Shown: positions 1 to 64,000 of the stretch, one piece after another | How positions within the stretch are numbered: position 1 is the stretch's first letter | Layout: each line of letters begins with the position of its first letter | Origin: Anaerolineales bacterium | GTDB lineage: Bacteria; Chloroflexota; Anaerolineae; Anaerolineales; UBA4823 | Reading direction: 5' to 3' | Assembly: GCA_027494035.1 (NCBI GenBank) | Contig: JAOSJQ010000018.1 | Coordinates: 28,920 to 92,919, forward strand | DNA: 64,000 nucleotides | Program-made: the position numbers and the translations under genes | The notes under the pieces: generated by a model | Told to the model about the DNA's origin: nothing | The model's database searches: none | Seen by the model: only the letters and a program-made list of their open reading frames with translations

Positions 1-858
1 CCGTGGGCGGAGCTGATCTTGCAGGGGCGGAAGACGCTTGAACTGCGGACCTGGCGCACGCACTACCGGGGACAAGTCCTGATCCATGCGGGCAACACCG
101 TCGAAATGGATGGTTGCCAGGCTTACGGCGTGAACCCCGACGAACTGGTGCGAGGGGCCATCGTAGGCACGGTAGACATCGTCGATATGGTCGATTTTGA
201 TCATGACAGTTTTGCGGCCATGCGCGATCAGCATCTCGATGCGGGCGATTGGCCGGGGGATGTGCTCGGGTGGCGGCTGGCAAACCCCCAGCGGCTCGCA
301 GCACCGATCCCCATGCGTGGGCGGCTGGGACTGTTTGAAGTCCCTGAAGATGTGCTCGAAGGCGCATCGGTGACGGAATATCTGACTCCACCGCAGCCAT
401 CAGGACCGCAGCCGGATGACTACAACCCAGAAACGCCGTTCGAACTGCACGTTGAGCCGCGCGACGAGCAAAGTTATGCGCTGGCACTCTATCAGTGGCC
501 GGTGAAGGTCAATGGAGTCCCCCCGGAAGCTAAGCGGATTGTGATCCTGGGAGGGGTGAACTTGCAGGCAGTGGCTGACCATGTACTGGAAGCGCTCCGG
601 CGCGGCGGCTACAAAGCGACCGACCTTTCGCCCAGACGGCAAGCCCCATTTCGCCTGGATGAAGAAACAGGCCTGCGCCTGGGACTCCTGTTCCTGACCA
701 TCGCCCCACTCTCCCGCCTGGACCGTATCGAAGCGATCTCGCGCGAACTGCGTGCGATGCCTTCCGAGGAAGCCTACTACTGGTACAGCAAATGTACTGA
801 CCCGTTTTACAGCAGCCGCGCACAGCAGGCGCTGCGAGTGTTACTAGCAGCGGAGTGA
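1..858 (+). CDS. 5'-partial ASCH (PUA-like) domain fused to a DUF3780-like C-terminal domain of a restriction-like defence system
   Basis: The frame is open from base 1 (PWAELILQGRKTLELR...LIHAG, typical ASCH N-terminus; GRLGLFEV end). The C-terminal half (GLRLGLLFL...EEAYYWYSKC...ALRVLLA) resembles the small accessory subunit found beside DUF1156 methylases. Confidence 0.7.
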   Translation, partial: PWAELILQGRKTLELRTWRTHYRGQVLIHAGNTVEMDGCQAYGVNPDELVRGAIVGTVDIVDMVDFDHDSFAAMRDQHLDAGDWPGDVLGWRLANPQRLAAPIPMRGRLGLFEVPEDVLEGASVTEYLTPPQPSGPQPDDYNPETPFELHVEPRDEQSYALALYQWPVKVNGVPPEAKRIVILGGVNLQAVADHVLEALRRGGYKATDLSPRRQAPFRLDEETGLRLGLLFLTIAPLSRLDRIEAISRELRAMPSEEAYYWYSKCTDPFYSSRAQQALRVLLAAE

Positions 859-859
859 A

Positions 860-1402
860 GTGATGTCCAAGAAACAGCGATGCATTGACTGCCATCACCT
901 TGCTTTCCTAGCTTATGTAGACGGTCACAATGCGGGGGATTCGGGGGATGGTCGCATAAGCGAATCGCGCCGAAAGGAACTTAAGAGGCACGAGTTCATT
1001 TCGAAGGATCTCAGACTTGCCGGAGTACAGCACATCGCGCTTGCGTTCCGGTGTGGTGACAACCGTTGGGGGCCTCGGACAGAACTCTACGTCAATTTCT
1101 GGGCTTCAAAGGAAAAAACGGACGTCTACGAGATGTCAGATGCCAGAGAACAGCAATTGTTCGATGAAATGGTGCTCAAGACAGATCACAGTGATTGGGG
1201 ATGTTTTATCAAAGCAGAACCAGGGAGACCCCCAGATAAGGTCATCCAAGAAGCACATTCAAGAGCCGAGCGTGCGCAAACACACGAGAGTCTGAAGCTT
1301 CAGAAGAAATCGAACAAGATCGGCTTCTGGGGGCTAATTGTCGCCTTCTTAGCACTGCTGGTAACTGCGATAGGTGTCGCTTATCAACTTGGAGTTCTGT
1401 AA
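860..1402 (+). CDS. hypothetical protein with a C-terminal transmembrane helix
   Basis: 180-aa ORF packed between operon genes, ending in a hydrophobic FWGLIVAFLALLVTAIGVAYQLGVL tail. Confidence 0.6.
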   Translation: MMSKKQRCIDCHHLAFLAYVDGHNAGDSGDGRISESRRKELKRHEFISKDLRLAGVQHIALAFRCGDNRWGPRTELYVNFWASKEKTDVYEMSDAREQQLFDEMVLKTDHSDWGCFIKAEPGRPPDKVIQEAHSRAERAQTHESLKLQKKSNKIGFWGLIVAFLALLVTAIGVAYQLGVL

Positions 1403-1450
1403 AGGTGATGGTGTTACCGCCTCTATTCCTTTGGTGAGAAAGATGAGACT

Positions 1451-4384
1451 ATGACCACTGATACCCGCCCCGCCGTCCTGATTGAAGACTGGCTGCCGTT
1501 CGAAGCCATTGGCGCAGAGAGCCTACGCGACGCAAGCGCCGCCCAAAAACCACCACTGAATCGCCTGCATGTCTGGTGGGCGCGTCGCCCTCTGACTGTC
1601 AGTCGGGCAGCAATCCTGGCAGGCGTACTGCCGCAATGGTCTCCGAATTGGCCAGACCAATTACACAAGCGTTTCCCTGATGAAAAGACGTACCGGGACT
1701 GGTTTGTGCATCTGCTCGGCATAACGGGCGATCCGGTTAAGGGCAAAAACGCGCTTCGTTGGGCCAGAGAGCACAGTGTATCAATTCCCAATCCTTACGA
1801 AGGACCGCGCGCGTTTACTGTCAACCCGGCCCCCGAAGACCTGACGCTGATGCGCGACCTATTGGAAATGACCTGGGGCGAGCGTGATCTGTCTGTTATG
1901 GATGTAACGGCTGGCGGCGGATCAATCCCATTTGAGGCATTGCGTTATGGGTTTACCACATACGCCAACGAGCTAAATCCGGTGGCGTCGGTCATCCTCA
2001 GGGCAACGCTCGATTATCCGGCCAGATTTGGTGTTGGATTAGCGGATGACATCCGCGACTGGGGCAAACGCTGGTACAAGCTAGTCAAGGAACGGCTGCA
2101 AACATATTTTACCCCATTGCCGCCGGGCGCAGAGGGGGCCGCTTACCTCTGGGCGCGGACGGTAGCCTGCCCCACGACAGGCAAACCCGTGCCGCTCTCG
2201 CCAAACTGGTGGTTGAGCCGGGGCGATGGTCTTATTGCAGTGCAGGTGATGACCCATCCTGCCTGGGATATGCCGCAGTTTGTCATCAAACGCGGTGATG
2301 CGATTGACTTCGACCCGGACGCGGGCACGGTCAAGCGCGGGGTGGGGGTGTCGCCGTGGACGGGGGAGGCGATCCCCGGCGACTATATCAAGCGTGAAGC
2401 GCAGGAAGGGCGCATGGGTCAGATGCTTTATGCGGTGGCGGTCAAGCGCCCCGGCGGGTTTGACTTCCGCGCGCCGACCGCCGCCGACCTGGACGCCGTG
2501 CGCTGCGCCGAGGTCGCGCTGGCCGAGCGCCTGCCGACGTGGGAAGCTGAAGGGTTGATCCCGGACGAGAGGCGCTATATCGGTCCGGCGGATCGCTCGC
2601 TCAACTACGGAATAGTCTTCATGGGGGATATGTTCTCCCCACGCCAACTGCTGGCAATGCTGACGTTTTTGGAGACGCTGCATGACGTTGGGCGTGAACT
2701 GCGCGCGACAATGGACGCGGATCGGGCGGCGGCAGTGGAGACTTATCTGGGGATCATGCTGGACAAGTGCCCGAATTACAGTTCGCTGCTCGCCAGTTGG
2801 AACGCCCCACGTGCTGTGATGCGCAGTGTATTTGACCGTCACGATTTCAGCTTCAAATGGACTTTTGGCGAGTTTGACGCAGCGGCTAACCTTCTGCCGT
2901 GGGGCGTTGAACAAGTGGTAGATGCCTATAAAGGTATGGCGGAACTCGCAAGCCCGTCGCAGTATCCCTTGTGGCAAGCGGAGAGTGTGACACCTGTTGA
3001 ACGGTTGACAGTATGGCAAGAGTCAGCAACTGATCTAGCTCAAGTCCGCACCAGTAGTCTACACAACATCACCTTCGACCCACCCTACTACGATAATGTG
3101 ATGTACGCTGAGCTATCAGACTTCTTTTACGTGTGGCTCAAGCGCTCGGTCGGGCACCTCTTCCCGGAGTTCTTCCAGGATCACCTGAGCAACAAAGACG
3201 ATGAAGCCGTCGCCAATGTTGCCCGTTTTGAGGGCATGGGCCGCAATAAGCGCAAGCTGGCGGAGCAGGACTACCAGCGCAAAATGGAGGCCATCTTCCG
3301 CGAGTGTCACCGGGTGCTACGCGACGATGGCGTGCTGACCATCATGTTCACGCACAAGAAAGTCGAGGCGTGGGATACGCTCGCCAGCGCTCTGATCAAC
3401 GCGGGTTTCTCGGTCCAGGCGTCGTGGCCCGTCCACACCGAGAGCGAGCACTCGCTGCACCAGGCCAAGAAAAACGCCGCTGCCAGTACCATCCTATTGG
3501 CCTGCCGCAAGCGCGACTCCTCCGGCGAGCCGGTGTGGTGGGATGACATCCGTGGGCAGGTGCAGCGCGTTGCCCGCGAAAAGGCTGCCGAGTTCGCGCA
3601 GCAGGGCGTCGGTGGCGTGGACCTGTACATCAGCACGTTCGGCCCGGCGCTGTCGGTCATCTCGGCACACTGGCCGGTGCTCACCAGCGAAATTGATGAG
3701 CGCACCGGTGATCCGCGCCCACTCCGCCCCGAAACCGCGCTCGACCTGGCACGCGAGGAAGTGATCAAACTGCGCAAGCAGGGTTTGCTGCTGGGTCGTG
3801 ATATTGACTTCGACCCGTTCACCGACTGGTATTTGATGGCCTGGGATGCGTTCAAAGCAGTCGAATTCCCCTATGACGAAGCGCGCAAGCTGGCGATTGC
3901 GTTGGGCGTGGATTTGGATGGCGATATTCGCGGACATAAGAACCTCGTCGCCAAGAAGAGCAGCTATGTCGTGCTGCAGGCTCCCAAGCTGCGCCGTAAA
4001 CGCGGCATGGTCGATCCTGATCTCGTCATATTCGACAGTATGATCGATGCGGTCCACACCGCCCTGCTGGTCCTGCAAGAGGATGGGACACATGCCTGCG
4101 AGTCATTCCTGAAGCGTTCCGGTTTGGCGAACGACGGTCAGTTCCGGCAATGCATCCAGGCGCTGCTCAACGCTATCCCGCGTACGAAGGTGAAGGGGAA
4201 ATGGGTGCGCGTCGAGGCGGAGTTGCTCGAACGCCTGCGCCAGAACTTCTTCACCGATCTCGAAGTCCCAGCCGAAGAAACACCGCCCGAACTCCCGCAG
4301 CAGTTGGGCCTGTTCGACCAACCCTACGAAGGGGATGAAGAAGACTACGACGAAGAATCCGAGGACGAGGAAGAAGACGCATGA
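1451..4384 (+). CDS. DUF1156-family adenine DNA methyltransferase
   Basis: N-terminal LHVWWARRPL, SAM motif DVTAGGGSIPFEA, catalytic DPPYY. Confidence 0.9.
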   Translation: MTTDTRPAVLIEDWLPFEAIGAESLRDASAAQKPPLNRLHVWWARRPLTVSRAAILAGVLPQWSPNWPDQLHKRFPDEKTYRDWFVHLLGITGDPVKGKNALRWAREHSVSIPNPYEGPRAFTVNPAPEDLTLMRDLLEMTWGERDLSVMDVTAGGGSIPFEALRYGFTTYANELNPVASVILRATLDYPARFGVGLADDIRDWGKRWYKLVKERLQTYFTPLPPGAEGAAYLWARTVACPTTGKPVPLSPNWWLSRGDGLIAVQVMTHPAWDMPQFVIKRGDAIDFDPDAGTVKRGVGVSPWTGEAIPGDYIKREAQEGRMGQMLYAVAVKRPGGFDFRAPTAADLDAVRCAEVALAERLPTWEAEGLIPDERRYIGPADRSLNYGIVFMGDMFSPRQLLAMLTFLETLHDVGRELRATMDADRAAAVETYLGIMLDKCPNYSSLLASWNAPRAVMRSVFDRHDFSFKWTFGEFDAAANLLPWGVEQVVDAYKGMAELASPSQYPLWQAESVTPVERLTVWQESATDLAQVRTSSLHNITFDPPYYDNVMYAELSDFFYVWLKRSVGHLFPEFFQDHLSNKDDEAVANVARFEGMGRNKRKLAEQDYQRKMEAIFRECHRVLRDDGVLTIMFTHKKVEAWDTLASALINAGFSVQASWPVHTESEHSLHQAKKNAAASTILLACRKRDSSGEPVWWDDIRGQVQRVAREKAAEFAQQGVGGVDLYISTFGPALSVISAHWPVLTSEIDERTGDPRPLRPETALDLAREEVIKLRKQGLLLGRDIDFDPFTDWYLMAWDAFKAVEFPYDEARKLAIALGVDLDGDIRGHKNLVAKKSSYVVLQAPKLRRKRGMVDPDLVIFDSMIDAVHTALLVLQEDGTHACESFLKRSGLANDGQFRQCIQALLNAIPRTKVKGKWVRVEAELLERLRQNFFTDLEVPAEETPPELPQQLGLFDQPYEGDEEDYDEESEDEEEDA

Positions 4385-7300
4385 CCTCGTTGCGTGAAGC
4401 TGAGTGGCAAATCTCCTACGGTCCCTCGGATGACCGGCTGAACAGCTTCTATATTCCCGCGCTGCAACGCTGTGTGAAATATGACCGCAGCACGGGCTTT
4501 TTCAGCAGTTCGTCGCTGGCCGTGGCGGGTGCTGGTGTAGCGGGTCTGGTCGCCAACGGCGGTACGATGCGTCTGCTGGCCGGAGCGCAGGCTCAGCCGT
4601 GAGGACGTGGAGGCTATCGCGCGTGGTGCATCACTGGAAGGGATTGTCACCGAGAAACTGCTGGCCGCGCTAGATCAGCCGGTCGAGGATTTGCTGCGCC
4701 GCCGGTTGGAAATCCTGGCATGGATGGTGGCACATGGCACCTTGCAGATCAAAGTTGTCCTGCCGCGCGATGCCAATGGCCTGCCTATCCCGGCGGAATT
4801 AGCCCAGGATTATTACCATCCAAAAGAGGGGCTATTCACCGATGCTGAGGGCAACCAGCTGGCCTTCAGCGGCAGCATCAACGAATCGATGACCGGCTGG
4901 CAGCGCAACTACGAGCAGTTCAGCGTCTATTTTTCATGGGATACCAGCCGCCCCTATCTGAGGCAGGTTGCGATTCGCTTCGACCGCGTTTGGGAGGGCC
5001 GTGAGCCGGATTGGATCGCCTTCGATATTCCCCAGGCCGCACGAGATGCGCTGTTGCGATTGGTCCCCGCCAGTGCGCCGGAACACGATCCGCTCGCTCC
5101 GGCAGTCATCAGCGTTGGTCCATCGCCTGATGTAGAAGCAAAACTCCGCCGCGAGCGCCTGATCTTCCAGTTCATCCGGGATATTCCCTACTTCCCCAAT
5201 GCGCAGCAGCTTGGCGCAGCGACGTGCGCGATCGCGCCCTGGCCGCACCAGATGCGCGTCGCGCAGAAAATCATCGACACCTATCCCAAGCGTTACATGC
5301 TGTGCGATGAGGTCGGATTGGGCAAAACCATCGAAGCGGGGTTGGTGCTGCGGCAGTTGGTTATTTCCGGTCGTGTGAAGCGCTGCCTGCTGCTCGTGCC
5401 TAAGTCTGTCGCGCGGCAGTGGCAGGAAGAACTCTACGAGAAATTCGTACTCGATGTGCCGTTGTACGAAGGCGGACGTTTTCGGAACTATGCGGGCGAA
5501 GAGCTAGGGTGGCCGAACGATACGGATAACCCCTGGGATGCGTTTGATATGTTCATCGCGTCCAGCCAGCTTGCCAAGCGCCGTGACCGGTACGAACAAG
5601 TCACCTCCGCGCGTCCCTGGGACCTGGTAATGGTGGACGAAGCACATCATGCTCGCCGCCGAGACTTCTTGCAGCCCATCTACCGCCCAAACCGTCTACT
5701 CGATCTACTGACCGCCCCGAACTTCCAAGCCAAAGCCATTCTCTTGATGACTGCGACGCCCATGCAGGTTCATCCGCTTGAGGTATGGGATTTGCTCAAA
5801 GTGCTGGGCCTGGGTGGCAAGTGGGGAGCGGATGAAGGCAACTTCCTGCACTTCTACCTGGAACTGATGAAGCCCTTCGAAGAGGTCGATTGGGATTTCG
5901 TCTTTGAGATGGTGAAAGACTATCTGGAATACGGCGGGCAAATCGATCCCGAATTTGCGGAACAGGCGCGCAATGCTTTGGGGTTTGTTGATTGGAACTC
6001 GTTGCAGCAGTTGCCACATGATCCCCATCCCTCGCGTGCCATGAGACCGCTGCCGGAAAACGTAAGACCTTTTGTGGTCGAGATGGCGCGTCGGCATACT
6101 CCCTTGCGTGATGTCATGTTTCGGAATACACGTGATCTTCTGCGGGAGTATGTGCGGCGCGGGCTGCTCAATGAGAAAGTTCCCACCCGCGATCCGCAAC
6201 TTATCTGGATACCCATGCGCTCTGAAGAGATGCAGCTCTATCTCCGCATCGAGGAGTACATCTCGGACTTCTACCGAAAGTACGAAAACGAACGTAAGGG
6301 TCTGGGTTTTGTGATGACCGTCTACCGTCGCCGCCTTACTAGCAGCTTCTATGCGGTCCTGCAAAGTTTGGAGCGGCGGCTGGAATTCCTGGAAGGACGA
6401 GCCGAGCAGGTATTTGACGACGACGATCTTGAGCAGGCCGATCTCGAACAAGATGTCACCGAAATTCTGGACGACGATCAACGGTCATTGTACCAGGAAG
6501 AAATCGACTACGTTGAGTCGTTCATCAGCGATCTTCAGCATCTCTCGATGCACGACTCAAAAACTGAGCAGCTTATCCAGGACCTCAGCACGATCTTCCG
6601 GCAGCGTGAAACCGCGATTGTCTTCACCCAATACACCGACACAATGGATTATCTGAGGGATAAACTCCTTCAGGTCTATGGCAGCCAGGTGGCCTGTTAT
6701 AGCGGTCGTGGTGGAGAAATCTGGAATGGGATCGCCTGGGTTGGCGTGACTAAGGAAGACATCAAACAAACTTTCCGAGTGGGGGAAGATGTCAAAATCC
6801 TGGTTTGTACTGAGGCCGCCAGTGAAGGTCTGAACCTGCAAACCTGTGGCGTGTTGATCAATTACGACATGCCCTGGAATCCGATGCGGGTTGAACAGCG
6901 AATTGGTCGTATCGACCGTATAGGCCAGGTGCACGATGAAGTCTGGATTCGGAACTACTTCTACGAAGAGACGGTTGAAGCACGTGTTTACCAGGCGCTC
7001 GCGCACCGCATCAACTGGTTTGAAGGGGTCGTGGGCGATCTTCAACCGATCCTGGCTCGTGTTGGGAGAGCCATCGAACGAGTGGTTATGGCTGCGCCCG
7101 ATGAACGCGAACAGGTGCTATCAGGAGAGCTTGACGAAATTGAACGCGGGCTGGATAAAAAAGATAGCGACATATTGAATGTCTACGAGGGCAGTGAGAG
7201 CGTTCATCCCTGGGCTGGACTGGCTGCTCCGATCACGCTTCCCGAACTTGAACGCTGCTTCTTGGAATCTGACCTCTTTGAGCGCCAGATCGTCCCGAAT

Positions 7301-8098
7301 CCAGGCATTGAAACGACCTATCTGGCAACGACATCTCAGGGACAAGTGGTGATCACGTTCAACCCCGAGACTTTTGATCGTTTCCCGAACTCGCTCCGAT
7401 TTCTCTCGTATGGCGACCAAGTTCTGGACGAACTGCTCAGCCGAGTGCCGCCCCCTGAACATGATGAGGACCGAGGAATCGTCTGTTTCTCCTCATCTGA
7501 TTCTGTTCCATTGAAAGCTTACTACGGGTTAAATCAGCAGAATCAACCAATCCGGCTTCAGACATTGCAGGACCTATTGCATGTCATTGGAGATGCCTCT
7601 GAAGACATGGCCTGGACCGACGCTGCTTTCCAGTGGGCCAAACAGGATTTTGAACAACATTTGGACAGCGCTCGCGAGGAATATGATTCCATTACCAGCC
7701 TGCGATTTCAAGCCACGCACTCAGCACTGGTGGAAAAGGCGGTCCGAATTGTGTATTGGGCCACTCTACTGGAATCGATCCAGAGCGGGCACTTTGGCAG
7801 TGTGGAGGATGCGTGGCGTGCTGTTACGACGAATGAACAGACGACCCAAAGTCTGTTGCGCCACGGTTATCCCTTTACGGCTCTATTGAGACTGACCGCG
7901 TCTAGAATAGGTGGCTCAAACATACCCCACCCTCTACCTAGTGATCTAGCCAACGCAAATCCCGAACAACTCCGACGGATGTTCCTTGGCCTGAAACAAG
8001 AGGGACAAATGCTACTGGAGCGGCTGGGTAGGACACAAGAGCAGCGGGAAATCCAGATACACATTCTGAACATCCAGGCCTCTTCTTTCAGAGTCTGA
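4381..8098 (+). pseudogene. PLD-nuclease/SNF2 helicase fusion with one +1 frameshift at about 4590-4591 (possibly a sequencing error)
   Basis: ORF 4381-4602 (YDRSTGFFSSSSL) joins ORF 4607-8098 if one G is removed from GCGCAGGCTCAGC, giving ...GAQLSREDVEAIARG. Motifs: PLD-like HPKEG...SGSINES, DEVGLGKT, DEAHH, SEGLNLQ, QRIGRIDRIGQ. Confidence 0.85.
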
Positions 8099-8160
8099 TA
8101 TGTCTCGAACAATATTTCTGGACTGTCTCGAAATATCGCTTCTGTGAGGCAAAGAAAACA

Positions 8161-8376
8161 GTGTTGAAGCTGACCATTTCTTGGCAAGCTCCGAATACCG
8201 ATACCTGGGAACTAGACTATCCTTGTCCAATCTGTCGACTGGAAACAACGGTCACGCTGGGGCAATTACGGCAGGAGGAATACATTATCTGTCGTGGTTG
8301 CCACAGCACTATCAAGCTGATTGATCAGCTGGGTGGTGTGCAACATCTCTGGGATACCATGCGCACTGTTCTTTGA
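8161..8376 (+). CDS. small Zn-ribbon protein
   Basis: 71 aa with CPIC...CRGC. Confidence 0.55.
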   Translation: MLKLTISWQAPNTDTWELDYPCPICRLETTVTLGQLRQEEYIICRGCHSTIKLIDQLGGVQHLWDTMRTVL

Positions 8377-8388
8377 TAGGAGCGCCAC

Positions 8389-9447
8389 ATGGATCAACAG
8401 CAAGTACAGCGTACTCGTTATCAGTTACAGACGCGGTTCCGCCGAGTCAGAAATGCACCGTGGGGGAATTTCGAGCTTGTTGCTCTGCAGGTGCTAGATT
8501 GGCTTGAGCGCCATCCAATTCTGGCCGGTATTGTCAAACACCTAGACAATCTGCCAGGCGATCATCATGCAGAGGTAGAGTGTATGATTACTTCAGGTGT
8601 TGTCGCAAGCAGATATTTTGTTCTTTTGAGGAAACGTGATCATAAACAAGAGAGTGAGCCGGAGTTCAAAGGTTATACCCCCAGGACCCTCGAGGAACAT
8701 GCCTCGGCCTGTCTTGAGATATTGCGGGCGACCATCCGGAAGCCTGACCGTGGATTCTATGAGGTACTTGCGACCTATTTGACTCAGGAAGAATATAGCC
8801 CCCGCACCGACAAAGATCCTCTAGACGCGATTAAGGAAATTGCAGTCCGAGACTTATACGAATACCTTGATGAACAACTGGATGCCGTGAATGCAGTCAA
8901 TGGACTTCTGGGAAAATACAAACAGGGTGTTGAATGGTTTCAGCAAGGACAGATCCGAAAGATAGTTCAAGAGGGATATGACGGGGCTAAGGGCGAGCGA
9001 GCATTGGCGCGGCATCTACAGCAGTATGTGTTTGATCAAGGTGTTGACTTCACGGTTGAGCCAACATCTGCAAGTGGAGCCGTCGACATATTGCTTCGGG
9101 ATCCTAACGGTCAATATGTTATTATCGACGCAAAGTATTTGAAGCCAGGTGCGCCGTCTTCAGAAATTACGCGCAAGATCGCCGGTGGATTCAATCAAGT
9201 AGCACGCTATTGCGAGGACTATGATCAGCATGACGGCTTCCTAGCTGTCTTCGTAGACGATGATCTATCACTTCTGATTGACTCGGCTGAGAGCGATAGT
9301 TTCAGATATTTCAGAATAGGCGGGAGTATCATCTACTTTATTGAGGTAAATGTAGCAAAACGTCCATCCGCCAGTAAATCCGGCAAAGCGCGACAGATAC
9401 ACATAACTGAAGCTGATCTGATGCACGAAATTGAAGTGTACAATTGA
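8389..9447 (+). CDS. hypothetical protein with a probable C-terminal PD-(D/E)XK nuclease domain
   Basis: RBS AGGAG upstream; motif GAVDILL...IIDAKY...GGFNQVARY. Confidence 0.65.
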   Translation: MDQQQVQRTRYQLQTRFRRVRNAPWGNFELVALQVLDWLERHPILAGIVKHLDNLPGDHHAEVECMITSGVVASRYFVLLRKRDHKQESEPEFKGYTPRTLEEHASACLEILRATIRKPDRGFYEVLATYLTQEEYSPRTDKDPLDAIKEIAVRDLYEYLDEQLDAVNAVNGLLGKYKQGVEWFQQGQIRKIVQEGYDGAKGERALARHLQQYVFDQGVDFTVEPTSASGAVDILLRDPNGQYVIIDAKYLKPGAPSSEITRKIAGGFNQVARYCEDYDQHDGFLAVFVDDDLSLLIDSAESDSFRYFRIGGSIIYFIEVNVAKRPSASKSGKARQIHITEADLMHEIEVYN

Positions 9448-9619
9448 AGAGATCCAGACGGGAGACAATGAATAACCTGGTCGCTCGCGACTGGTCGTTC
9501 CCGAACAGGCAGGACTTTGAAGCGCCGTCCAGGTAACGCTGCCGAAATATCTACCAATGAAAGGAGCGTCCCCCAAGTCCGCTCCTCTATATGCGTTCAG
9601 ACCTTCTATCATTCGCGGG

Positions 9620-9835
9620 CTACTTCCGCTTTCCCCGCACAATCTGATGCACCCGCTGCTCTGAGATGCCGAACAGCCGCGCCAACTCCGGCACGCTCAT
9701 CCCCGCCGCATATCGGGCGCGAATCTCTACATTGCGTTCACGTTTGAGGCTTGACACGGGAGCCTGAGGAAGCGAAAAGCCACGATATAGCTGCTGCAAA
9801 ACGCGGCTCGTGGCTTGCTCAAGGGTGTATAAGGT
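9620..9835 (-). pseudogene. orphan C-terminal HTH tail of a second (element B) serine integrase
   Basis: Directly follows the left att core on the minus strand. RNVEIRARYAAGMSVPELARLFGISEQRVHQIVRGKRK is clearly homologous to the tail at 43638-43894. Confidence 0.7.
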
Positions 9836-11657
9836 TGTGCCCCATAGGGGCCTTTGGCTCAGAGGCTGCCTCAGTAGTAGGCGAAATCGCCTGCGTTTCA
9901 TCCGCTTGAACGCTCGTACCACCGTCCATTTGGTCACTCGTACCGCTGCCCATTCCACCGTCTCCTTGTTCGTCTTCGACCTCATACAGTGCCGCGCGCA
10001 GCACGACAAACTGATCTGCCCACGGCTTGAGCCGGAAGTCTACGATCCGCTGCGTGTCCAGGTCATACACGATTTCATCGAACAGGCTGCGCACTAAGCC
10101 CTGGCGGTCCTCATCTTCACCAACCTCCCAGAGACGCACCAGCTTATCCAGCGCTTCGGCGCACATTGCGAACTCTAACGCCAGCTTTTCGGTTTCGGTG
10201 GTACGTGCCTCCCAGTGAGCAATTTCGCGCTCATTTTGCTCAACCCGCCTGCGGTATTCTTCAGCGCTGATCACGCCATCACCAAAAAGAACAACTGCTG
10301 CCTCAATGCGCCGACGACACAGGGCAATTACTTCTTGCTTTTCCTGTTCTAAATCCTGGTCGTTTTCGTAGCGACCATTAGCCTTGTCCATCTGAATCGC
10401 CAACTCAGTCATGAGGTCGAGGGCCTCAGGACGAATGGTGAGCAGTCTTATCAGCCGCTCGAAATCTGCTTCCAGAACCTCGCAAAGAACTGACCGGTTT
10501 TGGCAACCACACTTGACGCCTGCTTTGTGCCGATAACGCATCTTCCCGTAAGTGTCGCTGCCGCCCAGAGCGCTGATCAGCCTGGGGTCTTTTTGTTCCG
10601 CTGCTCGCCGGACACAATGAGCACAATATGTGATCGCCGATAACGGGTAGAAGTGCGTTCTCCGGTTAACGCCCTCATCGGCGCGGCGAATGGTTCGCTC
10701 TTGCCGGGCGCGAGCCACCGAACGCAGCAGCTTGAGAGGGAAAACCGCCCGTTTTTCCTTGAAAGGAACTTCATCAACATTGTCAAAGCCGTCATAGGCG
10801 CGTCGGTCTTTGGCTTTCTTGTCCATGACGATTCCGCCATATTCCGGCCAGTTGGCGACCACACGGCGCACATCGTCTCGCGTAACCTCGCGTGGCTCTC
10901 CGGTACGATCACGATAAGCCCAGCCTTCCTCGTTCATTTTGTAAGCGATTTTTTCCAGGCCAAGATTACCGGTCGCATAGAGCTCGAGAGTGCGTTCCGC
11001 CGCTTCGAAAAAGCCTCGCCAGAGGGCCCCGTCTTCAGGCATTTCATCAGCAGTACCGGCGACAAATGTTCCATCTGCCAAGAGCCAGGCTCCCTCAGGG
11101 GTGGGTTGCAGATGGCCTTCGGCACCCCGAAGCGTCCCAAATGGAGGCATACCGATGCTGATACCTTTGGCCTTGCGGTAGGACACACTGTCTTTGGCTC
11201 TTTGAGAGATGTCTTCGGCGTAGTACTCGTCGATGATCGCGGTGAACTGGATAAACAGACGCCCCATCGCCGTCGAGGTGTCAACCTCACGCCCAGGGGC
11301 GGCTAGCACTAACGCTAACCCGCGCTTTTCCAGATAGTCCACCAGGTCTCCAACCCTCCACCCTTTGCGGTGAAGCCGCGAAAGATCATTGGCTACCAAG
11401 GCCACCACATCTGGATCAGCCAGACGGGCCTTCAGGGATAGCCATTCTGGTCGATTAGCTTCCTTGCGGGCTGATTTATGCCCGCCAACATCTTCATACC
11501 ATTCAGCAATCCAGCCTTTTCGCTCAATAAAGCCTTGGATGTTGGATCGCTGACGCTCCGGGCTGTTTCTGTCGTCATCATCGCGGGTGTAGGACTGGCG
11601 AACGTAACAAAGAGCAACCTTGCGCTCCGATGGTGTGAAAACCTTTTTACTGGACAT
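9819..11657 (-). CDS. large serine recombinase (integrase), C-terminally truncated at the att site in the integrated state
   Basis: Catalytic YVRQS and DLSRLHR, recombinase domain (PPFG), Zn ribbon (CAHC...CGC), coiled coil. The frame runs through the att core (PMGH) and stops 5 codons later. Confidence 0.95.
   Translation of the reverse strand: MSSKKVFTPSERKVALCYVRQSYTRDDDDRNSPERQRSNIQGFIERKGWIAEWYEDVGGHKSARKEANRPEWLSLKARLADPDVVALVANDLSRLHRKGWRVGDLVDYLEKRGLALVLAAPGREVDTSTAMGRLFIQFTAIIDEYYAEDISQRAKDSVSYRKAKGISIGMPPFGTLRGAEGHLQPTPEGAWLLADGTFVAGTADEMPEDGALWRGFFEAAERTLELYATGNLGLEKIAYKMNEEGWAYRDRTGEPREVTRDDVRRVVANWPEYGGIVMDKKAKDRRAYDGFDNVDEVPFKEKRAVFPLKLLRSVARARQERTIRRADEGVNRRTHFYPLSAITYCAHCVRRAAEQKDPRLISALGGSDTYGKMRYRHKAGVKCGCQNRSVLCEVLEADFERLIRLLTIRPEALDLMTELAIQMDKANGRYENDQDLEQEKQEVIALCRRRIEAAVVLFGDGVISAEEYRRRVEQNEREIAHWEARTTETEKLALEFAMCAEALDKLVRLWEVGEDEDRQGLVRSLFDEIVYDLDTQRIVDFRLKPWADQFVVLRAALYEVEDEQGDGGMGSGTSDQMDGGTSVQADETQAISPTTEAASEPKAPMGHNLIHP
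9836..9850. repeat. left att core, 15-bp direct repeat of the tRNA-Glu 3' end (TGTGCCCCATAGGGG)
   Basis: Exact match to 43895-43909; contains the quasi-palindrome CCCC-ATA-GGGG. Confidence 0.92.
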
Positions 11658-11898
11658 GTTTGCCTCCTCGGCTTAAATGGCGAGCTTGAATCTTGGCGAC
11701 CACCTGCATGAAGTTGGTTAAGCCTCGTGTGAAATCCGTGCCGGTATAGTCCTGGCCTTCCTGCTCGGAAAGTCGCCTGCATACTTTGTGAGCATACTGA
11801 CGGACCAGGTCGGTGTTAGGCGGAACATACTCGACGGGCCTTTCGAGTTGTTTGACTTCAGTTTCCGGTAGCAGGCATAGCTGTGGTGGCTCACGCAT
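11647..11898 (-). CDS. small hypothetical protein overlapping the integrase start (candidate directionality factor)
   Basis: Strong RBS AGAAAGGAG before MREPPQ; its stop overlaps the integrase start by 11 nt. Confidence 0.65.
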   Translation of the reverse strand: MREPPQLCLLPETEVKQLERPVEYVPPNTDLVRQYAHKVCRRLSEQEGQDYTGTDFTRGLTNFMQVVAKIQARHLSRGGKHVQ

Positions 11899-12121
11899 AT
11901 ACTCCTTTCTCTTCCCGGCCAGATAAAAAGCCGTCAATGGCTCTGGGTAGCAGCGATTGACGGCTTGGACACGCCTGTTAGAATTGCGTGTTAGCCACCT
12001 GGCTGCTACGTCAGCCGGGTTGGTTAGCCCTCAGTTGACGTTAGCGCGCCAATTGGGGGTGTTTTATTTGACTCTGGTATTCATCTATAGTATATATAAT
12101 ATAGCGCTATTCTACAACTGT

Positions 12122-12442
12122 TTAGTGCTTGTTGTAGATGGAAGCCGAACCACGTGAGTATCTTTTATGAGGTCGCTTCAGGAAACGGCAGACGGAGTAG
12201 AGGGCATGTGCCCAGATAGAGAGGGTACGTTGGCGCAGCGCAGAGCGATTAAGGTCAACCTCTACATCAGCCAAGAGAGAGGAATAATAGCGGGCCTGTC
12301 CAGCGAGTTTTTTGCGTTGAGCCCAACCAATCAGGTTTTCCAGATCATCGCGGCGATAAAGCTTATGGAAAACAGCCCAGAATTGCTGCCAATCTCGCCA
12401 CCAGTTATTTTGATTATGAATCAGCAGACTCGTTTTTGGCAT
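12122..12442 (-). CDS. hypothetical protein
   Basis: 106-aa ORF co-oriented just downstream of the XRE regulator. Confidence 0.45.
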   Translation of the reverse strand: MPKTSLLIHNQNNWWRDWQQFWAVFHKLYRRDDLENLIGWAQRKKLAGQARYYSSLLADVEVDLNRSALRQRTLSIWAHALYSVCRFLKRPHKRYSRGSASIYNKH

Positions 12443-12496
12443 ATCAACGCGAGTCTATGATCGAGGAGCGACAGAGTCAAGCAGTAAAATGGGGGA

Positions 12497-12853
12497 TTAC
12501 TCGTGATGGTGAAGGCCAATGGACTGCGCCAAAGTTCGCATGATCTCTATGGCAGAATGTTTTGCTTCAACTGTGGGCAACCGGTGAAACTCCTCCAGAA
12601 GGGAACGATCCAAGTCGTCGATACTGATTTCGCCCTCATAGAAGTAGAGCAGAGGAACTTGCAGCGCCTTCGCAAACAGTGGCAAATCCGCTGCCGAGAG
12701 TTTTCGCCGACCATTTTCATACGCTGAGATGGCCGCCTGGTCTTTGGATACCAAAGAGGCGAGATCTCCTTGAGACATGGTCAATCGCTCGCGGGCTTTG
12801 CGAATACGAACACCGAGGAGTTTTGGGTTCACGTTTTCACTCTTAAACGACAT
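12497..12853 (-). CDS. XRE-family HTH transcriptional regulator
   Basis: LGVRIRKARERLTMSQGDLASLVSKDQAAISAYENGRRK. Confidence 0.9.
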   Translation of the reverse strand: MSFKSENVNPKLLGVRIRKARERLTMSQGDLASLVSKDQAAISAYENGRRKLSAADLPLFAKALQVPLLYFYEGEISIDDLDRSLLEEFHRLPTVEAKHSAIEIMRTLAQSIGLHHHE

Positions 12854-13046
12854 AGGTTTATGGCAATTCTACAAAGAAGGGAGCGAAAGGTCTACAACAT
12901 TAACGCTATATCCAAATTCACCTTGTAATTCCAAACACATTCCTGACCGGGCAAGTTAGTCAGAAAAGGAGACGCACATGAGCGGCGGGACTGGAACTTA
13001 GGTGTTTTTAGTGGGCGACCTCGGAAAACGTGGTCGCTCACGCTTT

Positions 13047-13802
13047 TTACCACTCCCACCGAAGGATATACGCCTCGAACAACTGTGGTGAGCTAATCCT
13101 GCAAGTTACTTTCTCTCGGCCATCCGGCAGGCGATGCCGGGTTTCCGGCCCAAGCGTAGTTGAGCGGTTCTGATTTTGCTCGATCAGATACAGACGCCTC
13201 GGCGGTCGGGAACGGGGAAAGATGACACTGACCGAAAAGTCCTTCGTCGGATGGTTGATCTCCGTCTGCCATTCCTCAACCGATTTCGTGAAGCTATTCC
13301 TCAGCTTTCTGGTGATATTGAAGACCTCAATATCACCCCTTTGTTTGGCCTGACGAAGTGAAATCAGAATGTGGTAACGGTGGCCCTCACGATACCGATC
13401 AACGGCTTTGCCTGGAGAGCATTGGTAATCTGCGAAAATGTCGCCATCACCCCAAGCCTGATCCTGATAAGCGATGATGTTGTTTTGCAGGAAACGTACC
13501 CGCTGGAATTTGGAAAGAAGTGCTAGACGGCCTTTGGCGTCCTTTAACTCCAACTCTGATTCGTACTCCAGAACCTCGTATAAGCCCTGGGGTTGGCTTG
13601 GTCCGGGCAACGGAAAATATCGCATGAACAGGGTGAGCACAGTGACGAAATCAGCCCCAAACAAGGAGGTTAGCTTTTGCAGTAGATCGTGGAGCTTATC
13701 CCTCCACACCGTCTTTGACCACATATGCAGGCGCATCACCAGTATAGGAATAGAAAAAGACGGATACTGTAAGGAATGTGTGAGACTTTTGCAGCTTGGC
13801 AA
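13047..13802 (-). CDS. hypothetical protein (beta-rich); start codon uncertain
   Basis: 251-aa ORF with coding-like composition from LYEVLEYE onward. Confidence 0.6.
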   Translation of the reverse strand: MPSCKSLTHSLQYPSFSIPILVMRLHMWSKTVWRDKLHDLLQKLTSLFGADFVTVLTLFMRYFPLPGPSQPQGLYEVLEYESELELKDAKGRLALLSKFQRVRFLQNNIIAYQDQAWGDGDIFADYQCSPGKAVDRYREGHRYHILISLRQAKQRGDIEVFNITRKLRNSFTKSVEEWQTEINHPTKDFSVSVIFPRSRPPRRLYLIEQNQNRSTTLGPETRHRLPDGREKVTCRISSPQLFEAYILRWEW

Positions 13803-13832
13803 CGGTCGTGGTGTCTGCTACTCTGATCGCGC

Positions 13833-14231
13833 ATGGTGGAATCTCCCGATTCTTCCAGCGCCCATCAAGAGTTGCTCACTATCAAGGATAGTATCCTGGT
13901 TCAGTGGCAGCGCCTTCCCCCAGAACACCAAGCCAGTATGTTGCTGGTACTCATGAATAACGTGCTCAACAGCGAGTATGGCCCGTGGGCCGCTAATGCC
14001 GTTAAGCTCCTATCAACGCAACCCGAAACCCCTCCCCCCAACACATCCGCTCCGCCCATCTCCAGCGCAGATCTTGCCCGTCACACGGATCTCGCTCCGG
14101 ACGAAATTGCACTTCTCAGCGCCGAAGACCTCAAGGACATATCCGCTGCTGTTACGGCGCACCTGATCTTCGACGTATTTTGGGACGAGGTCGAGGACAT
14201 GGCGCGCCAGCGCCTTGACCAAACGCGATAA
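13833..14231 (+). CDS. hypothetical protein
   Basis: First gene of a tightly packed + strand operon. Confidence 0.6.
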   Translation: MVESPDSSSAHQELLTIKDSILVQWQRLPPEHQASMLLVLMNNVLNSEYGPWAANAVKLLSTQPETPPPNTSAPPISSADLARHTDLAPDEIALLSAEDLKDISAAVTAHLIFDVFWDEVEDMARQRLDQTR

Positions 14232-14249
14232 ACCGAACGAAAGGAGACT

Positions 14250-15002
14250 ATGGGTTGGGTTAAAAAGGAAGCGCCGACACCGTTTGATGAGGTGCCACTC
14301 GCAGGGTTGTTTTTCCTGGATGGCGATGTTCTCGCCAGGCTTTGGGGGCGTGATTGGACGGCTGGCGAAAAATTCCCAATGATCGCTTTCCCGTCTGGGG
14401 AAGAGTTCCAAATCTGGGAAAGTAGTAATCCTGAGCGGGGCGGTATTGTACACATTTTTGGTGAGATGGATCTGCCCCTCAAGGGCACGCGTGATGAAGC
14501 CTATGCTCAAGCCAGTGATGTTGGCGAGCAGTGTGGCTATATTGCTCGACAGATTGGCGAGAACCAACTGGAAGTCTGGGGCAACGACGATGATGAGCAT
14601 TTCCTGATCACCTATAACAGTGAAGCGGGTGAAATCCAGGACATTACCAAAATCAAGCCAGAAGAAAGCGCCCCTCGCCCACAAATTCCTCTCTTGCCAG
14701 ATGAAATTCGCGCCCAACTGCCACCTCTGTACAGTGGAGAAGAGCAGGGGTTGGAAGCCAGAGCGCTGGTCAAGTTCTTCACGCCAGATAGCAACTGGAC
14801 CTGGTATGCCTCCGAGTTTGATGGTGAAGATAGATTCTTCGGTCTCGTGAGTGGCTTCGAAGTCGAGCTCGGTTATTTCTCTCTATCTGAGTTGGAATCA
14901 GTCCACGGTCCATTGGGGTTGCCCATCGAGCGTGACAAGTTCTTTGAACCAACGAGCTTGCGTGAATTACAGGAACAACACCGTCGGGATCATCTACGGT
15001 AG
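14250..15002 (+). CDS. DUF2958-domain protein
   Basis: RBS AAGGAG; C-terminal KFFTPDSNWTWYASEFDGEDRFFGLVSGFEVELGYFSLSEL...IERD is the DUF2958 signature. Confidence 0.75.
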   Translation: MGWVKKEAPTPFDEVPLAGLFFLDGDVLARLWGRDWTAGEKFPMIAFPSGEEFQIWESSNPERGGIVHIFGEMDLPLKGTRDEAYAQASDVGEQCGYIARQIGENQLEVWGNDDDEHFLITYNSEAGEIQDITKIKPEESAPRPQIPLLPDEIRAQLPPLYSGEEQGLEARALVKFFTPDSNWTWYASEFDGEDRFFGLVSGFEVELGYFSLSELESVHGPLGLPIERDKFFEPTSLRELQEQHRRDHLR

Positions 15003-15011
15003 AAGGGAAGT

Positions 15012-15539
15012 ATGTCGATTCAAGATCGCGAACCGCCACGCCGCTTAACGCCAGCCGAAGAGTTCGGCCTGACCGAACACGAGCGACTCTTTGACAGGGT
15101 CAGCCATGAGCGTTTCCTGGAATTCCTGGATGATCCCAATACCAAGGTGCACCGGATAGAAGAGTCCACGAATAGTTTCGGCGAATACCTGTTTGTCACT
15201 TTCAGCCGTCCAGGAAAACAAAAGCGCATCTTCATGACGTTTTACGGCCTGGGGTACCATGAGTACCGCGAAAAGTGGATCACCGACGTGTGGAATTGGT
15301 ATCAATCAGTCAGAGGCGGGGAGCTCGAGAATGAAAACGTCCCGAGACAAGTTGCCAAACAGCAAATCGAGGAGCGTTACCATGAGATGCAAGGCTATGC
15401 CCGCCGAGACACCCAAACGCGGCGAGGTCGGATTTTTGAGTTGATCGCCGACTTCACGGATGAAGATGGAGCTTGGGCGGAAATGCAGGACCTGCCAGGC
15501 TGGCTGCTGGATGAAGAAGAAGACGAGGACTTGAGGTAG
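15012..15539 (+). CDS. hypothetical acidic protein
   Basis: 175-aa ORF with RBS, in the same operon. Confidence 0.65.
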   Translation: MSIQDREPPRRLTPAEEFGLTEHERLFDRVSHERFLEFLDDPNTKVHRIEESTNSFGEYLFVTFSRPGKQKRIFMTFYGLGYHEYREKWITDVWNWYQSVRGGELENENVPRQVAKQQIEERYHEMQGYARRDTQTRRGRIFELIADFTDEDGAWAEMQDLPGWLLDEEEDEDLR

Positions 15540-15545
15540 GGCTAT

Positions 15546-15971
15546 ATGACCAAAGAAGGAGCACCACTTCAGTTTGACATGTTCACCGGCGAGCCGGTGG
15601 ACAATCGAACCAGAAAGCAGAAAAAGCAAGATAAGGAGCGCGAACAACCTAAGCAGACTGAGATGTTTTCGCAGCGTGAAATCGCTCAATTCGGCGTAAA
15701 TCCACACCCGCTGCTGCCGTTATCGCCCAATACTAAGCTGATACTTATTTCCGAAGATCCCCGCACAGAGGAAGAAATCGAACAGGACAGACAGCGGGCG
15801 GCTCAAAAACAGACGTATGAAATGTTTGCTGAGCCTGCGTCCACCGACGAAGCAGTTCAGCCGGAAAAATCGGCTCCAGAGATGAAGATAACCCCGGATA
15901 CCACCACGCTGGCCCTGGTGCCGCGTGGGGTAGTGGCGGTAGTTATCTTCGGGTACTTCTCGCAGATTTAG
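15546..15971 (+). CDS. hypothetical protein
   Basis: 141-aa ORF in the same operon. Confidence 0.6.
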   Translation: MTKEGAPLQFDMFTGEPVDNRTRKQKKQDKEREQPKQTEMFSQREIAQFGVNPHPLLPLSPNTKLILISEDPRTEEEIEQDRQRAAQKQTYEMFAEPASTDEAVQPEKSAPEMKITPDTTTLALVPRGVVAVVIFGYFSQI

Positions 15972-16161
15972 ACGTTATAATGCCCATAGCGTGCTTGCTC
16001 CATTGCCGGTCATCAGCGTTTCTTTTTGAAAATCTGCGGGTCCGAATTTTCCACATAATTTGTCCCGAAGTCGGCAGGACAGGCACGCATGAGGTTCTTC
16101 GATCACGTCGTACATGATCACAGCCATTCCTCAGAATGTTATGTAGTGTAATAGTTGTGGC

Positions 16162-16980
16162 CTATCGCCCAAACACCCGCTTGAAGAAACCTGTCACCCG
16201 ATTAAGAAGCGAGGCTGGTTGCGGTGAAGGCTGAGGGGCCGGTTCCTTAGGGCCTGGTGCCAGGGTAGGAGGCGCATTGACCTCAGGCTTCCTTGACTCT
16301 ACTTCAGTTTCTCTCGCTGGATTTTCAGCTTGTATCCGCTCAACTGACGATGGCTTGGCGCGACTGGTAATGGCAGCTGAGATTATGCGTGGCAGAGAAC
16401 TCCAACGGTAACTTGGCAAGCGCTGGCCGGTTCGGACAGCCAGGATGTTTGACCACTCCCCAGGCTGGCAGCCGTTTCCCGCCCGAACCTTGAAGTAATA
16501 CGTCGTGAATTTTTGAAGATAACTGATGTCAACGGCGATCACACCATCGCTACTGTTCAGCAATTCGTAGCCGTGTTCCTCGGCGTTTTCGCTAGTGCTG
16601 TAGCTCACAAAGTAGCGGTCTCGGTTGCCAGAAACTGGCGCGAAATAGAGGGTCACGCTGTCAGGATGGGCGTTAATTTGGAACAAATCCGGAACGGATG
16701 ACGGTTTTTGCGCCGAGCAACCTCCCTGCGAGGATGAAGAGCCGGAGGATCTCGAAGTTGAGTCAGGTTTGTTTGAATCGCTACTGGGTTCAGGCGTTGG
16801 ACTGGAAGCTGGAACAGGAGATGGAGTTGCAGTTGCTACGGGCGTTGGACTTGGCGGCACCTCACCGACGTTATACGTGCCGACTCCGTAGCTCCCTTCG
16901 CCATAGGCCGTGGCCAACACCGATAAAGGCATAATCAAGGCTGCTAGCGAAAGAAGGAGTGACAAGACGAGTGGTTTCAT
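16162..16980 (-). CDS. secreted fibronectin type III domain protein with an N-terminal YGEGSYG motif and Pro/Ser linkers
   Basis: Sec-type signal MKPLVLSLLLSLAALIMPLSVLA; FN3-like TYYFKVRAGNGCQPGEWSN; amphipathic C-terminal tail LLNRVTGFFKRVFGR. Confidence 0.75.
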   Translation of the reverse strand: MKPLVLSLLLSLAALIMPLSVLATAYGEGSYGVGTYNVGEVPPSPTPVATATPSPVPASSPTPEPSSDSNKPDSTSRSSGSSSSQGGCSAQKPSSVPDLFQINAHPDSVTLYFAPVSGNRDRYFVSYSTSENAEEHGYELLNSSDGVIAVDISYLQKFTTYYFKVRAGNGCQPGEWSNILAVRTGQRLPSYRWSSLPRIISAAITSRAKPSSVERIQAENPARETEVESRKPEVNAPPTLAPGPKEPAPQPSPQPASLLNRVTGFFKRVFGR

Positions 16981-17051
16981 ATAGTAAGCGCTACTACTTG
17001 AAAAGCGCATGTGATACTATGCTACCAGAATTACTTTGAATATATAAATAT

Positions 17052-17225
17052 ATGTTTGGACTCGGTTTTCAAGAACTCCTCGTAATCCTCGCCATCGTGC
17101 TGGTACTTTTTGGCGGCAAGAAGCTTCCAGAGCTGTCTCGCAGTTTGGGCGAATCCTTGCGGGAAATCCGCAAAGGACTAGCTGGTGACGATGACCCAGC
17201 CAACAAAAAAGAGGATAAGAAGTAG
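17052..17225 (+). CDS. tatA: twin-arginine translocase subunit TatA (missing from the ORF track)
   Basis: Translated by hand: MFGLGFQELLVILAIVLVLFGGKKLPELSRSLGESLREIRKGL... Confidence 0.93.
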   Translation: MFGLGFQELLVILAIVLVLFGGKKLPELSRSLGESLREIRKGLAGDDDPANKKEDKK

Positions 17226-17239
17226 CTTTACCACGCCAC

Positions 17240-17977
17240 ATGACCGCCAAAGCGGGAGAACGCCAGTTATTCAGTGAGCACTTGCGAGAACTCAGGTCCC
17301 GTCTATTGTCCTGCGTGTTTTTTCTTGTGTGCGGCACAGCTGTTGGGTATTTTTGGTACGAGAATCTTCTCGATATCCTCGTTAAGCCCCTTGGTCAGCC
17401 TGTCTTTTACAGTTCACCAGCTGGTGGGTTTGACTTCATCCTTAAGCTGAGCTTGCTATTCGGCTTTGCGTTTTCCATTCCAGTGCTTGTTTACCACGCG
17501 TTCCGGTTCATCGAACCGGTTGTCCCTCAACGAGCACCAAAAAAGACCTTCTTGGTACTGGTGAGTTCCGGCGCACTCCTGATTATGGGCGTACTTTTCG
17601 CCTATTATGTTAGTCTCCCTGCGGCGCTGTATTTTCTGAGTTCGTTCACCACGGAAGGTGTGCACGCCCTCATATCCGCCAACGAATATTTCTCCTTTGT
17701 GACACGATATTTACTGGGATTTGGCCTGCTTTTTCAATTGCCTCTCGTACTGCTGGTGATCAATTCGGTGCAGCAAGTCCCCACAAAAACACTGCTAAGG
17801 CTTGAAAAGTGGGTGCTACTGTTGAGCTTTGTTATTGCCGCTGTTCTTACGCCCACCCCTGATGTGTTCAACCAGCTTCTGATGGCCGTGCCACTGATAA
17901 TCTTGTATCAGTTCAGTGTCGTTCTGGTGTGGCTCGTGAATACCAAAACCCCTCAGGCAAAAGGCAAAAAGCGTTGA
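17240..17977 (+). CDS. tatC: twin-arginine translocase subunit TatC
   Basis: FSEHLRELRSRL, about six TM helices, LGFGLLFQLP, AAVLTPTPD. Confidence 0.95.
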   Translation: MTAKAGERQLFSEHLRELRSRLLSCVFFLVCGTAVGYFWYENLLDILVKPLGQPVFYSSPAGGFDFILKLSLLFGFAFSIPVLVYHAFRFIEPVVPQRAPKKTFLVLVSSGALLIMGVLFAYYVSLPAALYFLSSFTTEGVHALISANEYFSFVTRYLLGFGLLFQLPLVLLVINSVQQVPTKTLLRLEKWVLLLSFVIAAVLTPTPDVFNQLLMAVPLIILYQFSVVLVWLVNTKTPQAKGKKR

Positions 17978-18015
17978 CGCGGATGTTATCTTTCTCTATA
18001 TTTGTTAGTATTAGT

Positions 18016-18207
18016 ATGCGCGCCAACTCTTTCAACCAATTACTCACCAAGGAACTCACTCGCCAGGAGTTTCTCCTGCACCTGGGGCTCTTGTTCCTTG
18101 CCGTCTCTGGCGTCTCCAGCTTTCTCCGAACACTTTCTGAACCCAATCTAGCAAACAAACAGCCCGCGTCCTCCCGACGATTTGGGGCAGGTCCCTATGG
18201 AGGCTAA
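18016..18207 (+). CDS. 63-aa micropeptide with a Tat-like signal (TRQEFL plus hydrophobic region) and C-terminal FGAGPYGG
   Basis: MRANSFNQLLTKELTRQEFLLHLGLLFLAVSGVSSFL...RRFGAGPYGG; lies between tatC and the next gene with a 2-nt gap. Confidence 0.7.
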   Translation: MRANSFNQLLTKELTRQEFLLHLGLLFLAVSGVSSFLRTLSEPNLANKQPASSRRFGAGPYGG

Positions 18208-18209
18208 CT

Positions 18210-18728
18210 ATGGCAAGGCTACCAACACCTAGTGGAGATGACGGTAACTGGGGCACCATCCTCAATGAGTTTCTGGAGGTAGAGCATAACGCTGATGGCA
18301 CGCATTTTGGTGCCAGCACTACCTCAAAGGGCGTCGTGGAGCTGGCTACTCAGGCAGAAGTTGACGCTGGGGCAGATGGGCAGCGGGTTGTAGTTCCCGC
18401 GACGCTCCAGGAAAAGCTCTACAGCACCCAAACTCTCGCTGATGGAGAGACCATCAACTGGGATACCTCGTTGGGAGCTTTTGCCCAAGTGACACTGGCA
18501 GGGAACAGAATCCTCGCCAACCCAGCCAATCTTATCAACGGAGCCTCATATATTTTGCTTATCAAGCAAGATGGTGAAGGTAGCCGAACCCTAACGTTTA
18601 GTGATGCGTACAAATTCCCTGATGGGACTGACCCCACCTTAAGTACCGCAGCCAATGCAGTAGACATTATTGCGTTCCTCAGTGACGGCACCAGTCTCTA
18701 TGGTTCCTTCCAAGGGAACTTTAGTTGA
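18210..18728 (+). CDS. phage tail-fibre-like adaptor protein without a signal peptide
   Basis: N-terminal ARLPTPSGDDGNWGTILNEFL; GVVELATQAE fibre-repeat-like motif; C-terminal module QDGEGSRTLTF...PTLSTAANAVDII...DGTSLYG. Confidence 0.65.
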   Translation: MARLPTPSGDDGNWGTILNEFLEVEHNADGTHFGASTTSKGVVELATQAEVDAGADGQRVVVPATLQEKLYSTQTLADGETINWDTSLGAFAQVTLAGNRILANPANLINGASYILLIKQDGEGSRTLTFSDAYKFPDGTDPTLSTAANAVDIIAFLSDGTSLYGSFQGNFS

Positions 18729-20008
18729 TTATGCCTATTCAGACACAGTTTCCAATGGGGTTCTTCAATACGCACCTTAGCAGTCAATGGAATGACGTCA
18801 CGCCACCAGACGGATGGACGTGGACACTTCCCTTCAACATTCAAAAAAATGGGAGAGTGTTCAGACCCGATCCCACGTGGGATATTTCAGCGCAAGTTCC
18901 TCGCGACGGCGGTCTACGTTACGTGTCAAAATCCGGCAACGATACAACAGGTGATGGGTTGACGTGGGAAACCGCGTGGAAAACAGTCACAAAGGCCTAC
19001 ACTGCTCTTGGTTCAACCCCCAATGTATGTATTTTTATCGGCGAAGGGATATGGGGCTGGAATGATGGTTGGTCCAATGCGACGCAAAGCGTAACGCGTT
19101 CCTTTGTGGGAGTTGGCAACGTTGAAATTGACACGTATTACATTGTGAACCCGTACTCACTCACCACAGGGAAGATGTACACCTACGAGTCCACTGGCCT
19201 GGTAGGGCCCATAAGCAGTGTACTTGATTACGGGCACAGAGACTCTGATGGAATCCCATCTTTGTATGCCACCAAAACAACAATTGATGACGTTGAGGCG
19301 ACTGCGGGATCGTTCTATTACGATACTGTCGCCAAAATCCTCTATGTCCACACTCTGAACGAATCGGCCCCCGATGCGAACGTTCGTTCGCAGTATATGG
19401 GCAGCAATTTTTTAAGTACTAATGTCTCAGGAGTTCAGCTATACGCTGAAAATTTCAAAGTTTATCGTACTCCAACGAGTATATCGTCTAGCGGTGGAAT
19501 CACGTATTTAAACAATGTCCACTTGGGATACATAGGTATGAGTTTCACGAACAATACAACGGCTATCCTGCGAGATTGTAGTTGGAGATCCTCCCTCAAG
19601 ATGGGTGTCGCTACGCAAGAAGACCTACTCTACGGAAGTGCAGCAAAGATCATCGAAATTGACTGTGAGGGATCGTATTCTGGCGGCTCCACCTATATTG
19701 GCAGTAATGCCACCACGAACCATGACGCGGGCGAAAACGTCATCATTAATGGAGAGTATCACCACACTTATGGTCCGCCCATTGGTTTCATCGGTAACGG
19801 AAAGTGCTGGCTACTTGGAACGTATTCTCACGATAACCTCGCTACTTCGGCCAATTACTACAGCTACCAACTTGACGAAGCCGTCGCCTACCTGGATTGT
19901 TGTAGGTCATCAGGCTCTGTCAAGGATATTGGCCCAATGAGCGAAATTGTCCATGTGCGCGACTTCATCGGCGGGGCCACGAGTGACGCATCACTTGTCG
20001 CATATTGA
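18725..20008 (+). CDS. predicted beta-helix / tailspike-like protein without a signal peptide
   Basis: YVSKSGNDTTGDGLTWETAWKTV motif typical of the start of pectin-lyase-like folds; Thr/Ser/Gly/Tyr/Asn-rich. Confidence 0.6.
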   Translation: MIMPIQTQFPMGFFNTHLSSQWNDVTPPDGWTWTLPFNIQKNGRVFRPDPTWDISAQVPRDGGLRYVSKSGNDTTGDGLTWETAWKTVTKAYTALGSTPNVCIFIGEGIWGWNDGWSNATQSVTRSFVGVGNVEIDTYYIVNPYSLTTGKMYTYESTGLVGPISSVLDYGHRDSDGIPSLYATKTTIDDVEATAGSFYYDTVAKILYVHTLNESAPDANVRSQYMGSNFLSTNVSGVQLYAENFKVYRTPTSISSSGGITYLNNVHLGYIGMSFTNNTTAILRDCSWRSSLKMGVATQEDLLYGSAAKIIEIDCEGSYSGGSTYIGSNATTNHDAGENVIINGEYHHTYGPPIGFIGNGKCWLLGTYSHDNLATSANYYSYQLDEAVAYLDCCRSSGSVKDIGPMSEIVHVRDFIGGATSDASLVAY

Positions 20009-20190
20009 TCTAACCAGCGCGGCCCACTAAGGCACAATAGGCCGGTTAGCAGGCCACCAAAACCCATAACCACCTGAATAACCGGCTATTCAAAAGCCGC
20101 CGCTGCACATGACTAAGTGTTAGATTTCTCAACCTAATTCTGCAACACTTGAACAGCACTTCCATTTTCTGATAACATCAATTTCAGCCT

Positions 20191-20715
20191 GTGCGCAAGG
20201 AATGGAAACCACTTCCAGCGCCCATCACTTTCGAGCAAGTGTCTCACTTCGCTCAAGAAGCCCTATTGCAAAGCGGTCATCACGCGCCAACCCTGATCAT
20301 TGACGGCAGCGCCCGACCTGTCGTGGTGCAAATCGACGGGCTGGCTCCCACTTTCGAGGGCCGAGTTCAACAGATGTTTGTGGCCGGACAGGCTCTCGCT
20401 CGCGATGGCAATGCCGGGCAACTGCGCAGCGTCTACTTTGTGACTGAAGCTTGGCTTAGTCAGGCTCAGGAAGGGAAATTGCCCGACGTTCCGCCTTCCC
20501 AAGACCCCCAGCGCAAAGAAGTGCTCATTGTCGATGGGGTAGAGGCCAAATCGCATCGAGCGAGAGTGGCGATTTACGAAATGCTGCGCGACGAACAAGG
20601 AAATCTACGCGAAATCCGCGAGCTCAGACTTCCCGATGATTCGTCTACCTCTTCTGATAGCCCGCTGCTGGAGGCATTCCTCACCGGTTTTTGGGCGAGA
20701 GATGGATTGCGGTGA
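20191..20715 (+). CDS. hypothetical protein
   Basis: 174-aa ORF. Confidence 0.6.
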   Translation: MRKEWKPLPAPITFEQVSHFAQEALLQSGHHAPTLIIDGSARPVVVQIDGLAPTFEGRVQQMFVAGQALARDGNAGQLRSVYFVTEAWLSQAQEGKLPDVPPSQDPQRKEVLIVDGVEAKSHRARVAIYEMLRDEQGNLREIRELRLPDDSSTSSDSPLLEAFLTGFWARDGLR

Positions 20716-20732
20716 ATGCCTCCCCAATGGTC

Positions 20733-20981
20733 TCAGTGTTCTGTGTCTTTCGGCGGATTAGGATCGTTACCGGGTTTGATCGTGTCCTTGCTCCGAATCT
20801 TGCCGTCACGCCCCTTGATAATCAGCTCGCCGCCGCCCTGATTTTGTAGGTTCTCGTGGGCAGCATTGGACGCATCGCCCTGGGTATCGTGAACACTCGT
20901 TGCCCGATCACTGTCATTGCGTTTGTTGACCCACTTGCCGTCTTCGCGCCGGTAGACGATTCTGTCTTGCTTCTTGCTCAT
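20733..20981 (-). CDS. DUF2188-family small protein
   Basis: W...RATSVHDTQGDA...GGGELIIKGRDGKIRSKDT signature. Confidence 0.8.
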   Translation of the reverse strand: MSKKQDRIVYRREDGKWVNKRNDSDRATSVHDTQGDASNAAHENLQNQGGGELIIKGRDGKIRSKDTIKPGNDPNPPKDTEH

Positions 20982-21009
20982 TTTGAGACTCCCTGTTTGA
21001 TCGTTAGCT

Positions 21010-22407
21010 TCAATCAGAATTTCTGATGTTTACGTAGAAGCGATTGCTTCGCCCCACACACACACCATTCTGGACGATGAAGCATTCAATCCAGTGTTTT
21101 CCGGTGTACTGGGTGATCTCCCAATTTACCAGAGGGTTATTTGGATCGGTCTGCCTATTTCGACCTCTACCCTGAAAGAAGTCTCCACGCAGTCCGCCCT
21201 CGTTTTTGGCGTGTTCACCTGTGTTGACAACTTGCCAGTGAACTTCGTACTCACCTCGGCAACCAGTAGAGGCAACAAACTTAATTTCCAGCCCACCTTG
21301 GAGAATCCGCCCATTCGAGTTGAGTCCACTGGGATTGCCCACACCTGGATGCACGTAAGCATTAAGCCTGACCTTTGCCTTCTGCTGCAATTTGACAGGC
21401 CATGGGGGTATTCTTGCGTGTGAAATGCTGCTCAGGGTTATAGCGGATGCGGCCTTGCGTGTTTCCTCGGCTTCCTCTGAGTCATATAACGGGAACTTGT
21501 CACCGAAGATTTGTCTCCATAACTCTGAGCTCTGGAGATCATCAGTTTCATCACGTGCCACTATGGCAAGGGCAAGGCTTTCGTTCACGCAATCGAGAAA
21601 GACTTGAAATTCTTCCGGACTCATGCTGGTCTTGATGATTTCGCCGGGCAGTCCTGGGTCGGCAAGGGAAGGTACAGTGGTTGCACTGAAATACTTGAGC
21701 GATATATTGGTCAGAACAGCAACAAAATGGTCGGCCCATTCCTTTCGCGTCGGGTCAAAATTCTCACCGGTCAGGCACTCCACCCAAAATCCTTTGGGCT
21801 TAGGTCGTTCAACGTCCGGCTGCTTAACCTCACATTGGTATTTCCACCACCACTTCATCATTTTCACAAGCGGAACATACCGGCCTTGACTGCATTCTTC
21901 CGAATTAAGTGTGGTAGTGTGCTTGAGGTGACCTCTGGGGTGGCTGGGAATCCATACTTTTAAATCCCTGTCAGGGACCAAAAGAGGCTCATCCGCTGTT
22001 GTCTGTACCACTGCCGGAATGATGTCCAGTGTCAACTCAACACCATCACGATCTGGTAGAGGCTCATCCACTCGAATCGACCGCCGTTGGTAGGCCGTTT
22101 CAGGGTTTTCGTAGCACTCGCCTAAGGCCGCCTTGAACCGTCTCAATACCTTCTGGGGGTTGTTGTCGGGATCGGTGGTATCCAAGTCGGTGAGAATAAC
22201 AATATCCACATCCTTGATATCACCGACCGCCGTATGGCGTCTGTAGGAACCATAGAGAAACGAACCGGTAATTACCTCGGCCAGCTTGCAATCGGTTTGA
22301 AGACAGCCTCGCACATAAGTATGTGCTTCGACGGCATGGTTGACAGCCTTCGTTTCAGGCTCAAGGTTGCTAAGGAAGGCATCGAACAGACTGTTTAGTT
22401 TACCCAT
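21010..22407 (-). CDS. CBASS CD-NTase (SMODS nucleotidyltransferase) with a C-terminal AGS-C domain
   Basis: GSYRRHTAVGDIKDVDIV catalytic motif; C-terminal WQVVNTG...LRGDF...YTGKHWIECFIVQNGVCVGRS. Confidence 0.9.
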   Translation of the reverse strand: MGKLNSLFDAFLSNLEPETKAVNHAVEAHTYVRGCLQTDCKLAEVITGSFLYGSYRRHTAVGDIKDVDIVILTDLDTTDPDNNPQKVLRRFKAALGECYENPETAYQRRSIRVDEPLPDRDGVELTLDIIPAVVQTTADEPLLVPDRDLKVWIPSHPRGHLKHTTTLNSEECSQGRYVPLVKMMKWWWKYQCEVKQPDVERPKPKGFWVECLTGENFDPTRKEWADHFVAVLTNISLKYFSATTVPSLADPGLPGEIIKTSMSPEEFQVFLDCVNESLALAIVARDETDDLQSSELWRQIFGDKFPLYDSEEAEETRKAASAITLSSISHARIPPWPVKLQQKAKVRLNAYVHPGVGNPSGLNSNGRILQGGLEIKFVASTGCRGEYEVHWQVVNTGEHAKNEGGLRGDFFQGRGRNRQTDPNNPLVNWEITQYTGKHWIECFIVQNGVCVGRSNRFYVNIRNSD

Positions 22408-22413
22408 CGTGCC

Positions 22414-23712
22414 TCACATTGTATTGGTCAGCGTTCCGGCCAACCGATATTCGGTTCTGGTTTCATCCAGGTAGTACAGAGAGAGCGGACAAATAGCGTT
22501 GAGGTGGTATCCAATCAAACAAGCGAGAGCGGCAGGCATTGCCCCAAATACATGAATATGGGTTGCTCCCCACCGGTCACAAAGATTCTTTGTCTTGCGC
22601 GCAATCTCCTGAGAAATAGACAGGGCGTGAGCAGCATTGACGACCCGCCCATCAGGGAGAGAAAAACCCAGCACGGCCTGTGGGGGAGAGGGCCAACTGG
22701 AGACAAAGTCTCTTACGGAAGAAGTTATGTTTCGCGGGGAGAGATTCAGCACCACCGCCACTTCACTACTCTGGCTATTTAGAAACACTGGCAGATCGTC
22801 GAATATGCCGGTTGTTTTGGCAGGTAACCCCGTCGTCGCCCAAACTCCATTCCTGGCGATTATGCGGAGATTGAAGCGCGTGACTCCTCGAAAAACCCAA
22901 CCAACCAGAAAGGCCAGAGATAGCCTGGTTTGCAGGTGTATAGTGAGTTCCTTCGAGAAATCCGGAGGTTGAATCACGGCTCGTAATGCGCTCAGTGTTT
23001 GATGAGCCTTTACAAATTGTCCTGGAGACTCTTCTTCACTCACCACGAATTGGTGCAATGACACCTGTACGTCTGCTTGTCCCCGAAAGCTAACGTCGGA
23101 AAAACTGGAAATGCCAATGTTCAACGAGTAGGGTTCAACTCTCACAATCCCGCCGAGAGTCTGATCGATGTGCCTTCTTAGGTCTTCGCCCGATACTGGC
23201 CATTCGATGGTCTCTTTTGAAACACCGTTGAGTCCAGGGAAGACAAGGCTCTCGAAGTTATCAGACGGAAAGTGCTTGGTGAAATGTTTGTACAAAAGAT
23301 CAGGATAGTCTGAGAGTTGATCCATCAGCTTTTCCCAAAACACGATTTCAACGGGGAAGCGGTTCTGTGCTATCCGCTCCTCGCTCACCGCCAACACGTG
23401 ACTCTGAGTTTCCCCATCTGTGGCGGCACTTGTGACAATAATCATCTTGTTGAGGGCAGGGGCAAACCCTTCTGCTCGGCCAATCTCATCATCAACTTCT
23501 TTGTTTGAAATTTCGTCGGTCGTGCGGTGTTTACATTGAATGCCGAGCAGACCGTTTTGTGTTTGACCCACGACATCCACTCCATGCTGGCGCTGACCTC
23601 GACGCGCATATCTTTGGAAGTTATCGCTTTGATAAGTCCGAGAATAAACATCACAGACAATGTCTTCAAATGTTTCCCAATCTCTAGGTTTAGGGAATAT
23701 GAATTGTGCCAT
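22414..23712 (-). CDS. CBASS effector: restriction-endonuclease-like domain plus SAVED sensor
   Basis: N-terminal FEDIV...QHGVDVVG...IQCK; C-terminal HIHVFGAMPAALACLIGYHLN; 6 nt from the CD-NTase gene. Confidence 0.85.
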   Translation of the reverse strand: MAQFIFPKPRDWETFEDIVCDVYSRTYQSDNFQRYARRGQRQHGVDVVGQTQNGLLGIQCKHRTTDEISNKEVDDEIGRAEGFAPALNKMIIVTSAATDGETQSHVLAVSEERIAQNRFPVEIVFWEKLMDQLSDYPDLLYKHFTKHFPSDNFESLVFPGLNGVSKETIEWPVSGEDLRRHIDQTLGGIVRVEPYSLNIGISSFSDVSFRGQADVQVSLHQFVVSEEESPGQFVKAHQTLSALRAVIQPPDFSKELTIHLQTRLSLAFLVGWVFRGVTRFNLRIIARNGVWATTGLPAKTTGIFDDLPVFLNSQSSEVAVVLNLSPRNITSSVRDFVSSWPSPPQAVLGFSLPDGRVVNAAHALSISQEIARKTKNLCDRWGATHIHVFGAMPAALACLIGYHLNAICPLSLYYLDETRTEYRLAGTLTNTM

Positions 23713-23896
23713 ATGGTCTCTGCCTCAACTCCACCACTCAATACGCGGACTTCTATTTTTTGTAATAACTATCTATTTAATTATCGTATACCACAAGAAC
23801 GCTGCTTTTTCACTCCTACAAGAATAGAACTAAAATTCTGAGGAGTCTATCAGAAAGATGTTAGAAAATCCGTTCTGCTCTTTCCAAAACAGTGGG

Positions 23897-24484
23897 TTAC
23901 AGATTCAACCTCTTCACTACCTCCTCGAGCTCATCATCCGTAATCCCCAAATACCGCTTGGTGTACGCCAAACTGGCATGGTTGAGCTTGTACATAATGA
24001 GTGCGAGATCGACACCGTTCATGCGAGCATGATACCCCCAGGTTTTGCGCAAACTATGTGTTCCGAAGTTGCCGCGCAGACCGATGTCTTGGCATATTCC
24101 GGTGATGAACTTCCAGGCTTGCCCGCGTTTAATTGGCTCACGAAAATTGTTCGCCTTGGAGTTGAAGAAGACATGATTATCGGGATCGCTGGTGACACCA
24201 GGATAGGCAGACAAATATTCGTTGAGTGCTTCTCTAATACTGTCGTTGATCACAATCTCCTGGCGCTTACCTCGCTTCTCCTCTTTAATCACAGACCGGC
24301 GGCGGATATGGTTGTGTTCGTCCATAAAGTGGCTAACACGCAATTGGAGCAAGTCCGAAATGCGCAACGCCGTGTTGATCCCCACCACAAACAGCAGCAG
24401 GTCGCGGTAGCGTCCTTCGCCGCGCAACTGGTTTTTGATTTGCGCAATGCGTTTGCGGTCGCGAATGGGTTCAACAAAGTTCAT
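23897..24484 (-). CDS. short tyrosine recombinase (catalytic domain only)
   Basis: NTALRISDLL, HSLRKTWGYH, LNHAS...TKRYLG (R-H-R-H-Y). Confidence 0.92.
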   Translation of the reverse strand: MNFVEPIRDRKRIAQIKNQLRGEGRYRDLLLFVVGINTALRISDLLQLRVSHFMDEHNHIRRRSVIKEEKRGKRQEIVINDSIREALNEYLSAYPGVTSDPDNHVFFNSKANNFREPIKRGQAWKFITGICQDIGLRGNFGTHSLRKTWGYHARMNGVDLALIMYKLNHASLAYTKRYLGITDDELEEVVKRLNL

Positions 24485-24514
24485 ATTTTCTTCGGGTGTT
24501 GGTGTTTAGTGGTT

Positions 24515-24647
24515 TGTAGTGAACACAACCGCTGTATAAAGCAAATATGTTCACCAAGAACAGCCTAACAGACAGGGCAACCAGTGACAAGCACCGATTT
24601 ACCGGGTATTTTCAGGGTGTAGTGAACTCAATAGATATTGTGTTTAC
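24515..24647. promoter_or_regulatory. candidate recombinase binding/crossover site upstream of the tyrosine recombinase
   Basis: Inverted repeat GTGAACTCAATA-GA-TATTGTGTTTAC (24622-24647, 10/12 match); direct repeat TGTAGTGAAC(A/T)CAA at 24515 and 24618. Confidence 0.45.
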
Positions 24648-24733
24648 ATGGGTGTTTGACTGCTACGGTTGGGGTGGTCGCAGCGAATAGCTTGTTGATG
24701 GCGATCATCCCAGCTACTACAATGACCTCAGCT

Positions 24734-24964
24734 ATGACAGATACAACATCTACAACGAACCACCCAGAACATACCACTGACGTGAGTGCCTCAGTCGAGA
24801 CAAGTGGGGTACTCTCCACAGTTGCCCCAATCACCATAACGGCCAGTGAGTTACGCAAAAGTCCCGGCCAATTCTTGGACCGTGTGTTTTATCGCGGCGA
24901 GAGCTTTTTAGTGGAGAGGGCAGGGAAGCCGATGGCGGTGATTGGGCCGGTCCGCAAACAATAG
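24734..24964 (+). CDS. Phd/YefM-like antitoxin-fold protein
   Basis: [38 protein letters not shown]. Confidence 0.7.
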
Positions 24965-25023
24965 AACGGGTCACTGCAATAGCGGCTTAGTGTTTCGATA
25001 TCAGATCGAAACATTCAAATCGC

Positions 25024-26235
25024 CTAGTTGGCGGTAGTTCCATTCAAGTCGCCTTTCGCTTTGAGCGCAATTTCCCTGCTGGTATACGCTGTCATATCAC
25101 TCGGGTTCCTGCGAAGTGCTTCATCAAAGTCGGCAATCGCCCCGTCATGGTCACCTTTCAGGTGGCGCGCAATTCCCCGGTTGGAGTACCCCAGTGCATC
25201 CGCCGGGTCCAGCCGGATCGCTTCTGTACCGTCAGCAATAGCCCCGTCATGGTCGCCTTGCACTAGGCGCGCATATCCCCGTCTGTTGTAAGGCCATTTA
25301 TCCTTCGGGTCCAGCCGGATCGCTTCGGTATAGTCAGCAATAGCCCCGTCTAGGTCGCCTTTCTCCTGAAACATATATCCCCTGTTGGTATACGCCACTG
25401 CGAACCCTGGATTGAGGCGAATCGCTTCGGTATAGTCAGCGATAGCCCCGTCGAGGTCGCCTTTCTCCCGGCGCGCAAGTCCCCGGTTGTTGTACGCCAC
25501 TACCAACGCTGGGTTCAGGCGGAGTGCTTCGGTATAGTCAGCGATAGCCCCTTCATGGTCACCTTGCTTACGGCGCACCTCTCCACTTTGTAGGAAAGCG
25601 TGCGCATTCCGCAGCGCTCTGGACGTGGAAGTTGTCTTGGTAGTTCGCGCTGGAGATGCCGCAGACTTGGATGGCGACGGCTCTTGCTTGAGATAGTTAT
25701 ATGACTGCGTCACCCACAGTACCACCATGAAAAGATTCACTACCCGATATACCCAGTTCACAACAAACGAAAACCAACCACTGGGAAGATCAAATTCGAT
25801 AGGTTCGGAGTCTTCTGCGCTCAAACTCACATGCGCTCCGGCCTTCGCTGACCAAAGCAGGTAGCCCATGAATCCACTGACACCAAATTCCTCTTCGTAG
25901 GCTGCGTAGAGTTCCTGCTTGGGGTCTTCGTAGTCTTCCTGGAGTTGAGAAATCACCTCAGAGGTGTAGCGTAGATGGCTGAAGTAGTACCAGGCACCAA
26001 AGCAGATCAAACCGATAAGAATAGCGCGTTTCAGATACTTTGGTTTAGGAGACGGTTTTCCGTGGCCCACATCGTCAGTTGACGCAATGAAAAACGTGGA
26101 GACTACAGCAATGACCGGCACAACAAACTGGCTAAGCTCCTGAAAGGCATGAGCCGGAATAATCGAAGCCAACCAATTGAGTCCGTACGTCAACCCCAAG
26201 GCAACCAACAAACAAATAGCGTGGAAAAAAATCAC
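25024..26235 (-). CDS. membrane-anchored tetratricopeptide repeat protein
   Basis: N-terminal TM helices; about five 34-aa repeats of the type GDxDGAIADYTEAIRLNP. Confidence 0.9.
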   Translation of the reverse strand: MIFFHAICLLVALGLTYGLNWLASIIPAHAFQELSQFVVPVIAVVSTFFIASTDDVGHGKPSPKPKYLKRAILIGLICFGAWYYFSHLRYTSEVISQLQEDYEDPKQELYAAYEEEFGVSGFMGYLLWSAKAGAHVSLSAEDSEPIEFDLPSGWFSFVVNWVYRVVNLFMVVLWVTQSYNYLKQEPSPSKSAASPARTTKTTSTSRALRNAHAFLQSGEVRRKQGDHEGAIADYTEALRLNPALVVAYNNRGLARREKGDLDGAIADYTEAIRLNPGFAVAYTNRGYMFQEKGDLDGAIADYTEAIRLDPKDKWPYNRRGYARLVQGDHDGAIADGTEAIRLDPADALGYSNRGIARHLKGDHDGAIADFDEALRRNPSDMTAYTSREIALKAKGDLNGTTAN

Positions 26236-26318
26236 TCTATCCCCCTCATAAGGGTGTGCAGTGAATCAAGTACTCCAAATAAACCAATCCGACCCATTCC
26301 AGACTCTGGCTTACATCG

Positions 26319-27203
26319 TCAACCTTGTCTGGGAACCAATGCTTCAGTTTTCAGTGCGCCTGCCACTATCCAGACAGGCTCAGTGAGAACCCCTTCCTGA
26401 GTAATCTGTTCACTCGTCGTGAACCAAAACACCCGCCCGCCTCCGACTTGCTCCGCCTCTTCCCGCAGGTTCTCCAACCGCTTCGGTCCAGACGTGACAG
26501 TCAGCACACGCAAACTGCGCGTCCCATATCGGCGCTCGTACTGTCCGCTGGCAATGTACGCCTGGTAAGCCAGAACTTTGTCGCGAAAACGGGCCCGCGT
26601 CATCGTTCCCCGGTCGAGTTCCAAAAAGAAACACGCTCGGCCTTGGGGAACTTGCAACACACAGTAGCCATCCGGGATCAGTGATACGGTGCGTTTCCGT
26701 CCTTGCGGTGTCTGAATGACCACCCGGTCATAATCGGCCTTAAGCTGGTAATCATCGAGCCACATCTCCAGCGTGTATCCCTGCTCTCGCGCGGCCACCA
26801 TCACCGCCACGCGAAAGTCATTGATTTGCAGCAAGTGCTCCAGAAACAGCGGGCTCAACTCCTGGTTGTTGGGCGGCTTTCGGATATCCTTCGGGCCACA
26901 ATCCAGCACTCGTCGTAGTACGTCCACACCTCGCTTGCCTAGCACATAGAGCGCTGGACTGCTAGCCAGTCCTCCCAGTGTAGGCAGAAAATGCCGGTCC
27001 AAAAAGCCGTGTTGGTACAGCCGCGACAATCGGTACGAAGCCGTACTCTGCGAGCCGAAATACAGCGCTTGCAGTTGGTCTCCGCGCATTATTCGGAAGT
27101 CATGTACCGCCTTCAGGATTTCGATGTCTCGCTCCATCAGGCGCATGGGCGGGGGTTCGTCCGCTCGCCGGTTGCGTGGTAATCGCCCCATGGGTTGTCT
27201 CAA
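26319..27203 (-). CDS. replication-relaxation (Replic_Relax) family protein
   Basis: LMERDIEIL, HLLQINDFRV, LIPDGY, FLELDRGT, LRVLTVT. Confidence 0.85.
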   Translation of the reverse strand: MRQPMGRLPRNRRADEPPPMRLMERDIEILKAVHDFRIMRGDQLQALYFGSQSTASYRLSRLYQHGFLDRHFLPTLGGLASSPALYVLGKRGVDVLRRVLDCGPKDIRKPPNNQELSPLFLEHLLQINDFRVAVMVAAREQGYTLEMWLDDYQLKADYDRVVIQTPQGRKRTVSLIPDGYCVLQVPQGRACFFLELDRGTMTRARFRDKVLAYQAYIASGQYERRYGTRSLRVLTVTSGPKRLENLREEAEQVGGGRVFWFTTSEQITQEGVLTEPVWIVAGALKTEALVPRQG

Positions 27204-29893
27204 TCGAAATCGGAAACCGTGCCCTTTGGGCGCTGACGCAAGCGCTTTTCATAGCGCTCTTCCATCCACGCCTCGACCTCCTGCCGAGTCCAGGGCGTAT
27301 ACTGCAAAATCGACGATTCCCGGATACGCGCTTCGCGCTCGTCGGCGTCAGGCGGCTCCTCGGGTGGTGGCAGGGTTTGGATAGTAAACGCAGGCACCGT
27401 CTTGCCGTTTACCTGCATCTTCACCGCCGCCTGGAAGCGGTCAAAGTTCATCAGGTTTTCGGGCGTGAGGTTGGGCTTCAAATATCCAGATAGCGCCTTG
27501 GCATCATCAGGGCCACAGGCAAACATAATCGCCGCGCCCGCGTTGCCCAGGATCGACTCTAGCGTGCTGCCTTTGAGCTGGCCCAAGTACTGGTTAGCTG
27601 CCGTCAGGCTTAGCCCGAACTTACGCGCCTCGGAGAACACCACCGGCAAAGCCGTCGTCACAAACTGCTGGACCTCCTCAACAAACAAGTAGAATGGCTT
27701 AACTTCCTCATTCTCACTGGCTCGCCTGGTCATGGCCGCCATCTGGAAGTCGGTTATGAGCATCGCGCCCAAATTGGCTTGCTCACTGCGCGTCTCGTCG
27801 CTGTTGAGGTTGGCCAAGAATATCTTGCCGTCATTGAGAATACTCTTGAAGTCCAGGCGGTGCGGGTGACACACCATGTTTCGCACCGCACTGTTGCGGT
27901 AGAAAATGCGGATACGATTCAGTACCGGCTCACGGACCTGGGCTTGCATTGCCTCGCTAAGCCGGTCGTATTCGTCAAACCAAAACTCCAACGCCACCGG
28001 GTCTTTGACCTGTTGGAGTAACTCGGTCCGGTACTCGGCGTCCATCATGATGCGCGAGATGTCGCGCGGAGTAGCGTTCTGCTCATACATGAGCGCTACC
28101 AAGGCGCTGTAGAGCACGTTCTCCATCCGAGTGCGGCTCCAGTCCTCGGCGTAGATCTTCTTGAGCACGCCCATCACCTGGCTTACTGCCGCGTCACGCG
28201 GCACACCCTCCGGCACGGCAAAGGGATTCAGCGGAGCAGGATAATCGGTCTGGGCGAAGTCAATGAGCACCACGTCATCTTCGCGCTCAGGGGGAATGCT
28301 GCTGCGCAGAATTGACCGTACTAGACTACCGTGAGGATCAATCACCCCCACCCCTTCTCCGGCAAGAATGTCCTGGGTGATGATGTGATGCAGCGTGGTG
28401 GATTTGCCCACACCGGTCTTGCCAACCATGTATACATGCTGGGCTCGGTCAGTATCCGCTAGGACAATGGGTGTACGTTGGCCTGAGTGGATGTTCTCGC
28501 CAATCACCACCCCCACATGATCGTGAACAGCAGCAGTTGGCGCGGCTACATTTCCTTCGGCGGCCCACATGATTTCCTTCGCCTGAAAGCCTTTGTGTGG
28601 TGGGTGCCAAAGGCTGGCGATTTCCTCAGGAGTGAGAATCAGACGGGTTCGTTTCCACCTTTCCCCGGCTCCGGTCGCCCATTGGTAGATCAAAGAAAGG
28701 CTGCTGTAGCGCTGCTCTTGACCATCATTGGTGATCGAGCGGATTGAGTCTGGCCAGGGCTCTTCATCCCACACCAGCGCATTGTACGGATCGCGCACAA
28801 ACTGCCAGATCTGGCTATCCACGGTAGCCAACTCCTGCACTCGCGTCCGGACTGGGCTGTCAATCATTACCGACAAAAAACACTGGTACAGCGGACGGCT
28901 GAGCTTCTGCTCGGCCACAGCTTGGTCGCTGGGCCGATATTTCTCGACACGCTCCTGGCGGAGACCTGCGGCATCTGCAATCAGATTCAGGCCGGTGGTT
29001 GATACAAATTGCAGGGGATTCACCGGGCTGGATGTAATCATCTTCTCCCCTAGCGGGTGCGCATACTCGGCGGGAACCGACAACACAACGCTATAGGTGA
29101 TACGCTCCCCTGGCTGAAGATTAGACATGGCTTGAGTAACCGCAGCCAGCGGATCGAAGCTTTTTAGATCATCCACAGACTTGATAGGCCAGATAAAATC
29201 TGCCCCTTGCCGGAAAAACAGCACGTAACGATAAAACGGAAATTCTCTCTTCTCACCTTCGTCGGCTCCCCATTCCACTTCGGCGTTGGGATAGTACGTG
29301 TTGATCGCCCTCAAGATGTGGTCTGGGTGCAGATCGCTGCGCCAGTCGGTAATCTCCCACCAGATGCGATTGGGCTCGGCCACAATCCGCAATGCCAGAT
29401 GAATGGTGGTGCGCAGTAGGTATTCAGCAAAACGCCGGGCGGTCTCGGTTTCGAAATTCTCGCCTTTGGGCAAGACAATTCGATAGCGACGCGGCTCGGC
29501 CAGAGGTTTTTGGGAAATGATAGCTTCGTTATTGGAGTTGTCGGTGTCTTCGGTAGATTCAGTAAATTTCTGCAAGAGCAGTATTCCAAAGATCGCCCCG
29601 ATACCGGCGAATACATAGCTTGAGTTGCCTGGTAGTGTTAGATAAGTCAGCACGAAAGACACGGCAAGTCCTATCGCGAAGAAAGCCTTCCTTTGCTGGT
29701 TATTGCCCACAAATCCACCGAGTGATCGGTTCTCAAACGGACCTTCCAGCGAATCAGGAAGTTTGGGAGCAGTATATTTCTGCCAGGCGAAGATGCCCAA
29801 GGCTGCCAATATCCCGGCAAACAAACCGATGATGCCCCAGACCATGCTGTTGAGTGTTTCGACGACGGGATCGTCTTCACTTTGATAAGGCAT
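27200..29893 (-). CDS. type IV coupling protein-like (VirD4/TraD/HerA-type) ATPase with N-terminal TM helices
   Basis: RBS AAGGAG; Walker A GKTGVGKST, IDPHG, VEEVQQF, SEARKFGLSLTAANQYLGQL. Confidence 0.85.
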   Translation of the reverse strand: MPYQSEDDPVVETLNSMVWGIIGLFAGILAALGIFAWQKYTAPKLPDSLEGPFENRSLGGFVGNNQQRKAFFAIGLAVSFVLTYLTLPGNSSYVFAGIGAIFGILLLQKFTESTEDTDNSNNEAIISQKPLAEPRRYRIVLPKGENFETETARRFAEYLLRTTIHLALRIVAEPNRIWWEITDWRSDLHPDHILRAINTYYPNAEVEWGADEGEKREFPFYRYVLFFRQGADFIWPIKSVDDLKSFDPLAAVTQAMSNLQPGERITYSVVLSVPAEYAHPLGEKMITSSPVNPLQFVSTTGLNLIADAAGLRQERVEKYRPSDQAVAEQKLSRPLYQCFLSVMIDSPVRTRVQELATVDSQIWQFVRDPYNALVWDEEPWPDSIRSITNDGQEQRYSSLSLIYQWATGAGERWKRTRLILTPEEIASLWHPPHKGFQAKEIMWAAEGNVAAPTAAVHDHVGVVIGENIHSGQRTPIVLADTDRAQHVYMVGKTGVGKSTTLHHIITQDILAGEGVGVIDPHGSLVRSILRSSIPPEREDDVVLIDFAQTDYPAPLNPFAVPEGVPRDAAVSQVMGVLKKIYAEDWSRTRMENVLYSALVALMYEQNATPRDISRIMMDAEYRTELLQQVKDPVALEFWFDEYDRLSEAMQAQVREPVLNRIRIFYRNSAVRNMVCHPHRLDFKSILNDGKIFLANLNSDETRSEQANLGAMLITDFQMAAMTRRASENEEVKPFYLFVEEVQQFVTTALPVVFSEARKFGLSLTAANQYLGQLKGSTLESILGNAGAAIMFACGPDDAKALSGYLKPNLTPENLMNFDRFQAAVKMQVNGKTVPAFTIQTLPPPEEPPDADEREARIRESSILQYTPWTRQEVEAWMEERYEKRLRQRPKGTVSDFD

Positions 29894-30193
29894 GTCACTC
29901 CTTATGGGAAATTGCGAAAACGTTAAGTGTGTAATCTGGTAACGTTATATATCAACTCTGTTTATTTGGGAAATTGGCCCAGATGGCTCAACAGAACCGC
30001 GCGAAGTCAGTCCCCGCTGGAGGGCAAAGTGGCCTAACTTTGTTTTTATCCTCCAGCGTCTTCGCTCAGGCCGGGCGTCGAAGCTCCGATCTCTTGCATA
30101 TAGAACGGAGCCAAGACTTGACTCCGCGCTGGTAATGGCAGCGGCACCAGCTTGTGGTGTTTGCCGATTGGAGCATACCACTAAGCGGCCCGC

Positions 30194-31099
30194 TCAGAGC
30201 CCGAAAATACGGTTAGAGTTTGGAAAGAGACCCGTTGGTCGCTCATCACCCCCACGAAGCCAAATTGGGTCGTTTAAGACGCTCTGACGCGTCACTTTGT
30301 CGGCGGTTGTGAATAGAAAAACTTGTGCGTCTTTACCCGCCGCGATTTCCGTTTGTTGTTTGAGGTTGTGCATTCGCCGCTCGCTGGTCGTCACCACGAG
30401 CCAGCGACCGGACTGGAAACCAAATCGCTGCTTATATTCGCGGCTGCGCAGGTAGGCAACACCGGGGAGGACTTTTTCGCGGGCAAAACGGGGATTATCT
30501 TCGGTCGCACAGTCAATTTCCAGCAACAATCGTGAGTACTGCTTGCCTTGCTTGATGACGAAGAAACCATCAGGGCGAATCAAGCGCTTGGCTTTTTGAC
30601 CGTTGGCCTGCCGGTATTCCACCCTATCCGGGTACGCCCAAAATTCACCCTCAGGAATCCACTGCTCCAGGGTGAAATCCGATTTATCGTCACACGCCTC
30701 CATTACATCCAGACGGAAATCGTTAACTGCCAGATCGTGTGCCAGTTGTGCCCAGCGCGGCTCCCGGCGATACTGAAACTCCTTGAGCCCTAAGCCCTGC
30801 AATCCGGCCACATACGTCGCCCCGCGCTTTCCCAGCCAGTACACCATGCAAGGCAAGCCAGCTCTTTGTGCGCGACTGGGCTTTTCCAGATAGCCGTGTT
30901 GAAACAACATGCTCAAGCGACCTCTCGTCTGACGCTCGCCGGTGAAAAACAATCGGCGAATCTGGTAGTCGCTTAGCACGCCGTCAAAGGTGTGGACTGT
31001 TTCCATGATGCGCTTGTCGCGCTCGGTGAGCAGCATGGGCGGGGCGGTTTTTGGTCGCCTGGCCTGAGCAGGCGCTCTTTTGAGCGGGAAAATCTCCAT
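30194..31099 (-). CDS. second replication-relaxation (Replic_Relax) family protein
   Basis: LTERDKRIM, HDLAVNDFRL, IRPDGFF, LLEIDCAT. Confidence 0.85.
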   Translation of the reverse strand: MEIFPLKRAPAQARRPKTAPPMLLTERDKRIMETVHTFDGVLSDYQIRRLFFTGERQTRGRLSMLFQHGYLEKPSRAQRAGLPCMVYWLGKRGATYVAGLQGLGLKEFQYRREPRWAQLAHDLAVNDFRLDVMEACDDKSDFTLEQWIPEGEFWAYPDRVEYRQANGQKAKRLIRPDGFFVIKQGKQYSRLLLEIDCATEDNPRFAREKVLPGVAYLRSREYKQRFGFQSGRWLVVTTSERRMHNLKQQTEIAAGKDAQVFLFTTADKVTRQSVLNDPIWLRGGDERPTGLFPNSNRIFGL

Positions 31100-31166
31100 T
31101 TGTTGCAGTGTACTGGATGCCGAAAGGCTTTTCTACCCCACCCAACGCTCATCACCACACCTGGTA

Positions 31167-31408
31167 GCAGACGCGGCCAAGTTCCGGAGTTTCCCCCGTC
31201 GGCCTGTAAGGCCGACCGCCGTGGGCGAGCGTGGTGGCTGGCGAACCTGTGAAGTCAGCTGCCCGCGTCTGCCGCCCCCGCTCAAATTCACCTACGAGAC
31301 CGAAACATAAGCTCATATCATGTGCGAAATGTTCAGGTAAAAGGCGGCGGCGACCACGGCGGTCGGGCTTCAAACGCAGCGCCAGCCAGTGCAGAAGGCC
31401 GACGGGGG
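31167..31408. other. inverted-repeat-rich non-coding region, candidate oriT/sso or structured RNA
   Basis: Complementary pairs 31167-76/31263-72, 31193-205/31396-408, 31214-24/31354-64, 31235-43/31380-88; local hairpin 31198-31216. Confidence 0.45.
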
Positions 31409-31700
31409 GTCGCCTGACGACGGTGGGGTTGAAAGTAACTGGTGAATTGGCTGACCTCTGGTCGATCAATGGAACCGGTGGAGTGAATACCCTGCCCGAG
31501 GAAGGCGACAAGGTGCTGGCGCAACTTTTCTCCGTCACTCCTCTTCCCGCCGCGCCTTATGCGGGGGTATTGGAGGGAGTGACGTGGAGATCTGCCCCAG
31601 AGCTCCAGTTGCAGCCAGCATATTCGTCGAAAAGAAAAAAAGGCAATAAGCCCAAACTTCATCTTAGTTCTCTGCTTTTTCTTCTCTGTATATTATTAGG

Positions 31701-32194
31701 CGGAAGATTTTTCCGGTCTTGTTCGGAAAATATTTCCTCTCTAGAACGGAAGATTTTTCCGGTCAGAAAAACATCGTATGCATCCGTTGTTTTCTTGATT
31801 TTTTGCCTGAAAGTATATCGCCAGCATTGCCCCGTTCTGACGTGCAAGAGGGACCGGAACTGCTATCAAGTGGTTACATGCCTTATTGATGGGGGTCTGT
31901 ATTCCTTCCCAAATAGACGTATGGCGTAATGCTGTAATGAAAACCCCACGTGATTCCTCACGTGATAGATCGGAACATTTATCAAGTAATCGACTACGTG
32001 AGGTATCACTTGATGTACCGCGTGGATTATCACGCACATACGTAAAATATCGCGTGAATATTGGCGTAGAATTCCACGCAAGAGCAGCGTTTTTAGTGCT
32101 TTTGATTGGGCTTAAGCCTGGTAAAACTACTGAATGCATGGGGACTATTGCTATTGCTTCCGCTCTAGAACGGAAGATTTTTCCGGTCAGAAAA
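31701..32194. repeat. iteron-like direct repeats next to the HTH Rep gene
   Basis: 32-bp exact repeat CTCTAGAACGGAAGATTTTTCCGGTCAGAAAA at 31739-31770 and 32163-32194; 18-bp core also at 31701-31718. Confidence 0.75.
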
Positions 32195-32203
32195 GCACCG
32201 GAT

Positions 32204-32566
32204 TTATGGCTGTTTTTGCCAGAAAGACGCCTTAAGGTGCACCACATACAGATTGGGCCTGCCTTGTCCCCGGCGTTTAATCTCAACGAGCTTTACCGTC
32301 TCGAGCTCCTTAAGCCACGAGCGCACGCTGCGGTCGGTCACACCCATATCCTTACCCAGGCGCTCCTGGCCCGGAAAACACTCGTGCATTTCGCGGGCGT
32401 ACTTGAGAAGCATGGCATAGGTAAGCTTCGCGCCAACAGAAATCTCGTTGCTTTCGAGGATAAAGTTCGGAACACCGGTCCAACCCCTGGTAGTGGCGGC
32501 ATCTGCCCCCTGAACGATGAGGTTGCGATCTTGAAAAGCTTGTGTGCTTCCGAGTAGCTCCATCAC
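32204..32566 (-). CDS. winged-HTH replication-initiator-like protein
   Basis: GWTGVPNFIL...GAKLTYAML...CFPGQERLGKDMGVTDRSVRSWLKEL...GRPNLY. Confidence 0.75.
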   Translation of the reverse strand: MMELLGSTQAFQDRNLIVQGADAATTRGWTGVPNFILESNEISVGAKLTYAMLLKYAREMHECFPGQERLGKDMGVTDRSVRSWLKELETVKLVEIKRRGQGRPNLYVVHLKASFWQKQP

Positions 32567-32943
32567 TCCTTCCCGGTGGAGTCAGGCTGCTCCACCTTGC
32601 CAAGAAAATCCCCAATGATGTAACGGTAAAGCTCTAGCTTTTTGACATTGAGTTGTCGGGCCAGATCGTCGAGTTCTTGTTGCCATTCATGTGGCACTTC
32701 TGCCTGGACCTTGACCTTGAGTTCATCGCGTAAGCGAAAACTGAATCCCTGGATGTCATCTCGACTTGGCAGGTCACGTACAACCTCACGTGAGTTCTCG
32801 CGTGGGATGTCGCGGGAGTTATCAAGTACCGGCGTGGGCTTCACCGTGGGTTCTCGCGTGGTTTTCCACGTGGACTCTTGGGTGGATTCCTCTTGCTCGC
32901 GTTGCATAGCCTGAGCATAAACCGAAATGGCCTTATTCGACAT
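32563..32943 (-). CDS. hypothetical protein, possibly a small DNA-binding/partition accessory
   Basis: 126-aa ORF overlapping both neighbours; low-complexity xxRE/RD repeats followed by a helical C-terminus. Confidence 0.6.
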   Translation of the reverse strand: MSNKAISVYAQAMQREQEESTQESTWKTTREPTVKPTPVLDNSRDIPRENSREVVRDLPSRDDIQGFSFRLRDELKVKVQAEVPHEWQQELDDLARQLNVKKLELYRYIIGDFLGKVEQPDSTGKE

Positions 32944-33772
32944 GATTCTCCTCTAGTAGGTGGTGTTCATCTACAGCGTAGGTTGCACTCTCCGCTGTAG
33001 CTTTTTCTAGTCGGTTGGCAAAGGCGTGGGTGAGGGCAGAATTGCTGACCTTCACGAGATCGCGGGGCAAACCCTTGGTGTGCTCGTAGATGACCTCAAA
33101 AGCTGCATCTTCAAACGGCAATGGGAGCACACCACCCGCTGTTTTCCAGCGGTGCTCCATCATGGCGCGTGCGTCTTCCTTAGTAAGCGGGGAAAGTACA
33201 CCAAACTGGGCTACTCGACTCATGAGCTCGCGGCGCTGTTTGAGCAGCGGAATGAGCTCTAACTGACCAAACAGAATGATCTGGATGAGCCGCTCGTTTT
33301 CGAGCATCATGTTGGTCAGCGTTTTGATCATGCCCAACATGTCGCGGTCTGGCCGCACGCTGTTGTCCAATTCTTGGGCCTCGTCTATAAGCAGAAGGGG
33401 AGTACGACCCTCAAGGACTTCCTTGGCCAGGAATTCCTGTAACTGGTCGAACGCGCCTTGCTTGGTGCGCGTTGGATTGAGGCCAAACTCTCCGGCGATA
33501 GCCTTGAGTAGGGCGGTGTCACTTGTCTGGTTGGTGTAGTTGAGCACAGCGATGGTGTAGGCTTCGTGATCGAAGCGCTTGCGCAGCATATTCAGAATTG
33601 TGGTTTTTCCCATACCCACATCACCGTAGACCACGGCAAGGCCGCTTTTGTTACGAATGGCGTACTCGCACTTGGCGACGCTCTCGGCGTGGCTTGGTGC
33701 CAGGTAGAAATACGTTGGGTCGGGCGAGGTGGTGAAGGGATTGTGTTGGAGATTGAAATACTGGCGGTACAT
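32933..33772 (-). CDS. ExeA/GspA-like AAA ATPase
   Basis: YFNLQHNPF...PDP, Walker A GDVGMGKTT, LLIDEAQEL, ILFGQLEL, GLPRDL. Confidence 0.85.
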   Translation of the reverse strand: MYRQYFNLQHNPFTTSPDPTYFYLAPSHAESVAKCEYAIRNKSGLAVVYGDVGMGKTTILNMLRKRFDHEAYTIAVLNYTNQTSDTALLKAIAGEFGLNPTRTKQGAFDQLQEFLAKEVLEGRTPLLLIDEAQELDNSVRPDRDMLGMIKTLTNMMLENERLIQIILFGQLELIPLLKQRRELMSRVAQFGVLSPLTKEDARAMMEHRWKTAGGVLPLPFEDAAFEVIYEHTKGLPRDLVKVSNSALTHAFANRLEKATAESATYAVDEHHLLEENHVE

Positions 33773-33923
33773 ATGGTGTGCGGCGTCGTGTCAATGCGGC
33801 TGACACGAGCGCACCATCATCAAAGCATGTTGAACTATGGCTGTCAACGACCCAAAATCGGTCGGTCATACCGCAATAACGCAAGAAGCTGAAGTCCAGG
33901 GAAAATCGTCAGTTATGGCTTTC

Positions 33924-34901
33924 TCAGCGCGGCAGAAGCATGTCCGCGAGCGACTTTATGGTCGCGGTGAAGCTGGCATCCATTCCCTGATGTCCTCGCC
34001 ATTTCATCCAGAAGTCGATGATACTGCCGCCCCCGCAGCCAGCATAACAATGCCAGAAGTTCTCCTCTCGGTTCACGCCGAAGCTCTTGTGTTGATCTTC
34101 ATGGAACGGGCAGCAGCCGGTCGCGTTCTGATCGAGCTCGACGTAGCGCCGCACGAAATCGTAGACGCTGATCGAGTTCTTCAGGCGCTCGGATAGCGTG
34201 GCTCCGGCTGGTTCAGGGCGGGGTTCTGGAAAAAGCGGCTTGACCTGGGAAAGGTCAACGCTCGACTGCTTTAAGCACACTTGCCGGATATAGGCAGGCG
34301 GCACAATCTGTGGCACCGACATAATGCGTACTTGCTCGCGCACGCTAGGCGCAATGGGCGCGCCTTCAGGGGTGACGAAATAATACCGTTGGCCGGTCAG
34401 GCGGTGCTTTCCGAGCGGCAAGCGAACCAACGAGCCGGGGCCGGTTTTGAGCTCGGATTGCTTTGGGAATAGCTCAATGCCTTGCAGGTCGTAGCGTCCA
34501 AGGAGGCGCTGCCCAAACTGCCGGGCTGATGATCCTGGGATGGGGGAGAAGAACAGCCACAAATGTCCGCCGCGCCGGGAGGGTTCCAGATAGGCAGTGA
34601 TGCCATCTTGTTCCAGGTCTTTCGTCATTTTGAGGAGCTCAGCCCACTGTTCAGGCGTGTCGGCATCCAAACAGAGCCAGCGGGCCTGATCGCGCTCATC
34701 CAGCGCATACGCGCCGAGCGTCATTATCCCCTTGATGTGTGCTTGTAAGTAGTCGAGTTGGAAACGACGTTTGAGGGTGAGGTATCGTCCGTCCTCAGTC
34801 TGAATGGGATAGCAGTCCTGACGAGGAATGAACGTCTTGGCATACCGACGCAAGATGTCCCGGTCTAGCTCTGGAGATGGTGGTTTTTCCCTGCCCCTCA
34901 C
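33924..34901 (-). CDS. archaeo-eukaryotic primase-like domain plus CHC2 zinc finger (start uncertain; the ORF is open to 35078)
   Basis: LCLDAD, SRRGGHLWLFF, ELFPKQ, GSLVRLPLGKH; CPFHED...WHCYAGC. Confidence 0.8.
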   Translation of the reverse strand: MRGREKPPSPELDRDILRRYAKTFIPRQDCYPIQTEDGRYLTLKRRFQLDYLQAHIKGIMTLGAYALDERDQARWLCLDADTPEQWAELLKMTKDLEQDGITAYLEPSRRGGHLWLFFSPIPGSSARQFGQRLLGRYDLQGIELFPKQSELKTGPGSLVRLPLGKHRLTGQRYYFVTPEGAPIAPSVREQVRIMSVPQIVPPAYIRQVCLKQSSVDLSQVKPLFPEPRPEPAGATLSERLKNSISVYDFVRRYVELDQNATGCCPFHEDQHKSFGVNREENFWHCYAGCGGGSIIDFWMKWRGHQGMDASFTATIKSLADMLLPR

Positions 34902-34959
34902 ACGAACATTATACAAAACGGTGGGGACGTATTGGAGTAGCGGCAAGTTTTGGCTGGCT

Positions 34960-35166
34960 CTATTGGGTGACTCGCTCGGCGCTATGCTTGAGCGCTTCGT
35001 AGTCGGCAACAGGGAGCATAACCAGAACAGGGAGTCCGTCACGCTCGACGATGAGGTGCTGCTTGTCTTTGAACACACGGCGCATCGTTTCGCCGATATT
35101 ACGCTGAAGTTGAGTAGAAGAGATGATTTCAGGGGTGAGATTTGACTTGTTGGGTGATTGGATCAT
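34960..35166 (-). CDS. Phd/YefM-like antitoxin-fold protein
   Basis: ISSTQLQRNIGETMRRV...HLIVERDGLPVLVMLPVADYEAL. Confidence 0.75.
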   Translation of the reverse strand: MIQSPNKSNLTPEIISSTQLQRNIGETMRRVFKDKQHLIVERDGLPVLVMLPVADYEALKHSAERVTQ

Positions 35167-35231
35167 TCATAATAGTTTAGCATCAGTACGTAGGGCTATG
35201 TATTCCGGGCTATTGGGTTAGATTCTGATTG

Positions 35232-35585
35232 TCAGTACTGATCAATCCAGAATTCCCAGCTTTTCCGTTCGAGGTCGTAAGCTCCCTGGAGGGCAGTATC
35301 ATCCGGCAGAATGCGGCCCTTTTCCCAGTCGCCGTCACGCGCGATCCCCATGAAGGCGGTGACAGTGACCTCGCCATCTTCCTGGCGCAGTTCTACCCAA
35401 CCACCAGCCATAAGGTCCATCTCAAACAACTGGCCGACCTTGAAAGTGAACTCTTCGGAGTATTCGACATAACCAGCCTCATCTGGCTCAAGCTCGCCCA
35501 TCGTAATACTGGTGGGTTCCAGATCGTAAGGGATAGCCTCGACGGCTTGCTCGAAAAGGTCTTCAAGTGATTCAGGTTGAGTCAT
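35232..35585 (-). CDS. hypothetical acidic protein
   Basis: RBS GGAGG; 117 aa. Confidence 0.65.
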   Translation of the reverse strand: MTQPESLEDLFEQAVEAIPYDLEPTSITMGELEPDEAGYVEYSEEFTFKVGQLFEMDLMAGGWVELRQEDGEVTVTAFMGIARDGDWEKGRILPDDTALQGAYDLERKSWEFWIDQY

Positions 35586-35602
35586 ACACCTCCCGTTATC
35601 TA

Positions 35603-35644
35603 TTATATGTATTGTTACTTAATATTATATAACAATACGTATAA
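35603..35644. promoter_or_regulatory. AT-rich operator-like inverted repeat upstream of the replication operon
   Basis: TTATATGTATTGTTA-12 bp-TAACAATACGTATAA (14/15 match). Confidence 0.55.
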
Positions 35645-36060
35645 CAAACAAGGGGCAGATCAGAGATAGGCGCGTATGCATCCGCGTTTTTGGGTTGTGT
35701 GTTCGGAGTTGTTGAGAATGGGATGAATACAGCTCAGCGGTCTGTAAGCGCCTGTTATCAACGGGCTGGGAGGTGGGCGCGGATCGCCAGACCAAAGCCT
35801 GACAGATGCGAAGCTAAGTCGGTGATTAGCAGACTTAGAACACACATTGGAACGATTTCAAAATTGCTAAGAATCGCTGAATCAAATAATCCTCCCTCTC
35901 TCCTCATATACATAGTAGTGGGGGGTGGTGCGGAGGGGAGTTTGCCACGTTTTTCGGCGGATTTCAGCCCGTTTTCCGGTGAAAACTACGGTTACGCGTT
36001 ACCGTAGGGGAAACCGTAGCAGATCAGGGCCAGATTATGGATTGGGGAGAACAGCAAGGA

Positions 36061-36783
36061 TTAGTAGTCCCAGTGCTCGTGGGCCAAAGGTTCGCGATTC
36101 AACTCGTCACGTAGAAGACGCCAACTTGGCAGGAACTTGTCCATTAGTCCGATAAACCGGTCGTTGTGGTGCCGTTCCAGCAGATGTACCATCTCGTGAA
36201 CAATGATGTACTCCAGGCATTGCGTTGGTTTCTTAACTAGTTCCAGATTCAGCCAAATCCGGCGCGCCTCAATATTGCAGCTACCCCACTTGGTCTTCAT
36301 TTGCCTTACACCCCAATCGGCAACCTCAACACCAATAACCGGCTCCCACTTGGCAAAGAGTAGGGGAATAGCTTCCTTGAGCTGTCTGCGATACCACGCT
36401 AACATCACGCGCTCGCGCTGAGCGGTGTCGCCGCCCGGACGAACAATCAGTTCAATTTTCGTGTTATGCCGAATGACAACCCCCTGTTTTTCAGGAAGAT
36501 AGAGCACGTTGAGCAAGTACCGATTGCCTTGAAAATAGTGACTTTCACCAGAGACATATTCCCGTGCCGACTGCCGTTCTTGTGCCACAAATTTCGCTTG
36601 TTGGCGCTTGATCCATCCCAGTTTAGAGATGACCGCCAGCCGCACGGCCTCATCATCCACGCGCAGTGGTGCGGCCACCCGTACCCTGCCGCTGGGTGGA
36701 TAAACGGCGACGTGTAGATTCTTGATGTCTTTGCGAACGACATCCACAACCAGATCGTTCACAATGATCTGGTGCATACTCAA
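36061..36783 (-). CDS. YgjP/SprT-like (M48/DUF45) zinc metallopeptidase
   Basis: KNLHVAVYPP, KTKWGSC, YIIVHEMVHL; typically found next to hsdR. Confidence 0.9.
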   Translation of the reverse strand: MSMHQIIVNDLVVDVVRKDIKNLHVAVYPPSGRVRVAAPLRVDDEAVRLAVISKLGWIKRQQAKFVAQERQSAREYVSGESHYFQGNRYLLNVLYLPEKQGVVIRHNTKIELIVRPGGDTAQRERVMLAWYRRQLKEAIPLLFAKWEPVIGVEVADWGVRQMKTKWGSCNIEARRIWLNLELVKKPTQCLEYIIVHEMVHLLERHHNDRFIGLMDKFLPSWRLLRDELNREPLAHEHWDY

Positions 36784-39700
36784 TACTCGCTTTGATTCTT
36801 AACGAGCTCAAAAACTTGATCGGTCAATGCCTGGTCTTTCAGATGCTTACGGATAGCAAGCCAAACCTCTCTTTCCTTGACCCTGTGGCCCCGCCAACCA
36901 TCTTTTTTGGTCTGGCGAATTTCAGTGTCCAGTGAGAGGGCAAGTTGTTCATCATTTCCCAAGTTATCGAAGAGCGCCCGCTTAGCCCGGGTATCGAGCG
37001 ACTTGGGGTAAGAGGTTCCAATGGTGGGATTATTGACCTGTTTGGCTAAGGCCACGATTCGTGAGAGATATTCCTCGTACTCCAACGCTCTTTGTTTCCG
37101 TTCCTGAATGAGCGTATCGAGCAAATCCGACATGCGCTCGTAATACTTCGGATTGATCGGATTCTCGTCAATAATCACCCGACGCAAGTTGTTTTCAATG
37201 GTTTCGGCGATAGCTTCAGGATTACTGGCGATCCCCTCAGGGAGATCATTCACGGCGTCGGGACCACGCTCAACAATGAGCTCCACGAGTGTTAGGTCAT
37301 CAAAGGCCGAGACTTTTTCGCTCTCTTCGGCGCGGATATAGGTGTCAATTAGGTGGCGCATAGCGGGCTCATACATTTTTAGGTCAATGTAATCGCCGCT
37401 GGCTATCTTGACCTCAGTTCGCACTTTCTCGTAGTAATCGACTTCCCTCTTGATCGTCTCTGTTTCTGACTCACTATAACCGGCATCCTGCATTTCGTTG
37501 GCAAGATTGGCATAGGCGCGAATCAAAGACACTGTGAGCTTGTAGAGCGCAAGGCGTTTCGGTTCGTTTTCCTTGAGCGCATCCTTATCGGTAGTGTCTT
37601 CCGCACAGAAATACCGGATGTAAGCTTGGGTATCTTTAGGCGGATCGACCGGTTCGCAGAGGGCCTTTATGGCTTCGCGCGCCTCTTCCAGCCGTTCCCG
37701 GCCTTTGTCCAGACGGTCGCTCAGCAATCCGGCGACATCTTCCTCATCAAAGTCATCGAACGCGCCTGACGTGTAATCATGTACCGACCCTTCCAAGCTC
37801 TGGAATAGGTCTTTGTAATCCACGATGTAGCCATATTCCTTATCGTCACCATCTAGCCGGTTTACCCGGCAGATAGCCTGGAACAGGCCATGATCGCGCA
37901 TCTGCTTATCGATATAGAGATAGGTCGCCGACGGTGCATCAAAACCAGTCAACAACTTGTCTACCACGATCAGCAACTTCATTTGTCCCGGCTCTTCGAC
38001 GAACTTTTTCTTTACTTCTCTCTCAAAAACATCTGGGTCTTTGCCACCCAGCATCTCCTCGTAAATATCGTACTGCCTGAGTTTTTCGGTCAAACCTTCG
38101 CCGGTCGTTTCACCTTTAATGTCACTAGGGGATGGCCGGTAAGAGGTCACGATGGCGCATTTGTCAAATCCATGTGAGACAAACAACTCGTAAAACTTGC
38201 AGGCTTGGTAGATGCTCCCGGAGACCAGTAGGGCATTCCCGCGTCCGCTTTGCAGACGATCCTTGGTTTCCATGTCCAATAGGATATCTGCAACAATCGT
38301 CTCCAGGCGCGACTTCGAACTGAGAACCTTTTGCATGGTGCCCCATTTTTGCTTGAGTTGTGCCAGCGCGACGTCATTCAACCCCTTGGTTTTTTTGTCA
38401 AACCAAAGATCAATCTTCTCTTGTGAGGTGATGTTCTGGTCAATGTCGCGGGCTTCGTAACGCAGGTCTAGTACGACCTTGTCTTTGACCGCCTCATCGT
38501 ATTTGTAGGTGTGAATGTACCCTCCAAATACCTCGATGCTTTTTTGCTTATCAGCTTTGAGTAGTGGGGTGCCCGTGAAACCGATAAATACCGCATTAGG
38601 CAAGATCTGCTTCATGGCTTCGTGCAGCACGCCCGATTGCGTGCGATGGCACTCATCCACAAAGACGAAAATGTTTCCCTTTGCCTTGAAATCAGGTGTC
38701 AGGCTGCGCCTCAACTCATCCACGTATCCGGCAATATCACCTTCTTCTTTGCCTGCGAACTTATGGATCAGCGAGCACATTAGCCAGGGCTTGGCTGCGT
38801 TGAGCTGCGTAAGGAGATCCTGCCCACTCTTGGTACGATAAATATCCTCGTTGACCCCCTGATAGACCCGCTCGATTTGCTCGTCCAACTCGGTGCGGTC
38901 CGTGATGACCAGTACGCGGGGGTCAGTCACATGTTCCCGAATCCACTTGGTTAACCAGACCATCGTCAGGCTTTTGCCGCTTCCCTGGGTATGCCAGATG
39001 ATTCCACCCTCACGCCGACGCACATACTCCTGTGTGGCCTTCACTCCAAAGTACTGGTTTGGACGACAGATCTTTTTTACACCGGCGTCGAAGACAATAA
39101 AGTCATGGATGATTTCTAGGAAACGCGGTTTTTCGCATAATTGCAGTAAGTGCCGGTCGAGCAAATTCTCAACCGTGCTGTCTTCTTTCCAGGTTAGGTA
39201 GTATTTTTCCGGCGTTTCAATGGTTGCATAGCGCAGCCCCTGGGTGTCATTACCCGCCATAACCAACTGCACCGTACCGAAGAAAGGTTTGATGAATCGA
39301 TTTTGCTGGTTGTCCAGGTTTTGGCGAATGCCCTCTGAGACCCCGACCACCGAACGCTTGAGTTCCAGCACACCCAGTGCAATGCCGTTGACATACAGCA
39401 CCACGTCCGGACGCTTGTCGTGTTCGCCGCGCACCGTTACCTCTTCGGCGATGGTAAAGTGGTTATTAAGCGGGTTTTTCCAGTCGATCAGCCAGACAGT
39501 TTCGGTATTCTCGCCTACGTCAGGCAGCACCTTCACCCCGTAGCGCAGCAGGCCATACAGGTCTTTACTGAGGTCGTAGAGGCTTTTGCTCTGGTCGCTC
39601 ACAGCCTTGTTGACGTCAAACATGGCTTTGGCGATCAGGACTTCGTTGTATCCCTGCTCCCGTAGGTAAGCACGCAGAGCAGACTCTTCGATGTTCCGGT

Positions 39701-39809
39701 TATCCTCGCGCTTTTCCCAGTTGCCCAGATACGTATAGTCCAAGGCGTCTTGAAACAATCTGACTACCCGGTTCTGGGTAGCGCGCTCGATTTGTCCAAC
39801 TGTGCTCAT
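36780..39809 (-). CDS. hsdR: type I restriction endonuclease subunit R
   Basis: RPDVVLYVNGIALGVLELK, HTQGSGKS, DECHR, FTGTP, KLLTGFDAP. Confidence 0.95.
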   Translation of the reverse strand: MSTVGQIERATQNRVVRLFQDALDYTYLGNWEKREDNRNIEESALRAYLREQGYNEVLIAKAMFDVNKAVSDQSKSLYDLSKDLYGLLRYGVKVLPDVGENTETVWLIDWKNPLNNHFTIAEEVTVRGEHDKRPDVVLYVNGIALGVLELKRSVVGVSEGIRQNLDNQQNRFIKPFFGTVQLVMAGNDTQGLRYATIETPEKYYLTWKEDSTVENLLDRHLLQLCEKPRFLEIIHDFIVFDAGVKKICRPNQYFGVKATQEYVRRREGGIIWHTQGSGKSLTMVWLTKWIREHVTDPRVLVITDRTELDEQIERVYQGVNEDIYRTKSGQDLLTQLNAAKPWLMCSLIHKFAGKEEGDIAGYVDELRRSLTPDFKAKGNIFVFVDECHRTQSGVLHEAMKQILPNAVFIGFTGTPLLKADKQKSIEVFGGYIHTYKYDEAVKDKVVLDLRYEARDIDQNITSQEKIDLWFDKKTKGLNDVALAQLKQKWGTMQKVLSSKSRLETIVADILLDMETKDRLQSGRGNALLVSGSIYQACKFYELFVSHGFDKCAIVTSYRPSPSDIKGETTGEGLTEKLRQYDIYEEMLGGKDPDVFEREVKKKFVEEPGQMKLLIVVDKLLTGFDAPSATYLYIDKQMRDHGLFQAICRVNRLDGDDKEYGYIVDYKDLFQSLEGSVHDYTSGAFDDFDEEDVAGLLSDRLDKGRERLEEAREAIKALCEPVDPPKDTQAYIRYFCAEDTTDKDALKENEPKRLALYKLTVSLIRAYANLANEMQDAGYSESETETIKREVDYYEKVRTEVKIASGDYIDLKMYEPAMRHLIDTYIRAEESEKVSAFDDLTLVELIVERGPDAVNDLPEGIASNPEAIAETIENNLRRVIIDENPINPKYYERMSDLLDTLIQERKQRALEYEEYLSRIVALAKQVNNPTIGTSYPKSLDTRAKRALFDNLGNDEQLALSLDTEIRQTKKDGWRGHRVKEREVWLAIRKHLKDQALTDQVFELVKNQSEY

Positions 39810-40990
39810 ATCAACCTCGTTTTGCCGGTGAGTAACTCTTGCATCATACCCTGCTTGAGGGCTCTAGTTTTCTCTCGCCGCTTTTCGAGCGCGGCGATTT
39901 CGGCATCCATGTCAGAGAGGACCGCAGCGATGGCGGTTTGTTCTTTTGGAGAAGGAACATCAATCTCTAAGTGTTGATATTCTGAAATGTAATACCGCTT
40001 GTGGTCTCCTAGCGAGAATTTGATCGCCTGCATTTTCTCAAATACGAAGCGCAGGTCTATTTCTTTGTGTTTAGGTTTGAGCAATTTGATAGCAGAGGAT
40101 TTTACCTTGAACGGAAAATCCACATATCTGCTTGCAGTAGTGAAATCATCAAAGACGATCACGGGTAGATTCTGATAAATCCCGTTTTCTTCATTGGTGT
40201 ATCCAAGAATAAACGTCTTCCCTGCGGTTAGCACTGGCGTGCCGCTATCGTCGTATTCAGTGTCTTTGACTAGATATCTGCCTGGTTGTTCATAATCCAG
40301 GAGATCTCCCAACTGCTTTGTCTCCCAGGCTTCGCTGAATCCCGGCAAGCGCGTCTTACCAGTGATCAGCGCTTGCATTGCGCTCTGCTTGACATCGCGC
40401 TTCTTGGCAATAAGGTCATCCAACGCAGCAATTTGGTCATCGACATCGTTCAATACTTCGGCAATGGCGTGTTGTTCTTCAATCGTTGGCGGAAGCGGGA
40501 TTGTATATCGCTTGAGCCAAGCGTATTCAATGCTTTCAACTGTTGTTCCTGTCTTCATACAAATTGATAAGATGTGAGAACCTTTATGGAGCAAGACATG
40601 AAGCAGATAATCAGCTACTATTTTTTTGTTTGGAATGACAGCTTTCAAATCTTGGTTGATTGCAACTGGCACAATATTTGTGGCTACTGGGAGGTATTTT
40701 CTGAGAATGCCACTTCGCATGACTACCAAAACCGCACCTTCATCAAGCAGAATTGTGCTTGATTCCCTCACTGAAGCCTCGGTGATTTTATATAGAGTGT
40801 GAGACAGTCTATTGACTTTAACATCACCGGAAGAAACCCAAGGGATAGTTCCGTTTGACCAATACGCTAAATGTGACTTTGAAGGTGTACCACCACCTTT
40901 CCAAGTCCCCAGTTCCTCCAAACTTATAGGATTCCAATCTTCAGGAATCACACCAACCTCAGTCTGCTTATAACCTGGTTTCACTACCAT
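39806..40990 (-). CDS. hsdS: type I restriction-modification specificity subunit S
   Basis: Two TRDs with IPLPPTIEEQHAIA and PSPKEQTAIA conserved helices; ends QELLTGKTRL. Confidence 0.95.
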   Translation of the reverse strand: MVVKPGYKQTEVGVIPEDWNPISLEELGTWKGGGTPSKSHLAYWSNGTIPWVSSGDVKVNRLSHTLYKITEASVRESSTILLDEGAVLVVMRSGILRKYLPVATNIVPVAINQDLKAVIPNKKIVADYLLHVLLHKGSHILSICMKTGTTVESIEYAWLKRYTIPLPPTIEEQHAIAEVLNDVDDQIAALDDLIAKKRDVKQSAMQALITGKTRLPGFSEAWETKQLGDLLDYEQPGRYLVKDTEYDDSGTPVLTAGKTFILGYTNEENGIYQNLPVIVFDDFTTASRYVDFPFKVKSSAIKLLKPKHKEIDLRFVFEKMQAIKFSLGDHKRYYISEYQHLEIDVPSPKEQTAIAAVLSDMDAEIAALEKRREKTRALKQGMMQELLTGKTRLI

Positions 40991-43422
40991 GTGAATCCCA
41001 ACTTTCCCAGGTGGGCGTTCACCTTGTGGCTTAGCGCTTCCACGACTTCGGCCAGTTGGGGTAGGGGCTCTCCATAGCGCTCCGCAAGTTGCTTGATGCG
41101 CCCGGTCAACACCTGCGACACACGGTCAAGTTCGCTCTGGACAGCGTCGTCCAGCGTCGCCAGCCACTTGTCTTCCACGACCAAGGTCTTCACCTCGTTC
41201 TCGCTCAACGCCGGGTACTTGGCGATAACCATGGCGTCCAAAGCCTCTTGAGCCTCTTTGGTGTGCTTCTTGAGGGCACTTTCTTTGTCCATCAACGCGA
41301 GATAGTCGCTCAGGACTTGGTATTCATCAGCGTAATCCGGCTCGTCTTTGATTGCCTTGAGGCGGGTAGTTACATCTTTCTTGGTGTAATTCCCTTTTTC
41401 GTTCTTGGCTTCAAATAACAACCCTTCTTCGCTGCCATGCTCTTCGTCGAGTTCTTCCATCTGGCGAGTGATGTCATCCCTGGCCGTTTCCAACGCCTCA
41501 ATCGTTTGTTGTTCGGCGGCAAAATAACGGGCGACAATCAGTGACGGCGGAATCAAATCCGCCTTATATTTCCGTTTGCCCACCTCAAAATCGGCCTTTT
41601 CTGTGATCTTCTGGCCATTCTGTGCCACAAGCAACCGCAGCTTGTTGGCTCCAAGCCAACCGTCAACAACGACCAGGTATACATCGTCCTGCATCGTCTC
41701 GACCCAGTAGCTCATGAGGTGTTGATATACGTCATGCTTGTCAATCAGCACGGTGTCAGCGAACACCTGGAGAAGATCTTCCGAGATCTCCTCAATCAGT
41801 TCTTTGGGACGGGTGCCTGCGTCAATGGCCTTAAGTCGGGGCGTATTTGTTGCCTGCCAGCGGGCGAAGAGGGTACACACCGTGTTGGCATAAGCCACAA
41901 ACTCGGGGTGCGCGAAGATAACCGGCTTGATCTGCGCGGCGTCAACCTTTAGTTGGCTGTAACCCTCCCGCTCGATGGGTTCGAAAAGCTCTTGTTTGAG
42001 TGAAGGGAACACTTCCCAAAAACGCGCAAGGTCGTCAATGTCCCGATTGGGAATACCGCCGAGCAAGTGTGCCTCGATATCATGCAGGTCCTCTGGGTCG
42101 GCGCTGTCAATATAGCGCGGGATGTTTAGATTGAAGTCGTTGGCTTCAATTTCGGTTAAGCTTACCATCCGCGAGTACCTGGGTAGTTCGATCTGTCGGT
42201 TGAACACATCCACAATCTTGTGGATGTCCTGGTGACGCAGGCGGTTCTTATTGCCGTCCTTCTTGAAGCCTTTGCTGGCATCGATCATGAAGATGCCAGC
42301 GCGGTTGGCAGCATTTTCCTTGTCGAGGATGATGATGCAGGCCGGAATGCCGGTGCCATAAAATAGGTTGGGAGGTAAGCCAATGATGCCTTTGATGTAC
42401 CCTCTACGAACGATGTTGCGGCGGATTTCGGCTTCTGCGTTACCCCGGAACAGCACCCCATGCGGAAGGATGATCGCCCCCTTGCCAGTACTTTTCAGTG
42501 AGCGCAAGATGTGCAGCAAGAAGGCATAATCGCCGTTCTTTTTGGGCGGAATGCCGTCCACAAAGCGTTGATAGATGTCATTCGCTGGATCGAACCCGTT
42601 GCTCCATGCTTTGGAGGAAAACGGCGGATTGGCTACGGCAAAGTCAAAGGTCTTGAGACTCCCATCTTTTTCTTTGAAGTAGGGGCTGGAGAGAGTGTTA
42701 TCTTTCCAGATTTCAGCCGCAGGGTTGTCATGCAAGTACATGTTCATCTTGGCGAGCGTGACTGTGGCATTATCCATTTCTTGACCATAGATGGTCACGC
42801 CGGTTCGGGCTTCGTCAGCCGCCTTGAGCAGCAATGAGCCAGAGCCACAAGTCGGGTCATAAATGGTCTGATCCTGGCGCTTAGCGTGCTGAATCCCGAT
42901 GACCTTAGCCATAATCCTCGAGACTTCAGCTGGAGTGTAGAACTGTCCTTTACTCTTGCCCGATTCGGTGGCGAAGTTTCGCATCAGGTACTCATAGGCG
43001 TCGCCGAGGATGTCATCGCCATCAGCACGGTTGCGACTGAAATCTAGTCCCGGCACTTCAAAGATGGCGATCAGGTTGGACAGGCGATCAACCATCTCCT
43101 TGTCTTTGCCTAATTTGTCCGCATTGTTGAAGTCGGGCATTTCATTTGCGCTCAGAGAAGTGCCACTAACAAGTCTCGCAATAATCTTGTTGATTTTGTC
43201 GCCGATCTCTACGTCGCCCTTGAGTGCAACCATATCGGCGAAACTTCCGCCCTCAGGGACTTCAATCAGTGCGTCAGGTTGTCCGGCATACTTGTCTGAG
43301 ACGTATTTGACGAACAGGAGAACCAGCACGTAGTCCTTGTATTGCGAGGCATCCATGCCGCCACGGAGTTCGTCGCAGCTTTTCCAGAGAGAACTGTAGA
43401 GCTCACTTTTCTTGATTGCCAT
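40984..43422 (-). CDS. hsdM: type I restriction-modification methyltransferase subunit M
   Basis: LRGGMDASQYKDY, GQFYTP, DPTCGSGSLL, ANPPFS. Confidence 0.97.
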   Translation of the reverse strand: MAIKKSELYSSLWKSCDELRGGMDASQYKDYVLVLLFVKYVSDKYAGQPDALIEVPEGGSFADMVALKGDVEIGDKINKIIARLVSGTSLSANEMPDFNNADKLGKDKEMVDRLSNLIAIFEVPGLDFSRNRADGDDILGDAYEYLMRNFATESGKSKGQFYTPAEVSRIMAKVIGIQHAKRQDQTIYDPTCGSGSLLLKAADEARTGVTIYGQEMDNATVTLAKMNMYLHDNPAAEIWKDNTLSSPYFKEKDGSLKTFDFAVANPPFSSKAWSNGFDPANDIYQRFVDGIPPKKNGDYAFLLHILRSLKSTGKGAIILPHGVLFRGNAEAEIRRNIVRRGYIKGIIGLPPNLFYGTGIPACIIILDKENAANRAGIFMIDASKGFKKDGNKNRLRHQDIHKIVDVFNRQIELPRYSRMVSLTEIEANDFNLNIPRYIDSADPEDLHDIEAHLLGGIPNRDIDDLARFWEVFPSLKQELFEPIEREGYSQLKVDAAQIKPVIFAHPEFVAYANTVCTLFARWQATNTPRLKAIDAGTRPKELIEEISEDLLQVFADTVLIDKHDVYQHLMSYWVETMQDDVYLVVVDGWLGANKLRLLVAQNGQKITEKADFEVGKRKYKADLIPPSLIVARYFAAEQQTIEALETARDDITRQMEELDEEHGSEEGLLFEAKNEKGNYTKKDVTTRLKAIKDEPDYADEYQVLSDYLALMDKESALKKHTKEAQEALDAMVIAKYPALSENEVKTLVVEDKWLATLDDAVQSELDRVSQVLTGRIKQLAERYGEPLPQLAEVVEALSHKVNAHLGKLGFTW

Positions 43423-43584
43423 AAAAACCCCATCTGTTAAGACTTATACCATTGAAACATATCATACCAGAGGGAAACTCTGGCAAACGGAGCTTGTGTG
43501 ATGTATGGACGACGTTGTCGTAATAGAGTATGTTCATCGTCAATTTTACCCGGTTTGATGGAGCTTATCCAGGCGAATCAACGC

Positions 43585-43618
43585 AAAAAGAGCCCGATCA
43601 AAGCTGATCAGGCTCTTT
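43585..43618 (-). terminator. intrinsic terminator 20 nt downstream of the integrase HTH tail
   Basis: Minus-strand AAAGAGCCUGAUCA-GCUU-UGAUCGGGCUCUUUUU hairpin plus U tract. Confidence 0.75.
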
Positions 43619-43637
43619 AGCGATTTGAAAATCTGAT

Positions 43638-43894
43638 CTACTTCCTCTTCCCCCTCAATATCTGGTACACCCGATTCTTCGAGATGCCATACTCCCTGGC
43701 CAAGTCAGGCACGCTCATGCCAGCAGCATACTGAGCCCGGATTTCGGCATTGCGATTTGTCTTTTTGGGAGTACTCTGAGATTGCGGTGATTGGGGAGTT
43801 GGCGAACCTGGATACAGTCGATTCACCAGGGAGAAAACAGCTTCTTCGAAGGTAAAAATAAAGCTGCCATCTGCTCTAAAGGCATGTGGCAGCC
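43638..43894 (-). other. detached C-terminal 85 aa (HTH) of the element A serine integrase
   Basis: Open frame continuous with the att-core codons P-M-G-H in the same frame used by the integrase at 9836-9850; ends RNAEIRAQYAAGMSVPDLAREYGISKNRVYQILRGKRK. Confidence 0.8.
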
Positions 43895-43909
43895 TGTGCC
43901 CCATAGGGG
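43895..43909. repeat. right att core overlapping the tRNA-Glu 3' end
   Basis: Exact match to 9836-9850. Confidence 0.92.
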
Positions 43910-43969
43910 ACTCGAACCCCTGTTTCCGCCTTGAGAGGGCGATGTCCTGGGCCGCTAGACGAATGGGGC
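43897..43969 (-). tRNA. tRNA-Glu (anticodon CTC), 73 nt, CCA not encoded
   Basis: Acceptor stem GCCCCAT/ATGGGGC, anticodon arm TCGCC-CTCTCAA-GGCGG, T-loop GGTTCGAGTCC. Confidence 0.97.
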
Positions 43970-43984
43970 TACACAGCACGCGGC

Positions 43985-44013
43985 ATTGTACCAGCCCCCT
44001 CCCTTGCCGTCAA
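43985..44013 (-). promoter_or_regulatory. sigma70-type promoter of tRNA-Glu
   Basis: TTGACG-17 bp-TACAAT with an extended TG. Confidence 0.8.
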
Positions 44014-44171
44014 GCTAAGATTCTCCGGCCATCTCCGGTCACCAGGCAGGCATCCTCACCCCAGACCGCGCCGCGCCCCCGCCCCACTGTCTTCCTGGTG
44101 CGCCGCGCCCCGCACAGAGTCAGCTTCGCGGTGAGGTTTTTCTGCAGGAGATGTCTCCCACTGGCCAGGCG

Positions 44172-45482
44172 CTACTCCGGCGCGGCGGTCAGCGGCGCTG
44201 GCATGGCCAACACCTTATCCACGCGGTGCCCGTCCATATCCACGACCTCGAAGCGGTAGCCGAACGCTTCAAAGAAATCACCGGTGGCGGGGATGCGCTC
44301 TAGCTCGCTCATCACGAACCCCCCCAGGGTCTCATAGCGGGCGCTCTCCTCCAGCGTCGTGATACGCAACAGGTCGGCCAGGCGCTGGATAGAGACCAGG
44401 CCGTCGAGCAGCCACGAGCCGTCGTCGCGCTGGACAATCTGCAGCTCAATCGTCTCCTGCGAGATCGCCACATCGCCGACGACCTCTTCCAGGATGTCGG
44501 TCAAGGTGACCAACCCCTGCACCCCGCCGTACTCGTCAATGACGACGGCGATGCGATTGCCCGTCTTCTTGAACATGTCGAAGACGCTCAGCGCCAGCGT
44601 TGTCTCTGGCACAAACAGAGGGCGCTGCAAGTCGGCATCCATGTCGAGCGGCTGGTTGCACAGCAGCCGCTCCAGCACATCAGCCGCGTGTACGATGCCC
44701 TGGATGCTGTCCAGATCGCCGCTGGCCACCGGGAAATGGGAATGGGGACTGGCGATCAGCTTGCTGCGAATCTCTTCCGGCGAATCGCCGGTATCGAACC
44801 AGTCAATCTCCGTGCGGGGGGTCATCAGAGCACCGACGCGCAGATCAGCCAGGCGAAAGACCCGCGCGACCATATCGCGCTCGGCCTCTACATATGCGCC
44901 GAGATCGGTGCCCTGATCAATCATCACGTTGATCTCTTCTTCCGTCACCGGCGACTCAACGGAAGCCGCGACGCCGAAAAGACGCAGCGCCAGGTTGGTG
45001 GAGGCGCTGAGCGTGAAGACCAGGGGGGCGGTGAGCCTGGAGAGCAAGCTCATCGGCCCGGCGACCGCAGCGGCAATGTCCTCCGGGCGACTGAGGGCCA
45101 CGCTCTTGGGCACCAGTTCGCCGATGACCAGCGACAGGTAAGTGATGATCAGCACGACAATCGCCAGGCTGAGGGCGTCCGCATAGCGCGCCAGGAAAGC
45201 AATCTCCCTGAGCACACCTGCCAGGTGTTTGGCCAGCGTCGCCCCGCCGAACGCGCCCGCCAGGATGCCGATCAGCGTGATGCCAATCTGGACCGTCGCC
45301 AGGAAATTGCGCGGCTCATTAGCCAGATCGAGCGCTGCGCGTGCTTTGGCGTCGCCGGTGTTGGCTCGCTGCTGCAAGCGAGCTTTGCGCGCCGAGATCA
45401 CGGCAGCCTCGGACATGGCGAACAGGCCGTTGGCAAGGATGAGGACGAAGAGGATCACAACCTCAAAGGCCAGCGAAGACAT
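44172..45482 (-). CDS. CNNM/TlyC hemolysin-family protein (DUF21 + CBS + CorC)
   Basis: NGLFAMSEAA, FLATVQIGIT, GELVPK, MTPRTEI, VIDEYGG, DMDGHRVDKV. Confidence 0.93.
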   Translation of the reverse strand: MSSLAFEVVILFVLILANGLFAMSEAAVISARKARLQQRANTGDAKARAALDLANEPRNFLATVQIGITLIGILAGAFGGATLAKHLAGVLREIAFLARYADALSLAIVVLIITYLSLVIGELVPKSVALSRPEDIAAAVAGPMSLLSRLTAPLVFTLSASTNLALRLFGVAASVESPVTEEEINVMIDQGTDLGAYVEAERDMVARVFRLADLRVGALMTPRTEIDWFDTGDSPEEIRSKLIASPHSHFPVASGDLDSIQGIVHAADVLERLLCNQPLDMDADLQRPLFVPETTLALSVFDMFKKTGNRIAVVIDEYGGVQGLVTLTDILEEVVGDVAISQETIELQIVQRDDGSWLLDGLVSIQRLADLLRITTLEESARYETLGGFVMSELERIPATGDFFEAFGYRFEVVDMDGHRVDKVLAMPAPLTAAPE

Positions 45483-45950
45483 CAGATTGGTGGTTTTCTC
45501 AGTCTCACATACAAGGCGGACTCTAGCGCCCTTTTCCTTCGCTGCCCAATAATCGGCCCGGCGGGAGACGGGCTGCGCCTGCTCCGGGTCTGCGAACAAT
45601 CTGCTGCGAGGGGAAGTTCAGGAATGCGCGCTGAAGGCCCCTCCCCCTGGCCCCCTCCTGACAGGGGTAGGTTTTTCATTCTTTGAGCGAGGAACCGTCC
45701 GATGCGCTTTCGCTCAAACCGTTAAAAACTTATCCCTGAGAGCTGGCCACGTGCAGCGAGCCAAGTCCCCCTCTCTAGCTCGGCTGGAGAGGGGGAGTCG
45801 GGGCGCGCCAGCGCCGAGATGGGGGTGAGGTAAAGCCAGGAGCTACCCTAAGCCGCGCTGGCGGGGAAAGGGGCCGGAAGATAGGGGCTGAAAGTGCATA
45901 ACGCCCTAATGAGATTTGACATTCAAGACGGGTAATACGCGCAAATATTA

Positions 45951-45982
45951 TGTAGGGGCGGGTTTACAAACCCGCCCCTACA
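45951..45982. repeat. REP-like palindrome (GTAG family)
   Basis: TGTAGGGGCGGGTTT-AC-AAACCCGCCCCTACA, perfect 15-bp arms. Confidence 0.85.
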
Positions 45983-46219
45983 AGCGGCTGCCGATCATGA
46001 TCGTCAGATCTCATGAGGGGGACGATCTGGCGAGCAACTCTCCCCTTCCCCTGGTTTTGCTGGAGGAAGAGGCCGGGGAATAGGGGCGTTCGCCAGAACG
46101 CCCAACAGCTTGTTCGCGCACCCCCTGCTCCCCGGCAATTGACCGCCCTCCCCCCTGCGGTTAGAATGAGACCGCACAGATCGGATGGGCCGGTCTGCCG
46201 AATCGCGAGCAGCGTACCC

Positions 46220-47014
46220 ATGCAACGGCGCAACTGGAACAAAGTCTTCGTGACGGGGGGCACGGGCTTCATCGGCCTGTACACCGTGTCGGCCCTGGTC
46301 GAGGCGGGCGCGGAAGTGACCGTGCTGGTGCGCCCTGACCACGAGGAAAAGCTTGGCGCGCTGCGCCGCCATGTGCACATGGTGCCCGGCGACGTGTGGA
46401 ACAGCGCCAGCCTCAAGGGGCGCTCGCGCGGGCATGGCGTAGTCGTGCACCTGGTGGGCAGCATTCGCGCCCAGCCGCAGCGCGGCCTGACCTTCCACCA
46501 GCTCAACCTGGTCTCGGCACGCAATGCGATCAGCATGGCCGTCAGCGACGGCGTGCCCTATTTCGTGCTGCTCAGTGCGGCGGTCAGGCCGCTCGGCGTG
46601 TCAGCCGAGTACCTGCGCAGCAAGCGCGAAGCCGAGGACTATCTGCGCAGCAGCGGCCTGCGCTGGACGATTGTGCGCGCGCCACTGGCCTTCGACCGCT
46701 GGGGGCGCGGTGGACGCTTCTTCAGCGTACTGTCGTGGGTTGGGGGGCTGCCGCTGCTGCGCCTGCTCAGCGGGCGGCGCGCGCCGCTGCCCGTTGATGT
46801 CGTCGCGCGGGCCATTGCCCAGGCCGCGCTCCTGCCCGACGTGCCGCGCGACCAGCGTCTCTACGCGAACGATCTGCGCCGGTTAGGGAAGGTGCGCCGC
46901 AGCCGGGCGGATCGCCGCACGCGCGCAGCGCGCCACTCGGAGACTGAGGACGCGCCGCTCGACGGCGAAGTGCCGTTCGGCTGGCTGCCTGGCGGCCCGC
47001 GCCGCGACGAGTGA
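46220..47014 (+). CDS. NAD(P)-dependent epimerase/dehydratase-like (atypical SDR) protein
   Basis: VFVTGGTGFIG, YLRSKREAE, WTIVR. Confidence 0.85.
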   Translation: MQRRNWNKVFVTGGTGFIGLYTVSALVEAGAEVTVLVRPDHEEKLGALRRHVHMVPGDVWNSASLKGRSRGHGVVVHLVGSIRAQPQRGLTFHQLNLVSARNAISMAVSDGVPYFVLLSAAVRPLGVSAEYLRSKREAEDYLRSSGLRWTIVRAPLAFDRWGRGGRFFSVLSWVGGLPLLRLLSGRRAPLPVDVVARAIAQAALLPDVPRDQRLYANDLRRLGKVRRSRADRRTRAARHSETEDAPLDGEVPFGWLPGGPRRDE

Positions 47015-47136
47015 GGGGGTCTCTCCGTGAAAACTTCCGAAGTTTCCGAAAACTTCGGAAGTCTATTGCGGGGCCGGGCGCAGCAGAGCAACGCCTCTAC
47101 GGGACAGTGATAGCTTTGTCCTGGGGGGCGATCCGC

Positions 47137-47721
47137 TCATTCAGCCAGCGGCAGGCCGGACACCTCGCGCAGGAAATAGCGGTGAAAGCGCGAATCCCCG
47201 GACAGTTCCGGGTGGAAGGCCGTCGCCAGCCAGTGCCCCTGGCGCACAGCGACGATGCCTTGTTCGTCCAGCCGCGCCAGCACTTCAACGCCCTCACCGA
47301 CCGCCGTCACCAGCGGCGCGCGAATGAACAGCGCCGGGAATGGCGGAAGGCCGAGCGCCGGCACGTCCAGGTCTGTCTCGAAGCTGTCCACCTGTCGCCC
47401 AAAGGCGTTGCGGTTGACAGTGATATTCATCAGGCCGAGCAGCGGCTGGTCGCGCCCGATGATGTCGCGGGCCAGCATGATCATGCCCGCGCACGTGCCC
47501 CAGACGGGCCTGTGCCGGGCGAACTGGCGCAGCGGCTCCAGCAGCCCATAGCTCACCGCCAGCTTGCCGATGGTTGTGCTCTCGCCGCCGGGGATGATCA
47601 GCGCATCCAGCCCGTCCAACTGCCCCGGCAGGCGCACTTCGACCGGCTGCGCGCCCAGGCTGCGCAGCATCTCTTTGTGCTCCAGGAAGTCCCCTTGTAG
47701 CGCCAACACGCCGACGTTCAT
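47137..47721 (-). CDS. pdxT: pyridoxal 5'-phosphate synthase glutaminase subunit
   Basis: [37 protein letters not shown]; its own promoter-like TTGTTG-17-TACATT lies upstream. Confidence 0.93.
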
Positions 47722-47820
47722 AGTCGCTCCCCAGCAGGCTCCGCCGGGCCTGCGCCACTCACAGCGCGCGCTCTCTATGCTCGAATGTAGCACCCGCTCT
47801 GCCGCGCAACAAGCCCGTTG

Positions 47821-48483
47821 GACAAAAAGGGCGTAATGGCCGTCTCCTTCACCGGCACCTGGATCGGGATAAACGAAATTAGGCTTAACAGCGATCTTCC
47901 TTGCTGGAAGACCTCCTTCAATCAGCTTCTGACGACCAAAGTCGGTAAGTGCGATATAGAGATCGACCTGCTCCTGCCAGGTCCGTCGCAGGCGATGAAA
48001 GGTAAGGACTGTCGCCACCATCGCCGTCTGCAGGCGCGAGCTACGGTAGCAGGCATGGACCACCCCTGGCCACGGCGGCGTCTTTCCGAGACAATCCTCA
48101 CAGACGTGCCCGTCGCGCAGCAGCAGCGCGTTAGGGCACACCAGACGGTAGTTGTGAACAGTCTGGACAACTGGAACGCCGAGTGACTTGCACGCATGAT
48201 AAACAGATGGGGAGATCATGAAGTGGGTATTGTGCACATGGACAACGTCAGGAGATGACTGCCGGACGAGGCTCTGAACGTCCCTGACCGTGTCCCTGGC
48301 CCATACTGCGCGCAGCGGTAGCAAGAGCTGGCCCCGGAGAGCGAGCAGTTGGACTTCGTCATTCGATCGGGAATAGGTGATCACCTCATGCCCGGCGTGC
48401 CGGAGCATAGCGATCTCCTGCTCGACAACCGAGTCTTCACCTCCGGGCAATTGATAGCGATTGTGAACGACAAGGATTCTCAT
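47821..48483 (-). pseudogene. GT4 glycosyltransferase, N-terminal half only, truncated at about 47820
   Basis: [20 protein letters not shown]...; breaks at YALFV where GRL and the second Rossmann domain should follow. Confidence 0.8.
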
Positions 48484-48561
48484 ACAGCCTTGTCCTATCC
48501 AAAGGTGACCGTGAACAGGAACTGCTCCAACGATGATCGGCAAAAACGATGCTTTACGTGG

Positions 48562-49509
48562 CTAACCAAGCTGCCACCTGACACTCTTTGCCAACCAACG
48601 GGCCGTATCGAGCCAGCGATTGCCCGAGGGTGAGTTCAGAATCGCTTCACGAACCGAGATTGCATCTGCCGCCTCATGCCGGATGATGGTTGGGGGATGT
48701 CTGAGCGGAAAGTTCACCGGGCGAGTGGGCATGGCATGTGTCAGGCGTCGTCTTCGCGTATGCGTGGCATCTGCTCCAACACCTATGTTGGAGACTAGAT
48801 TTCTATCGGGCGTGATTGACAGCCCATGATGCGCCAGACAGGCGAACACCCACTGTGAAGCCCACGAGTGGCCTTTGCCCGCAGCGATCCTTGCCCAACG
48901 AGATCGCCAGAAGTTGCGCTCGTTGCGGCTGCGGAACTGACTGAGGAACTCCTGCCTATTGGGGCTGTCTTTCCACAGCCTCATGTCAACATCGTAGCGT
49001 TGCCACGCTCGCTTCCACGTCGCCCATCCCCAGATATGCGGATAGCGCGAGAAGTAGTAGCTTGCATCAACCGACACCCGTCCTCCCAGGAAATTGTCGC
49101 CGCTGATGTGCATGATTCGAGGCTCTTCACGATAGTAGCCAAGCAACTCCTCACAAAAGCGGAAAAAAGTGACATCCGGTAGGCAATCATCTTCCAGAAT
49201 GATAGCCTCTTCCACCTGGCTGAAAGCCCAGTCGAGGCCACTCGATACCCGGCGCTTGAGACCCAGGTTGGTGTCGGCGTATTCGGTCAGCACTTCACAA
49301 TCCCAATTGACCGACTCGATAGTGGCTCGTGCGGCCTGGCATTGGGCCGTTTCACCCACGTTGCGGGGGCCATCGGCGATTACCAGTAGTTTCCTGGGAC
49401 GCGCTTGCGCAATGACATCGAACACGCGCCGAGTCGTTTCGGGGCGTTTGTAGATGATGAACACAATAGGTGTAGCTAGCTGCGATTTCATGTTGCTGGC
49501 TCGCGTCAA
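48562..49509 (-). CDS. GT-A fold glycosyltransferase (HlpA-like)
   Basis: PIVFIIYKRPETT, LLVIADGPR, NLGLKRRVSSGLDWAF, IILEDD, HIWGWATW. Confidence 0.8.
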   Translation of the reverse strand: MTRASNMKSQLATPIVFIIYKRPETTRRVFDVIAQARPRKLLVIADGPRNVGETAQCQAARATIESVNWDCEVLTEYADTNLGLKRRVSSGLDWAFSQVEEAIILEDDCLPDVTFFRFCEELLGYYREEPRIMHISGDNFLGGRVSVDASYYFSRYPHIWGWATWKRAWQRYDVDMRLWKDSPNRQEFLSQFRSRNERNFWRSRWARIAAGKGHSWASQWVFACLAHHGLSITPDRNLVSNIGVGADATHTRRRRLTHAMPTRPVNFPLRHPPTIIRHEAADAISVREAILNSPSGNRWLDTARWLAKSVRWQLG

Positions 49510-50240
49510 TCAGGGTGATTCACGGTGTCAACTATTCCGGACTGCTGCCTGATAATCAGAGTCGTGACTGTGAAAGAACCTGTTGGTTCGTAGGGGCCTG
49601 GCCCGCGGAAGTGCTGCATTTCCCACCCTGTTGGATCGAACCATGCAAGCCCCTGCTCGTACCAGTCCGAGTTGTCCAAGATGATCAAACCTCCCTGACG
49701 CACTTTGGAGGCGGCATTCCGCAAACATCTCAGGCGATCCCTTCCGTCTACTACGATAATGTCAAACCACTCATCGGGATAAGTGTTGATCTGCGCCGAG
49801 TACTCTCGAAACACATCTGGAACAAGCGTGGCACAAGAAGCTTCGACATCGGACGAAGAAACGCTGCCAGATTCTTCGGATGGCACATACCGCAAGTCTA
49901 CGTTCCTGAAATGCCTTTCTTGTAAGGCGGCAGCAACTCTGCTGAGCCAGGAGTGATCGTGTTCGATAGAGACAACGTGATGTACACGTCCGGCCCAATA
50001 GAGCGTGGAGCCACCGCTGCCCCATTCAAACACCCGCATGGATGTGTCAACGTACGAGGTAAGCCAATCAATCGCAAAGAAATTGAACCAGGGGATGCCA
50101 TCTTCGAATGCATTGCTGCGCCTGATGACACCGCCCAACCATCGCTTGGTGTAGGAGATACTACCTTTTTGAAAAAGCAAAAAAGGTATCCAGTTGCGAA
50201 GCCGCAGCCAGAGTTTATGAGGTTTGTCCAACGCGATCAT
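49506..50240 (-). CDS. class I SAM-dependent methyltransferase
   Basis: FEWGSGGST, SIEHD, DIIVVDGRDR, LIILDNSD; start overlaps the upstream stop. Confidence 0.8.
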   Translation of the reverse strand: MIALDKPHKLWLRLRNWIPFLLFQKGSISYTKRWLGGVIRRSNAFEDGIPWFNFFAIDWLTSYVDTSMRVFEWGSGGSTLYWAGRVHHVVSIEHDHSWLSRVAAALQERHFRNVDLRYVPSEESGSVSSSDVEASCATLVPDVFREYSAQINTYPDEWFDIIVVDGRDRLRCLRNAASKVRQGGLIILDNSDWYEQGLAWFDPTGWEMQHFRGPGPYEPTGSFTVTTLIIRQQSGIVDTVNHPD

Positions 50241-51534
50241 GCTGTTCGACTCCTGGCTTTGCCCCACATAGCGACTAAAGCTGGCAATGGTGTCAGGCTG
50301 CTCAGAACAATTCCAGCAACGGCTCCCCTCAACTCGTAGACTCCGATCAAGAGAACTCCTGCCGTAAGCGTGGTCACGCCCCCGATCATATGGAGAATCA
50401 TTACATCTCGTGTTCTTTCGATGATCCGCAAACCATACTGCCAACTGGCAGTTATAGCAGTCACCAGCGGATGAAGGAGGAAGAACGGTAGAATCCACGT
50501 AGCATGAGAGAATTTGCCCCCATATAGCAAATCCATCAGGGGGTCTCTAAAAAACCACACCGTGAGGAAGAATAAAAGGCACAGCGTTGCCAGCAGAATG
50601 CTGAACGCTCGCATTGCGTCCTCCAACGCCCGCATCCCATAGAGTGCGAAACGCTCGGAAGCCCAGGGCGCAAAAAGCAGGGTGAACGCTGTGATTGCCT
50701 GAGTCAAAGGTAAGACCATGTTTTGTATGGCCTTCAGGCTTGCCACTTCTGCCAGATCGAGAAAGTTCCCCGCCAGCACGAAGTAAGCCCATGTCGAGAG
50801 CCAGCTTGAAACCGACGCCACCAGCATCCAACGACCATACTGCCAGTTCTCGCGGATCAGTCCCTTGGTAGCTCCTGCGGGGAAAGCGCTGGCGGAGACG
50901 CTGCCATAACGCAGAATCACATACTGGAACACGCCACCAACCACGCCAGCCACGCCCATCCACACGAAGGTGCTGAACAGAGTCAGAAGTGCTGAGCGCT
51001 CCAGTAGGTACAATCCCCCGACCAGCGCAACCGAGTAGACTACCGTCCCAAGAAGGGCCTTTCCAGGCTGGTGACGTGTGTAGCACGCGCGCCGGATCCG
51101 CCAGAAGAACAGAATCAGCCCGTGTGCAAGACTCATGCCCACAAGGGCATCGAGCAGAAGTCGGTCCGATCTGATGAGACTGACTGCCCCCAAACTGCTA
51201 TGAGGCCGACGCTGGTGATCACGATAGTGACTGTGTGAAGCCCTATCAGATGCCCCAGGTAGCTCATGAAGTGCTTTGCGTGCCGCACTGGCCCGAAGAT
51301 ACTCATTGGCTCCAAGAACAAGACATTATAGAAGCCAGAGATCAGGAGGAAGATGGCAAAGGTATAGGCATACGCCCCGTAGTCACTCTCGGACATCCAC
51401 CGCGCGAGCAGGATGCTGACAACAAAGTTGGAGCCTGAGAAAACGCCTTGGTCAATGACGGCTAACGTCCCTCTGCGAATCCAACGGGGTTGGATGGCAA
51501 GGTACAACTTGGTCACGTTGTCTGGAAACTGCAT
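50237..51534 (-). pseudogene. polysaccharide flippase (Wzx/MATE-like) with one frameshift near 51190 (probable homopolymer error)
   Basis: ORFs 51133-51558 (DQGVFSGSNF) and 50237-51193 overlap at a TTTGGGGG run. Confidence 0.75.
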
Positions 51535-51570
51535 GGGGCAGGGCCAATCTAGGGGCATCCGAATCGTCCG

Positions 51571-52345
51571 TTAAGTCCTTCTCAGCCCACTAAGTTGCAG
51601 CAGCACATACACTACAAACAATGGGTTATTGATGAGATAACGCCGCCATAGCCGGCGAGGCTCGCACATTAACCGGAAGAACCATTCCAGCCCCGCGCGC
51701 TGCATCCAGCGGGGGGCCTGGCGCTTCAATCCGGCCAGGAAGTCAAACGCTGCCCCCACGCCAATCAGAACTGGGGCATCCAGCTTGTTTCGATGATCAG
51801 CCATCCAAAGCTCTTGTTTCGGCGTGCCCAGTCCAACCCAGACTATGTCAGGCTCTGCCCCATTGATCATCTTTACCACAGACTCATCTTCCGACTCTGT
51901 CAGCGCGCGGAATGGCGGTGAATACGTGCCGACCACTCGAAGGCGCGGAAAACGTTCCCCCAGCCGAACGGCCAGCAGGTCTGGTACCCCTTCCCCTCCG
52001 CCGTAGAAGAAGTGCTTGTGCTCTACTGATCTCTCGCAGAGAGCCAGCATAAGATCAGGGCCGTAAACGCGCTCCACGTGGTTATGGCCATACAAACGAC
52101 TGAGCCACACCAGCGGCATGCCATCTGGCGTAACCAGTCCAGCTTCATTATGAATCTTTTTGATGTGTGTATGACGCTGGCTTTCCATCACCCCGTGTAC
52201 GCCAGTGACAGTCACATACTCGTGAGCGCGCTGGACAATCCAGTTGTTGATGATGTCGAGCGCCATGGTCATGGTAATTGCACTCACACCGACGCCCAGG
52301 ATATTTGTACGTGGCAGAGGATCATACGGAGAGAATTTCCATAGA
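51571..52345 (-). CDS. WecB/TagA/CpsF glycosyltransferase, 5' end lost in low-complexity sequence
   Basis: TPDGMPLVW, RVYGPDLM, VGLGTPKQELW, GVGAAFDF, GLEWFFRL. Confidence 0.9.
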
Positions 52346-52530
52346 AGAACCCCCCCCAGGGGCCCCCCCCAAAAAAAAAGGCGCGAAACAAAAAAAAAAA
52401 AAAAAAAAAGAGGGCCCCCCCCCAACAAAAAAAAAAGAGCGGGCGCGCGCCCCCCGCCCCCCAGCAGGAGGAGGGGGGGCGGCGGCGCCACGGAGAGAGA
52501 GAAGAAGAAAGAGAAGAAAAAAAAAGCGCA
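52346..52530. other. homopolymer-rich low-complexity tract, probable sequencing/assembly artefact
   Basis: Runs of C, A and G, including an A run of about 19; replaces the start of the wecB-like gene. Confidence 0.75.
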
Positions 52531-52654
52531 ACCCGGCTGCCGTGTCATGACCTCATCTCCATGGCGAATGGCGACGCACCCGAAGCCCCAGTATACACAT
52601 AAGAACTGCGGCGCTTTCGGTATTTCTCAGAGAATTCACGACACCGGGGCACCT

Positions 52655-55153
52655 CTATGGCGCTCCGCCAGCAATGTACCGGGGTTCCGCAAGCTCGGCA
52701 TAAGGGTCAGCCCTTAGGATGACTTTGTGAATAGAGGCGGCGTTGTCCCCGTTGCCGCGCTCTTCTTCGCGGTCAGCCAGCCTCAGCCACGGTTCATAGG
52801 CAATCGGGCTCATGACCGGCACGCGCGCTTGTGGAAGGACGTCGAGTGTCCCTTCCATGCGATAGAACGCGGCGAACGCGTGGCGGTAATCGGCGGGAAT
52901 CTGGGCTGCCTGGATCAGATAAGAGTCACTGTGCCCAGCCCCGCGCGCTTCTTCTAGGCGGGCCAGGATATACCAGCCCCAGTAAGCCTGAGTGCCGCGC
53001 AGAAAGAGCGCTTTGCGCGCCAGCTTCTCCGCTGCCTCGGCTGTAGCAGCGTCCGGCGCACCCGCGTGCAGAAGCCGCTCTGCTTCAAGCAGATCGCTGT
53101 TGATGTGGGCATGATAGCAATAGATGCACGGCGTATCGGCCCCCGCCGGCCACAGGATCGCTAATTTTCGCCGGATAGCAAGTGAGAGGGTGCCCTCCTC
53201 GGCAGACGCGGCCAGCTCGGCCAGTCGCTCGAAGTCGCCGGAGTAGAGCAGAAGGTCAATTTCTGTGGCTGTGCCCTTGAAATGCTCGAGGGCCTCCTGG
53301 GGGAAGTTCGCGAGTTGCTCATGGTTACCCCAGAAGCTGGAGGCGATGAGCCACGGCCTGTCGGCAAGCGCCTTCAGCAAGCTATCGCGTCCAGCGTCGA
53401 GGTCTCCTGCCAGCACCAGGTACTCGCCCAATTTGAACCGGTAGTCTCTGATCAGAGGGTCTCGGGCTGATGCAGCTTGCTCCGCTTCGACGGCCTGCTG
53501 GTAGCGTCCGGCCTGGGCGTAGAGGGCCGCGAGGTTGTGCCAGCCCAGATCCCAGGCTGGCATGAGGGTCACGCTGCTCTCGAAGGCGCTGATGGCCTCT
53601 GCCAGGTACGCCTCAGGGTCATCATAGGCCAGCTTGCCCAGGACAGTCGCTTCTTCAAGCTGGTAGAGGTCAAGCCACGGATCGGCATCTTGCGCTTGGC
53701 GCACTGTCTCTAGAGCTTCGGCGTAATGCTCCTGCCCGTTCAACGCCATGAAGCGAAACTGTTTGAGCGCGCCCTGGTGGATGGGCAGAAAGGCGATCTG
53801 GCAAGCCACCAGGACGACCGCGGTCCCAACGTATTCCAGGCGAGCGCGGCGGACATAAGAATGCGCCGCGCGCACCTGACCCTTCGACTGAGGGTCGTGA
53901 GCGGCTGTGTACGCCAAGATGATCAGCAGCGGGATCATCAGTTGTGTTTGGAGAAACGCATCCACCATATTGTGGACACTGAACGCCAACAGCGCGGCCA
54001 GCCCTGCCTCGAGTCGACGGCGAGTGGCTGGCGGTGCGCTGGTCCAGGCCGACCGCCAGACCCGGCCAAAGCGCACCAACAAGGCAGTTGATAGCGTCAG
54101 CAGAACGATGCCCCCTTCGGCGCTGACATTGAAGAACAGGTTGTGGGCATGATTCAGGGATATGTAGCTGTAAGACCCCGGCCAGTTGCCATAGTACAGC
54201 CGGATTCCCTTGAACAGATACGGGCCAACCCCCAGCCACGGCTGATCCTGAAACATGCGAACCGCGCTGTACCACAGGTCCATCCGCGTCACGTCATTGG
54301 GGTTCGGGCGGCTGGGGTTGATGATGATCTGATATAGCACGAGGACAGCGATACCTCCGCCGACAGCCGCCGCCGACAGCAGAGTGCGAGGCCGGAGGAG
54401 CATCTGCAGGCGTCTCGGGAAGCGAGCACGAACATCAGCCCGCAGCAGCCAGATCACAGTCATGAAGCCAGCGAGTGCAACCAGAGCCAGATACGCACCG
54501 CGCGACTGCGTCAGCAGCACCACACCGATCAGTCCGCCGGTGAGGGCGCGCAGCCCCCAGCGCAAGTCGCTTTGAGGCGTGGTGTTGCCCCAGGCCAGGG
54601 ACAGCGGGATCAGTACGACCGCGTATGCGCCGGTAGGATTGTTGTGGGCGAGAGGCAGGCTCAGTTCATTGAGGCTTGGGGGGAGTGTGTAGCCCCCGAT
54701 CTCGGGCCAGCCCTGCGCGAATTGTGGCAGCAGCTGGGAGATGCCGAAGTACCACATAATCATCTCAGCGGCACCCAACAGGATGATCACGCCCCCAACC
54801 ACGAACAAGGCTTCCATTAGCCAGCGTTGGTGACCGCTTCGCACGAGATCCACGAAGACAAGGAACAGAACAACGTGCACAAAGGTCATCCAGACAAACT
54901 CAAAACTGACACGCAGATTCTCGCCCAGCAGCGCAGCCAGCAGCCACCCTGCGGTGAGTGCCCACAGAGGACCGTTCAGGCGGGTGACGGGAAACGAACG
55001 GTGTCTCAGGCTGACCAGCCAGGTGGCGATGAGAAGAGCACTACCAACTTGGTGGATAATCTTGACACGAGGGTGAATCTCGACGTCACCGCCCGCAAAG
55101 GTGGCGTACACAACCAGGAAGATCACCAAGAATCGCATGAGCCGGGAAGCCAC
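52655..55153 (-). CDS. O-antigen ligase/polymerase-family membrane protein with C-terminal TPR-like repeats
   Basis: Multiple TM helices, HNNPTG, TQSRGAY, RMDLW...PWLGVG, HAHNLFF. Confidence 0.85.
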   Translation of the reverse strand: MASRLMRFLVIFLVVYATFAGGDVEIHPRVKIIHQVGSALLIATWLVSLRHRSFPVTRLNGPLWALTAGWLLAALLGENLRVSFEFVWMTFVHVVLFLVFVDLVRSGHQRWLMEALFVVGGVIILLGAAEMIMWYFGISQLLPQFAQGWPEIGGYTLPPSLNELSLPLAHNNPTGAYAVVLIPLSLAWGNTTPQSDLRWGLRALTGGLIGVVLLTQSRGAYLALVALAGFMTVIWLLRADVRARFPRRLQMLLRPRTLLSAAAVGGGIAVLVLYQIIINPSRPNPNDVTRMDLWYSAVRMFQDQPWLGVGPYLFKGIRLYYGNWPGSYSYISLNHAHNLFFNVSAEGGIVLLTLSTALLVRFGRVWRSAWTSAPPATRRRLEAGLAALLAFSVHNMVDAFLQTQLMIPLLIILAYTAAHDPQSKGQVRAAHSYVRRARLEYVGTAVVLVACQIAFLPIHQGALKQFRFMALNGQEHYAEALETVRQAQDADPWLDLYQLEEATVLGKLAYDDPEAYLAEAISAFESSVTLMPAWDLGWHNLAALYAQAGRYQQAVEAEQAASARDPLIRDYRFKLGEYLVLAGDLDAGRDSLLKALADRPWLIASSFWGNHEQLANFPQEALEHFKGTATEIDLLLYSGDFERLAELAASAEEGTLSLAIRRKLAILWPAGADTPCIYCYHAHINSDLLEAERLLHAGAPDAATAEAAEKLARKALFLRGTQAYWGWYILARLEEARGAGHSDSYLIQAAQIPADYRHAFAAFYRMEGTLDVLPQARVPVMSPIAYEPWLRLADREEERGNGDNAASIHKVILRADPYAELAEPRYIAGGAP

Positions 55154-55314
55154 GATCTGTCACCGTTTTGGTAGCCCGGTTGGGTATTCTGGCACAGAGG
55201 CGATACTCACACAAGTCGGCTGCACGACCCCTTTTCCGACCGGGTTCTTTTTCCTAAGCTCGCTTCCGCCGCCTAAGCACGGTCTGGTGATTATTGGTTG
55301 TTGGTTATTGGTTG

Positions 55315-55614
55315 TTGGTGAAAACAGCTTTGCTACCGGGGTGTCTCTCACCAACAACCAGAAACCAATAACCAACAACCTCTTTCGTGGTTGGTGAAAG
55401 CAGCTTTGCGACCGGGGTGTCTCTCACCAACAACCAGAAACCAATAACCAACAACCTCTTTCGTGGTTGGTGAAAGCAGCTTTGCGACCGGGGTGTCTCT
55501 CACCAACAACCAGAAACCAATAACCAACAACCTCTTTCGTGGTTGGTGAAAACAGCTTTGCTACCGGAGTGTCTCTCACCAACAACCAGAAACCAATAAC
55601 CAACAACCTCTTTC
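55315..55614. repeat. intergenic tandem repeat, four copies of a 76-bp unit with an internal hairpin and heptamer tails
   Basis: Units start at 55315, 55391, 55467 and 55543; each has TTGGTGA...TCACCAA followed by CAACCAG/AAACCAA/TAACCAA heptamers. Confidence 0.9.
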
Positions 55615-57565
55615 ACGGAAGCGCCTGTGGAGGGGCGACGAAGGGCGCAGGACTCACGAACAGCAATGCGCCGTCGTGCGGTTCCAGGCTGCCGGAGACC
55701 GACTCTGCCGGAGCGGGCCAGGGCTGTCCCGCCGTCCAGTCGTACACGTAACGCGGCGCCGGCAGGCCCAACTGCGCCAGCCTGTACTGCCAGGCAACCG
55801 GCATGTCGCCCGTGTTGAAGACAAAGATCGCCGCCTGCGCATCCGGGGACTCTGTGTCCGGCGTGCGCACCTGTACGAGGACAGGATCGTTCGCGCCCAG
55901 CAAGGGGAAGCGGCAGATCGCCCGGCGGGGGTTCAGCAGCAGCTTCCACAGCCGCAGGCGCTCGTCAGTAAGCTCGTGCAGGGCGTCGCTGGTCATGACC
56001 ACGCCCGCGCCCATGCCCGCGTAGAGCGCCAGCGAGCGCTGCTCGGCGGCGGTCAGGTGGTGGAAGCGCTCGCGCAGCAGGATGCAGTCCGGATCGGCCT
56101 GCCACAGGATGTGGTTGGCGAAGCCGCGCGCCGCCTGGTCGCGCAGCAGCGACTGCGCCGACTGCTGGCCGCCCGTCCAGCGCGCGCCGACATCGCGCCC
56201 GATGCGCACCCCGTCCACCAACCCCACGGAGGCCCACAGCGGGCAGCCGCAGCCCAGCCAGGTGGCGTCGCCGATCTCCTCGCGGATCATCTCGGCGACG
56301 CGCCGCCAGATTTCGATGCGGGTGAGGCCCGCCGCGTGCCAGACGGCGCGATCGGGGCCGTGCTCGGTGGGGAAGTGCATGAAGTCGGTCTTGAAGTACT
56401 CACAGCCCCACTCGTGCCGCCACGTGCGGAACACCTGGCGCAGGTAGGCGAAAGCATCGGGGTGGGTGGTGTCGAGGATGTAGTATTCTTCGCTGCGCTT
56501 GTGCCAGCGGAACTCGCCGTAGAAGGTCATCAGCGCCAGCGGGCCGCCCGTCTGCCGGTCGGTCACCACCCAGTCGGAGTGCGCGCGGTAAAGGCGGCTG
56601 CGGTTGCCCACTACAAACGGCGCGATCCACAGGCCGGGGACGAACCCCGCCGCGCGAATCTCGTCCAGCAGTGGCTTCATGCCGCGCGGGAACTGCGGCT
56701 TGACCTCCAGCCAGTCGCCCATTTCCGGCGTGAAGCCGTCGTCAATCTGGAAGAAGCGCATCGGCAGGTCGTGGCGGCGGGCGGCCTCGGCGACACCGGC
56801 CAGGTGCTCGCGGATGTTCTCCTCGCTGGTGGCGGCGTACAGGTTGTACCACGAGCACCAGCCGGTGATCGGCGCGGCAGGCGGGCGCGGGGGCTGCGGC
56901 GACGCTGCCGCGACCAGCCGTGCCCACTCGCGCAGCGCCTCCTCGACCTGGCCGTGCTCGAAGAGGATCAGGCGCTCGGACTCGCAGCGGTTCTCCGCGC
57001 CGCGCGCCCGGCGATCCCACAGAGTAAGGATGGTCAGTGAGAGGGCAGTCTGAGCCTGGCTCATGCTGAGCGTCTGCTGGAAGCGGTCGTGGCGGTCGAA
57101 GCCGATCACCACGCTGCCCGCGCCGTCACGCGGCAGAAGCTGGGTCATAGCGTAGCCGGTGGGCGCGCTGTCACCAGCAGTGGCCTCGTCCAGGGCGACG
57201 TAGCCGCTGCCATCCCAACTGAAATAGCCCGTCCGCAGCCAGGCGCGCGCGTTCTCGATCTGCTCAAAGCACACTCCGAAGGAATCGAGCGGGCGCTCCC
57301 CTGGCCAGCCCTCCAGCCAGTAGCGCAGCGCGCAGCGGGCCGGATCGTCCTGGCGGGCTTCGACGCTGAAGACCGCCCCGCCCAGCGCGGGCGACGTGAA
57401 CTGGAGCCGGATCGCCCTCGCGTGCCCGCCCTGCGCAGGCCCTTCCAGCAACGTCGTGCGGGCATCGTCCAGCGGCGCGCCGTTGATCACAGGGCGCAGC
57501 CCGCGCAGACTGCCCCGCGATGACTCGATGCTGAGCGCGCCCTCCGGCATAACCGACAGCTTCAC
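55613..57565 (-). CDS. glycoside hydrolase family 36-like alpha-galactosidase
   Basis: TGWCSWY, FQIDDGF, PGLWIAPF, YFKTDF, RIGRD, DPDC; GTG start overlaps the upstream stop. Confidence 0.85.
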   Translation of the reverse strand: MKLSVMPEGALSIESSRGSLRGLRPVINGAPLDDARTTLLEGPAQGGHARAIRLQFTSPALGGAVFSVEARQDDPARCALRYWLEGWPGERPLDSFGVCFEQIENARAWLRTGYFSWDGSGYVALDEATAGDSAPTGYAMTQLLPRDGAGSVVIGFDRHDRFQQTLSMSQAQTALSLTILTLWDRRARGAENRCESERLILFEHGQVEEALREWARLVAAASPQPPRPPAAPITGWCSWYNLYAATSEENIREHLAGVAEAARRHDLPMRFFQIDDGFTPEMGDWLEVKPQFPRGMKPLLDEIRAAGFVPGLWIAPFVVGNRSRLYRAHSDWVVTDRQTGGPLALMTFYGEFRWHKRSEEYYILDTTHPDAFAYLRQVFRTWRHEWGCEYFKTDFMHFPTEHGPDRAVWHAAGLTRIEIWRRVAEMIREEIGDATWLGCGCPLWASVGLVDGVRIGRDVGARWTGGQQSAQSLLRDQAARGFANHILWQADPDCILLRERFHHLTAAEQRSLALYAGMGAGVVMTSDALHELTDERLRLWKLLLNPRRAICRFPLLGANDPVLVQVRTPDTESPDAQAAIFVFNTGDMPVAWQYRLAQLGLPAPRYVYDWTAGQPWPAPAESVSGSLEPHDGALLFVSPAPFVAPPQALP

Positions 57566-58560
57566 GGCGCAACCTCCACCCGCCCCTCGTTGGAGCGCAC
57601 CGCCGCCAGCACCAGGTTGAGCGTCTTGGCCCCTTCGCGCAGCGGCGTGCGCGTCTCGCCGCCCGTGCGGATGGCGCTCAGCAGGTCTTGCGTCTGAGCC
57701 AGGCGGAAATCCCGCTCGGAGGCGATGGTCAGCGGCGCGCGCTCTGGCTCCGCCGTGAAGACGAACGTCGCCTGGTTGGCGCTGGCGAACTCCGCTGTCA
57801 CCTTGCCAGCGACCACGCGGTAATCGTTGATCCACTTGCCGGGGATGGCCCCGTTAGTCGCGCAGACGACGCCCAGCGCCCCGTTGGCGAAGCTGACGAC
57901 CGTCGCGCTGACATCCTCGGCGGTGTAGCCGGGCACGTCGCGATGGAAGAGATTCTCCTGGCGGCTGTAAACGCTCACCGCGTCGCCAAACAGGAAGCGC
58001 AGCAGGTCGAAGAGGTGGATCGCCTGCTCGACAAGCTGCCCGCCCGACTTCTCGCGGACGCGCCACCAGTCCGCGTGCAGCGCGTTGCAGAAGTAGCGCG
58101 CGCTCATCAGGCCCGGCCTGCCCGCTTCGCCGGACTCCAGCATATCCTTCAGCCGCTCGATGGCCTCGCCGAAGCGGAACATGAAGCCGACCTGGGTTTT
58201 GATCCCTGCGCGCTCAGCAGCTTCGACCATGCGCCAGCCGTGCTCGGAGGTGAGCGCGATCGGCTTTTCGATCAGCAGGTGAATGCCGCGCTCGGCGGCC
58301 TGTTCCACTTCGTCCGTGTGGCCGTAGGGCGGCAGGCAGATGATGACCAGGTCGAGGGCAGCCTGGTCGAACATGGCCCGGTGCCCGGTGAAGACCCGCG
58401 CCCGCCCGCCCGTGTACTGATCGGCGAAGGCGCGCGCCTTCCATTCGTTGCGATCGCAGAAAGCGACCATCTCAGCCTCATCGGGCAGCGCCGCCAGAAT
58501 CTGCGCGTGGCGGTGGGCAAAGCCGCCGCAGCCCAGAATGCCAGTCCGTAAGGGGTTCAT
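57562..58560 (-). CDS. Gfo/Idh/MocA oxidoreductase
   Basis: GILGCGGFA, LLIEKPIA, GGQLVEQAIHLFD. Confidence 0.92.
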   Translation of the reverse strand: MNPLRTGILGCGGFAHRHAQILAALPDEAEMVAFCDRNEWKARAFADQYTGGRARVFTGHRAMFDQAALDLVIICLPPYGHTDEVEQAAERGIHLLIEKPIALTSEHGWRMVEAAERAGIKTQVGFMFRFGEAIERLKDMLESGEAGRPGLMSARYFCNALHADWWRVREKSGGQLVEQAIHLFDLLRFLFGDAVSVYSRQENLFHRDVPGYTAEDVSATVVSFANGALGVVCATNGAIPGKWINDYRVVAGKVTAEFASANQATFVFTAEPERAPLTIASERDFRLAQTQDLLSAIRTGGETRTPLREGAKTLNLVLAAVRSNEGRVEVAP

Positions 58561-58911
58561 GGAGTCCTTTCGCTTTCTCATGGAAAACCCAGACAAACAG
58601 GGCAGGACGCGAGGGTATGGCTCTGCCGCGCGCTTGTAGGGGCAGATGTGCAAACCCACTCCTGTAACCGGCTCCCCGCAGTCGCCTTCTTCGTTCGTTT
58701 CTTCCTTGAAACGATCTTCCGTAACCTATCATTAACCGCTAATGCAATCTTATTTGCCCACCCCTCCATTCGAACGGAGAGAGGGCTGGCCGAGCGCAGC
58801 GAAGCCGGGGGTGAGGTAAATCAAGCTAGCTGATCTTAATGTTTTCTGGATGGCTGTCTGCCCCTGAACTCCGTTAACGGGGAGGGGTGACACTCCCTCG
58901 CCCGGCTGTCA

Positions 58912-60048
58912 TCAGTCCGAGGGCGTATCGGCGGTGGTGGCTGTAGCGGGCCTGGCGGGCCGCGCGGCTTCTTCGTCCGGCGCAGGCCGCCGCGCTGGAG
59001 ATGCCCCGCTGGGCACGGCCCACGTTTCAGTGAGCAAAACCAGCCCGGCGGCGTCCAATGCCAGCGCCACCTCGTCGGCAGTGGGGTCCAGATCGTTGAG
59101 GATGGTGTAGGGGAAGCCATGATCGGCCAGATGCGTGCTGAGCGCGCCAAGCATCAGGTTGAAGTCGGTCGCGCGAATCTGATCCAGCCGGACGCCCGCC
59201 CCGCTCAGCGCATCGCGCAGCGGAGCCGGGTCCTGGCCGTGCAGCGCGGCGCAGAAGAGCACGCACGGCCCCAGCAGCTCAGCCTGGGGCGTGGCGGGGT
59301 TGCTCGTGGCGGCCAGGATGTTGGCCAGGTGATGCTCGCCGCCTTGCAGGGCGCGCGCGTGGCCGAGCAGATTGCCCATCTGCACCGCCACCATCATCAG
59401 GCTGAGCAGCGTTTGCAGCGCCTCGCGGTCGCCCTGGCCGATGGCTGTGGCGCTCTTGATCGCCTGCTTGGCCAGGTCGGTGGTCACGCCGGCGGCCCAG
59501 GGCTGGAAGCGCTCGGCGCGCGGATTTTTGCCGCGCTGCGCGGCGTAGCGCCAGTCCAACAGGCCGGTGACGATGCCCAGCATCTCGGCGATGCCCGCCC
59601 CGCGCAGGGACTCCGGCGCGCTCAGGATCACGTCCCAGTCCACAATCACCTCGGCGGCAGGGGCGGCGCTCAGGCGGGCGCGGCGCTGGCGGTCGGCGAC
59701 CGGCTCGGTGGCGACGGTGTAGGGCGTGAGCATGGCTGTGCTGTCCAGCGCCAGTGGCACGACGACGAGCGGCACGCGGTTGCGCGCGGCGACCACTTTG
59801 GCTGCCTCCAGTGGCGCGCCGCTCCCCACCGCGTAGACCACTTCCACCGCGCTGGGCAAATTCTCGGCCAGGTACTCGAACAGCTCGCGGTCATAGCGCG
59901 ACGGCTCGGCCTGGATCAACACCGGGAGCGCCAGGTAATCACTGACCGCTGACCACGCCTCGGCGCTGGTGAGCAGCGCCACGCGCCGGGTCTCCTCGAC
60001 CAGACTCAATTCCTGGAATGTGATGCGGGGTAAGGGCCAGATCACCAT
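58912..60048 (-). CDS. divergent glycerol-1-phosphate dehydrogenase / iron-containing ADH-superfamily protein
   Basis: YAVGSGAPLEAAK, AEVIVDWDVI...P, GIAEMLG, GGEHHL. Confidence 0.6.
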   Translation of the reverse strand: MVIWPLPRITFQELSLVEETRRVALLTSAEAWSAVSDYLALPVLIQAEPSRYDRELFEYLAENLPSAVEVVYAVGSGAPLEAAKVVAARNRVPLVVVPLALDSTAMLTPYTVATEPVADRQRRARLSAAPAAEVIVDWDVILSAPESLRGAGIAEMLGIVTGLLDWRYAAQRGKNPRAERFQPWAAGVTTDLAKQAIKSATAIGQGDREALQTLLSLMMVAVQMGNLLGHARALQGGEHHLANILAATSNPATPQAELLGPCVLFCAALHGQDPAPLRDALSGAGVRLDQIRATDFNLMLGALSTHLADHGFPYTILNDLDPTADEVALALDAAGLVLLTETWAVPSGASPARRPAPDEEAARPARPATATTADTPSD

Positions 60049-60461
60049 CGCGCGCTCTCCCTCAAGACAATGCTGCCCGGTCTCCCCTGTTTTCGCAGCA
60101 GGCGGCGTCTGTGCCCAAGTGTAGTGCGCTTTTCCGTTCGCGTCCAGTACAGACGAAAGGGGCAGAACATCACCGCCGAGGCGCAGAGAGCGCGGAGAAA
60201 AGCCAGAAAGGGCGATTCTTGGTTCTTCTTCGCGACCAGTGTTCGGTTTCCAGTGATCGGTGCTAATTCGCCGCCGCAGATTTGCGCGGGAAAATCACCT
60301 CGAAGACAATCAGGAGCAGCACGAGCACTCTTCGACAGGATGGCTCCATTCTCGCTATAATCGCGCGCGGTCGGGGAGACCTTGCGCGCCCCGCCTGCTG
60401 CCTGACGACTCCTGCGCGCGCCCTGAGTATGGTCTGTCCTCTTCGCGGGGTACGATATGGT

Positions 60462-61631
60462 ATGGTGACAACCTCTTCTTCCCAGCCGCCTCCTGCCCGG
60501 CGTTTTGCGCAGGCTCGAGCACAGCTCTGGTCGGTTTTTCAGAGCCTGCTCATCCCCATCCTATCCGTCTTCACCGCTGTTCTGGTCGGCTCCATTCTGA
60601 TCCTGTTCGATGGACGCGATCCGATCACCGCCTTTGAGGGGCTGATCCAGGGCGCTTTTGTCGAGCCGCGCGGCCTGCTGGCGACCTTCCGCAACATGAC
60701 GCCGCTGGTATTATCTGGCCTGGCGGTGGCTTTCGCTTTCAAGAGCGGCCTGTTCAACATCGGCGTGCAGGGTCAGTTGATCATGGGATCAGTCGTGGCG
60801 GCCTGGATCGGATTCGCCGTCGAAGGGCTGCCCCCCCTGCTGCACATCTCACTGGCGATCCTGGGGGCCATGCTCATCGGCGGGCTGTGGGCGGCCATCG
60901 CCGGCGCGCTCAAGGCATTTGCCGACGCGCACGAGGTCATCACCACGATCATGCTCAACTACATCGCCGCCCAGTTCGCCGGCTGGCTAATCTCCACCAG
61001 CAGCGGTGGAGTGCGGGCCGGGCCGCTGGCCAGCCCGGAGTCGGTGACGGACGCTATCGCGCGCACGCCCAGGATTCTGGAAAGCGCCAAGCTGCCGGTC
61101 ATCTACAGCGTGCCGCCCAACTTCACGCTGCACATCGGCATCTTCATCGCCATCATCGCCTCGGTGGTGATCATGTTCCTGCTGCAGCGCACCACCTTTG
61201 GCTTCCAACTGCGCATGACCGGCTTCAGCCCCACCGCCGCCCAGTATGCCGGCGTCAATGTCAGGCAAGTCACCATCCTGACCATGTTCATCGCGGGGGC
61301 GCTGGCCGGGCTGGCCGGTGGCATTCAGACCCTCGGTGTCAACCACGATTACCAGGGCAACCAAAGCCTCGGTCTCGGCTTTGAAGGGATCACGGTTGCT
61401 TTTCTGGCCGGCAATAATCCCATCGCCGTCAACTTCTCCGCGTTCCTCTTCGGCGCAATGGATGCCGGCACCACGCGCATGGCGCTGGCGGCGGATGTGG
61501 CCAAAGAACTCATCCAGGTCATCCAGGCGTTGATCCTCATGTTCGTCGCCGCAGACCAGATCATCCGGCGCTTGTATCGCATCCGCGCAGCCGGGCCGGG
61601 GGCGCGCCTGCGCCTCGGCGGCAGGGACTAG
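60462..61631 (+). CDS. ABC transporter permease (nucleoside/simple-sugar type)
   Basis: GLFNIGVQGQ, HEVITTIMLNYIA, GFEGITVAFL. Confidence 0.9.
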   Translation: MVTTSSSQPPPARRFAQARAQLWSVFQSLLIPILSVFTAVLVGSILILFDGRDPITAFEGLIQGAFVEPRGLLATFRNMTPLVLSGLAVAFAFKSGLFNIGVQGQLIMGSVVAAWIGFAVEGLPPLLHISLAILGAMLIGGLWAAIAGALKAFADAHEVITTIMLNYIAAQFAGWLISTSSGGVRAGPLASPESVTDAIARTPRILESAKLPVIYSVPPNFTLHIGIFIAIIASVVIMFLLQRTTFGFQLRMTGFSPTAAQYAGVNVRQVTILTMFIAGALAGLAGGIQTLGVNHDYQGNQSLGLGFEGITVAFLAGNNPIAVNFSAFLFGAMDAGTTRMALAADVAKELIQVIQALILMFVAADQIIRRLYRIRAAGPGARLRLGGRD

Positions 61632-61643
61632 GGAGAGCGAAAC

Positions 61644-62648
61644 GTGGGCGAAACAGAGCTGGGACTCGCCATCATCGCGACGATCAACTTCACGCTTCGC
61701 TATTCGATCCCGATCACTCTGGGCGCATTGAGCGGCATCATGTGCGAGCGGTCGGGCATCGTCAACATCGGCATCGAGGGCATGATGCTGACCGCGGCCT
61801 TCACCGGCTTCATGACCAATGTCGCGCTCAGCAGGCCAGGAATTGACTCCTCCCTGCAAGCGGTTGGCGTGCGCCTGGGCCTGTCTATTCTCGCCGCCCT
61901 GCTGACGGGGGGCCTGCTGGGGCTGTTGCACGCGCTGCTCTCGATCCAGTACAAGGTCAACCAGATCGTCAGCGGCACGGTGATCAACATCCTGGCTCTG
62001 GGGTTGACCGGCTACTTCTACGAGTTGGAAACCCCCACCCTGGGCAAGCTGCCGTCGGTCATCAGCAACCCCTGGACGCAGACTGGCTCCCACAAACTGA
62101 GCCTGGCCAGCAATTTCAACCTGTATCTGCCCTACGACATCGGGCGCATTCTGTTCGACAAAGACCTGATCACCTACCTGACGCTGTTGCTGGTCTTCTT
62201 CCTGGGGTGGGCGCTGTTCCACACCACCTGGGGGTTGCGCACGCGCTCGATTGGCGAGAATCCGCGCGCGGCAGACACGCTGGGCATCAACGTGCACCGC
62301 CTGCAATACACCAACTTGTTCCTGGGGGGGATGTTGGCCGGGCTGGGCGGCGGCTTCCTGACGCTGGCGGCGGTGGGCATCTTCGAGCAGAACATGACCA
62401 CCGGGCGCGGCTTCATCGCCCTGGCGGTGATGATCTTCGGCAACTACCGGCCTTCGCGCGCGCTGGGGGGAGCGCTGCTGTTCGGCTTTGCCACCGCGCT
62501 GCAAGGGCAGCTCCAGCAGTTCGGCATTGACTTCCCGCACCAGCTTGTCGGGATGCTGCCCTACATCCTGACGATTGTCGTGCTGGCGGGCTTTGTCGGT
62601 CGCGCGCGGCCTCCGGCGGCTGAGGGCGTCGCCTACGAGCCGGAGTGA
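61644..62648 (+). CDS. ABC transporter permease, second subunit
   Basis: ERSGIVNIGIEGMM, GLRTRSIGENPRAADTLGINV, GRGFIALA, LPYILTI. Confidence 0.92.
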   Translation: MGETELGLAIIATINFTLRYSIPITLGALSGIMCERSGIVNIGIEGMMLTAAFTGFMTNVALSRPGIDSSLQAVGVRLGLSILAALLTGGLLGLLHALLSIQYKVNQIVSGTVINILALGLTGYFYELETPTLGKLPSVISNPWTQTGSHKLSLASNFNLYLPYDIGRILFDKDLITYLTLLLVFFLGWALFHTTWGLRTRSIGENPRAADTLGINVHRLQYTNLFLGGMLAGLGGGFLTLAAVGIFEQNMTTGRGFIALAVMIFGNYRPSRALGGALLFGFATALQGQLQQFGIDFPHQLVGMLPYILTIVVLAGFVGRARPPAAEGVAYEPE

Positions 62649-62767
62649 GAGGTTTTGGGTGGTTGGTGGTTGGTGGTTGGTTATTGGTATCTGCTCCGCA
62701 GGGGACTTCCGTATGCTTGAGGAGAGACCTGGTGCGCGTTGGCGGAAATAAACCGCCAGGTTCTTTC

Positions 62768-62817
62768 GTAGGGGCGCTGCTTGCTGCGCCCTGCGTGGGC
62801 CTCAGACCCGCCCCTAC
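62768..62817. repeat. REP doublet (GTAG family)
   Basis: GTAGGGGCGCTGCTTGCTGCGCCC...GGGCCTCAGACCCGCCCCTAC. Confidence 0.7.
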
Positions 62818-62993
62818 AAAACCGGTGGCGAACTTCTTGCCAACGTCCCTACTGCTTCCTGGTAGAACATGCGTGACACGGAAGCAACTTTGAGCGATGA
62901 GCCAATCTCAAGGACACGAGCCGTGCGTTGCTGATTGATTATGAGACGGTCTCGTTTCTTCGTCAGTCTGATAACCCCGGGGGACACGCCAGG

Positions 62994-63412
62994 GTGCAGG
63001 ATTTTCGGAAGCTAGAAGTATGGCAGCCATCACACCAACTGGTGCTCGATATCTACCAGGCCAGTTCCGGTTTCCCTCGGAAGAATTGTATCGGCCTTAC
63101 CAGTCAGATCAAGCGCCGCCGCTCTCGGTGCCCGACGAATATCGCGGAGGGTGTGGACGCGAGACGTCAGGCGAATTGCGCCGTTTCCTGTACATTGCGA
63201 TGGGATCGGCCAGTGAACTGGAGTACCTTCTGTTTCTTGCGTGCGATCTCGGCTTTCTTGAACAGACAATGTACCAACAACTCCACGAGAAAGTATCGAG
63301 CGTGCGGCGGATGCTTAATGCGTTGATCCAGAAACTAACAACCAGACCGATGAGGTCAATTGACTCACGACCCACAACCAATAACCAAGAACCAGACCGG
63401 AAACAACCATGA
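62994..63412 (+). pseudogene. four-helix-bundle protein (23S rRNA IVP / bAvd-like) with several indels
   Basis: QDFRKLEVWQ...LTSQI...NIAEG in one frame and GCGR...ELRRFLYIAMGSASELEY in another; flanked by heptamer repeats. Confidence 0.8.
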
Positions 63413-64000
63413 CCTGAAACCTGCCTCCCACGACCCCACCTCCGTCCTCGAAGTCGAGGGCGTAACCAAGCGCTTCCCCGGCGTGCTGGCCAACGATAAT
63501 GTCGGCCTGAAGCTGCAGCGCGGGGAGATTCTGGCCCTGCTGGGCGAGAACGGCGCGGGTAAGAGCACGCTGATGAACATCATCTACGGCCTGTACCACG
63601 CTGACAGCGGCACGATCCGGCTGAAGGGGCGCGAGACCCGCTTTGCCAGCCCGCGCGAGGCGATCCACAGCGGCATCGGCATGGTGCACCAGCATTTCCA
63701 ACTGGTCAATGTGATGACCGTCGCCGAGAACGTGGTGCTGGGCGAAGAGAGCACTGTCGCTTACAAGGGCGAGAACAACCCGGCGCTGCGCCTGGTCTTG
63801 CGGCGGCTGCCGAGCCTGGTGCTCTTCGCGCTGGGGCTGATCATCGGCTTCGCGCTGGGGGGAATAGGATACATCCTCGGCGGGGCGGTCGCCGGACTGG
63901 TAGCGGGCGTGGTGGTGGCCCTGCCGCCGGTGGCCCGTTTGCTGTGGGGCATAGTCTGGCGGGTGGGCCTGGCGCTGGCCGCCCTGGCCATCACCTCGCA
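63409..64000 (+). CDS. 3'-partial ABC transporter ATP-binding protein with a hydrophobic insertion; one base missing just after the ATG
   Basis: VLEVEGVTKRFPGVLAND, Walker A GENGAGKST, GIGMVHQHF. The ATGA overlap fixes the start, and adding one C (ATGACC-C-TG) restores the frame. Confidence 0.8.

Follow-up and report, generated by a model that had tools for sequence, protein, structure and literature searches.

What becomes of an integrase when the site at which it recombines lies inside its own gene? The question is raised by a 64,000-nucleotide stretch of an Anaerolineales genome (the window), in which a large serine recombinase (LSR) gene runs out across one end of a putative island and a copy of the same end sequence, some 34 kb away, opens into a reading frame for a helix-turn-helix (HTH) domain. 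The original prediction held that attP lies within the integrase gene, so that integration removes a C-terminal HTH that excision would restore in frame, and this proposal is supported both at the locus itself and across a family of related elements. The best explanation, held as a whole with fairly high confidence, is that 9836-43909 holds an integrative element, about 34 kb long and probably mobilisable, that an LSR inserted at the 3' end of a tRNA-Glu(CTC) gene.

The segment is bounded by two exact minus-strand copies of the 15-mer CCCCTATGGGGCACA, at 9836-9850 and 43895-43909, the only ones in the window. By chance 0.01 occurrences would be expected there, and the repeat extends to 18 nt if one mismatch is allowed. 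The attachment features are as follows:

9836..9850, minus strand: attL core, the displaced tRNA-Glu 3' end, read by the integrase as (A)PMGH
43895..43909, minus strand: attR core, the tRNA 3' end supplied by the island
43896..43969, minus strand: tRNA-Glu(CTC), the integration target, intact
43985..44013, minus strand: promoter-like site of the tRNA, TTGACG-17-TACAAT, a consensus match only
9864..9870, minus strand: left (P) arm of the reconstructed attP, GGCAGCC, within acidic linker codons
43888..43894, minus strand: right (P') arm of the reconstructed attP, GGCTGCC, within the tail codons R-L-P

The two arms are inverted repeats, both perfect, and lie equidistant from the CC that opens the core; the cores are identical at 15/15 positions. 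We infer that the crossover dinucleotide is this first CC of the 15-nt core, at 9850-9849, because the reconstructed attP has its centre of dyad symmetry there.

The content of the segment is that of an integrative mobilisable or conjugative element, with two Replic_Relax genes, a TrwB/HerA-like ATPase and a primase between the cores. No mating-pair genes were found there, so the island is probably mobilisable rather than self-transmissible. The integrase has as its neighbours an 83-aa ORF, a 106-aa ORF and an XRE-type HTH gene. The genes other than the integrase and its immediate surroundings include:

12497..12853, minus strand: XRE-type HTH regulator (Pfam HTH_3, E = 1.5e-12)
21010..23712, minus strand: cargo, a CBASS pair of SMODS-AGS_C cyclase and Mrr-SAVED effector
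26319..31099, minus strand: mobilisation block of Replic_Relax, TrwB/HerA-like coupling ATPase and second Replic_Relax
33924..35078, minus strand: AEP primase with a DnaG-type zinc ribbon
36061..43422, minus strand: cargo, a YgjP-like peptidase and type I restriction-modification (HsdR, HsdS, HsdM)

The integrase and the pieces that bear on its C-terminus are distributed over both ends of the island:

9819..11657, minus strand: LSR gene in its integrated form, 612 aa, with five foreign codons (NLIHP) past the core
11647..11898, minus strand: conserved ORF of 83 aa (from MREPPQL...) that overlaps the start of the integrase gene; a candidate for a directionality factor or a regulator
43638..43894, minus strand: cognate integrase tail of linker remainder, short helix and three-helix HTH, 85 aa and stop
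43582..43618, minus strand: intrinsic terminator, 14-bp stem and U-tract, -26.9 kcal/mol, z -5.1
9620..9835, minus strand: orphan HTH tail of an older related element, with its stop codon at 9620-9622

As originally described, the integrase ORF reads through the left core and stops five codons on, ending in ...EPKAPMGHNLIHP and a stop. It carries the Resolvase domain (PF00239, E = 9e-22, residues 16-165), and the Recombinase domain (PF07508) gives a weak match below the cut-off (E = 0.0087). In an alignment of 62 homologous sequences, the Ser/Arg catalytic motif Y-x-R-x-S...R is invariant, as are the four zinc-ribbon cysteines, and an N-terminal resolvase-type catalytic domain with its nucleophilic serine is present. 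The AF2 model of a homologue, P0045, aligns (probability 1.0) over about 580 columns with the solved structures of the SPbeta, Bxb1 and LI integrases; the recombinase and zinc-ribbon/coiled-coil domains are recognised from this model fold and the invariant cysteines. The analysis shows that the integrated copy encodes a tail-less but otherwise complete integrase, with every standard LSR domain kept. The 83-aa ORF overlapping its start has homologues of 71-88 aa in the same overlapping position at six other loci (L001, L002, L003, L046, L049 and L063); a Pfam search with it gave no match.

At the opposite end, the P-M-G-H frame of the right core is open on the minus strand for 85 aa, to a stop at 43638-43640, and encodes RLPHAF...RNAEIRAQYAAGMSVPDLAREYGISKNRVYQILRGKRK. 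The compact HTH that had been read there is matched by Pfam HTH_7 (E = 7.8e-7) and Mor. The acidic Gly/Ser linker precedes the core as described, and joining the two ends at the core keeps the frame, giving the expected 607+85 = 692 aa in place of the 612 aa of the integrated form, with a predicted junction peptide ...EPKAPMGHRLPHAFR... The terminator placed 20 nt past the tail was likewise recovered: a hairpin and U-run begin about 20 nt beyond the tail stop codon, though a simple terminator scanner overlooked them. This terminator would serve the full-length integrase gene solely in the circular form. The P0045 model (mean pLDDT 80.9) consists of an LSR body, a region of disorder at 553-604 in which the core falls, and a confident HTH at 634-670 (pLDDT 79-96), so the att site is predicted to sit in a disordered linker ahead of a confident three-helix HTH.

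In the proposed mechanism, an attP of about 50 bp would lie wholly inside the integrase ORF, in the disordered acidic linker between LSR body and HTH. Since crossover at the first CC of the core would fall within linker codons, one island end would be left with the LSR body and the opposite end, next to the tRNA, with the HTH and what remains of the linker. The reading of starts and frames shows that the cognate tail has no dependable start codon of its own and that the integrase-HTH is encoded only by the excised circle, or by a lucky neighbour in a tandem array.

Beyond the left core lies the orphan tail at 9620..9835, which was not part of the original prediction. It reads P-L-W-G-T-T... 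through the core with a +1 shift relative to the integrase frame, matches Pfam HTH_23, Sigma70_r4 and HTH_7, and is homologous in frame to the P0045 tail and to tail T1 of Aggregatilinea lenta.

The original prediction was staked on homologous islands keeping the tail in frame. They do so in 11 of 12 cognate joins, made from islands with both ends in hand in six genomes, including the isolate A. lenta (binomial probability 4.7e-5 at p = 1/3); ends were paired as cognate by position, and the two ends of one pair (G201) come from different contigs. Where an integrase only adjoins the tail of a neighbour on the chromosome, the frame is kept in three of 11 cases. The single out-of-frame join, A. 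lenta I5+T8, is also without attP arms and is probably mis-paired. Perfect inverted-repeat arms of 6-11 nt, one from each island end, are found in nine of the 12 joins. They lie 14-24 bp from the central dinucleotide and are always centred on the first two core bases, and their sequences vary between elements; neither the two adjacency controls nor the out-of-frame pair yielded such arms. The short attP with dyad symmetry about a 2-bp crossover that characterises LSRs is thereby present in 9/12 elements with covarying arms, around a putative crossover position.

The elements fall into four frame and orientation classes, PMGH, PLWG, MPHRGL and CPIG, and the tails in each fit the frame of their own class. 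The targets are tRNA-Glu, tRNA-Arg and tRNA-Lys. Among the tails, pN is 0.24-0.47 vs a saturated pS of 0.7-0.9, which indicates that they are under purifying selection. Taken together, the comparison shows that the split layout is conserved in frame across a large family in Anaerolineae-type Chloroflexota; the in-frame tail is a family rule, not an accident.

Uninterrupted full-length integrase genes are also present in metagenomes. The search with the joined 692-aa product, suggested at the outset, brought up several hundred family proteins and gave ten single-ORF homologues of 638-678 aa among the 120 matches listed, covering 98-100% of the joined protein, and five more were found among 78 genome loci and one on an IMG/VR contig. 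None of the contigs with full-length genes was shown to be circular, and the IMG/VR record is classed as linear, so these genes could be in-frame array junctions instead of episomes. A tblastn search with P0045 against PLSDB and INPHARED gave no match among plasmids or phages. Within the window's order the family is sporadic, with 0/200 other genomes positive at E 1e-30. The adjacency of tRNA and tail is seen again in a close relative, P0137. At another locus, P0003, an end that looks like a degenerate tail was rejected as one, since it comes from the antisense strand of a second integrase, which converges on the same core.

Could the tail instead be a small HTH gene in its own right, coding for a regulator or directionality factor and lying by chance beside attP, whose fusion to the integrase is meaningless? 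It would then be translated alone in the integrated state, for example from an NTG of the tRNA acceptor stem. For two of the four classes, the core does contain an in-frame NTG that comes from the tRNA sequence, and many ORF calls of 81-88 aa start exactly at MPHRGL, so stand-alone expression is possible for some tails; the window tail itself has an in-frame ATG in the core, downstream of the tRNA promoter, and a terminator of its own. However, the window ATG lies in the acceptor stem, and 3' processing during tRNA maturation would cut it away. The core has no start codon in the PLWG and CPIG classes, whose tails are nevertheless just as conserved, and conservation sets in directly past the core, where neither a start codon nor a ribosome-binding site is conserved. 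Nor would an independent gene need to match the frame of an integrase 30-80 kb away, as all but one of the 12 joins do. An independent gene is accordingly considered highly improbable. That the layout is real but neutral is quite improbable as well. Here attP would have drifted into a dispensable C-terminal extension, both forms would behave alike, and the in-frame tail would persist only as a read-through ORF tolerated during the circle phase. The integrated enzyme does keep all LSR domains, and the C-terminal extensions of other LSRs are often dispensable. However, the HTH is conserved while synonymous sites are saturated, across elements about 50% different in the integrase, and each of the four independently arranged classes has kept the frame. 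Tails evidently decay when unselected, since decayed orphan tails with stops exist (G202).

A narrower doubt concerns this copy, which might be a fixed fossil that no longer excises, the switch being only historical in the source genome. The predicted attP junction (CCAAAGG + core + CAGGCTGCC) gave no exact match in metagenome, genome or viral contigs (0 each), although assemblies rarely keep minority junctions. The same attL junction, adjoining the same older tail, is identical in three other SRA assemblies, which points to a stably inherited arrangement. Against this stand the intact integrase and tail ORFs, the 15/15 identity of the cores and the two perfect attP arms. The same tRNA-Glu locus also occurs in three versions with different islands in the bin (contigs C12, C18 and C20), which argues for recent turnover, and a fossil copy is judged unlikely.

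If the integrase is indeed split by its own integration, what does the HTH do? We infer that it acts in the episomal phase, since it can be made only from the episome yet is under purifying selection. The most likely role, put forward tentatively, is that of an extra DNA-binding module helping attP x attB integration or site capture. With the HTH aiding integration, integration would automatically downgrade the enzyme, and the tail-less form, perhaps with the conserved 83-aa upstream protein, would perform excision. The second most likely role, a possible but doubtful one, is that of a repressor or autoregulator lost on integration. A bolder reading, also rather doubtful, is that element topology selects the isoform and thereby the direction of recombination. 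The circle-encoded integrase-HTH alone would be competent or strongly favoured for attP x attB, its HTH reaching an accessory or target site via a flexible tether of 50-80 residues, and the chromosome-encoded tail-less enzyme would be limited to excision with its 83-aa partner, or be idle. Engineered integrase-RDF fusions favour excision. The tail as such a fusion was rejected, because the integrase-HTH of the window exists only after excision.

In nature as in genome engineering, serine integrases owe their value to the fact that a separate factor sets their direction. Were recombination to give the enzyme a DNA-binding domain or take it away, this would be a different, self-contained coupling of enzyme properties to the integration state. 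If the topology reading were true, directionality would be partly hard-wired into the gene structure of a natural serine integrase, throughout a family that targets tRNA genes. The family also provides examples of serine integrases that target and rebuild tRNA genes, a niche usually credited to tyrosine integrases. In annotation pipelines the integrase will be called at 580-620 aa and the tail as an 83-aa hypothetical protein, and the true gene is missed. Bench tests are feasible in the cultured A. lenta, which has five family integrases at one tRNA-Glu.

A precedent among Chloroflexota islands, which the original prediction recommended looking for, exists in the ssrA islands of Dehalococcoides (McMurdie et al. 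2011, PMC3146451). There the DsiB integrase ORF always crosses attL, ending in the flank, the target gene or a neighbouring island. The authors suggested that dsiB is perhaps fully functional only on the circle or beside an island supplying the 3' fragment, and regarded the C-terminal part of DsiB as divergent and probably non-functional; the paper describes no HTH, frame test or attP reconstruction. Compared by description, the two systems share a phylum, an LSR (CcrB-like in DsiB) at the island edge whose ORF crosses attL with its stop outside the island, and tandem stacking at one small-RNA gene. They differ in target, which is ssrA (the tmRNA gene) for DsiB and tRNA-Glu(CTC) in the window, and in the six-gene DsiB module, which includes DsiA (a small serine recombinase), RecF-like, ParB and Mom; the genes beside the window integrase include no further resolvase and neither ParB nor Mom. 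No Dehalococcoides records were among the 78 genome loci returned, and a literature search on dsiB found no work later than that of 2011. Such a family would offer a testable answer to the question raised then on the vinyl-chloride islands of Dehalococcoides.

Other analogues come from tyrosine recombinases. In Myxococcus phage Mx8 (Tojo 1996 and Magrini 1999, as summarised in PMC6070905), attP lies in the 3' part of the integrase gene, and integration turns IntP into IntX, which has a new C-terminus and is not inactivated; excision reverses the change, described there as regulation of an integrase by reversible covalent modification of its gene. Mx8 Int, however, is a tyrosine recombinase with another chemistry and a long attP, and it toggles no discrete DNA-binding domain, whereas the window has a serine recombinase and an HTH. 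The SSV1-type (Fuselloviridae) and pTN3-type archaeal integrases also have attP within the ORF, and integration partitions the gene (review PMC8371274). These are tyrosine recombinases whose essential parts are separated, leaving the integrated gene non-functional; the window has a serine recombinase with the catalytic and standard DNA-binding domains all on one piece. Some mycobacteriophages have integration-dependent immunity, in which integration truncates a product at an attP in the 3' end of its gene, and in corynephage CyranoPS integration at such an attP truncates the product, as in the window, and alters its behaviour. In these phages truncation affects the repressor instead of the recombinase, which is a tyrosine-type integrase.

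The SPbeta SprA, Bxb1, phiC31 and LI/A118 integrases share domain order, fold and a short dyad-symmetric attP with the window integrase. However, their attP lies outside the integrase gene, their targets are not tRNA genes, the proteins end past the zinc-ribbon/coiled-coil region, and a separate RDF sets directionality. The idea is not entirely new. McMurdie et al. had noted the same overlap and offered a similar speculation, and Mx8 and SSV1 provide analogues among tyrosine integrases; what is added over precedent is the conservation of the HTH, proof that the ends pair as cognates, and the targeting of tRNA genes.

Two features frame the reconstruction:

11657-9819, minus strand: integrase ORF of 612 aa; its catalytic domain is of the resolvase type (PF00239, E 9e-22), and a recombinase domain matches weakly
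43969-43896, minus strand, the same strand as the integrase: tRNA-Glu(CTC), identified by ARAGORN, the sole tRNA of the window

The 15-mer CCCCTATGGGGCACA occurs exactly twice in the window, at 9836-9850 and 43895-43909 (0.01 expected); in the tRNA, the right copy makes up the T-stem and acceptor 3' strand. The integrase reads the left copy as A-P-M-G-H and stops five codons further on. Beyond the right copy, its frame stays open for 85 codons, a tail whose C-terminal domain matches HTH_7 (7.8e-7), HTH_23 and Mor and which is followed, about 20 nt past its end, by a 14-bp hairpin and U-tract. With the ends joined at the core, the reading frame runs on without a break and encodes 692 aa. Rechecking of the ORF, tRNA, core, tail, hairpin and join found every sequence statement of the original prediction correct. 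Its structural reading, in which attP lies inside the integrase gene, integration cuts off the HTH and excision would restore it in frame, is supported and extends across the family. The integrated state encodes a complete large serine recombinase (LSR) without the HTH, and the circle would encode an integrase-HTH protein with its own terminator.

Five lines of evidence argue that the in-frame tail is not a coincidence. A search with the 692-aa product returned mostly proteins of 580-630 aa that end near the core, and 10 among the 120 matches listed are full-length, single-gene homologues of 638-678 aa that include the HTH (98-100% query coverage). More uninterrupted genes were found at 5 of 78 genome loci and on one IMG/VR contig. 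Every island with both ends located was joined at its shared core, giving 12 joins: the window, G201, G202, G203 (two), G204 and G205, and five islands of the isolate Aggregatilinea lenta, arrayed over 200 kb at its tRNA-Glu. The original prediction depended on homologous islands keeping the tail in frame, and the HTH was in the integrase frame in 11 of these 12 cognate joins (4.7e-5 by chance at one in three). As a control, an integrase and the tail that simply follows it on the chromosome were in frame in 3 of 11 cases; an integrase directly followed by a tail is the expected picture at array junctions.

The joined ends also carry a perfect inverted repeat of 6-11 nt, present only after joining, in 9 of the 12 joins. 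The repeat is always centred on the two leading bases of the stretch that the island and the tRNA have in common, with each arm 14-24 nt from that centre, one within the integrase linker and the other within the opening codons of the tail. From element to element the arms differ in sequence (GGCAGCC, TGTATAAGG, TGAGGCAG, GTATACGGA, GTGGTAGCATA, GTTGGAATGCC and others), and the arms thus covary. Inverted arms were absent from two adjacency controls and from the sole out-of-frame pair. With these arms the joined ends resemble an LSR attP, which indicates that the two ends form one recombination site, with the crossover probably at the CC at 9850-9849 / 43909-43908. The symmetry thereby provides independent confirmation of which ends belong together. 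The predicted attP junction had no exact match in metagenome, genome and viral contig collections, in which assemblies rarely keep minority junctions.

The full-length homologue P0045 was modelled with AF2 from an alignment of 62 sequences (mean pLDDT 80.9). Up to about residue 548 the model shows the usual LSR body, for which Foldseek finds matches of about 580 columns to the integrases of SPbeta, Bxb1 and LI. Residues 553-604, with the att core inside, have pLDDT below 50, followed by a weak helix (605-617) and a confident three-helix bundle (634-670). The model thus puts the whole attP in codons of a disordered tether, which accounts for one tRNA sequence being tolerated in four frames and orientations. 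Integrases read the core in one of two orientations, along the tRNA sense (PMGH or PLWG frame) or against it (MPHRGL or CPIG frame). The latter, antisense type, with the integrase gene converging on the tRNA, is commonest in genomes (34 of 78 loci) and targets tRNA-Glu CTC or TTC, four tRNA-Arg species (TCG, CCT, CCG and ACG) and tRNA-Lys(TTT). The Arg-targeting branch has the recognition-helix motif LSDRRVR.II, versus IS.QRV.QI. In A. lenta, every class is paired with a tail of its own frame, and the four arrangements are each self-consistent. At least six islands are stacked there over 200 kb behind one tRNA-Glu(CTC) (BFCB01000003.1, ~2,028,869-2,229,111), with seven core copies and five family integrases in both orientations, tails lying back to back and integrases converging on a shared core.

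Between the cores of the window are an XRE regulator, a DUF2958 protein, a CBASS pair, a complete type I R-M system, a TrwB/HerA-like ATPase with a Replic_Relax gene on each side (two), an AEP primase with a DnaG zinc ribbon and a YgjP peptidase. G+C is about 0.50-0.55, versus 0.60-0.70 right of the tRNA. The segment is an integrative element that carries genes for mobilisation and a cargo of defence genes. Repeats include five 102-nt units at 25103-25576, inside a TPR gene (25024-26235), and, in the host flank (55308-55611), a 76-nt unit repeated three or four times in tandem at 95-100% identity. Another tail adjoins attL:

9620-9835, directly left of attL: second tail (...RNVEIRARYAAGMSVPELARLFGISEQRVHQIVRGKRK), core read P-L-W-G, one base out of the integrase frame

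It is a remnant of an older element of the family, and the window therefore holds a stack of islands. In this older island (1-9835 and further left on the contig), the orphan tail is intact, and large ORFs lie at 1451-4384, 4607-8098 and 8389-9447, the last with a weak RmuC match. No other integrase of the family was found on the 98.7-kb contig.

In the MAG, assembled in 24 contigs, the tRNA-Glu locus is present in three copies with homologous upstream flanks (C12, C18, which includes the window, and C20), each with different family members. The family members on C12 form a tandem array, whose cores are at 8805, 84504 and 112406; on C20 an antisense-type integrase adjoins the tRNA; and the tRNA-Glu(CTC) of the 3.65-Mb contig C1 differs in sequence. 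Three locus versions in one bin point to strain heterogeneity or mis-binning. Elsewhere, a full-length integrase lies between two type III CRISPR-Cas gene sets, adjoined by XisH/XisI (L001, Logan contig SRR22385480_25338), and a diversity-generating retroelement (RVT_1, bAvd, Laminin_G_3) is the island cargo of L049 (ENA NODE_1433). Three independent Logan assemblies (L046-L048; SRR11288142, SRR25626490, SRR25626491) carry the window's integrase and attL junction unchanged, and each of them ends some 100 nt beyond the stop codon, within the older tail, probably where the HTH repeat branches the assembly graph.

When tails are compared with one another, pS is saturated (0.7-0.9) and pN is 0.24-0.47; dN/dS, where estimable, is mostly 0.13-0.29, with one pair at 0.52. 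Conservation begins directly after the core, and there is no conserved start codon. The saturated pS against this pN, and conservation right after the core, indicate that the tail is a protein; that the HTH is a neutral extension is improbable. Its being a stand-alone small protein is slightly more improbable still: the tail alone cannot be reliably translated, since the window offers just one upstream ATG, within the acceptor stem of the tRNA, and two classes out of four lack any start. The same HTH unit, RN..I...Y..G.S...LA..Y.(L/I)S...(I/V)Y.I(L/I), occurs in tandem (2-15 units) in P0121 and about 60 other multi-stretch matches among the 150 listed, proteins of ~150-1557 aa unrelated to integrases.

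The HTH would work during the episomal phase. It may, tentatively, bind DNA in an accessory role and so promote integration or capture of the target, in which case integration would downgrade the enzyme; a repressor or autoregulator lost on integration is a somewhat weaker possibility, and other roles account for the remainder. An HTH-dependent functional switch is put forward as a hypothesis. Every family member examined has a small ORF of 71-96 aa, without a Pfam match, directly upstream of its integrase:

11647-11898, minus strand: conserved small ORF (homologues: L001 9618-9833; L002 9760-10026; L003 6909-7130; L049 5266-5517; L063 1260-1511)

It overlaps the integrase start in the window, L002, L046, L049 and L063, and is a candidate directionality factor or regulator.

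The closest precedent, sought among Chloroflexota as the original prediction had advised, is the Dehalococcoides ssrA islands, from the same phylum (McMurdie et al. 2011, PMC3146451). Their serine-integrase ORF likewise crosses attL, and the authors suggested that the gene might be fully functional only on the circle or beside an island that provides its 3' fragment. A bacterial tyrosine-integrase analogue is phage Mx8, where attP lies inside int and integration turns IntP into IntX with changed properties, as described in PMC6070905; SSV1-type integrases are the archaeal tyrosine-integrase analogue. In integration-dependent immunity, it is the repressor that is truncated, rather than the integrase. 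The Islander authors stated that tRNA-gene targeting was unknown for serine integrases. What is new here is that the toggled part is a conserved, folded DNA-binding domain. Also new are the four classes of frame and orientation, the use of statistics and attP symmetry to prove that the ends are cognate, and a large LSR family whose targets are tRNA genes, which it rebuilds.

Follow-up and report, generated by a model that had tools for sequence, protein, structure and literature searches.

A probable detached integrase tail at a Chloroflexota tRNA-Glu gene and its place in a serine integrase family with several frame classes

Among the closest described systems are the ssrA-specific islands of Dehalococcoides, which occur in tandem, with repeats of the RNA gene's 3' end at their borders, and carry the serine integrase DsiB; the 3' end of dsiB always overlaps attL, the gene reaching its stop codon only in the next island or in ssrA itself, and it was suggested that the gene may be complete only on the circle or beside an island holding the missing 3' fragment (McMurdie et al. 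2011, PMC3146451). Overlap of serine integrase genes with attL has been known since that paper, which identified no tail domain, offered the split as speculation and did not report frame classes, orphan tails or fused forms (PMC3146451). Type I ('suicidal', SSV-type) tyrosine integrases, encoded by archaeal viruses and plasmids (SSV1, pTN3, pT26-2), have attP within the integrase gene, integration at a tRNA gene leaves int(N) and int(C) at the ends of the element, and the att sequence is translated; hybrid integrases built from pieces of different origin are described, and tandem integration would rebuild an intact gene, but rebuilt tandem junctions were reported as never seen, and the type is said to be confined to archaea (Badel et al. 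2020, PMC7253208).

Here we analyse a 64,000-nucleotide stretch of an Anaerolineales genome (the window), in which an element (element A) lies between a tRNA-Glu gene and an orphan helix-turn-helix (HTH) tail (tail B). The DsiB islands are likened to element A by description, not by sequence homology: they too belong to Chloroflexota and use a serine integrase, but target ssrA rather than a tRNA gene. The integrase of element A (integrase A) resembles the SSV type in layout without being a member, as it is a serine and not a tyrosine recombinase; the SSV-type split cuts into the enzyme itself and abolishes its activity, whereas that of integrase A removes the HTH tail alone and leaves the body complete, and rebuilt in-frame tandem junctions, unlike in the SSV type, are observed in its family.

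In myxophage Mx8 (IntP/IntX), the 3' end of int contains attP, and integration gives the integrase a different C-terminus; Mx8 int is, to our knowledge, a phage tyrosine integrase with neither a detached DNA-binding domain nor frame classes. With the classical large serine integrases (phiC31, Bxb1, A118/LI, TP901-1, CcrB), integrase A has in common an N-terminal PF00239 resolvase catalytic domain, a short att core, a cluster of conserved Cys residues and a putative coiled-coil-like region; the classical enzymes target mostly protein-coding genes and not tRNA 3' ends, and we know of none with attP inside the gene or with a C-terminal HTH. Small serine recombinases with a C-terminal HTH_7 (gamma-delta/Tn3 resolvase, Hin, Sin) have a resolvase-type HTH, the type that tail A matches, but there it follows directly on the catalytic domain and E-helix, whereas in the integrase A family it follows a body of ~600 aa and is detachable. 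Frame classes at a single att core appear to be new.

Element A and the integrase A gene

The features of element A, by position in the window, are as follows.

9819 to 11657, minus strand: integrase A, a 612-aa large serine recombinase ending …APMGHNLIHP, then stop
9836 to 9850: left att core (attL of element A), TGTGCCCCATAGGGG, read on the minus strand as P-M-G-H by integrase A and as P-L-W-G by tail B
9851 to 43894: element A, ~34 kb, ~51% G+C, between both core copies
43641 to 43907, minus strand: tail A, a PMGH-class tail that forms the 3' portion of the integrase A gene, coding 43644-43907
43895 to 43909: right att core (attR of element A), inside the tRNA-Glu 3' end
43896 to 43969, minus strand: tRNA-Glu(CTC), the integration target

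The 15-nt core has only these two copies in the window, one at either end of a 34-kb low-G+C element and one of them in a tRNA 3' end, and from this anatomy integrase A would be the putative catalyst of attP x attB recombination at the short core. Its catalytic domain matches PF00239 (E = 9e-22, residues 16-165), and the TP901-1 integrase catalytic domain was the only match in a PDB sequence search. Against the PF07508 recombinase domain it scores 16.7 bits (cut-off 21.1); a genome-wide PF07508 search found nothing, as the family scores under the cut-off of that model, and family-specific profiles were used in its place for integrase searches. By these, integrase A is the sole intact integrase of its family in the assembly. 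Cys345, Cys348, His377, Cys383 and Gly384 are invariant across 12 family members, a cluster that fits a putative zinc ribbon.

Integrase A reads the core as A-P-M-G-H and, in the integrated state, stops five codons past it. With its ends joined, the element carries a single 692-aa reading frame, uninterrupted by a stop, that passes through integrase A and on into tail A, and tail A scores above the cut-off for Pfam HTH_7, the resolvase HTH (29.6 bits against 23.8). This 692-aa form was absent from the protein database searched, whereas contiguous integrase-plus-tail proteins of 632-678 aa are present in relatives (P0011, P0019, P0025, P0026 and P0038), and 6 of 78 species-representative loci hold such a contiguous arrangement (L021, L026, L028, L057, L067, L072). 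Two near-identical integrases, one fused (L026) and the other cut off by a tRNA (L027), form one fused/split pair, and P0016 and the integrase of sister contig C20 form a second. Ends could be paired for 8 elements, and in 7 of them the integrase and its own tail agree in frame. The contiguous proteins, together with the near-identical integrases seen both split and fused, support the split-integrase model, which a sequence-only reading of the locus had proposed. The full-length protein would be the integration-competent form, and the arrangement suggests a built-in directionality switch in which the full-length enzyme is made from the circle only.

Tail B and the PLWG class

9620 to 9850, minus strand: tail B, a B-type (PLWG) tail of 76 codons, core to stop, with a three-helix HTH at its end

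The tail B frame begins within the 15-nt core, runs without a stop through 9623-9850 (PLWGTTLYTLEQATSRVLQQLYRGFSLPQAPVSSLKRERNVEIRARYAAGMSVPELARLFGISEQRVHQIVRGKRK; stop codon 9620-9622) and terminates in the HTH. It is 54% identical to tail A, the tail behind tRNA-Glu, over 76 residues (tblastn E = 4e-21), and a six-frame search of the whole 4-Mb assembly with a tail-derived profile recovered it at E = 1e-31 among six such tails. Tail B is a real feature, far beyond chance, which bears out the sequence-only reading of a homologous minus-strand HTH tail just beyond the left att. Its best Pfam matches, HTH_23 (25.6 bits) and Sigma70_r4 (24.7 bits), and also HTH_28, all lie around their cut-offs, and HTH_7 scores 21.8 bits (cut-off 23.8). 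An AlphaFold model shows a three-helix HTH over residues 34-73 (helices 34-49, 54-61 and 65-73; pLDDT ~96). A Foldseek search with this model gave no match at E < 0.1 and returned only generic, non-significant HTH domains, with Sin (2r0q) among the top ones.

Integrase A and tail B differ in register by one base, and comparison with relatives places the two in different classes. Members of the PLWG class read the core as P-L-W-G and continue, after a 9-nt linker, into the pattern [TS]LE.A…LYRGF…RN.EIR…HTH. The A-type linker, as in tail A, measures 41 nt, and its additional 32 nt form a terminator-like hairpin (-18.4 kcal/mol, followed by a U-run) that could stop transcription ahead of the HTH; a simple terminator scan of 9300-10100, around tail B, found no terminator. 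In Aggregatilinea lenta, tRNA-Glu(CTC) is followed directly by a SSPLWGTTLYTLEAATNRV…RGKRK tail, and a second B-type copy lies at position 2164553; these tails are 76% and 75% identical to tail B and have the same 9-nt linker, with dN/dS of 0.14 (dS ~1.2) between tail B and the A. lenta copies. A metagenome contig (L095) carries a B-type tail behind tRNA-Glu, followed by dnd defence genes. The linker DNA is identical among the A. lenta tails T_d and T_b and those of L095 and L096, and P0165 (PVWGTRCYTPREAV…) has the same short linker as tail B.

Integrases of matching frame exist in the same relatives. The A. lenta integrase P0014 reads the core as SPLWG and is paired with tail T_d, which sits at the tRNA 78 kb away, and P0167 is a contiguous …MPLWGF…HTH protein. 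The integrase tree unites the PLWG enzymes in one clade (support 100/99), and its sister group (100/97) is the PMGH subclade to which integrase A belongs. The claim that tail B crosses the core as PLWG rather than PMGH can thus be extended to a class, as sister-clade integrases use this very frame. Judged by these comparisons, the PLWG frame is a conserved alternative and not damage; tail B displays the features that mark B-type tails, and its paired class would be PLWG.

We therefore regard tail B, with good though not complete confidence, as the detached 3' part of a PLWG-class serine integrase gene that spanned its own attP, left as an inert orphan of an earlier insertion at tRNA-Glu. Genes of this Chloroflexota family would consist of a catalytic, zinc-ribbon and coiled-coil body, an unstructured linker, the tRNA 3'-end core and a tail of ~75-90 codons ending in a resolvase-type HTH. 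Integration at the tRNA would part body from tail and leave each at an opposite end of the element. Sibling lineages read the common core in different frames, and each has a tail whose frame agrees with that of its integrase; integrase A and tail A represent PMGH and tail B PLWG, and it is in the linker that the two classes differ.

Insertion order and the DNA behind tail B

The DNA on the far side of tail B contains the following.

1 to 9619: defence-type cargo, with neither an integrase nor an att copy
4607 to 8098, plus strand: SNF2/ResIII helicase
8389 to 9447, plus strand: weakly RmuC-like ORF of 352 aa

A PLWG-class element or island would have entered tRNA-Glu(CTC) first and placed tail B directly behind the tRNA; element A would then have entered the tRNA-proximal core and shifted tail B 34 kb from the tRNA, to its present place beside the integrase A 3' end, in a register one base off. 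Removing element A would restore a site (tRNA end, core and tail B) that matches the A. lenta tRNA-tail junction at 84 of 100 nt, with no mismatch from the tRNA end through the core to nucleotide 11 of the linker. Since the restored sequence exists in A. lenta, tail B was probably in place before element A, and we infer the order of the insertions at tRNA-Glu from this match. All Logan contigs with integrase A stop inside tail B, at the stretch common to the tail of C20, and add no further flanking sequence.

The sequence-only reading had also proposed an older element B of the same family, with an integrase ending at a third att copy further left. Its order of events is supported by the A. 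lenta site; an intact stacked element B is not. Neither a partner integrase fragment (profile E <= 0.01) nor a third core copy was found in the 38.7 kb running left to the contig end (C18:1-38741) or in the rest of the assembly, a core search allowing up to two mismatches giving one match against 1.6 expected by chance; the reach of these searches is set by an assembly ~90% complete and a contig that starts in a repeat. When the proteins of element A were compared with C18:1-38741, only a 3-kb transposon-like block was common to both, and no evidence of a sibling element emerged. A membrane protein gene that flanks the related tail (tail B') in C20, sought in C18 as the far border of island B, was absent there. 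Tail B may be an orphan or else the terminal part of a defence island that has decayed or escaped assembly, with its partner integrase presumably lost or past the contig end, and 1-9619 may be a remnant of island B.

Because the registers of tail B and integrase A differ by one base, the two yield no hybrid protein, as had been predicted. The further proposal that this offset insulates stacked islands does not hold as a general rule. Across relatives, 6-8 neighbour junctions are in frame and 10 out of frame, the in-frame ones including fusions with intact integrases at L026, L021 and L067. These counts are what random pairing of classes would produce, and they support no selective bias towards out-of-frame stacking; the out-of-frame junctions throughout are unlike classes side by side.

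Alternative readings of tail B and implications of the frame classes

Tail B could instead be a small HTH gene in its own right, encoding perhaps a recombination directionality factor, a regulator or an att-masking protein, and be kept near att because its product acts in trans. Tails do outnumber integrases (6 against 4 in this assembly, ~12-15 against 5 in A. lenta), orphan tails adjoin host-like genes in C20 and L005, and many tails are called as proteins of 75-130 aa by gene callers. They are also under purifying selection, although this is a between-lineage measure that says nothing on the use of the tail B copy. Such a gene would need a start, and neither a start codon nor a ribosome-binding site is conserved among the tails; in the B-type frame no start codon lies beside the tRNA. 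Tail B itself contains no ATG, GTG or TTG from the core up to codon 33, where an in-frame GTG could open a 44-aa HTH-only product that would lose the conserved helix upstream of the HTH, and its first ATG, codon 52, falls within the HTH. The agreement in frame between tails and their own integrases, along with the contiguous fusions, also speaks against an independent gene, which we consider unlikely; tail B itself is most likely inert.

Equally doubtful in our view is a reading in which the frame classes act as a compatibility code, with only a same-class tail completing the enzyme and orphan tails serving as functional landing or completion modules instead of debris. Between them, sibling integrase lineages use all five stop-free frames of the near-palindromic tRNA core, three on the tRNA-sense strand (PMGH, PLWG, xYGA) and two on the antisense strand (PHRG, CPIG). 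Were there such a code, unlike neighbours in an array would keep integrases truncated and the array quiet, while like neighbours, or orphan tails sited at a tRNA, would give full-length hybrid integrases that mobilise or destabilise neighbouring islands.

Far less credible is that tail B is a degraded A-type (PMGH) tail, produced by deletion and frameshift, whose frame is meaningless, an alternative that the sequence-only reading had left standing. Relative to tail A it does lack 32 nt beside the core, not a multiple of three, and the related tail in C20 is truncated at its 5' end with no intact core. Decay of this kind would not, however, be expected to give the 9-nt linker and frame that recur in A. 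lenta (twice), L095, L096 and P0165, nor the dN/dS values of 0.14-0.27, nor PLWG-crossing integrases, one of them contiguous with its own tail; the tail B frame is also open over all 76 codons. Such an origin is largely refuted by the recurring linker and frame, the low dN/dS and the PLWG-crossing integrases.

A programmed +1 ribosomal frameshift at the core, leading from integrase A into tail B and giving a full-length hybrid from the integrated element, would suit the offset of exactly +1 and the tail B frame, in which no stop occurs over the 52 codons that precede the core and overlap the integrase A 3' end (ORF 9620-10009), but we reject it as highly improbable: GCC CCT ATG GGG contains no recognisable slippery site, at this G+C content a stop-free stretch of 52 codons has a ~16% chance of arising, out-of-frame junctions everywhere are cases of unlike classes juxtaposed, and the mirror junction in A. 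lenta (a PLWG integrase, then a PMGH tail) has a stop in the tail frame directly before the core.

Taken as the detached end of a PLWG-class integrase gene, tail B adds independent support for a little-described design, in which Chloroflexota serine integrases carry attP in their own gene and shed the DNA-binding tail on integration; the design parallels that of the archaeal 'suicidal' tyrosine integrases and fills in the 2011 remark on Dehalococcoides. Its new element is a single att core read in several frames among sister lineages, with a matching tail in each. As each lineage has its frame-matched tail, orphan tails would record the class and order of past insertions at a tRNA hotspot, a record that helps to delimit stacked defence islands, and the suggested directionality switch is of possible interest to serine integrase engineers. 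A. lenta, which we take to be an isolate, carries an array of >200 kb with five integrases of this family and could serve as a test organism for split serine integrases.

A split serine integrase with its tail behind the tRNA

The assembly holding the window comprises 24 contigs (4.05 Mb), of which JAOSJQ010000018.1 (hereafter C18) contains the window at 28920–92919 and with it element A, 34 kb between two core copies with a G+C content of ~51% compared with 56–70% to the right of the tRNA. Its large serine recombinase, integrase A, has only a weak Pfam Recombinase-domain match in addition to its resolvase catalytic domain and ends in …EPKAPMGHNLIHP*. The features that define the locus are as follows.

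9623–9850, minus strand: tail B, read from 9850 down to 9623, stop codon at 9620–9622
9819–11657, minus strand: integrase A gene, 612 aa, resolvase catalytic domain PF00239 (E = 9e-22)
9836–9850: left att core, a 15-nt repeat (TGTGCCCCATAGGGG) on which the integrase A codons P-M-G-H fall
43644–43907, minus strand: tail A, behind the tRNA, reading MGHRLPHAFRADGSFIFTFEEAVFSLVNRLYPG…RNAEIRAQYAAGMSVPDLAREYGISKNRVYQILRGKRK
43895–43909: right att core, the sole other copy of the repeat within the window and the 3′ end of tRNA-Glu(CTC)
43896–43969: tRNA-Glu(CTC)

The split-integrase model proposed in the sequence-only reading holds: joining the ends of element A produces one open frame of 692 aa, which begins in integrase A, crosses the core and ends in tail A. 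Using the C-terminal third of this fusion as a query for contiguous forms, we recovered proteins in which a single frame covers body, core and tail (P0011, 678 aa; P0019, 675 aa; P0025, 675 aa, NCBI Chloroflexota; P0026; and P0038). We also surveyed 78 loci from species-representative genomes (Chloroflexota lineages by title except two, mostly Anaerolineae), where ~45 integrases ran directly into a tRNA antisense strand (mostly of tRNA-Glu, with tRNA-Arg, -Lys and -Ala also among the targets), six were contiguous with a tail and six had a tail behind them in a different frame. One integrase was captured in both states, fused at locus L026 (…SQEVKQAVPHRGL-DVPSF…HTH) and cut by the tRNA at L027 (…SQEVKQAVPHRGL-EPLFPP*, ending inside the tRNA), and a second such pair is formed by P0016 and the integrase of C20, another contig of the same assembly. 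What the tail does, and any directionality of recombination, are inferred.

McMurdie et al. 2011 (PMC3146451) reported that the Dehalococcoides serine integrase gene dsiB always overlaps attL with its 3′ end, and considered that dsiB is perhaps complete only on the circle or beside an adjacent island with the 3′ fragment. According to Badel et al. 2020 (PMC7253208), tyrosine integrases whose gene contains attP are confined to archaea, and rebuilding of the gene by tandem integration has not been observed. In our literature search, no paper described serine integrases with orphan tails, frame classes or an HTH tail that can detach.

The deduced attP (9851–9880 joined to 43870–43909) contains a 7-bp inverted repeat (GGCAGCC…GGCTGCC) at distances of 13 nt and 4 nt from the core and not centred on the near-palindrome CCCCTATGGGG; elements at this core are known in both orientations.

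Tail B and the PLWG frame class

Tail B, an orphan tail outside the left core, reads PLWGTTLYTLEQATSRVLQQLYRGFSLPQAPVSSLKRERNVEIRARYAAGMSVPELARLFGISEQRVHQIVRGKRK* and lies one base out of register with the integrase A frame; minus-strand translation of 9850–9620 showed that its sequence, coordinates and frame had all been read correctly. Its proposed homology to the tail behind the tRNA was likewise confirmed, at 54% identity to tail A (E = 4e-21). Both look like HTH tails of the resolvase type: on the Pfam family HTH_7 (‘HTH domain of resolvase’), tail A scores 29.6 bits against a cut-off of 23.8 and tail B 21.8 bits, the latter also reaching 24–26 bits on HTH_23, Sigma70_r4 and HTH_28. The AlphaFold model of tail B (mean pLDDT 80) has a helix at residues 11–22 and a three-helix HTH at residues 34–73 (pLDDT ~96), for which Foldseek returned only generic HTH matches, none significant, the serine recombinase Sin among them.

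The two tails are read in different frames because tail A has 41 nt between the core and the first conserved tail codon ([TS][LF]E.A) and tail B has 9 nt, a difference of 32 nt. In the A-type linker the additional 32 nt fold into a hairpin (−18.4 kcal/mol) with UUUAUUUUU behind it; the B-type linker lacks structure. This hairpin and U-run (43850–43895, minus strand; z = −2.7) directly follow the tRNA while the reading frame stays open throughout, and they resemble a tRNA terminator placed within a coding region. Elsewhere, PMGH integrases enter similar …LPHAF..G.F.F stretches with no HTH behind.

Relatives share the B-type design. Directly behind tRNA-Glu(CTC) of Aggregatilinea lenta comes …SSPLWGTTLYTLEAATNRVLAQLYRGFSLP…RGKRK, and a second B-type tail lies 135 kb away, with the linker DNA CACAACCTTATACAC in both copies. 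In the metagenome locus L095, a B-type tail follows tRNA-Glu and precedes dndB/dndC-like genes; a truncated copy is present in L096, and P0165 (PVWGTRCYTPREAV…) has the same spacing. The two A. lenta tails are 76% and 75% identical to tail B, with a dN/dS of 0.14 at dS ~1.2; the PLWG frame has therefore been coding throughout that divergence. Integrases use this frame as well: P0014 of A. lenta (72% identity to integrase A) reads …RSPLWG… across the core, and P0167 is a contiguous integrase-tail protein (…AMPLWGFWF…HTH, over DNA GCGATGCCCCTATGGGGG). That tail B is a frameshifted relic or a damaged A-type tail is largely ruled out by this recurrent design together with the PLWG-frame integrases of relatives. 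Tail B is the tail, now detached, of a split serine integrase of the PLWG class, and dates from an earlier insertion.

A maximum-likelihood tree of 60 integrases places the two PLWG integrases in a clade (support 100/99) whose sister (100/97) is the PMGH subclade with integrase A. Frame and orientation labels switch at least 11 times over the tree. All five stop-free core frames are in use among relatives, PMGH, PLWG and xYGA (P0177) in the tRNA sense orientation and PHRG and CPIG in antisense, each class being named by the residues read across the core.

Order of insertion and the partner of tail B

Excision of element A would restore a site (tRNA end, core and tail B) that matches the tRNA–tail junction of A. 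lenta at 84 of 100 nt, with no mismatch from the tRNA end through the core to linker nucleotide 11. Given this match to a real junction, tail B most likely stood immediately behind the tRNA at the time element A arrived. Of the tandem stack envisaged in the sequence-only reading, the order of B before A finds support and an intact element B does not. Six-frame profile searches and a core-site scan of C18:1–38741 revealed neither the predicted upstream integrase nor a third att copy; the best core-like site there has two mismatches, a chance-level match, and C18 itself starts in a repeat shared with contig C12. Across the whole assembly, six-frame profile searches identified six tails and four integrases, integrase A being the one intact integrase.

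The DNA left of tail B encodes an SNF2/ResIII helicase, a weakly RmuC-like ORF, methylase-type and kinase-type genes and insertion sequences. Defence cargo also lies behind the B-type tail in L095 and behind the A-type tails of A. lenta. Plausibly, then, tail B marks one end of a defence island, the integrase end of which was lost or left unassembled. The only block common to this left region and element A is 3 kb and transposon-like (33048–36019 in the window, C18:10908–13879 to its left); its copies share 84% nucleotide identity over three to four genes with proteins 71–97% identical, and it is probably a transposon.

Frames at neighbour junctions and sister arrays

At the C18 locus the frame offset prevents an integrase A–tail B hybrid protein. 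As a rule insulating stacked islands from one another, the offset was not borne out. In seven of eight pairable elements, a set that includes element A and the two C12 elements, the integrase is of the same class as its tail. All three int→tail neighbour junctions in A. lenta join unlike classes (PLWG→PMGH, PHRG→CPIG and CPIG→PHRG). In-frame neighbour junctions occur at C12:84505, where a truncated integrase runs on into the following element's tail; at L026, where an intact integrase does so and the contig also carries the tRNA-proximal integrase (L018) at a distance of 57 kb; and mid-contig at L021 and L067 (contigs of 16–67 kb). The totals, 6–8 junctions in frame versus 10 out of frame, are at the level of random pairing given two or three classes per orientation, and the counts from A. 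lenta, C12 and the surveyed loci give no sign of selection for out-of-frame stacking.

The A. lenta array at tRNA-Glu(CTC) (BFCB01000003.1, ~2,028,900–2,229,100; loci L006 and L085–L093) spans >200 kb; we mapped in it five integrases of the family and about a dozen tails, pointing either way, and its junction types include int→|←int and tail←|→tail. Its cargo includes dnd, toxin-antitoxin, reverse-transcriptase and vancomycin-resistance-like (VanW, D-Ala-D-Ala ligase type) genes. C12 holds a third tRNA-Glu array, with cores at 8803 and 84505 and the tRNA at 112406–112478; one core is flanked by tails on both sides and a frameshifted integrase adjoins the tRNA.

C20 is 96–98% identical to the tRNA-side flank of C18. 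Window 43896–64000 (C18:72816–98433) and C20:30800–5135 are two versions of the tRNA-Glu chromosomal flank, each with a different tRNA-adjacent island, which suggests that the bin is heterogeneous in strain or that the flank is a diverged duplication. The C20 tail, related to tail B, lacks the first nine codons and an intact core, adjoins a membrane-protein gene and is a clear relic. Tail B (9623–9823) and C20:50323–50523 are 88% identical over the first 120 nt and 58% over the last 81 nt, a mosaic that suggests exchange between tails. Three Logan contigs from other sequencing runs (L001–L003) carry an integrase A–attL–tail B junction identical to that of the window, and all break inside tail B (9700–9735) at a stretch common with the C20 tail, suggesting that both tail variants coexist in those samples. 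Orphan tails also lie beside ordinary host-like genes at L005 7805–8309 (ribokinase, sugar ABC transporter) and C20:50317–51055 (membrane protein), and tails outnumber integrases in each genome examined.

Follow-up and report, generated by a model that had tools for sequence, protein, structure and literature searches.

The six genes of the locus analyzed here form one conserved unit, and our best reading, held with moderate confidence, is that they make up a single horizontally mobile, phage-derived surface-display module, in which folded proteins would be exported piggyback through the Tat pathway and displayed. The gene set is common to Chloroflexota and ultra-small CPR bacteria, and appears built for exporting folded virus-derived fiber and sugar-cutting proteins. 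Its likely role is to provide glycan-recognizing, glycan-cutting cell-surface fibers.

Gene content and conservation of the cassette

The locus lies in a 64,000-nucleotide stretch of DNA (the window) and comprises a divergently transcribed gene for a Sec-signal FN3 protein (the stalk protein), followed on the plus strand by tatA, tatC and genes for a 63-aa peptide, a 172-aa protein and a 427-aa protein. All six were found as the first-pass annotation had described them, and its placement of the locus on a mobile element was borne out, the cassette being located on an ICE-like island of a Chloroflexota genome. A second tatC sits elsewhere in that genome in a housekeeping context, beside nusB, and the Tat pair of the cassette is thus an extra copy. 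The stalk gene and tatA are separated by a short, AT-rich region (17011–17051), presumably a shared promoter for both, in which a consensus promoter scan gave no score above chance. No tatB was found in the cassette from the gene list and a profile search of the window, and no lysis genes were found in it with Pfam and PHROG profiles; profile searches of the window and a survey of the island revealed no further phage structural genes near the locus.

The ARLP module is the N-terminal start MARLPTPGGDDGNWG of the protein encoded downstream of the peptide. The conserved order, in which the FN3 gene diverges from tatA-tatC-peptide-ARLP protein-variable enzyme, was encountered in Aggregatilinea, Caldilineaceae, Thermomicrobiales and many Patescibacteria, and the cassette was seen again in loci L003–L008 and in many genome and metagenome loci. 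The synteny that the first-pass annotation had proposed to survey is thus strongly conserved and shared by Chloroflexota and Patescibacteria. Among 201 evenly drawn Patescibacteria, the ARLP module was present in 8 and TatC in 11, with all 8 ARLP genomes having TatC (Fisher p 2.9e-12); the peptide profile matched clearly in seven of these 8, and in the eighth (G090) a divergent peptide was found by eye. Small genomes with the cassette were checked in 14 cases, all MAGs classed as Patescibacteria from title or size; each encodes a single TatC, and TIGR01409 Tat signals are nearly confined to the peptide itself, which gave the best matches. Among 41 relatives of the window genome, the peptide and the ARLP module occur at the window locus only. 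That the arrangement has no functional meaning, being a prophage tail remnant beside an ordinary extra Tat pair, might be suggested by the phage-like cargo proteins and the mobile island, but is contradicted by the conservation data and highly improbable: the gene order is repeated across phyla in dozens of loci, ARLP and TatC are phyletically coupled, the TatCs concerned form a distinct clade (see below), and other phage structural genes are absent nearby.

In 51 of 59 loci, the start codon of the ARLP protein was positioned -20 to +150 nt from the end of the peptide gene, typically at -8 to +18 nt or overlapping it, a spacing that suggests translational coupling. All three relative frames of the two genes occur, and recoding is therefore not involved. 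In two genomes (G134 and G164), the peptide gene sits with the cargo, apart from tatC.

The micropeptide and the cassette TatAC

The 63-aa peptide (18016–18207, plus strand; ATG at 18016, stop at 18205–18207) consists, in order, of MRANSFNQLLTKELTRQEFL, a transmembrane helix with conserved Gly, a linker of ~20 aa and FGAGPYGG-stop, the Tat-like T-R-Q-E-F-L, hydrophobic helix and terminal motif having all been recognized in the first-pass annotation. Comparison with its closest metagenomic copy (dN 0.084, dS 0.62, dN/dS about 0.13) indicates that the frame is under purifying selection. The 172-aa gene has a GGAGG ribosome-binding site that shares nucleotides with the final codons of the peptide (tat gga ggc); the terminal motif is not an artefact of this overlap, because it is kept in homologues with that site elsewhere. 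The family numbers ~1,465 cluster representatives, the best 150 of which are all stand-alone proteins of 48–99 aa. R16, F19, G32, Y61 and G62 are invariant in the family alignment (A2), and the first Arg and the Phe of the signal are so across the best 150 representatives. At the position of the second Arg, the same 150 have RK (98), RR (40), RQ (3) or other residues (9); the window peptide has R-Q rather than R-R and fails TIGR01409. Of the 150, 141 have (F/Y)GxGxYG near the C-terminus, and in 71 a single residue separates it from the end. The alignment revealed two conserved helix glycines (G24 and G32) and no conserved AxA or other cleavage site, because of which a permanent signal-anchor is likelier than a detachable carrier; of the two options entertained in the first-pass annotation, the membrane tether is thus favored over the detachable carrier. 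From its sequence, the peptide appears to be a separate export tag and membrane peg. Basic tails at the C-terminus, which by the positive-inside rule would disfavor an outside location, occur in some homologous peptides, where they coincide with the following gene's ribosome-binding site.

The window peptide matches NCBIfam NF038009 ("twin-arginine translocation system-associated protein", TatB_1) over its full length (E 1.7e-11, 44.2 bits), and 10 of 10 further homologues tested also match end to end (E 1e-10 to 1e-18 for the whole set); their scores of 41–66 bits, highest for Saccharibacteria-type peptides, fall below the curated cut-off of 100 bits. The model seems to have been built on a narrow set. 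A literature search found no paper on this family, the name of which asserts association only.

The tatA gene (17052–17225, plus strand; 57 aa; PF02416, 60.5 bits) is the sole TatA-family gene of the cassette and, like tatC (17240–17977, plus strand; 245 aa; PF00902, 180.5 bits), exceeds the cut-off of its TIGR model (TIGR01411, 60.2 against 53.9 bits; TIGR00945, 158.9 against 132.7 bits). Phylogenetically, the peptide-linked TatCs form one clade (93/96 support), separate from the housekeeping TatCs of Chloroflexota. E15 and E103 of E. coli TatBC are the contacts of the first and the second signal Arg, respectively (PMC13323110). Upon alignment to Aquifex TatC (4B4A) and a column survey, the window TatC was found to keep the equivalents of H12 and E15 (SEHLRELRSRL) and to have those of Y100 and E103 replaced (EPVVPQRAPKK). 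None of ~40 members of the clade has the E103-equivalent Glu, and the H12 and E15 equivalents are retained; the clade TatC thus lacks the Glu for the second signal Arg, and the peptide is relaxed at that same Arg. This loss is not unique to the peptide-linked clade, since the housekeeping TatC of the window genome also has no Glu in the E103 column of our alignment. A private, substrate-specific Tat, as first proposed, is supported by the separate clade and its altered signal-binding site.

A different reading of these data, which we deem improbable, is that the peptide is a fixed accessory subunit of a specialized Tat receptor, either a TatB stand-in or a permanently bound "signal", such that TatC and peptide together would recognize the ARLP module directly. 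The TatC binding site does change in step with the peptide, which is a small protein of its own in every one of the best 150 matches; the cassette is without tatB; the NCBI family is named only "Tat system-associated" and its model labeled TatB_1; and G24 and G32 are conserved in the helix, whereas a generic signal h-region normally has no specific conserved residues. However, the N-terminal R-x-x-F-L precedes the helix, a signal-peptide topology opposite to that of TatA and TatB, the terminal YG motif resembles phage docking tails, and the partner to which the peptide gene is coupled is not tatC, from which it is even removed in G134 and G164, but the cargo gene.

The presumed cargo and the stalk protein

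The 172-aa protein (18210–18728, plus strand) begins MARLPTPSGDDGNWGTILNEFL and has no hydrophobic N-terminus, nor was an N-terminal extension seen in any of those inspected among its 146 homologues. It consists of the ARLP module (residues 1–33), one tail-collar-type repeat (GVVELATQAEVDAG) and a C-terminal beta-sandwich corresponding to PF26209 (Phage_phiTE_241_C), which AlphaFold2 (AF2) modeled with a pLDDT of about 95. The protein matches PHROG tail-fiber families, and Foldseek searches with the model returned a phage capsid spike, tailspikes, baseplate proteins and the N-terminal adaptor region of CBA120 TSP4 (residues 1–335) with modest E-values (2.5e-4 to 1e-2). Judging from the model, it looks like a phage adaptor. 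The 427-aa protein (18725–20008, plus strand) starts at TTG 18725 or at ATG 18731 (425 aa), has no signal peptide and has 16–20 disordered N-terminal residues. It was matched to PHROG hydrolase (1.6e-17) and tail-fiber (4.8e-13) families, and its AF2 model (pLDDT 89.7, pTM 0.88) to glycoside hydrolases, capsule depolymerases and tailspikes by Foldseek; it is predicted to be a right-handed beta-helix depolymerase, active on polysaccharides. This slot is variable, being occupied by GDSL esterase or pectinesterase-like enzymes in other loci, and longer ARLP proteins bear collagen repeats, CBM5/12, BppL_N, pectate-lyase-like or GDSL domains. The first-pass annotation was thus right that both downstream proteins are signal-less; its designation of them as fiber proteins needs refinement for the 172-aa protein, which is adaptor-like rather than a fiber proper. 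Phage branched receptor-binding complexes (CBA120 TSP4/TSP2, G7C gp66-gp63.1) and siphophage tail-tip fibers similarly have a small adaptor that possesses an N-terminal particle-anchoring module and carries depolymerases, but what would serve as anchor point here is a membrane peptide plus a cell-surface stalk, not a virion baseplate.

The stalk protein (16162–17010, minus strand) consists of a signal peptide, a YGEGSYGVGTY motif, a Pro/Ser/Thr-rich linker, an FN3-like domain (Pfam fn3, E 2.3e-5; 24.9 bits, just under the cut-off of 25) and a C-terminal amphipathic helix (SLLNRVTGFFKRVFGR). Its true start is likely the second Met (MKPLVLS...); the signal peptide ends ...LSVLATA and the mature chain begins with the motif. 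In line with the first-pass annotation, which had noted the peptide's motif at this mature N-terminus, (F/Y)GxGxYG directly follows the signal-like stretch in all 22 distinct homologues identified, the C-termini of which are either a transmembrane helix with a basic tail or an amphipathic helix. A stalk protein was identified at no more than 31 of the 55 loci with the peptide and is rare near Saccharimonadia cassettes.

Motif pairing and the proposed export route

Cells and phages alike pair the motif with the ARLP module. Phage contigs that lack Tat genes carry it in an immediate neighbor of the ARLP fiber gene, either at the very C-terminus of the upstream product or at the N-terminus of the downstream one; this applies to 8 of the 17 viral loci scored strictly. 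As background, 503 ORFs of 100 aa or more contained the motif C-terminally in 5 cases and N-terminally in 8, and in each group 4 of the cases are these same ARLP-flanking neighbors, one of which is a phrog_376 tail protein (E 1.9e-141). Because of this position beside ARLP fibers in Tat-less phage contigs, the motif looks like a phage tail docking code, and these sequences lend independent support to the first-pass suggestion that it partners the ARLP domain. In an AF2 monomer model of a natural peptide-adaptor read-through fusion (8-residue linker), the ARLP module had a pLDDT of 55–65, motif and linker were below 50, the motif was unplaced and no docking was seen.

In the piggyback route that we favor, the 172-aa adaptor, probably trimeric, would fold in the cytoplasm and then take on the beta-helix enzyme. 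The terminal FGAGPYGG of the peptide would plug into the ARLP module, mimicking the terminus of a phage baseplate or tail protein, while the R-x-x-F-L motif and helix dock in the specialized TatC and TatA passes the folded complex, which would amount to hitchhiking on a signal supplied in trans. The uncleaved peptide would afterwards tether the complex to the outside of the membrane, from where it may be handed on to the stalk, whose distal N-terminal tip bears the identical motif. Fibers of this kind would serve host-cell attachment in epibiotic Patescibacteria and, on an ICE-like element, contact with partner cells or penetration of their sheath or EPS. Overall, the first-pass interpretation is partly supported, namely as to synteny, motif pairing and private Tat, and refined as to fibers and carrier.

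It is also conceivable, if unlikely, that nothing but the peptide is a genuine Tat substrate, inserted by Tat as a membrane peg which, like the stalk, shows a YG plug outside, and that fiber and enzyme exit by lysis of a subpopulation, in vesicles or through another exporter and dock on the pegs of sister cells. The dedicated TatAC would hardly be justified by a single-span peptide of 60 aa, the cassette has no lysis genes, ARLP proteins never occur without TatC in the 201 Patescibacteria sampled, and the close spacing of peptide and cargo genes suits assembly at synthesis. Consistent with such a peg, on the other hand, are the exposed termini at which peg and stalk alike bear the motif, the normal release of ARLP-bearing phage fibers by lysis, and the AF2 monomer run without docking.

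Returning to piggyback export, its closest parallels are the Tat hitchhikers (E. coli HybO-HybC, DmsA-DmsB and PaoABC; Streptomyces MelC1-MelC2, of which MelC1 is a dedicated Tat carrier), in that a signal-less folded partner would cross bound to a co-encoded Tat-signal carrier. PaoABC is a ternary hitchhiker (PMC4273604), and melC1 is a helper gene (PMC2758597). Compared to these systems, the carrier here measures only ~60 aa, comprises a signal and a 7-residue plug but no folded domain, and is probably uncleaved; the putative cargo is a phage-type fiber/depolymerase complex rather than a cofactor enzyme; and the translocase is private and altered, co-export being what we infer. As in Rieske Fe-S proteins and HybO, which have uncleaved signal-anchors or are tail-anchored, a Tat-type signal would stay as membrane anchor, but theirs is part of the exported protein, whereas here it is a separate gene product. 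Finally, the Bacillus subtilis TatAd-TatCd pair is likewise TatB-less, encoded beside its presumed cargo (phoD) and additional to another Tat system; PhoD carries its own cleavable RR signal, whereas the signal here resides on a separate micropeptide in which the second Arg is dispensable.

The Tat cassette and its micropeptide

The cassette consists of a divergent gene for a stalk protein (16162-17010, minus strand) and, on the plus strand, tatA (17052-17225), tatC (17240-17977), a gene for a 63-residue micropeptide (18016-18207), a gene for a 172-residue adaptor (18210-18728) and a gene for a 427-residue beta-helix enzyme (18725/18731-20008), an anatomy on which the first-pass annotation and our own ORF listing and family scans agreed. 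The stalk protein presents a signal peptide, the sequence YGEGSYGVGTY, a Pro/Ser/Thr linker, a borderline FN3 domain (Pfam fn3, 24.9 bits vs a gathering cut-off of 25) and an amphipathic C-terminus; precomputed fn3 and CarboxypepD_reg matches are found on its homologues. A hydrophobic N-terminus is absent from both the 172- and the 427-residue proteins. Both Tat subunits scored over the curated cut-offs of their families, TatC with PF00902 (180.5 bits vs 25.1) and TIGR00945 (158.9 vs 132.7), and the single TatA-family product with PF02416 (60.5 bits) and TIGR01411 (60.2 vs 53.9). No separate TatB was found in the cassette, the tatB model TIGR01410 reaching only 37.1 vs a cut-off of 56.5, and the pair is predicted from family membership and subunit make-up to be a TatAC-type translocase. 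A promoter-like TTGACG-17-TATATT (17974-18002, plus strand) is found in the 38 nt that separate tatC from the micropeptide gene; such sites do not exceed chance regionally, and the promoter and terminator scan returned nothing beyond chance.

The micropeptide is made up of T-R-Q-E-F-L, a helix and a terminal FGAGPYGG directly followed by the stop codon. It is devoid of the canonical twin arginine (T-R-Q-E-F-L vs S/T-R-R-x-F-L-K) and did not match the Tat signal model TIGR01409, which two of its RR-bearing homologues passed (23.2 and 20.1 bits vs 16.7). A hydrophobic region is present, with a helix predicted by AF2 over residues 12-37. In the alignment of the peptide family, the first arginine, the phenylalanine, one helix glycine and the Tyr-Gly of the terminal motif are invariant; no AxA site is conserved after the hydrophobic region and the helix glycines are conserved, which suggests that the peptide stays in place as an anchor and is not cut off like an ordinary signal. 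The frame differs from its nearest metagenomic copy with a dN of 0.084 vs a dS of 0.62, and is thus probably translated and under constraint.

Word-indexed searching with the peptide yielded 4 matches only, and a HMMER scan of 1.84 billion representatives returned 1,465 members at E <=1e-3 (493 at <=1e-10). The best 150 of the 1,465 are all 48-99 residues long, and their arginine pair reads RK in 98, RR in 40, RQ in 3 and other residues in 9. The motif (F/Y)GxGxYG, hereafter the YG motif, occurs in 141 of these 150 members, one residue from the end in 71, and the idea that it merely reflects a ribosome-binding site was rejected. End-to-end matches to NCBIfam NF038009 ("Tat system-associated protein") were obtained with all members tested (41-66 bits, under the cut-off of 100), the window's peptide scoring 44.2 bits (E 1.7e-11, positions 4-66 of 70); by its score, the peptide counts as a homologous relative and lies outside the family as curated.

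Gene order, distribution and the specialised TatC

The 172-residue adaptor begins MARLPTPSGDDGNWGTILNEFL, and has 146 homologues, every inspected one of which begins MAxLPT; we refer to this N-terminal domain as the ARLP module. In the loci reached through these homologues, the common order is a stalk gene diverging from tatA-tatC-peptide-ARLP protein-variable enzyme, the last slot being filled by a beta-helix, pectinesterase-like or GDSL esterase protein. The synteny survey proposed in the first-pass annotation thus found the order kept across phyla. After 160 further loci had been added by scanning viral contigs and metagenomes as well as species genomes, the peptide was present in 6/6 loci from exact protein look-up, 24/58 genome loci, 28/80 metagenome loci and none of the 22 viral loci. 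Bearers include Caldilineaceae, Thermomicrobiales, Saccharimonadia and Woese-, Levy- and Moranii-bacteria; among 41 relatives of the window's genome, the peptide and ARLP module were found at the window's locus only.

Transport by Tat hitchhiking with a dedicated TatAC is a known principle, and a signal-bearing peptide co-encoded with a signal-less cargo, the arrangement of a hitchhiker pair, was found in 51/59 loci, the ARLP gene there starting -20 to +150 nt downstream of the peptide stop codon. The typical spacing (-8 to +18 nt) suggests translational coupling. One might instead suppose that frameshifting or read-through fuses the two products. The two genes are 2 nt apart and in different frames in the window, however, relative frames 0, 1 and 2 occur in 19, 9 and 23 loci, respectively, and none of the best 150 members of the peptide family exceeds 99 residues; a hidden fusion is thereby excluded.

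Of 201 evenly drawn Patescibacteria genomes, 11 encode TatC; the ARLP module is encoded in 8, every one of them among the TatC bearers (Fisher p 2.9e-12). Seven of the 8 gave a clear match to the peptide profile, and the eighth (genome G090) carries a divergent peptide beside tatC. Each of 14 small cassette-bearing genomes that were checked, taken as Patescibacteria MAGs, has exactly one TatC and essentially no TIGR01409 signals besides the peptide itself. No TatC was found in the gene tables of Southlakia epibionticum.

In the window's own genome, a second tatC adjoins nusB on the main contig, where at least 11 ordinary Tat signals were counted as opposed to 0 on the window's contig. The Tat pair of the cassette is thus an extra, private copy. 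All peptide-linked TatCs, including the window's, formed one clade (93/96 support) in a maximum-likelihood tree, separate from the housekeeping TatCs of Chloroflexota, and the nesting of the window's TatC among Woese-, Levy- and Moranii-bacterial sequences indicates transfer between phyla.

A 2026 structure of TatBC with substrate places the first signal arginine in contact with E15 and the phenylalanine in a pocket, and the second arginine in a salt bridge to E103 and packed on Y100 (PMC13323110). Alignment of the TatC set to Aquifex TatC (4B4A) revealed that the window's TatC keeps residues equivalent to E. coli H12 and E15 (EHLRELR) and has others in place of Y100 and E103 (VVPQRAPKK), a pattern common to all of the roughly 40 peptide-linked TatCs. 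Relative to the signal-binding residues H12, E15, F94, Y100 and E103 (PMC13323110), the departure thus falls at Y100 and E103, with the caveat that, as aligned here, the genome's housekeeping TatC likewise has no Glu in the E103 column. The peptide, for its part, invariably keeps the first arginine and the phenylalanine and is relaxed at the second arginine. Both partners have therefore lost the second-arginine contact, as one would expect were the peptide the cognate ligand of the peptide-linked TatC. In a second CPR TatC clade (loci L060, L064, L111, L157 and L184, the last from G090), short and divergent peptides that read xR(K/R)xFL-helix-YGNxAYGG are encoded beside tatC, with ARLP genes nearby; here the TatC that keeps an E103-type Glu, that of L184, is the one whose peptide has R-R.

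Phage-like cargo and a candidate docking code

The consensus of the ARLP module, MARLPTPGGDxGxWGxxLNxFLxVxHNxDGTLK, stands at the head of proteins of 130-1,400 residues that carry collagen repeats, CBM5/12, BppL_N, pectate-lyase-like beta-helices or GDSL esterases, all typical of trimeric phage receptor-binding proteins. The adaptor itself matched PHROG tail families, tail fibres among them (E down to 3.3e-9), and precomputed PF26209 (Phage_phiTE_241_C). A natural read-through fusion of peptide and adaptor from Aggregatilinea was modelled by AF2 from an alignment containing 13 read-through bridging rows. The peptide helix was modelled with a pLDDT of 84-94 and the C-terminal beta-sandwich with about 95; in this single-chain model of a probably trimeric fibre, the ARLP module reached 55-65 and the YG motif was left unplaced (pLDDT <50). 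Foldseek matched the model to tailspikes, to the Pa223 phage capsid spike (2.5e-4) and to the adaptor part at the N-terminus of CBA120 TSP4 (8e-3), so that the 172-residue protein looks, on this model, like a branching adaptor. It is thus related by sequence and fold to virion receptor-binding proteins, and its gene lies among tatAC, DUF2958, CBASS, integrase and relaxase-type genes, not in a virion structural module. The 427-residue protein gave PHROG hydrolase and tail-fibre matches and was predicted to form a right-handed beta-helix (pLDDT 89.7, pTM 0.88) with 21 PDB matches at E <=1e-3, including glycoside hydrolases, polysaccharide lyases, Klebsiella phage capsule depolymerases and tailspikes. 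It is assigned from the modelled fold to the parallel beta-helix class, as a predicted polysaccharide depolymerase or tailspike; PDB sequence searches with either the 172- or the 427-residue protein gave no match.

In 22/22 distinct stalk homologues, YGxGxYG(xGxY) lies no more than about two residues from the predicted N-terminus of the mature chain. Their C-termini consist of a transmembrane helix with a basic tail or of an amphipathic helix, as in the window, and the motif would thus be found at the far end of a stalk rooted in the membrane. On viral contigs without Tat genes, the motif recurs beside the ARLP gene, either at the extreme C-terminus of the ORF immediately upstream (L088, L089, L091, L095, L097, L098) or at the N-terminus of the ORF immediately downstream (L081, L084, L085, L087, L092, L094). 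Under strict scoring, 8/17 viral loci have it on an ARLP-flanking ORF; against a background of 503 ORFs of at least 100 residues, 5 C-terminal and 8 N-terminal motifs were counted, 4/5 and 4/8 of which belong to ARLP neighbours. One of the upstream partners matched the tail protein family phrog_376 (E 1.9e-141). The micropeptide thus takes the place, and bears the terminal tail, of a phage tail protein preceding an ARLP fibre, which we consider the strongest, albeit indirect, support for binding between motif and module. The motif common to peptide and stalk may accordingly be read as a phage docking code. At L088 (5737-6001), three consecutive in-frame YGxGxYG-rich segments separated by single stop codons lie directly upstream of the ARLP gene; the phage may have a reassigned stop codon, or the gene may have decayed. 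Cultured phages bearing the ARLP module amounted to six records only, all Streptomyces phages of about 113-116 kb. In one of them, Alone3 (L185, 13511-14908), the ARLP gene gp41 is not in the tail module; it sits within a tRNA array beside a peptidase and a TerD-family gene, a location that is uninformative.

We propose that the adaptor would fold in the cytoplasm and carry the enzyme, that the terminal plug of the peptide would capture it through the ARLP module, and that the R-x-x-F-L helix would deliver the complex to the private TatAC for export in the folded state. The peptide would then hold the exported complex on the membrane, whence it may pass to the stalk tip. What the computations show is that the genes are conserved, coupled and co-occurring, that the motif is paired with the module, that the TatC is specialised, and which folds the cargo has. 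Binding, co-export, topology, hand-over and biological role we infer. The same parts would also accommodate a peptide acting as a fixed Tat subunit, or as a peg for cargo leaving by another route.

Returning to a peptide that acts as targeting signal, we tentatively offer a broader joint reading, whose truth as a whole seems to us somewhat doubtful. Phages and cells would have in common a portable docking code, made up of the (F/Y)GxGxYG plug and the MARLPTPGGDDGNWG socket; a TatC clade would have been rebuilt around a 60-residue, trans-acting signal-anchor with a plug; and any socket-bearing phage receptor-binding protein could be exported folded and mounted on the surface. Serving this exchangeable organelle for host attachment and host-wall cutting would be Tat's main job in Tat-bearing Patescibacteria, and filamentous Chloroflexota would carry the module on conjugative elements as a partner-recognition device. 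The literature searched contained no 60-residue signal in trans, no TatC rebuilt around such a signal and no phage plug-and-socket code for cell-surface display. Searches on Tat with Patescibacteria or Saccharibacteria, on tail fibres with Saccharibacteria and on the NCBIfam name returned nothing on this system, and the NCBIfam label is the only record there of the peptide-Tat association. If true, a Tat system would here, for the first time, receive its targeting signal wholly in trans, from a micropeptide, and the matching change in the arginine-binding site of TatC would amount to a natural experiment on how signals are recognised. Two questions would be answered as well, namely what role Tat plays in Patescibacteria, which have almost no ordinary Tat substrates, and how epibiont Patescibacteria may acquire and swap phage host-binding proteins; the plug and socket would provide a compact docking code usable for the surface display of folded proteins. 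For the window's genome, it would mean cross-phylum transfer of a whole export-and-display unit on a conjugative island.

The island carrying the cassette

The G+C content is ~50% (0.49-0.55) across about 6000-44000 of the window vs 57-70% in the flanks, a drop that fits a foreign island. Besides the cassette, this stretch encodes an HTH regulator, a DUF2958 protein, a CBASS pair (SMODS-AGS_C and SAVED-Mrr), two recombination enzymes (a serine recombinase and a small tyrosine integrase), two Replic_Relax proteins, a primase, a TrwB/DUF87 coupling ATPase and a type I R-M system, and is an ICE-like island. Its backbone (9819-11657, 23897-24484, 26319-35078 and 36780-43422) encodes a 612-residue serine recombinase, a 195-residue tyrosine integrase, the two Replic_Relax proteins, the 897-residue coupling ATPase, an AAA_22 protein, an AEP and CHC2 primase and the complete type I R-M system. 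In the backbone, no gene of the VirB4 type was seen, suggesting a minimal or FtsK-like transfer mode. Backbone genes are common only to the Chloroflexota loci L003 (Aggregatilinea lenta), L007 and L008, which rules them out as part of the cassette unit and makes the cassette a separable module.

Immediately downstream of the cassette (21010-23712, minus strand) is the CBASS-type defence pair, which comprises a 465-residue SMODS nucleotidyltransferase with an AGS_C sensor domain and a 432-residue fusion of SAVED with an Mrr-type endonuclease. At the edge of the island (19-8098, plus strand), genes for a DUF7680 protein, a 977-residue DUF1156 and DNA-methylase protein and a 1,163-residue SNF2/ResIII helicase are grouped in what looks like another defence or restriction-like system. 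Finally, a 174-residue protein without family match (20191-20715, plus strand) occupies the same relative position after the cassette in L003, L007 and L008, and belongs to either the element backbone or the cassette periphery.
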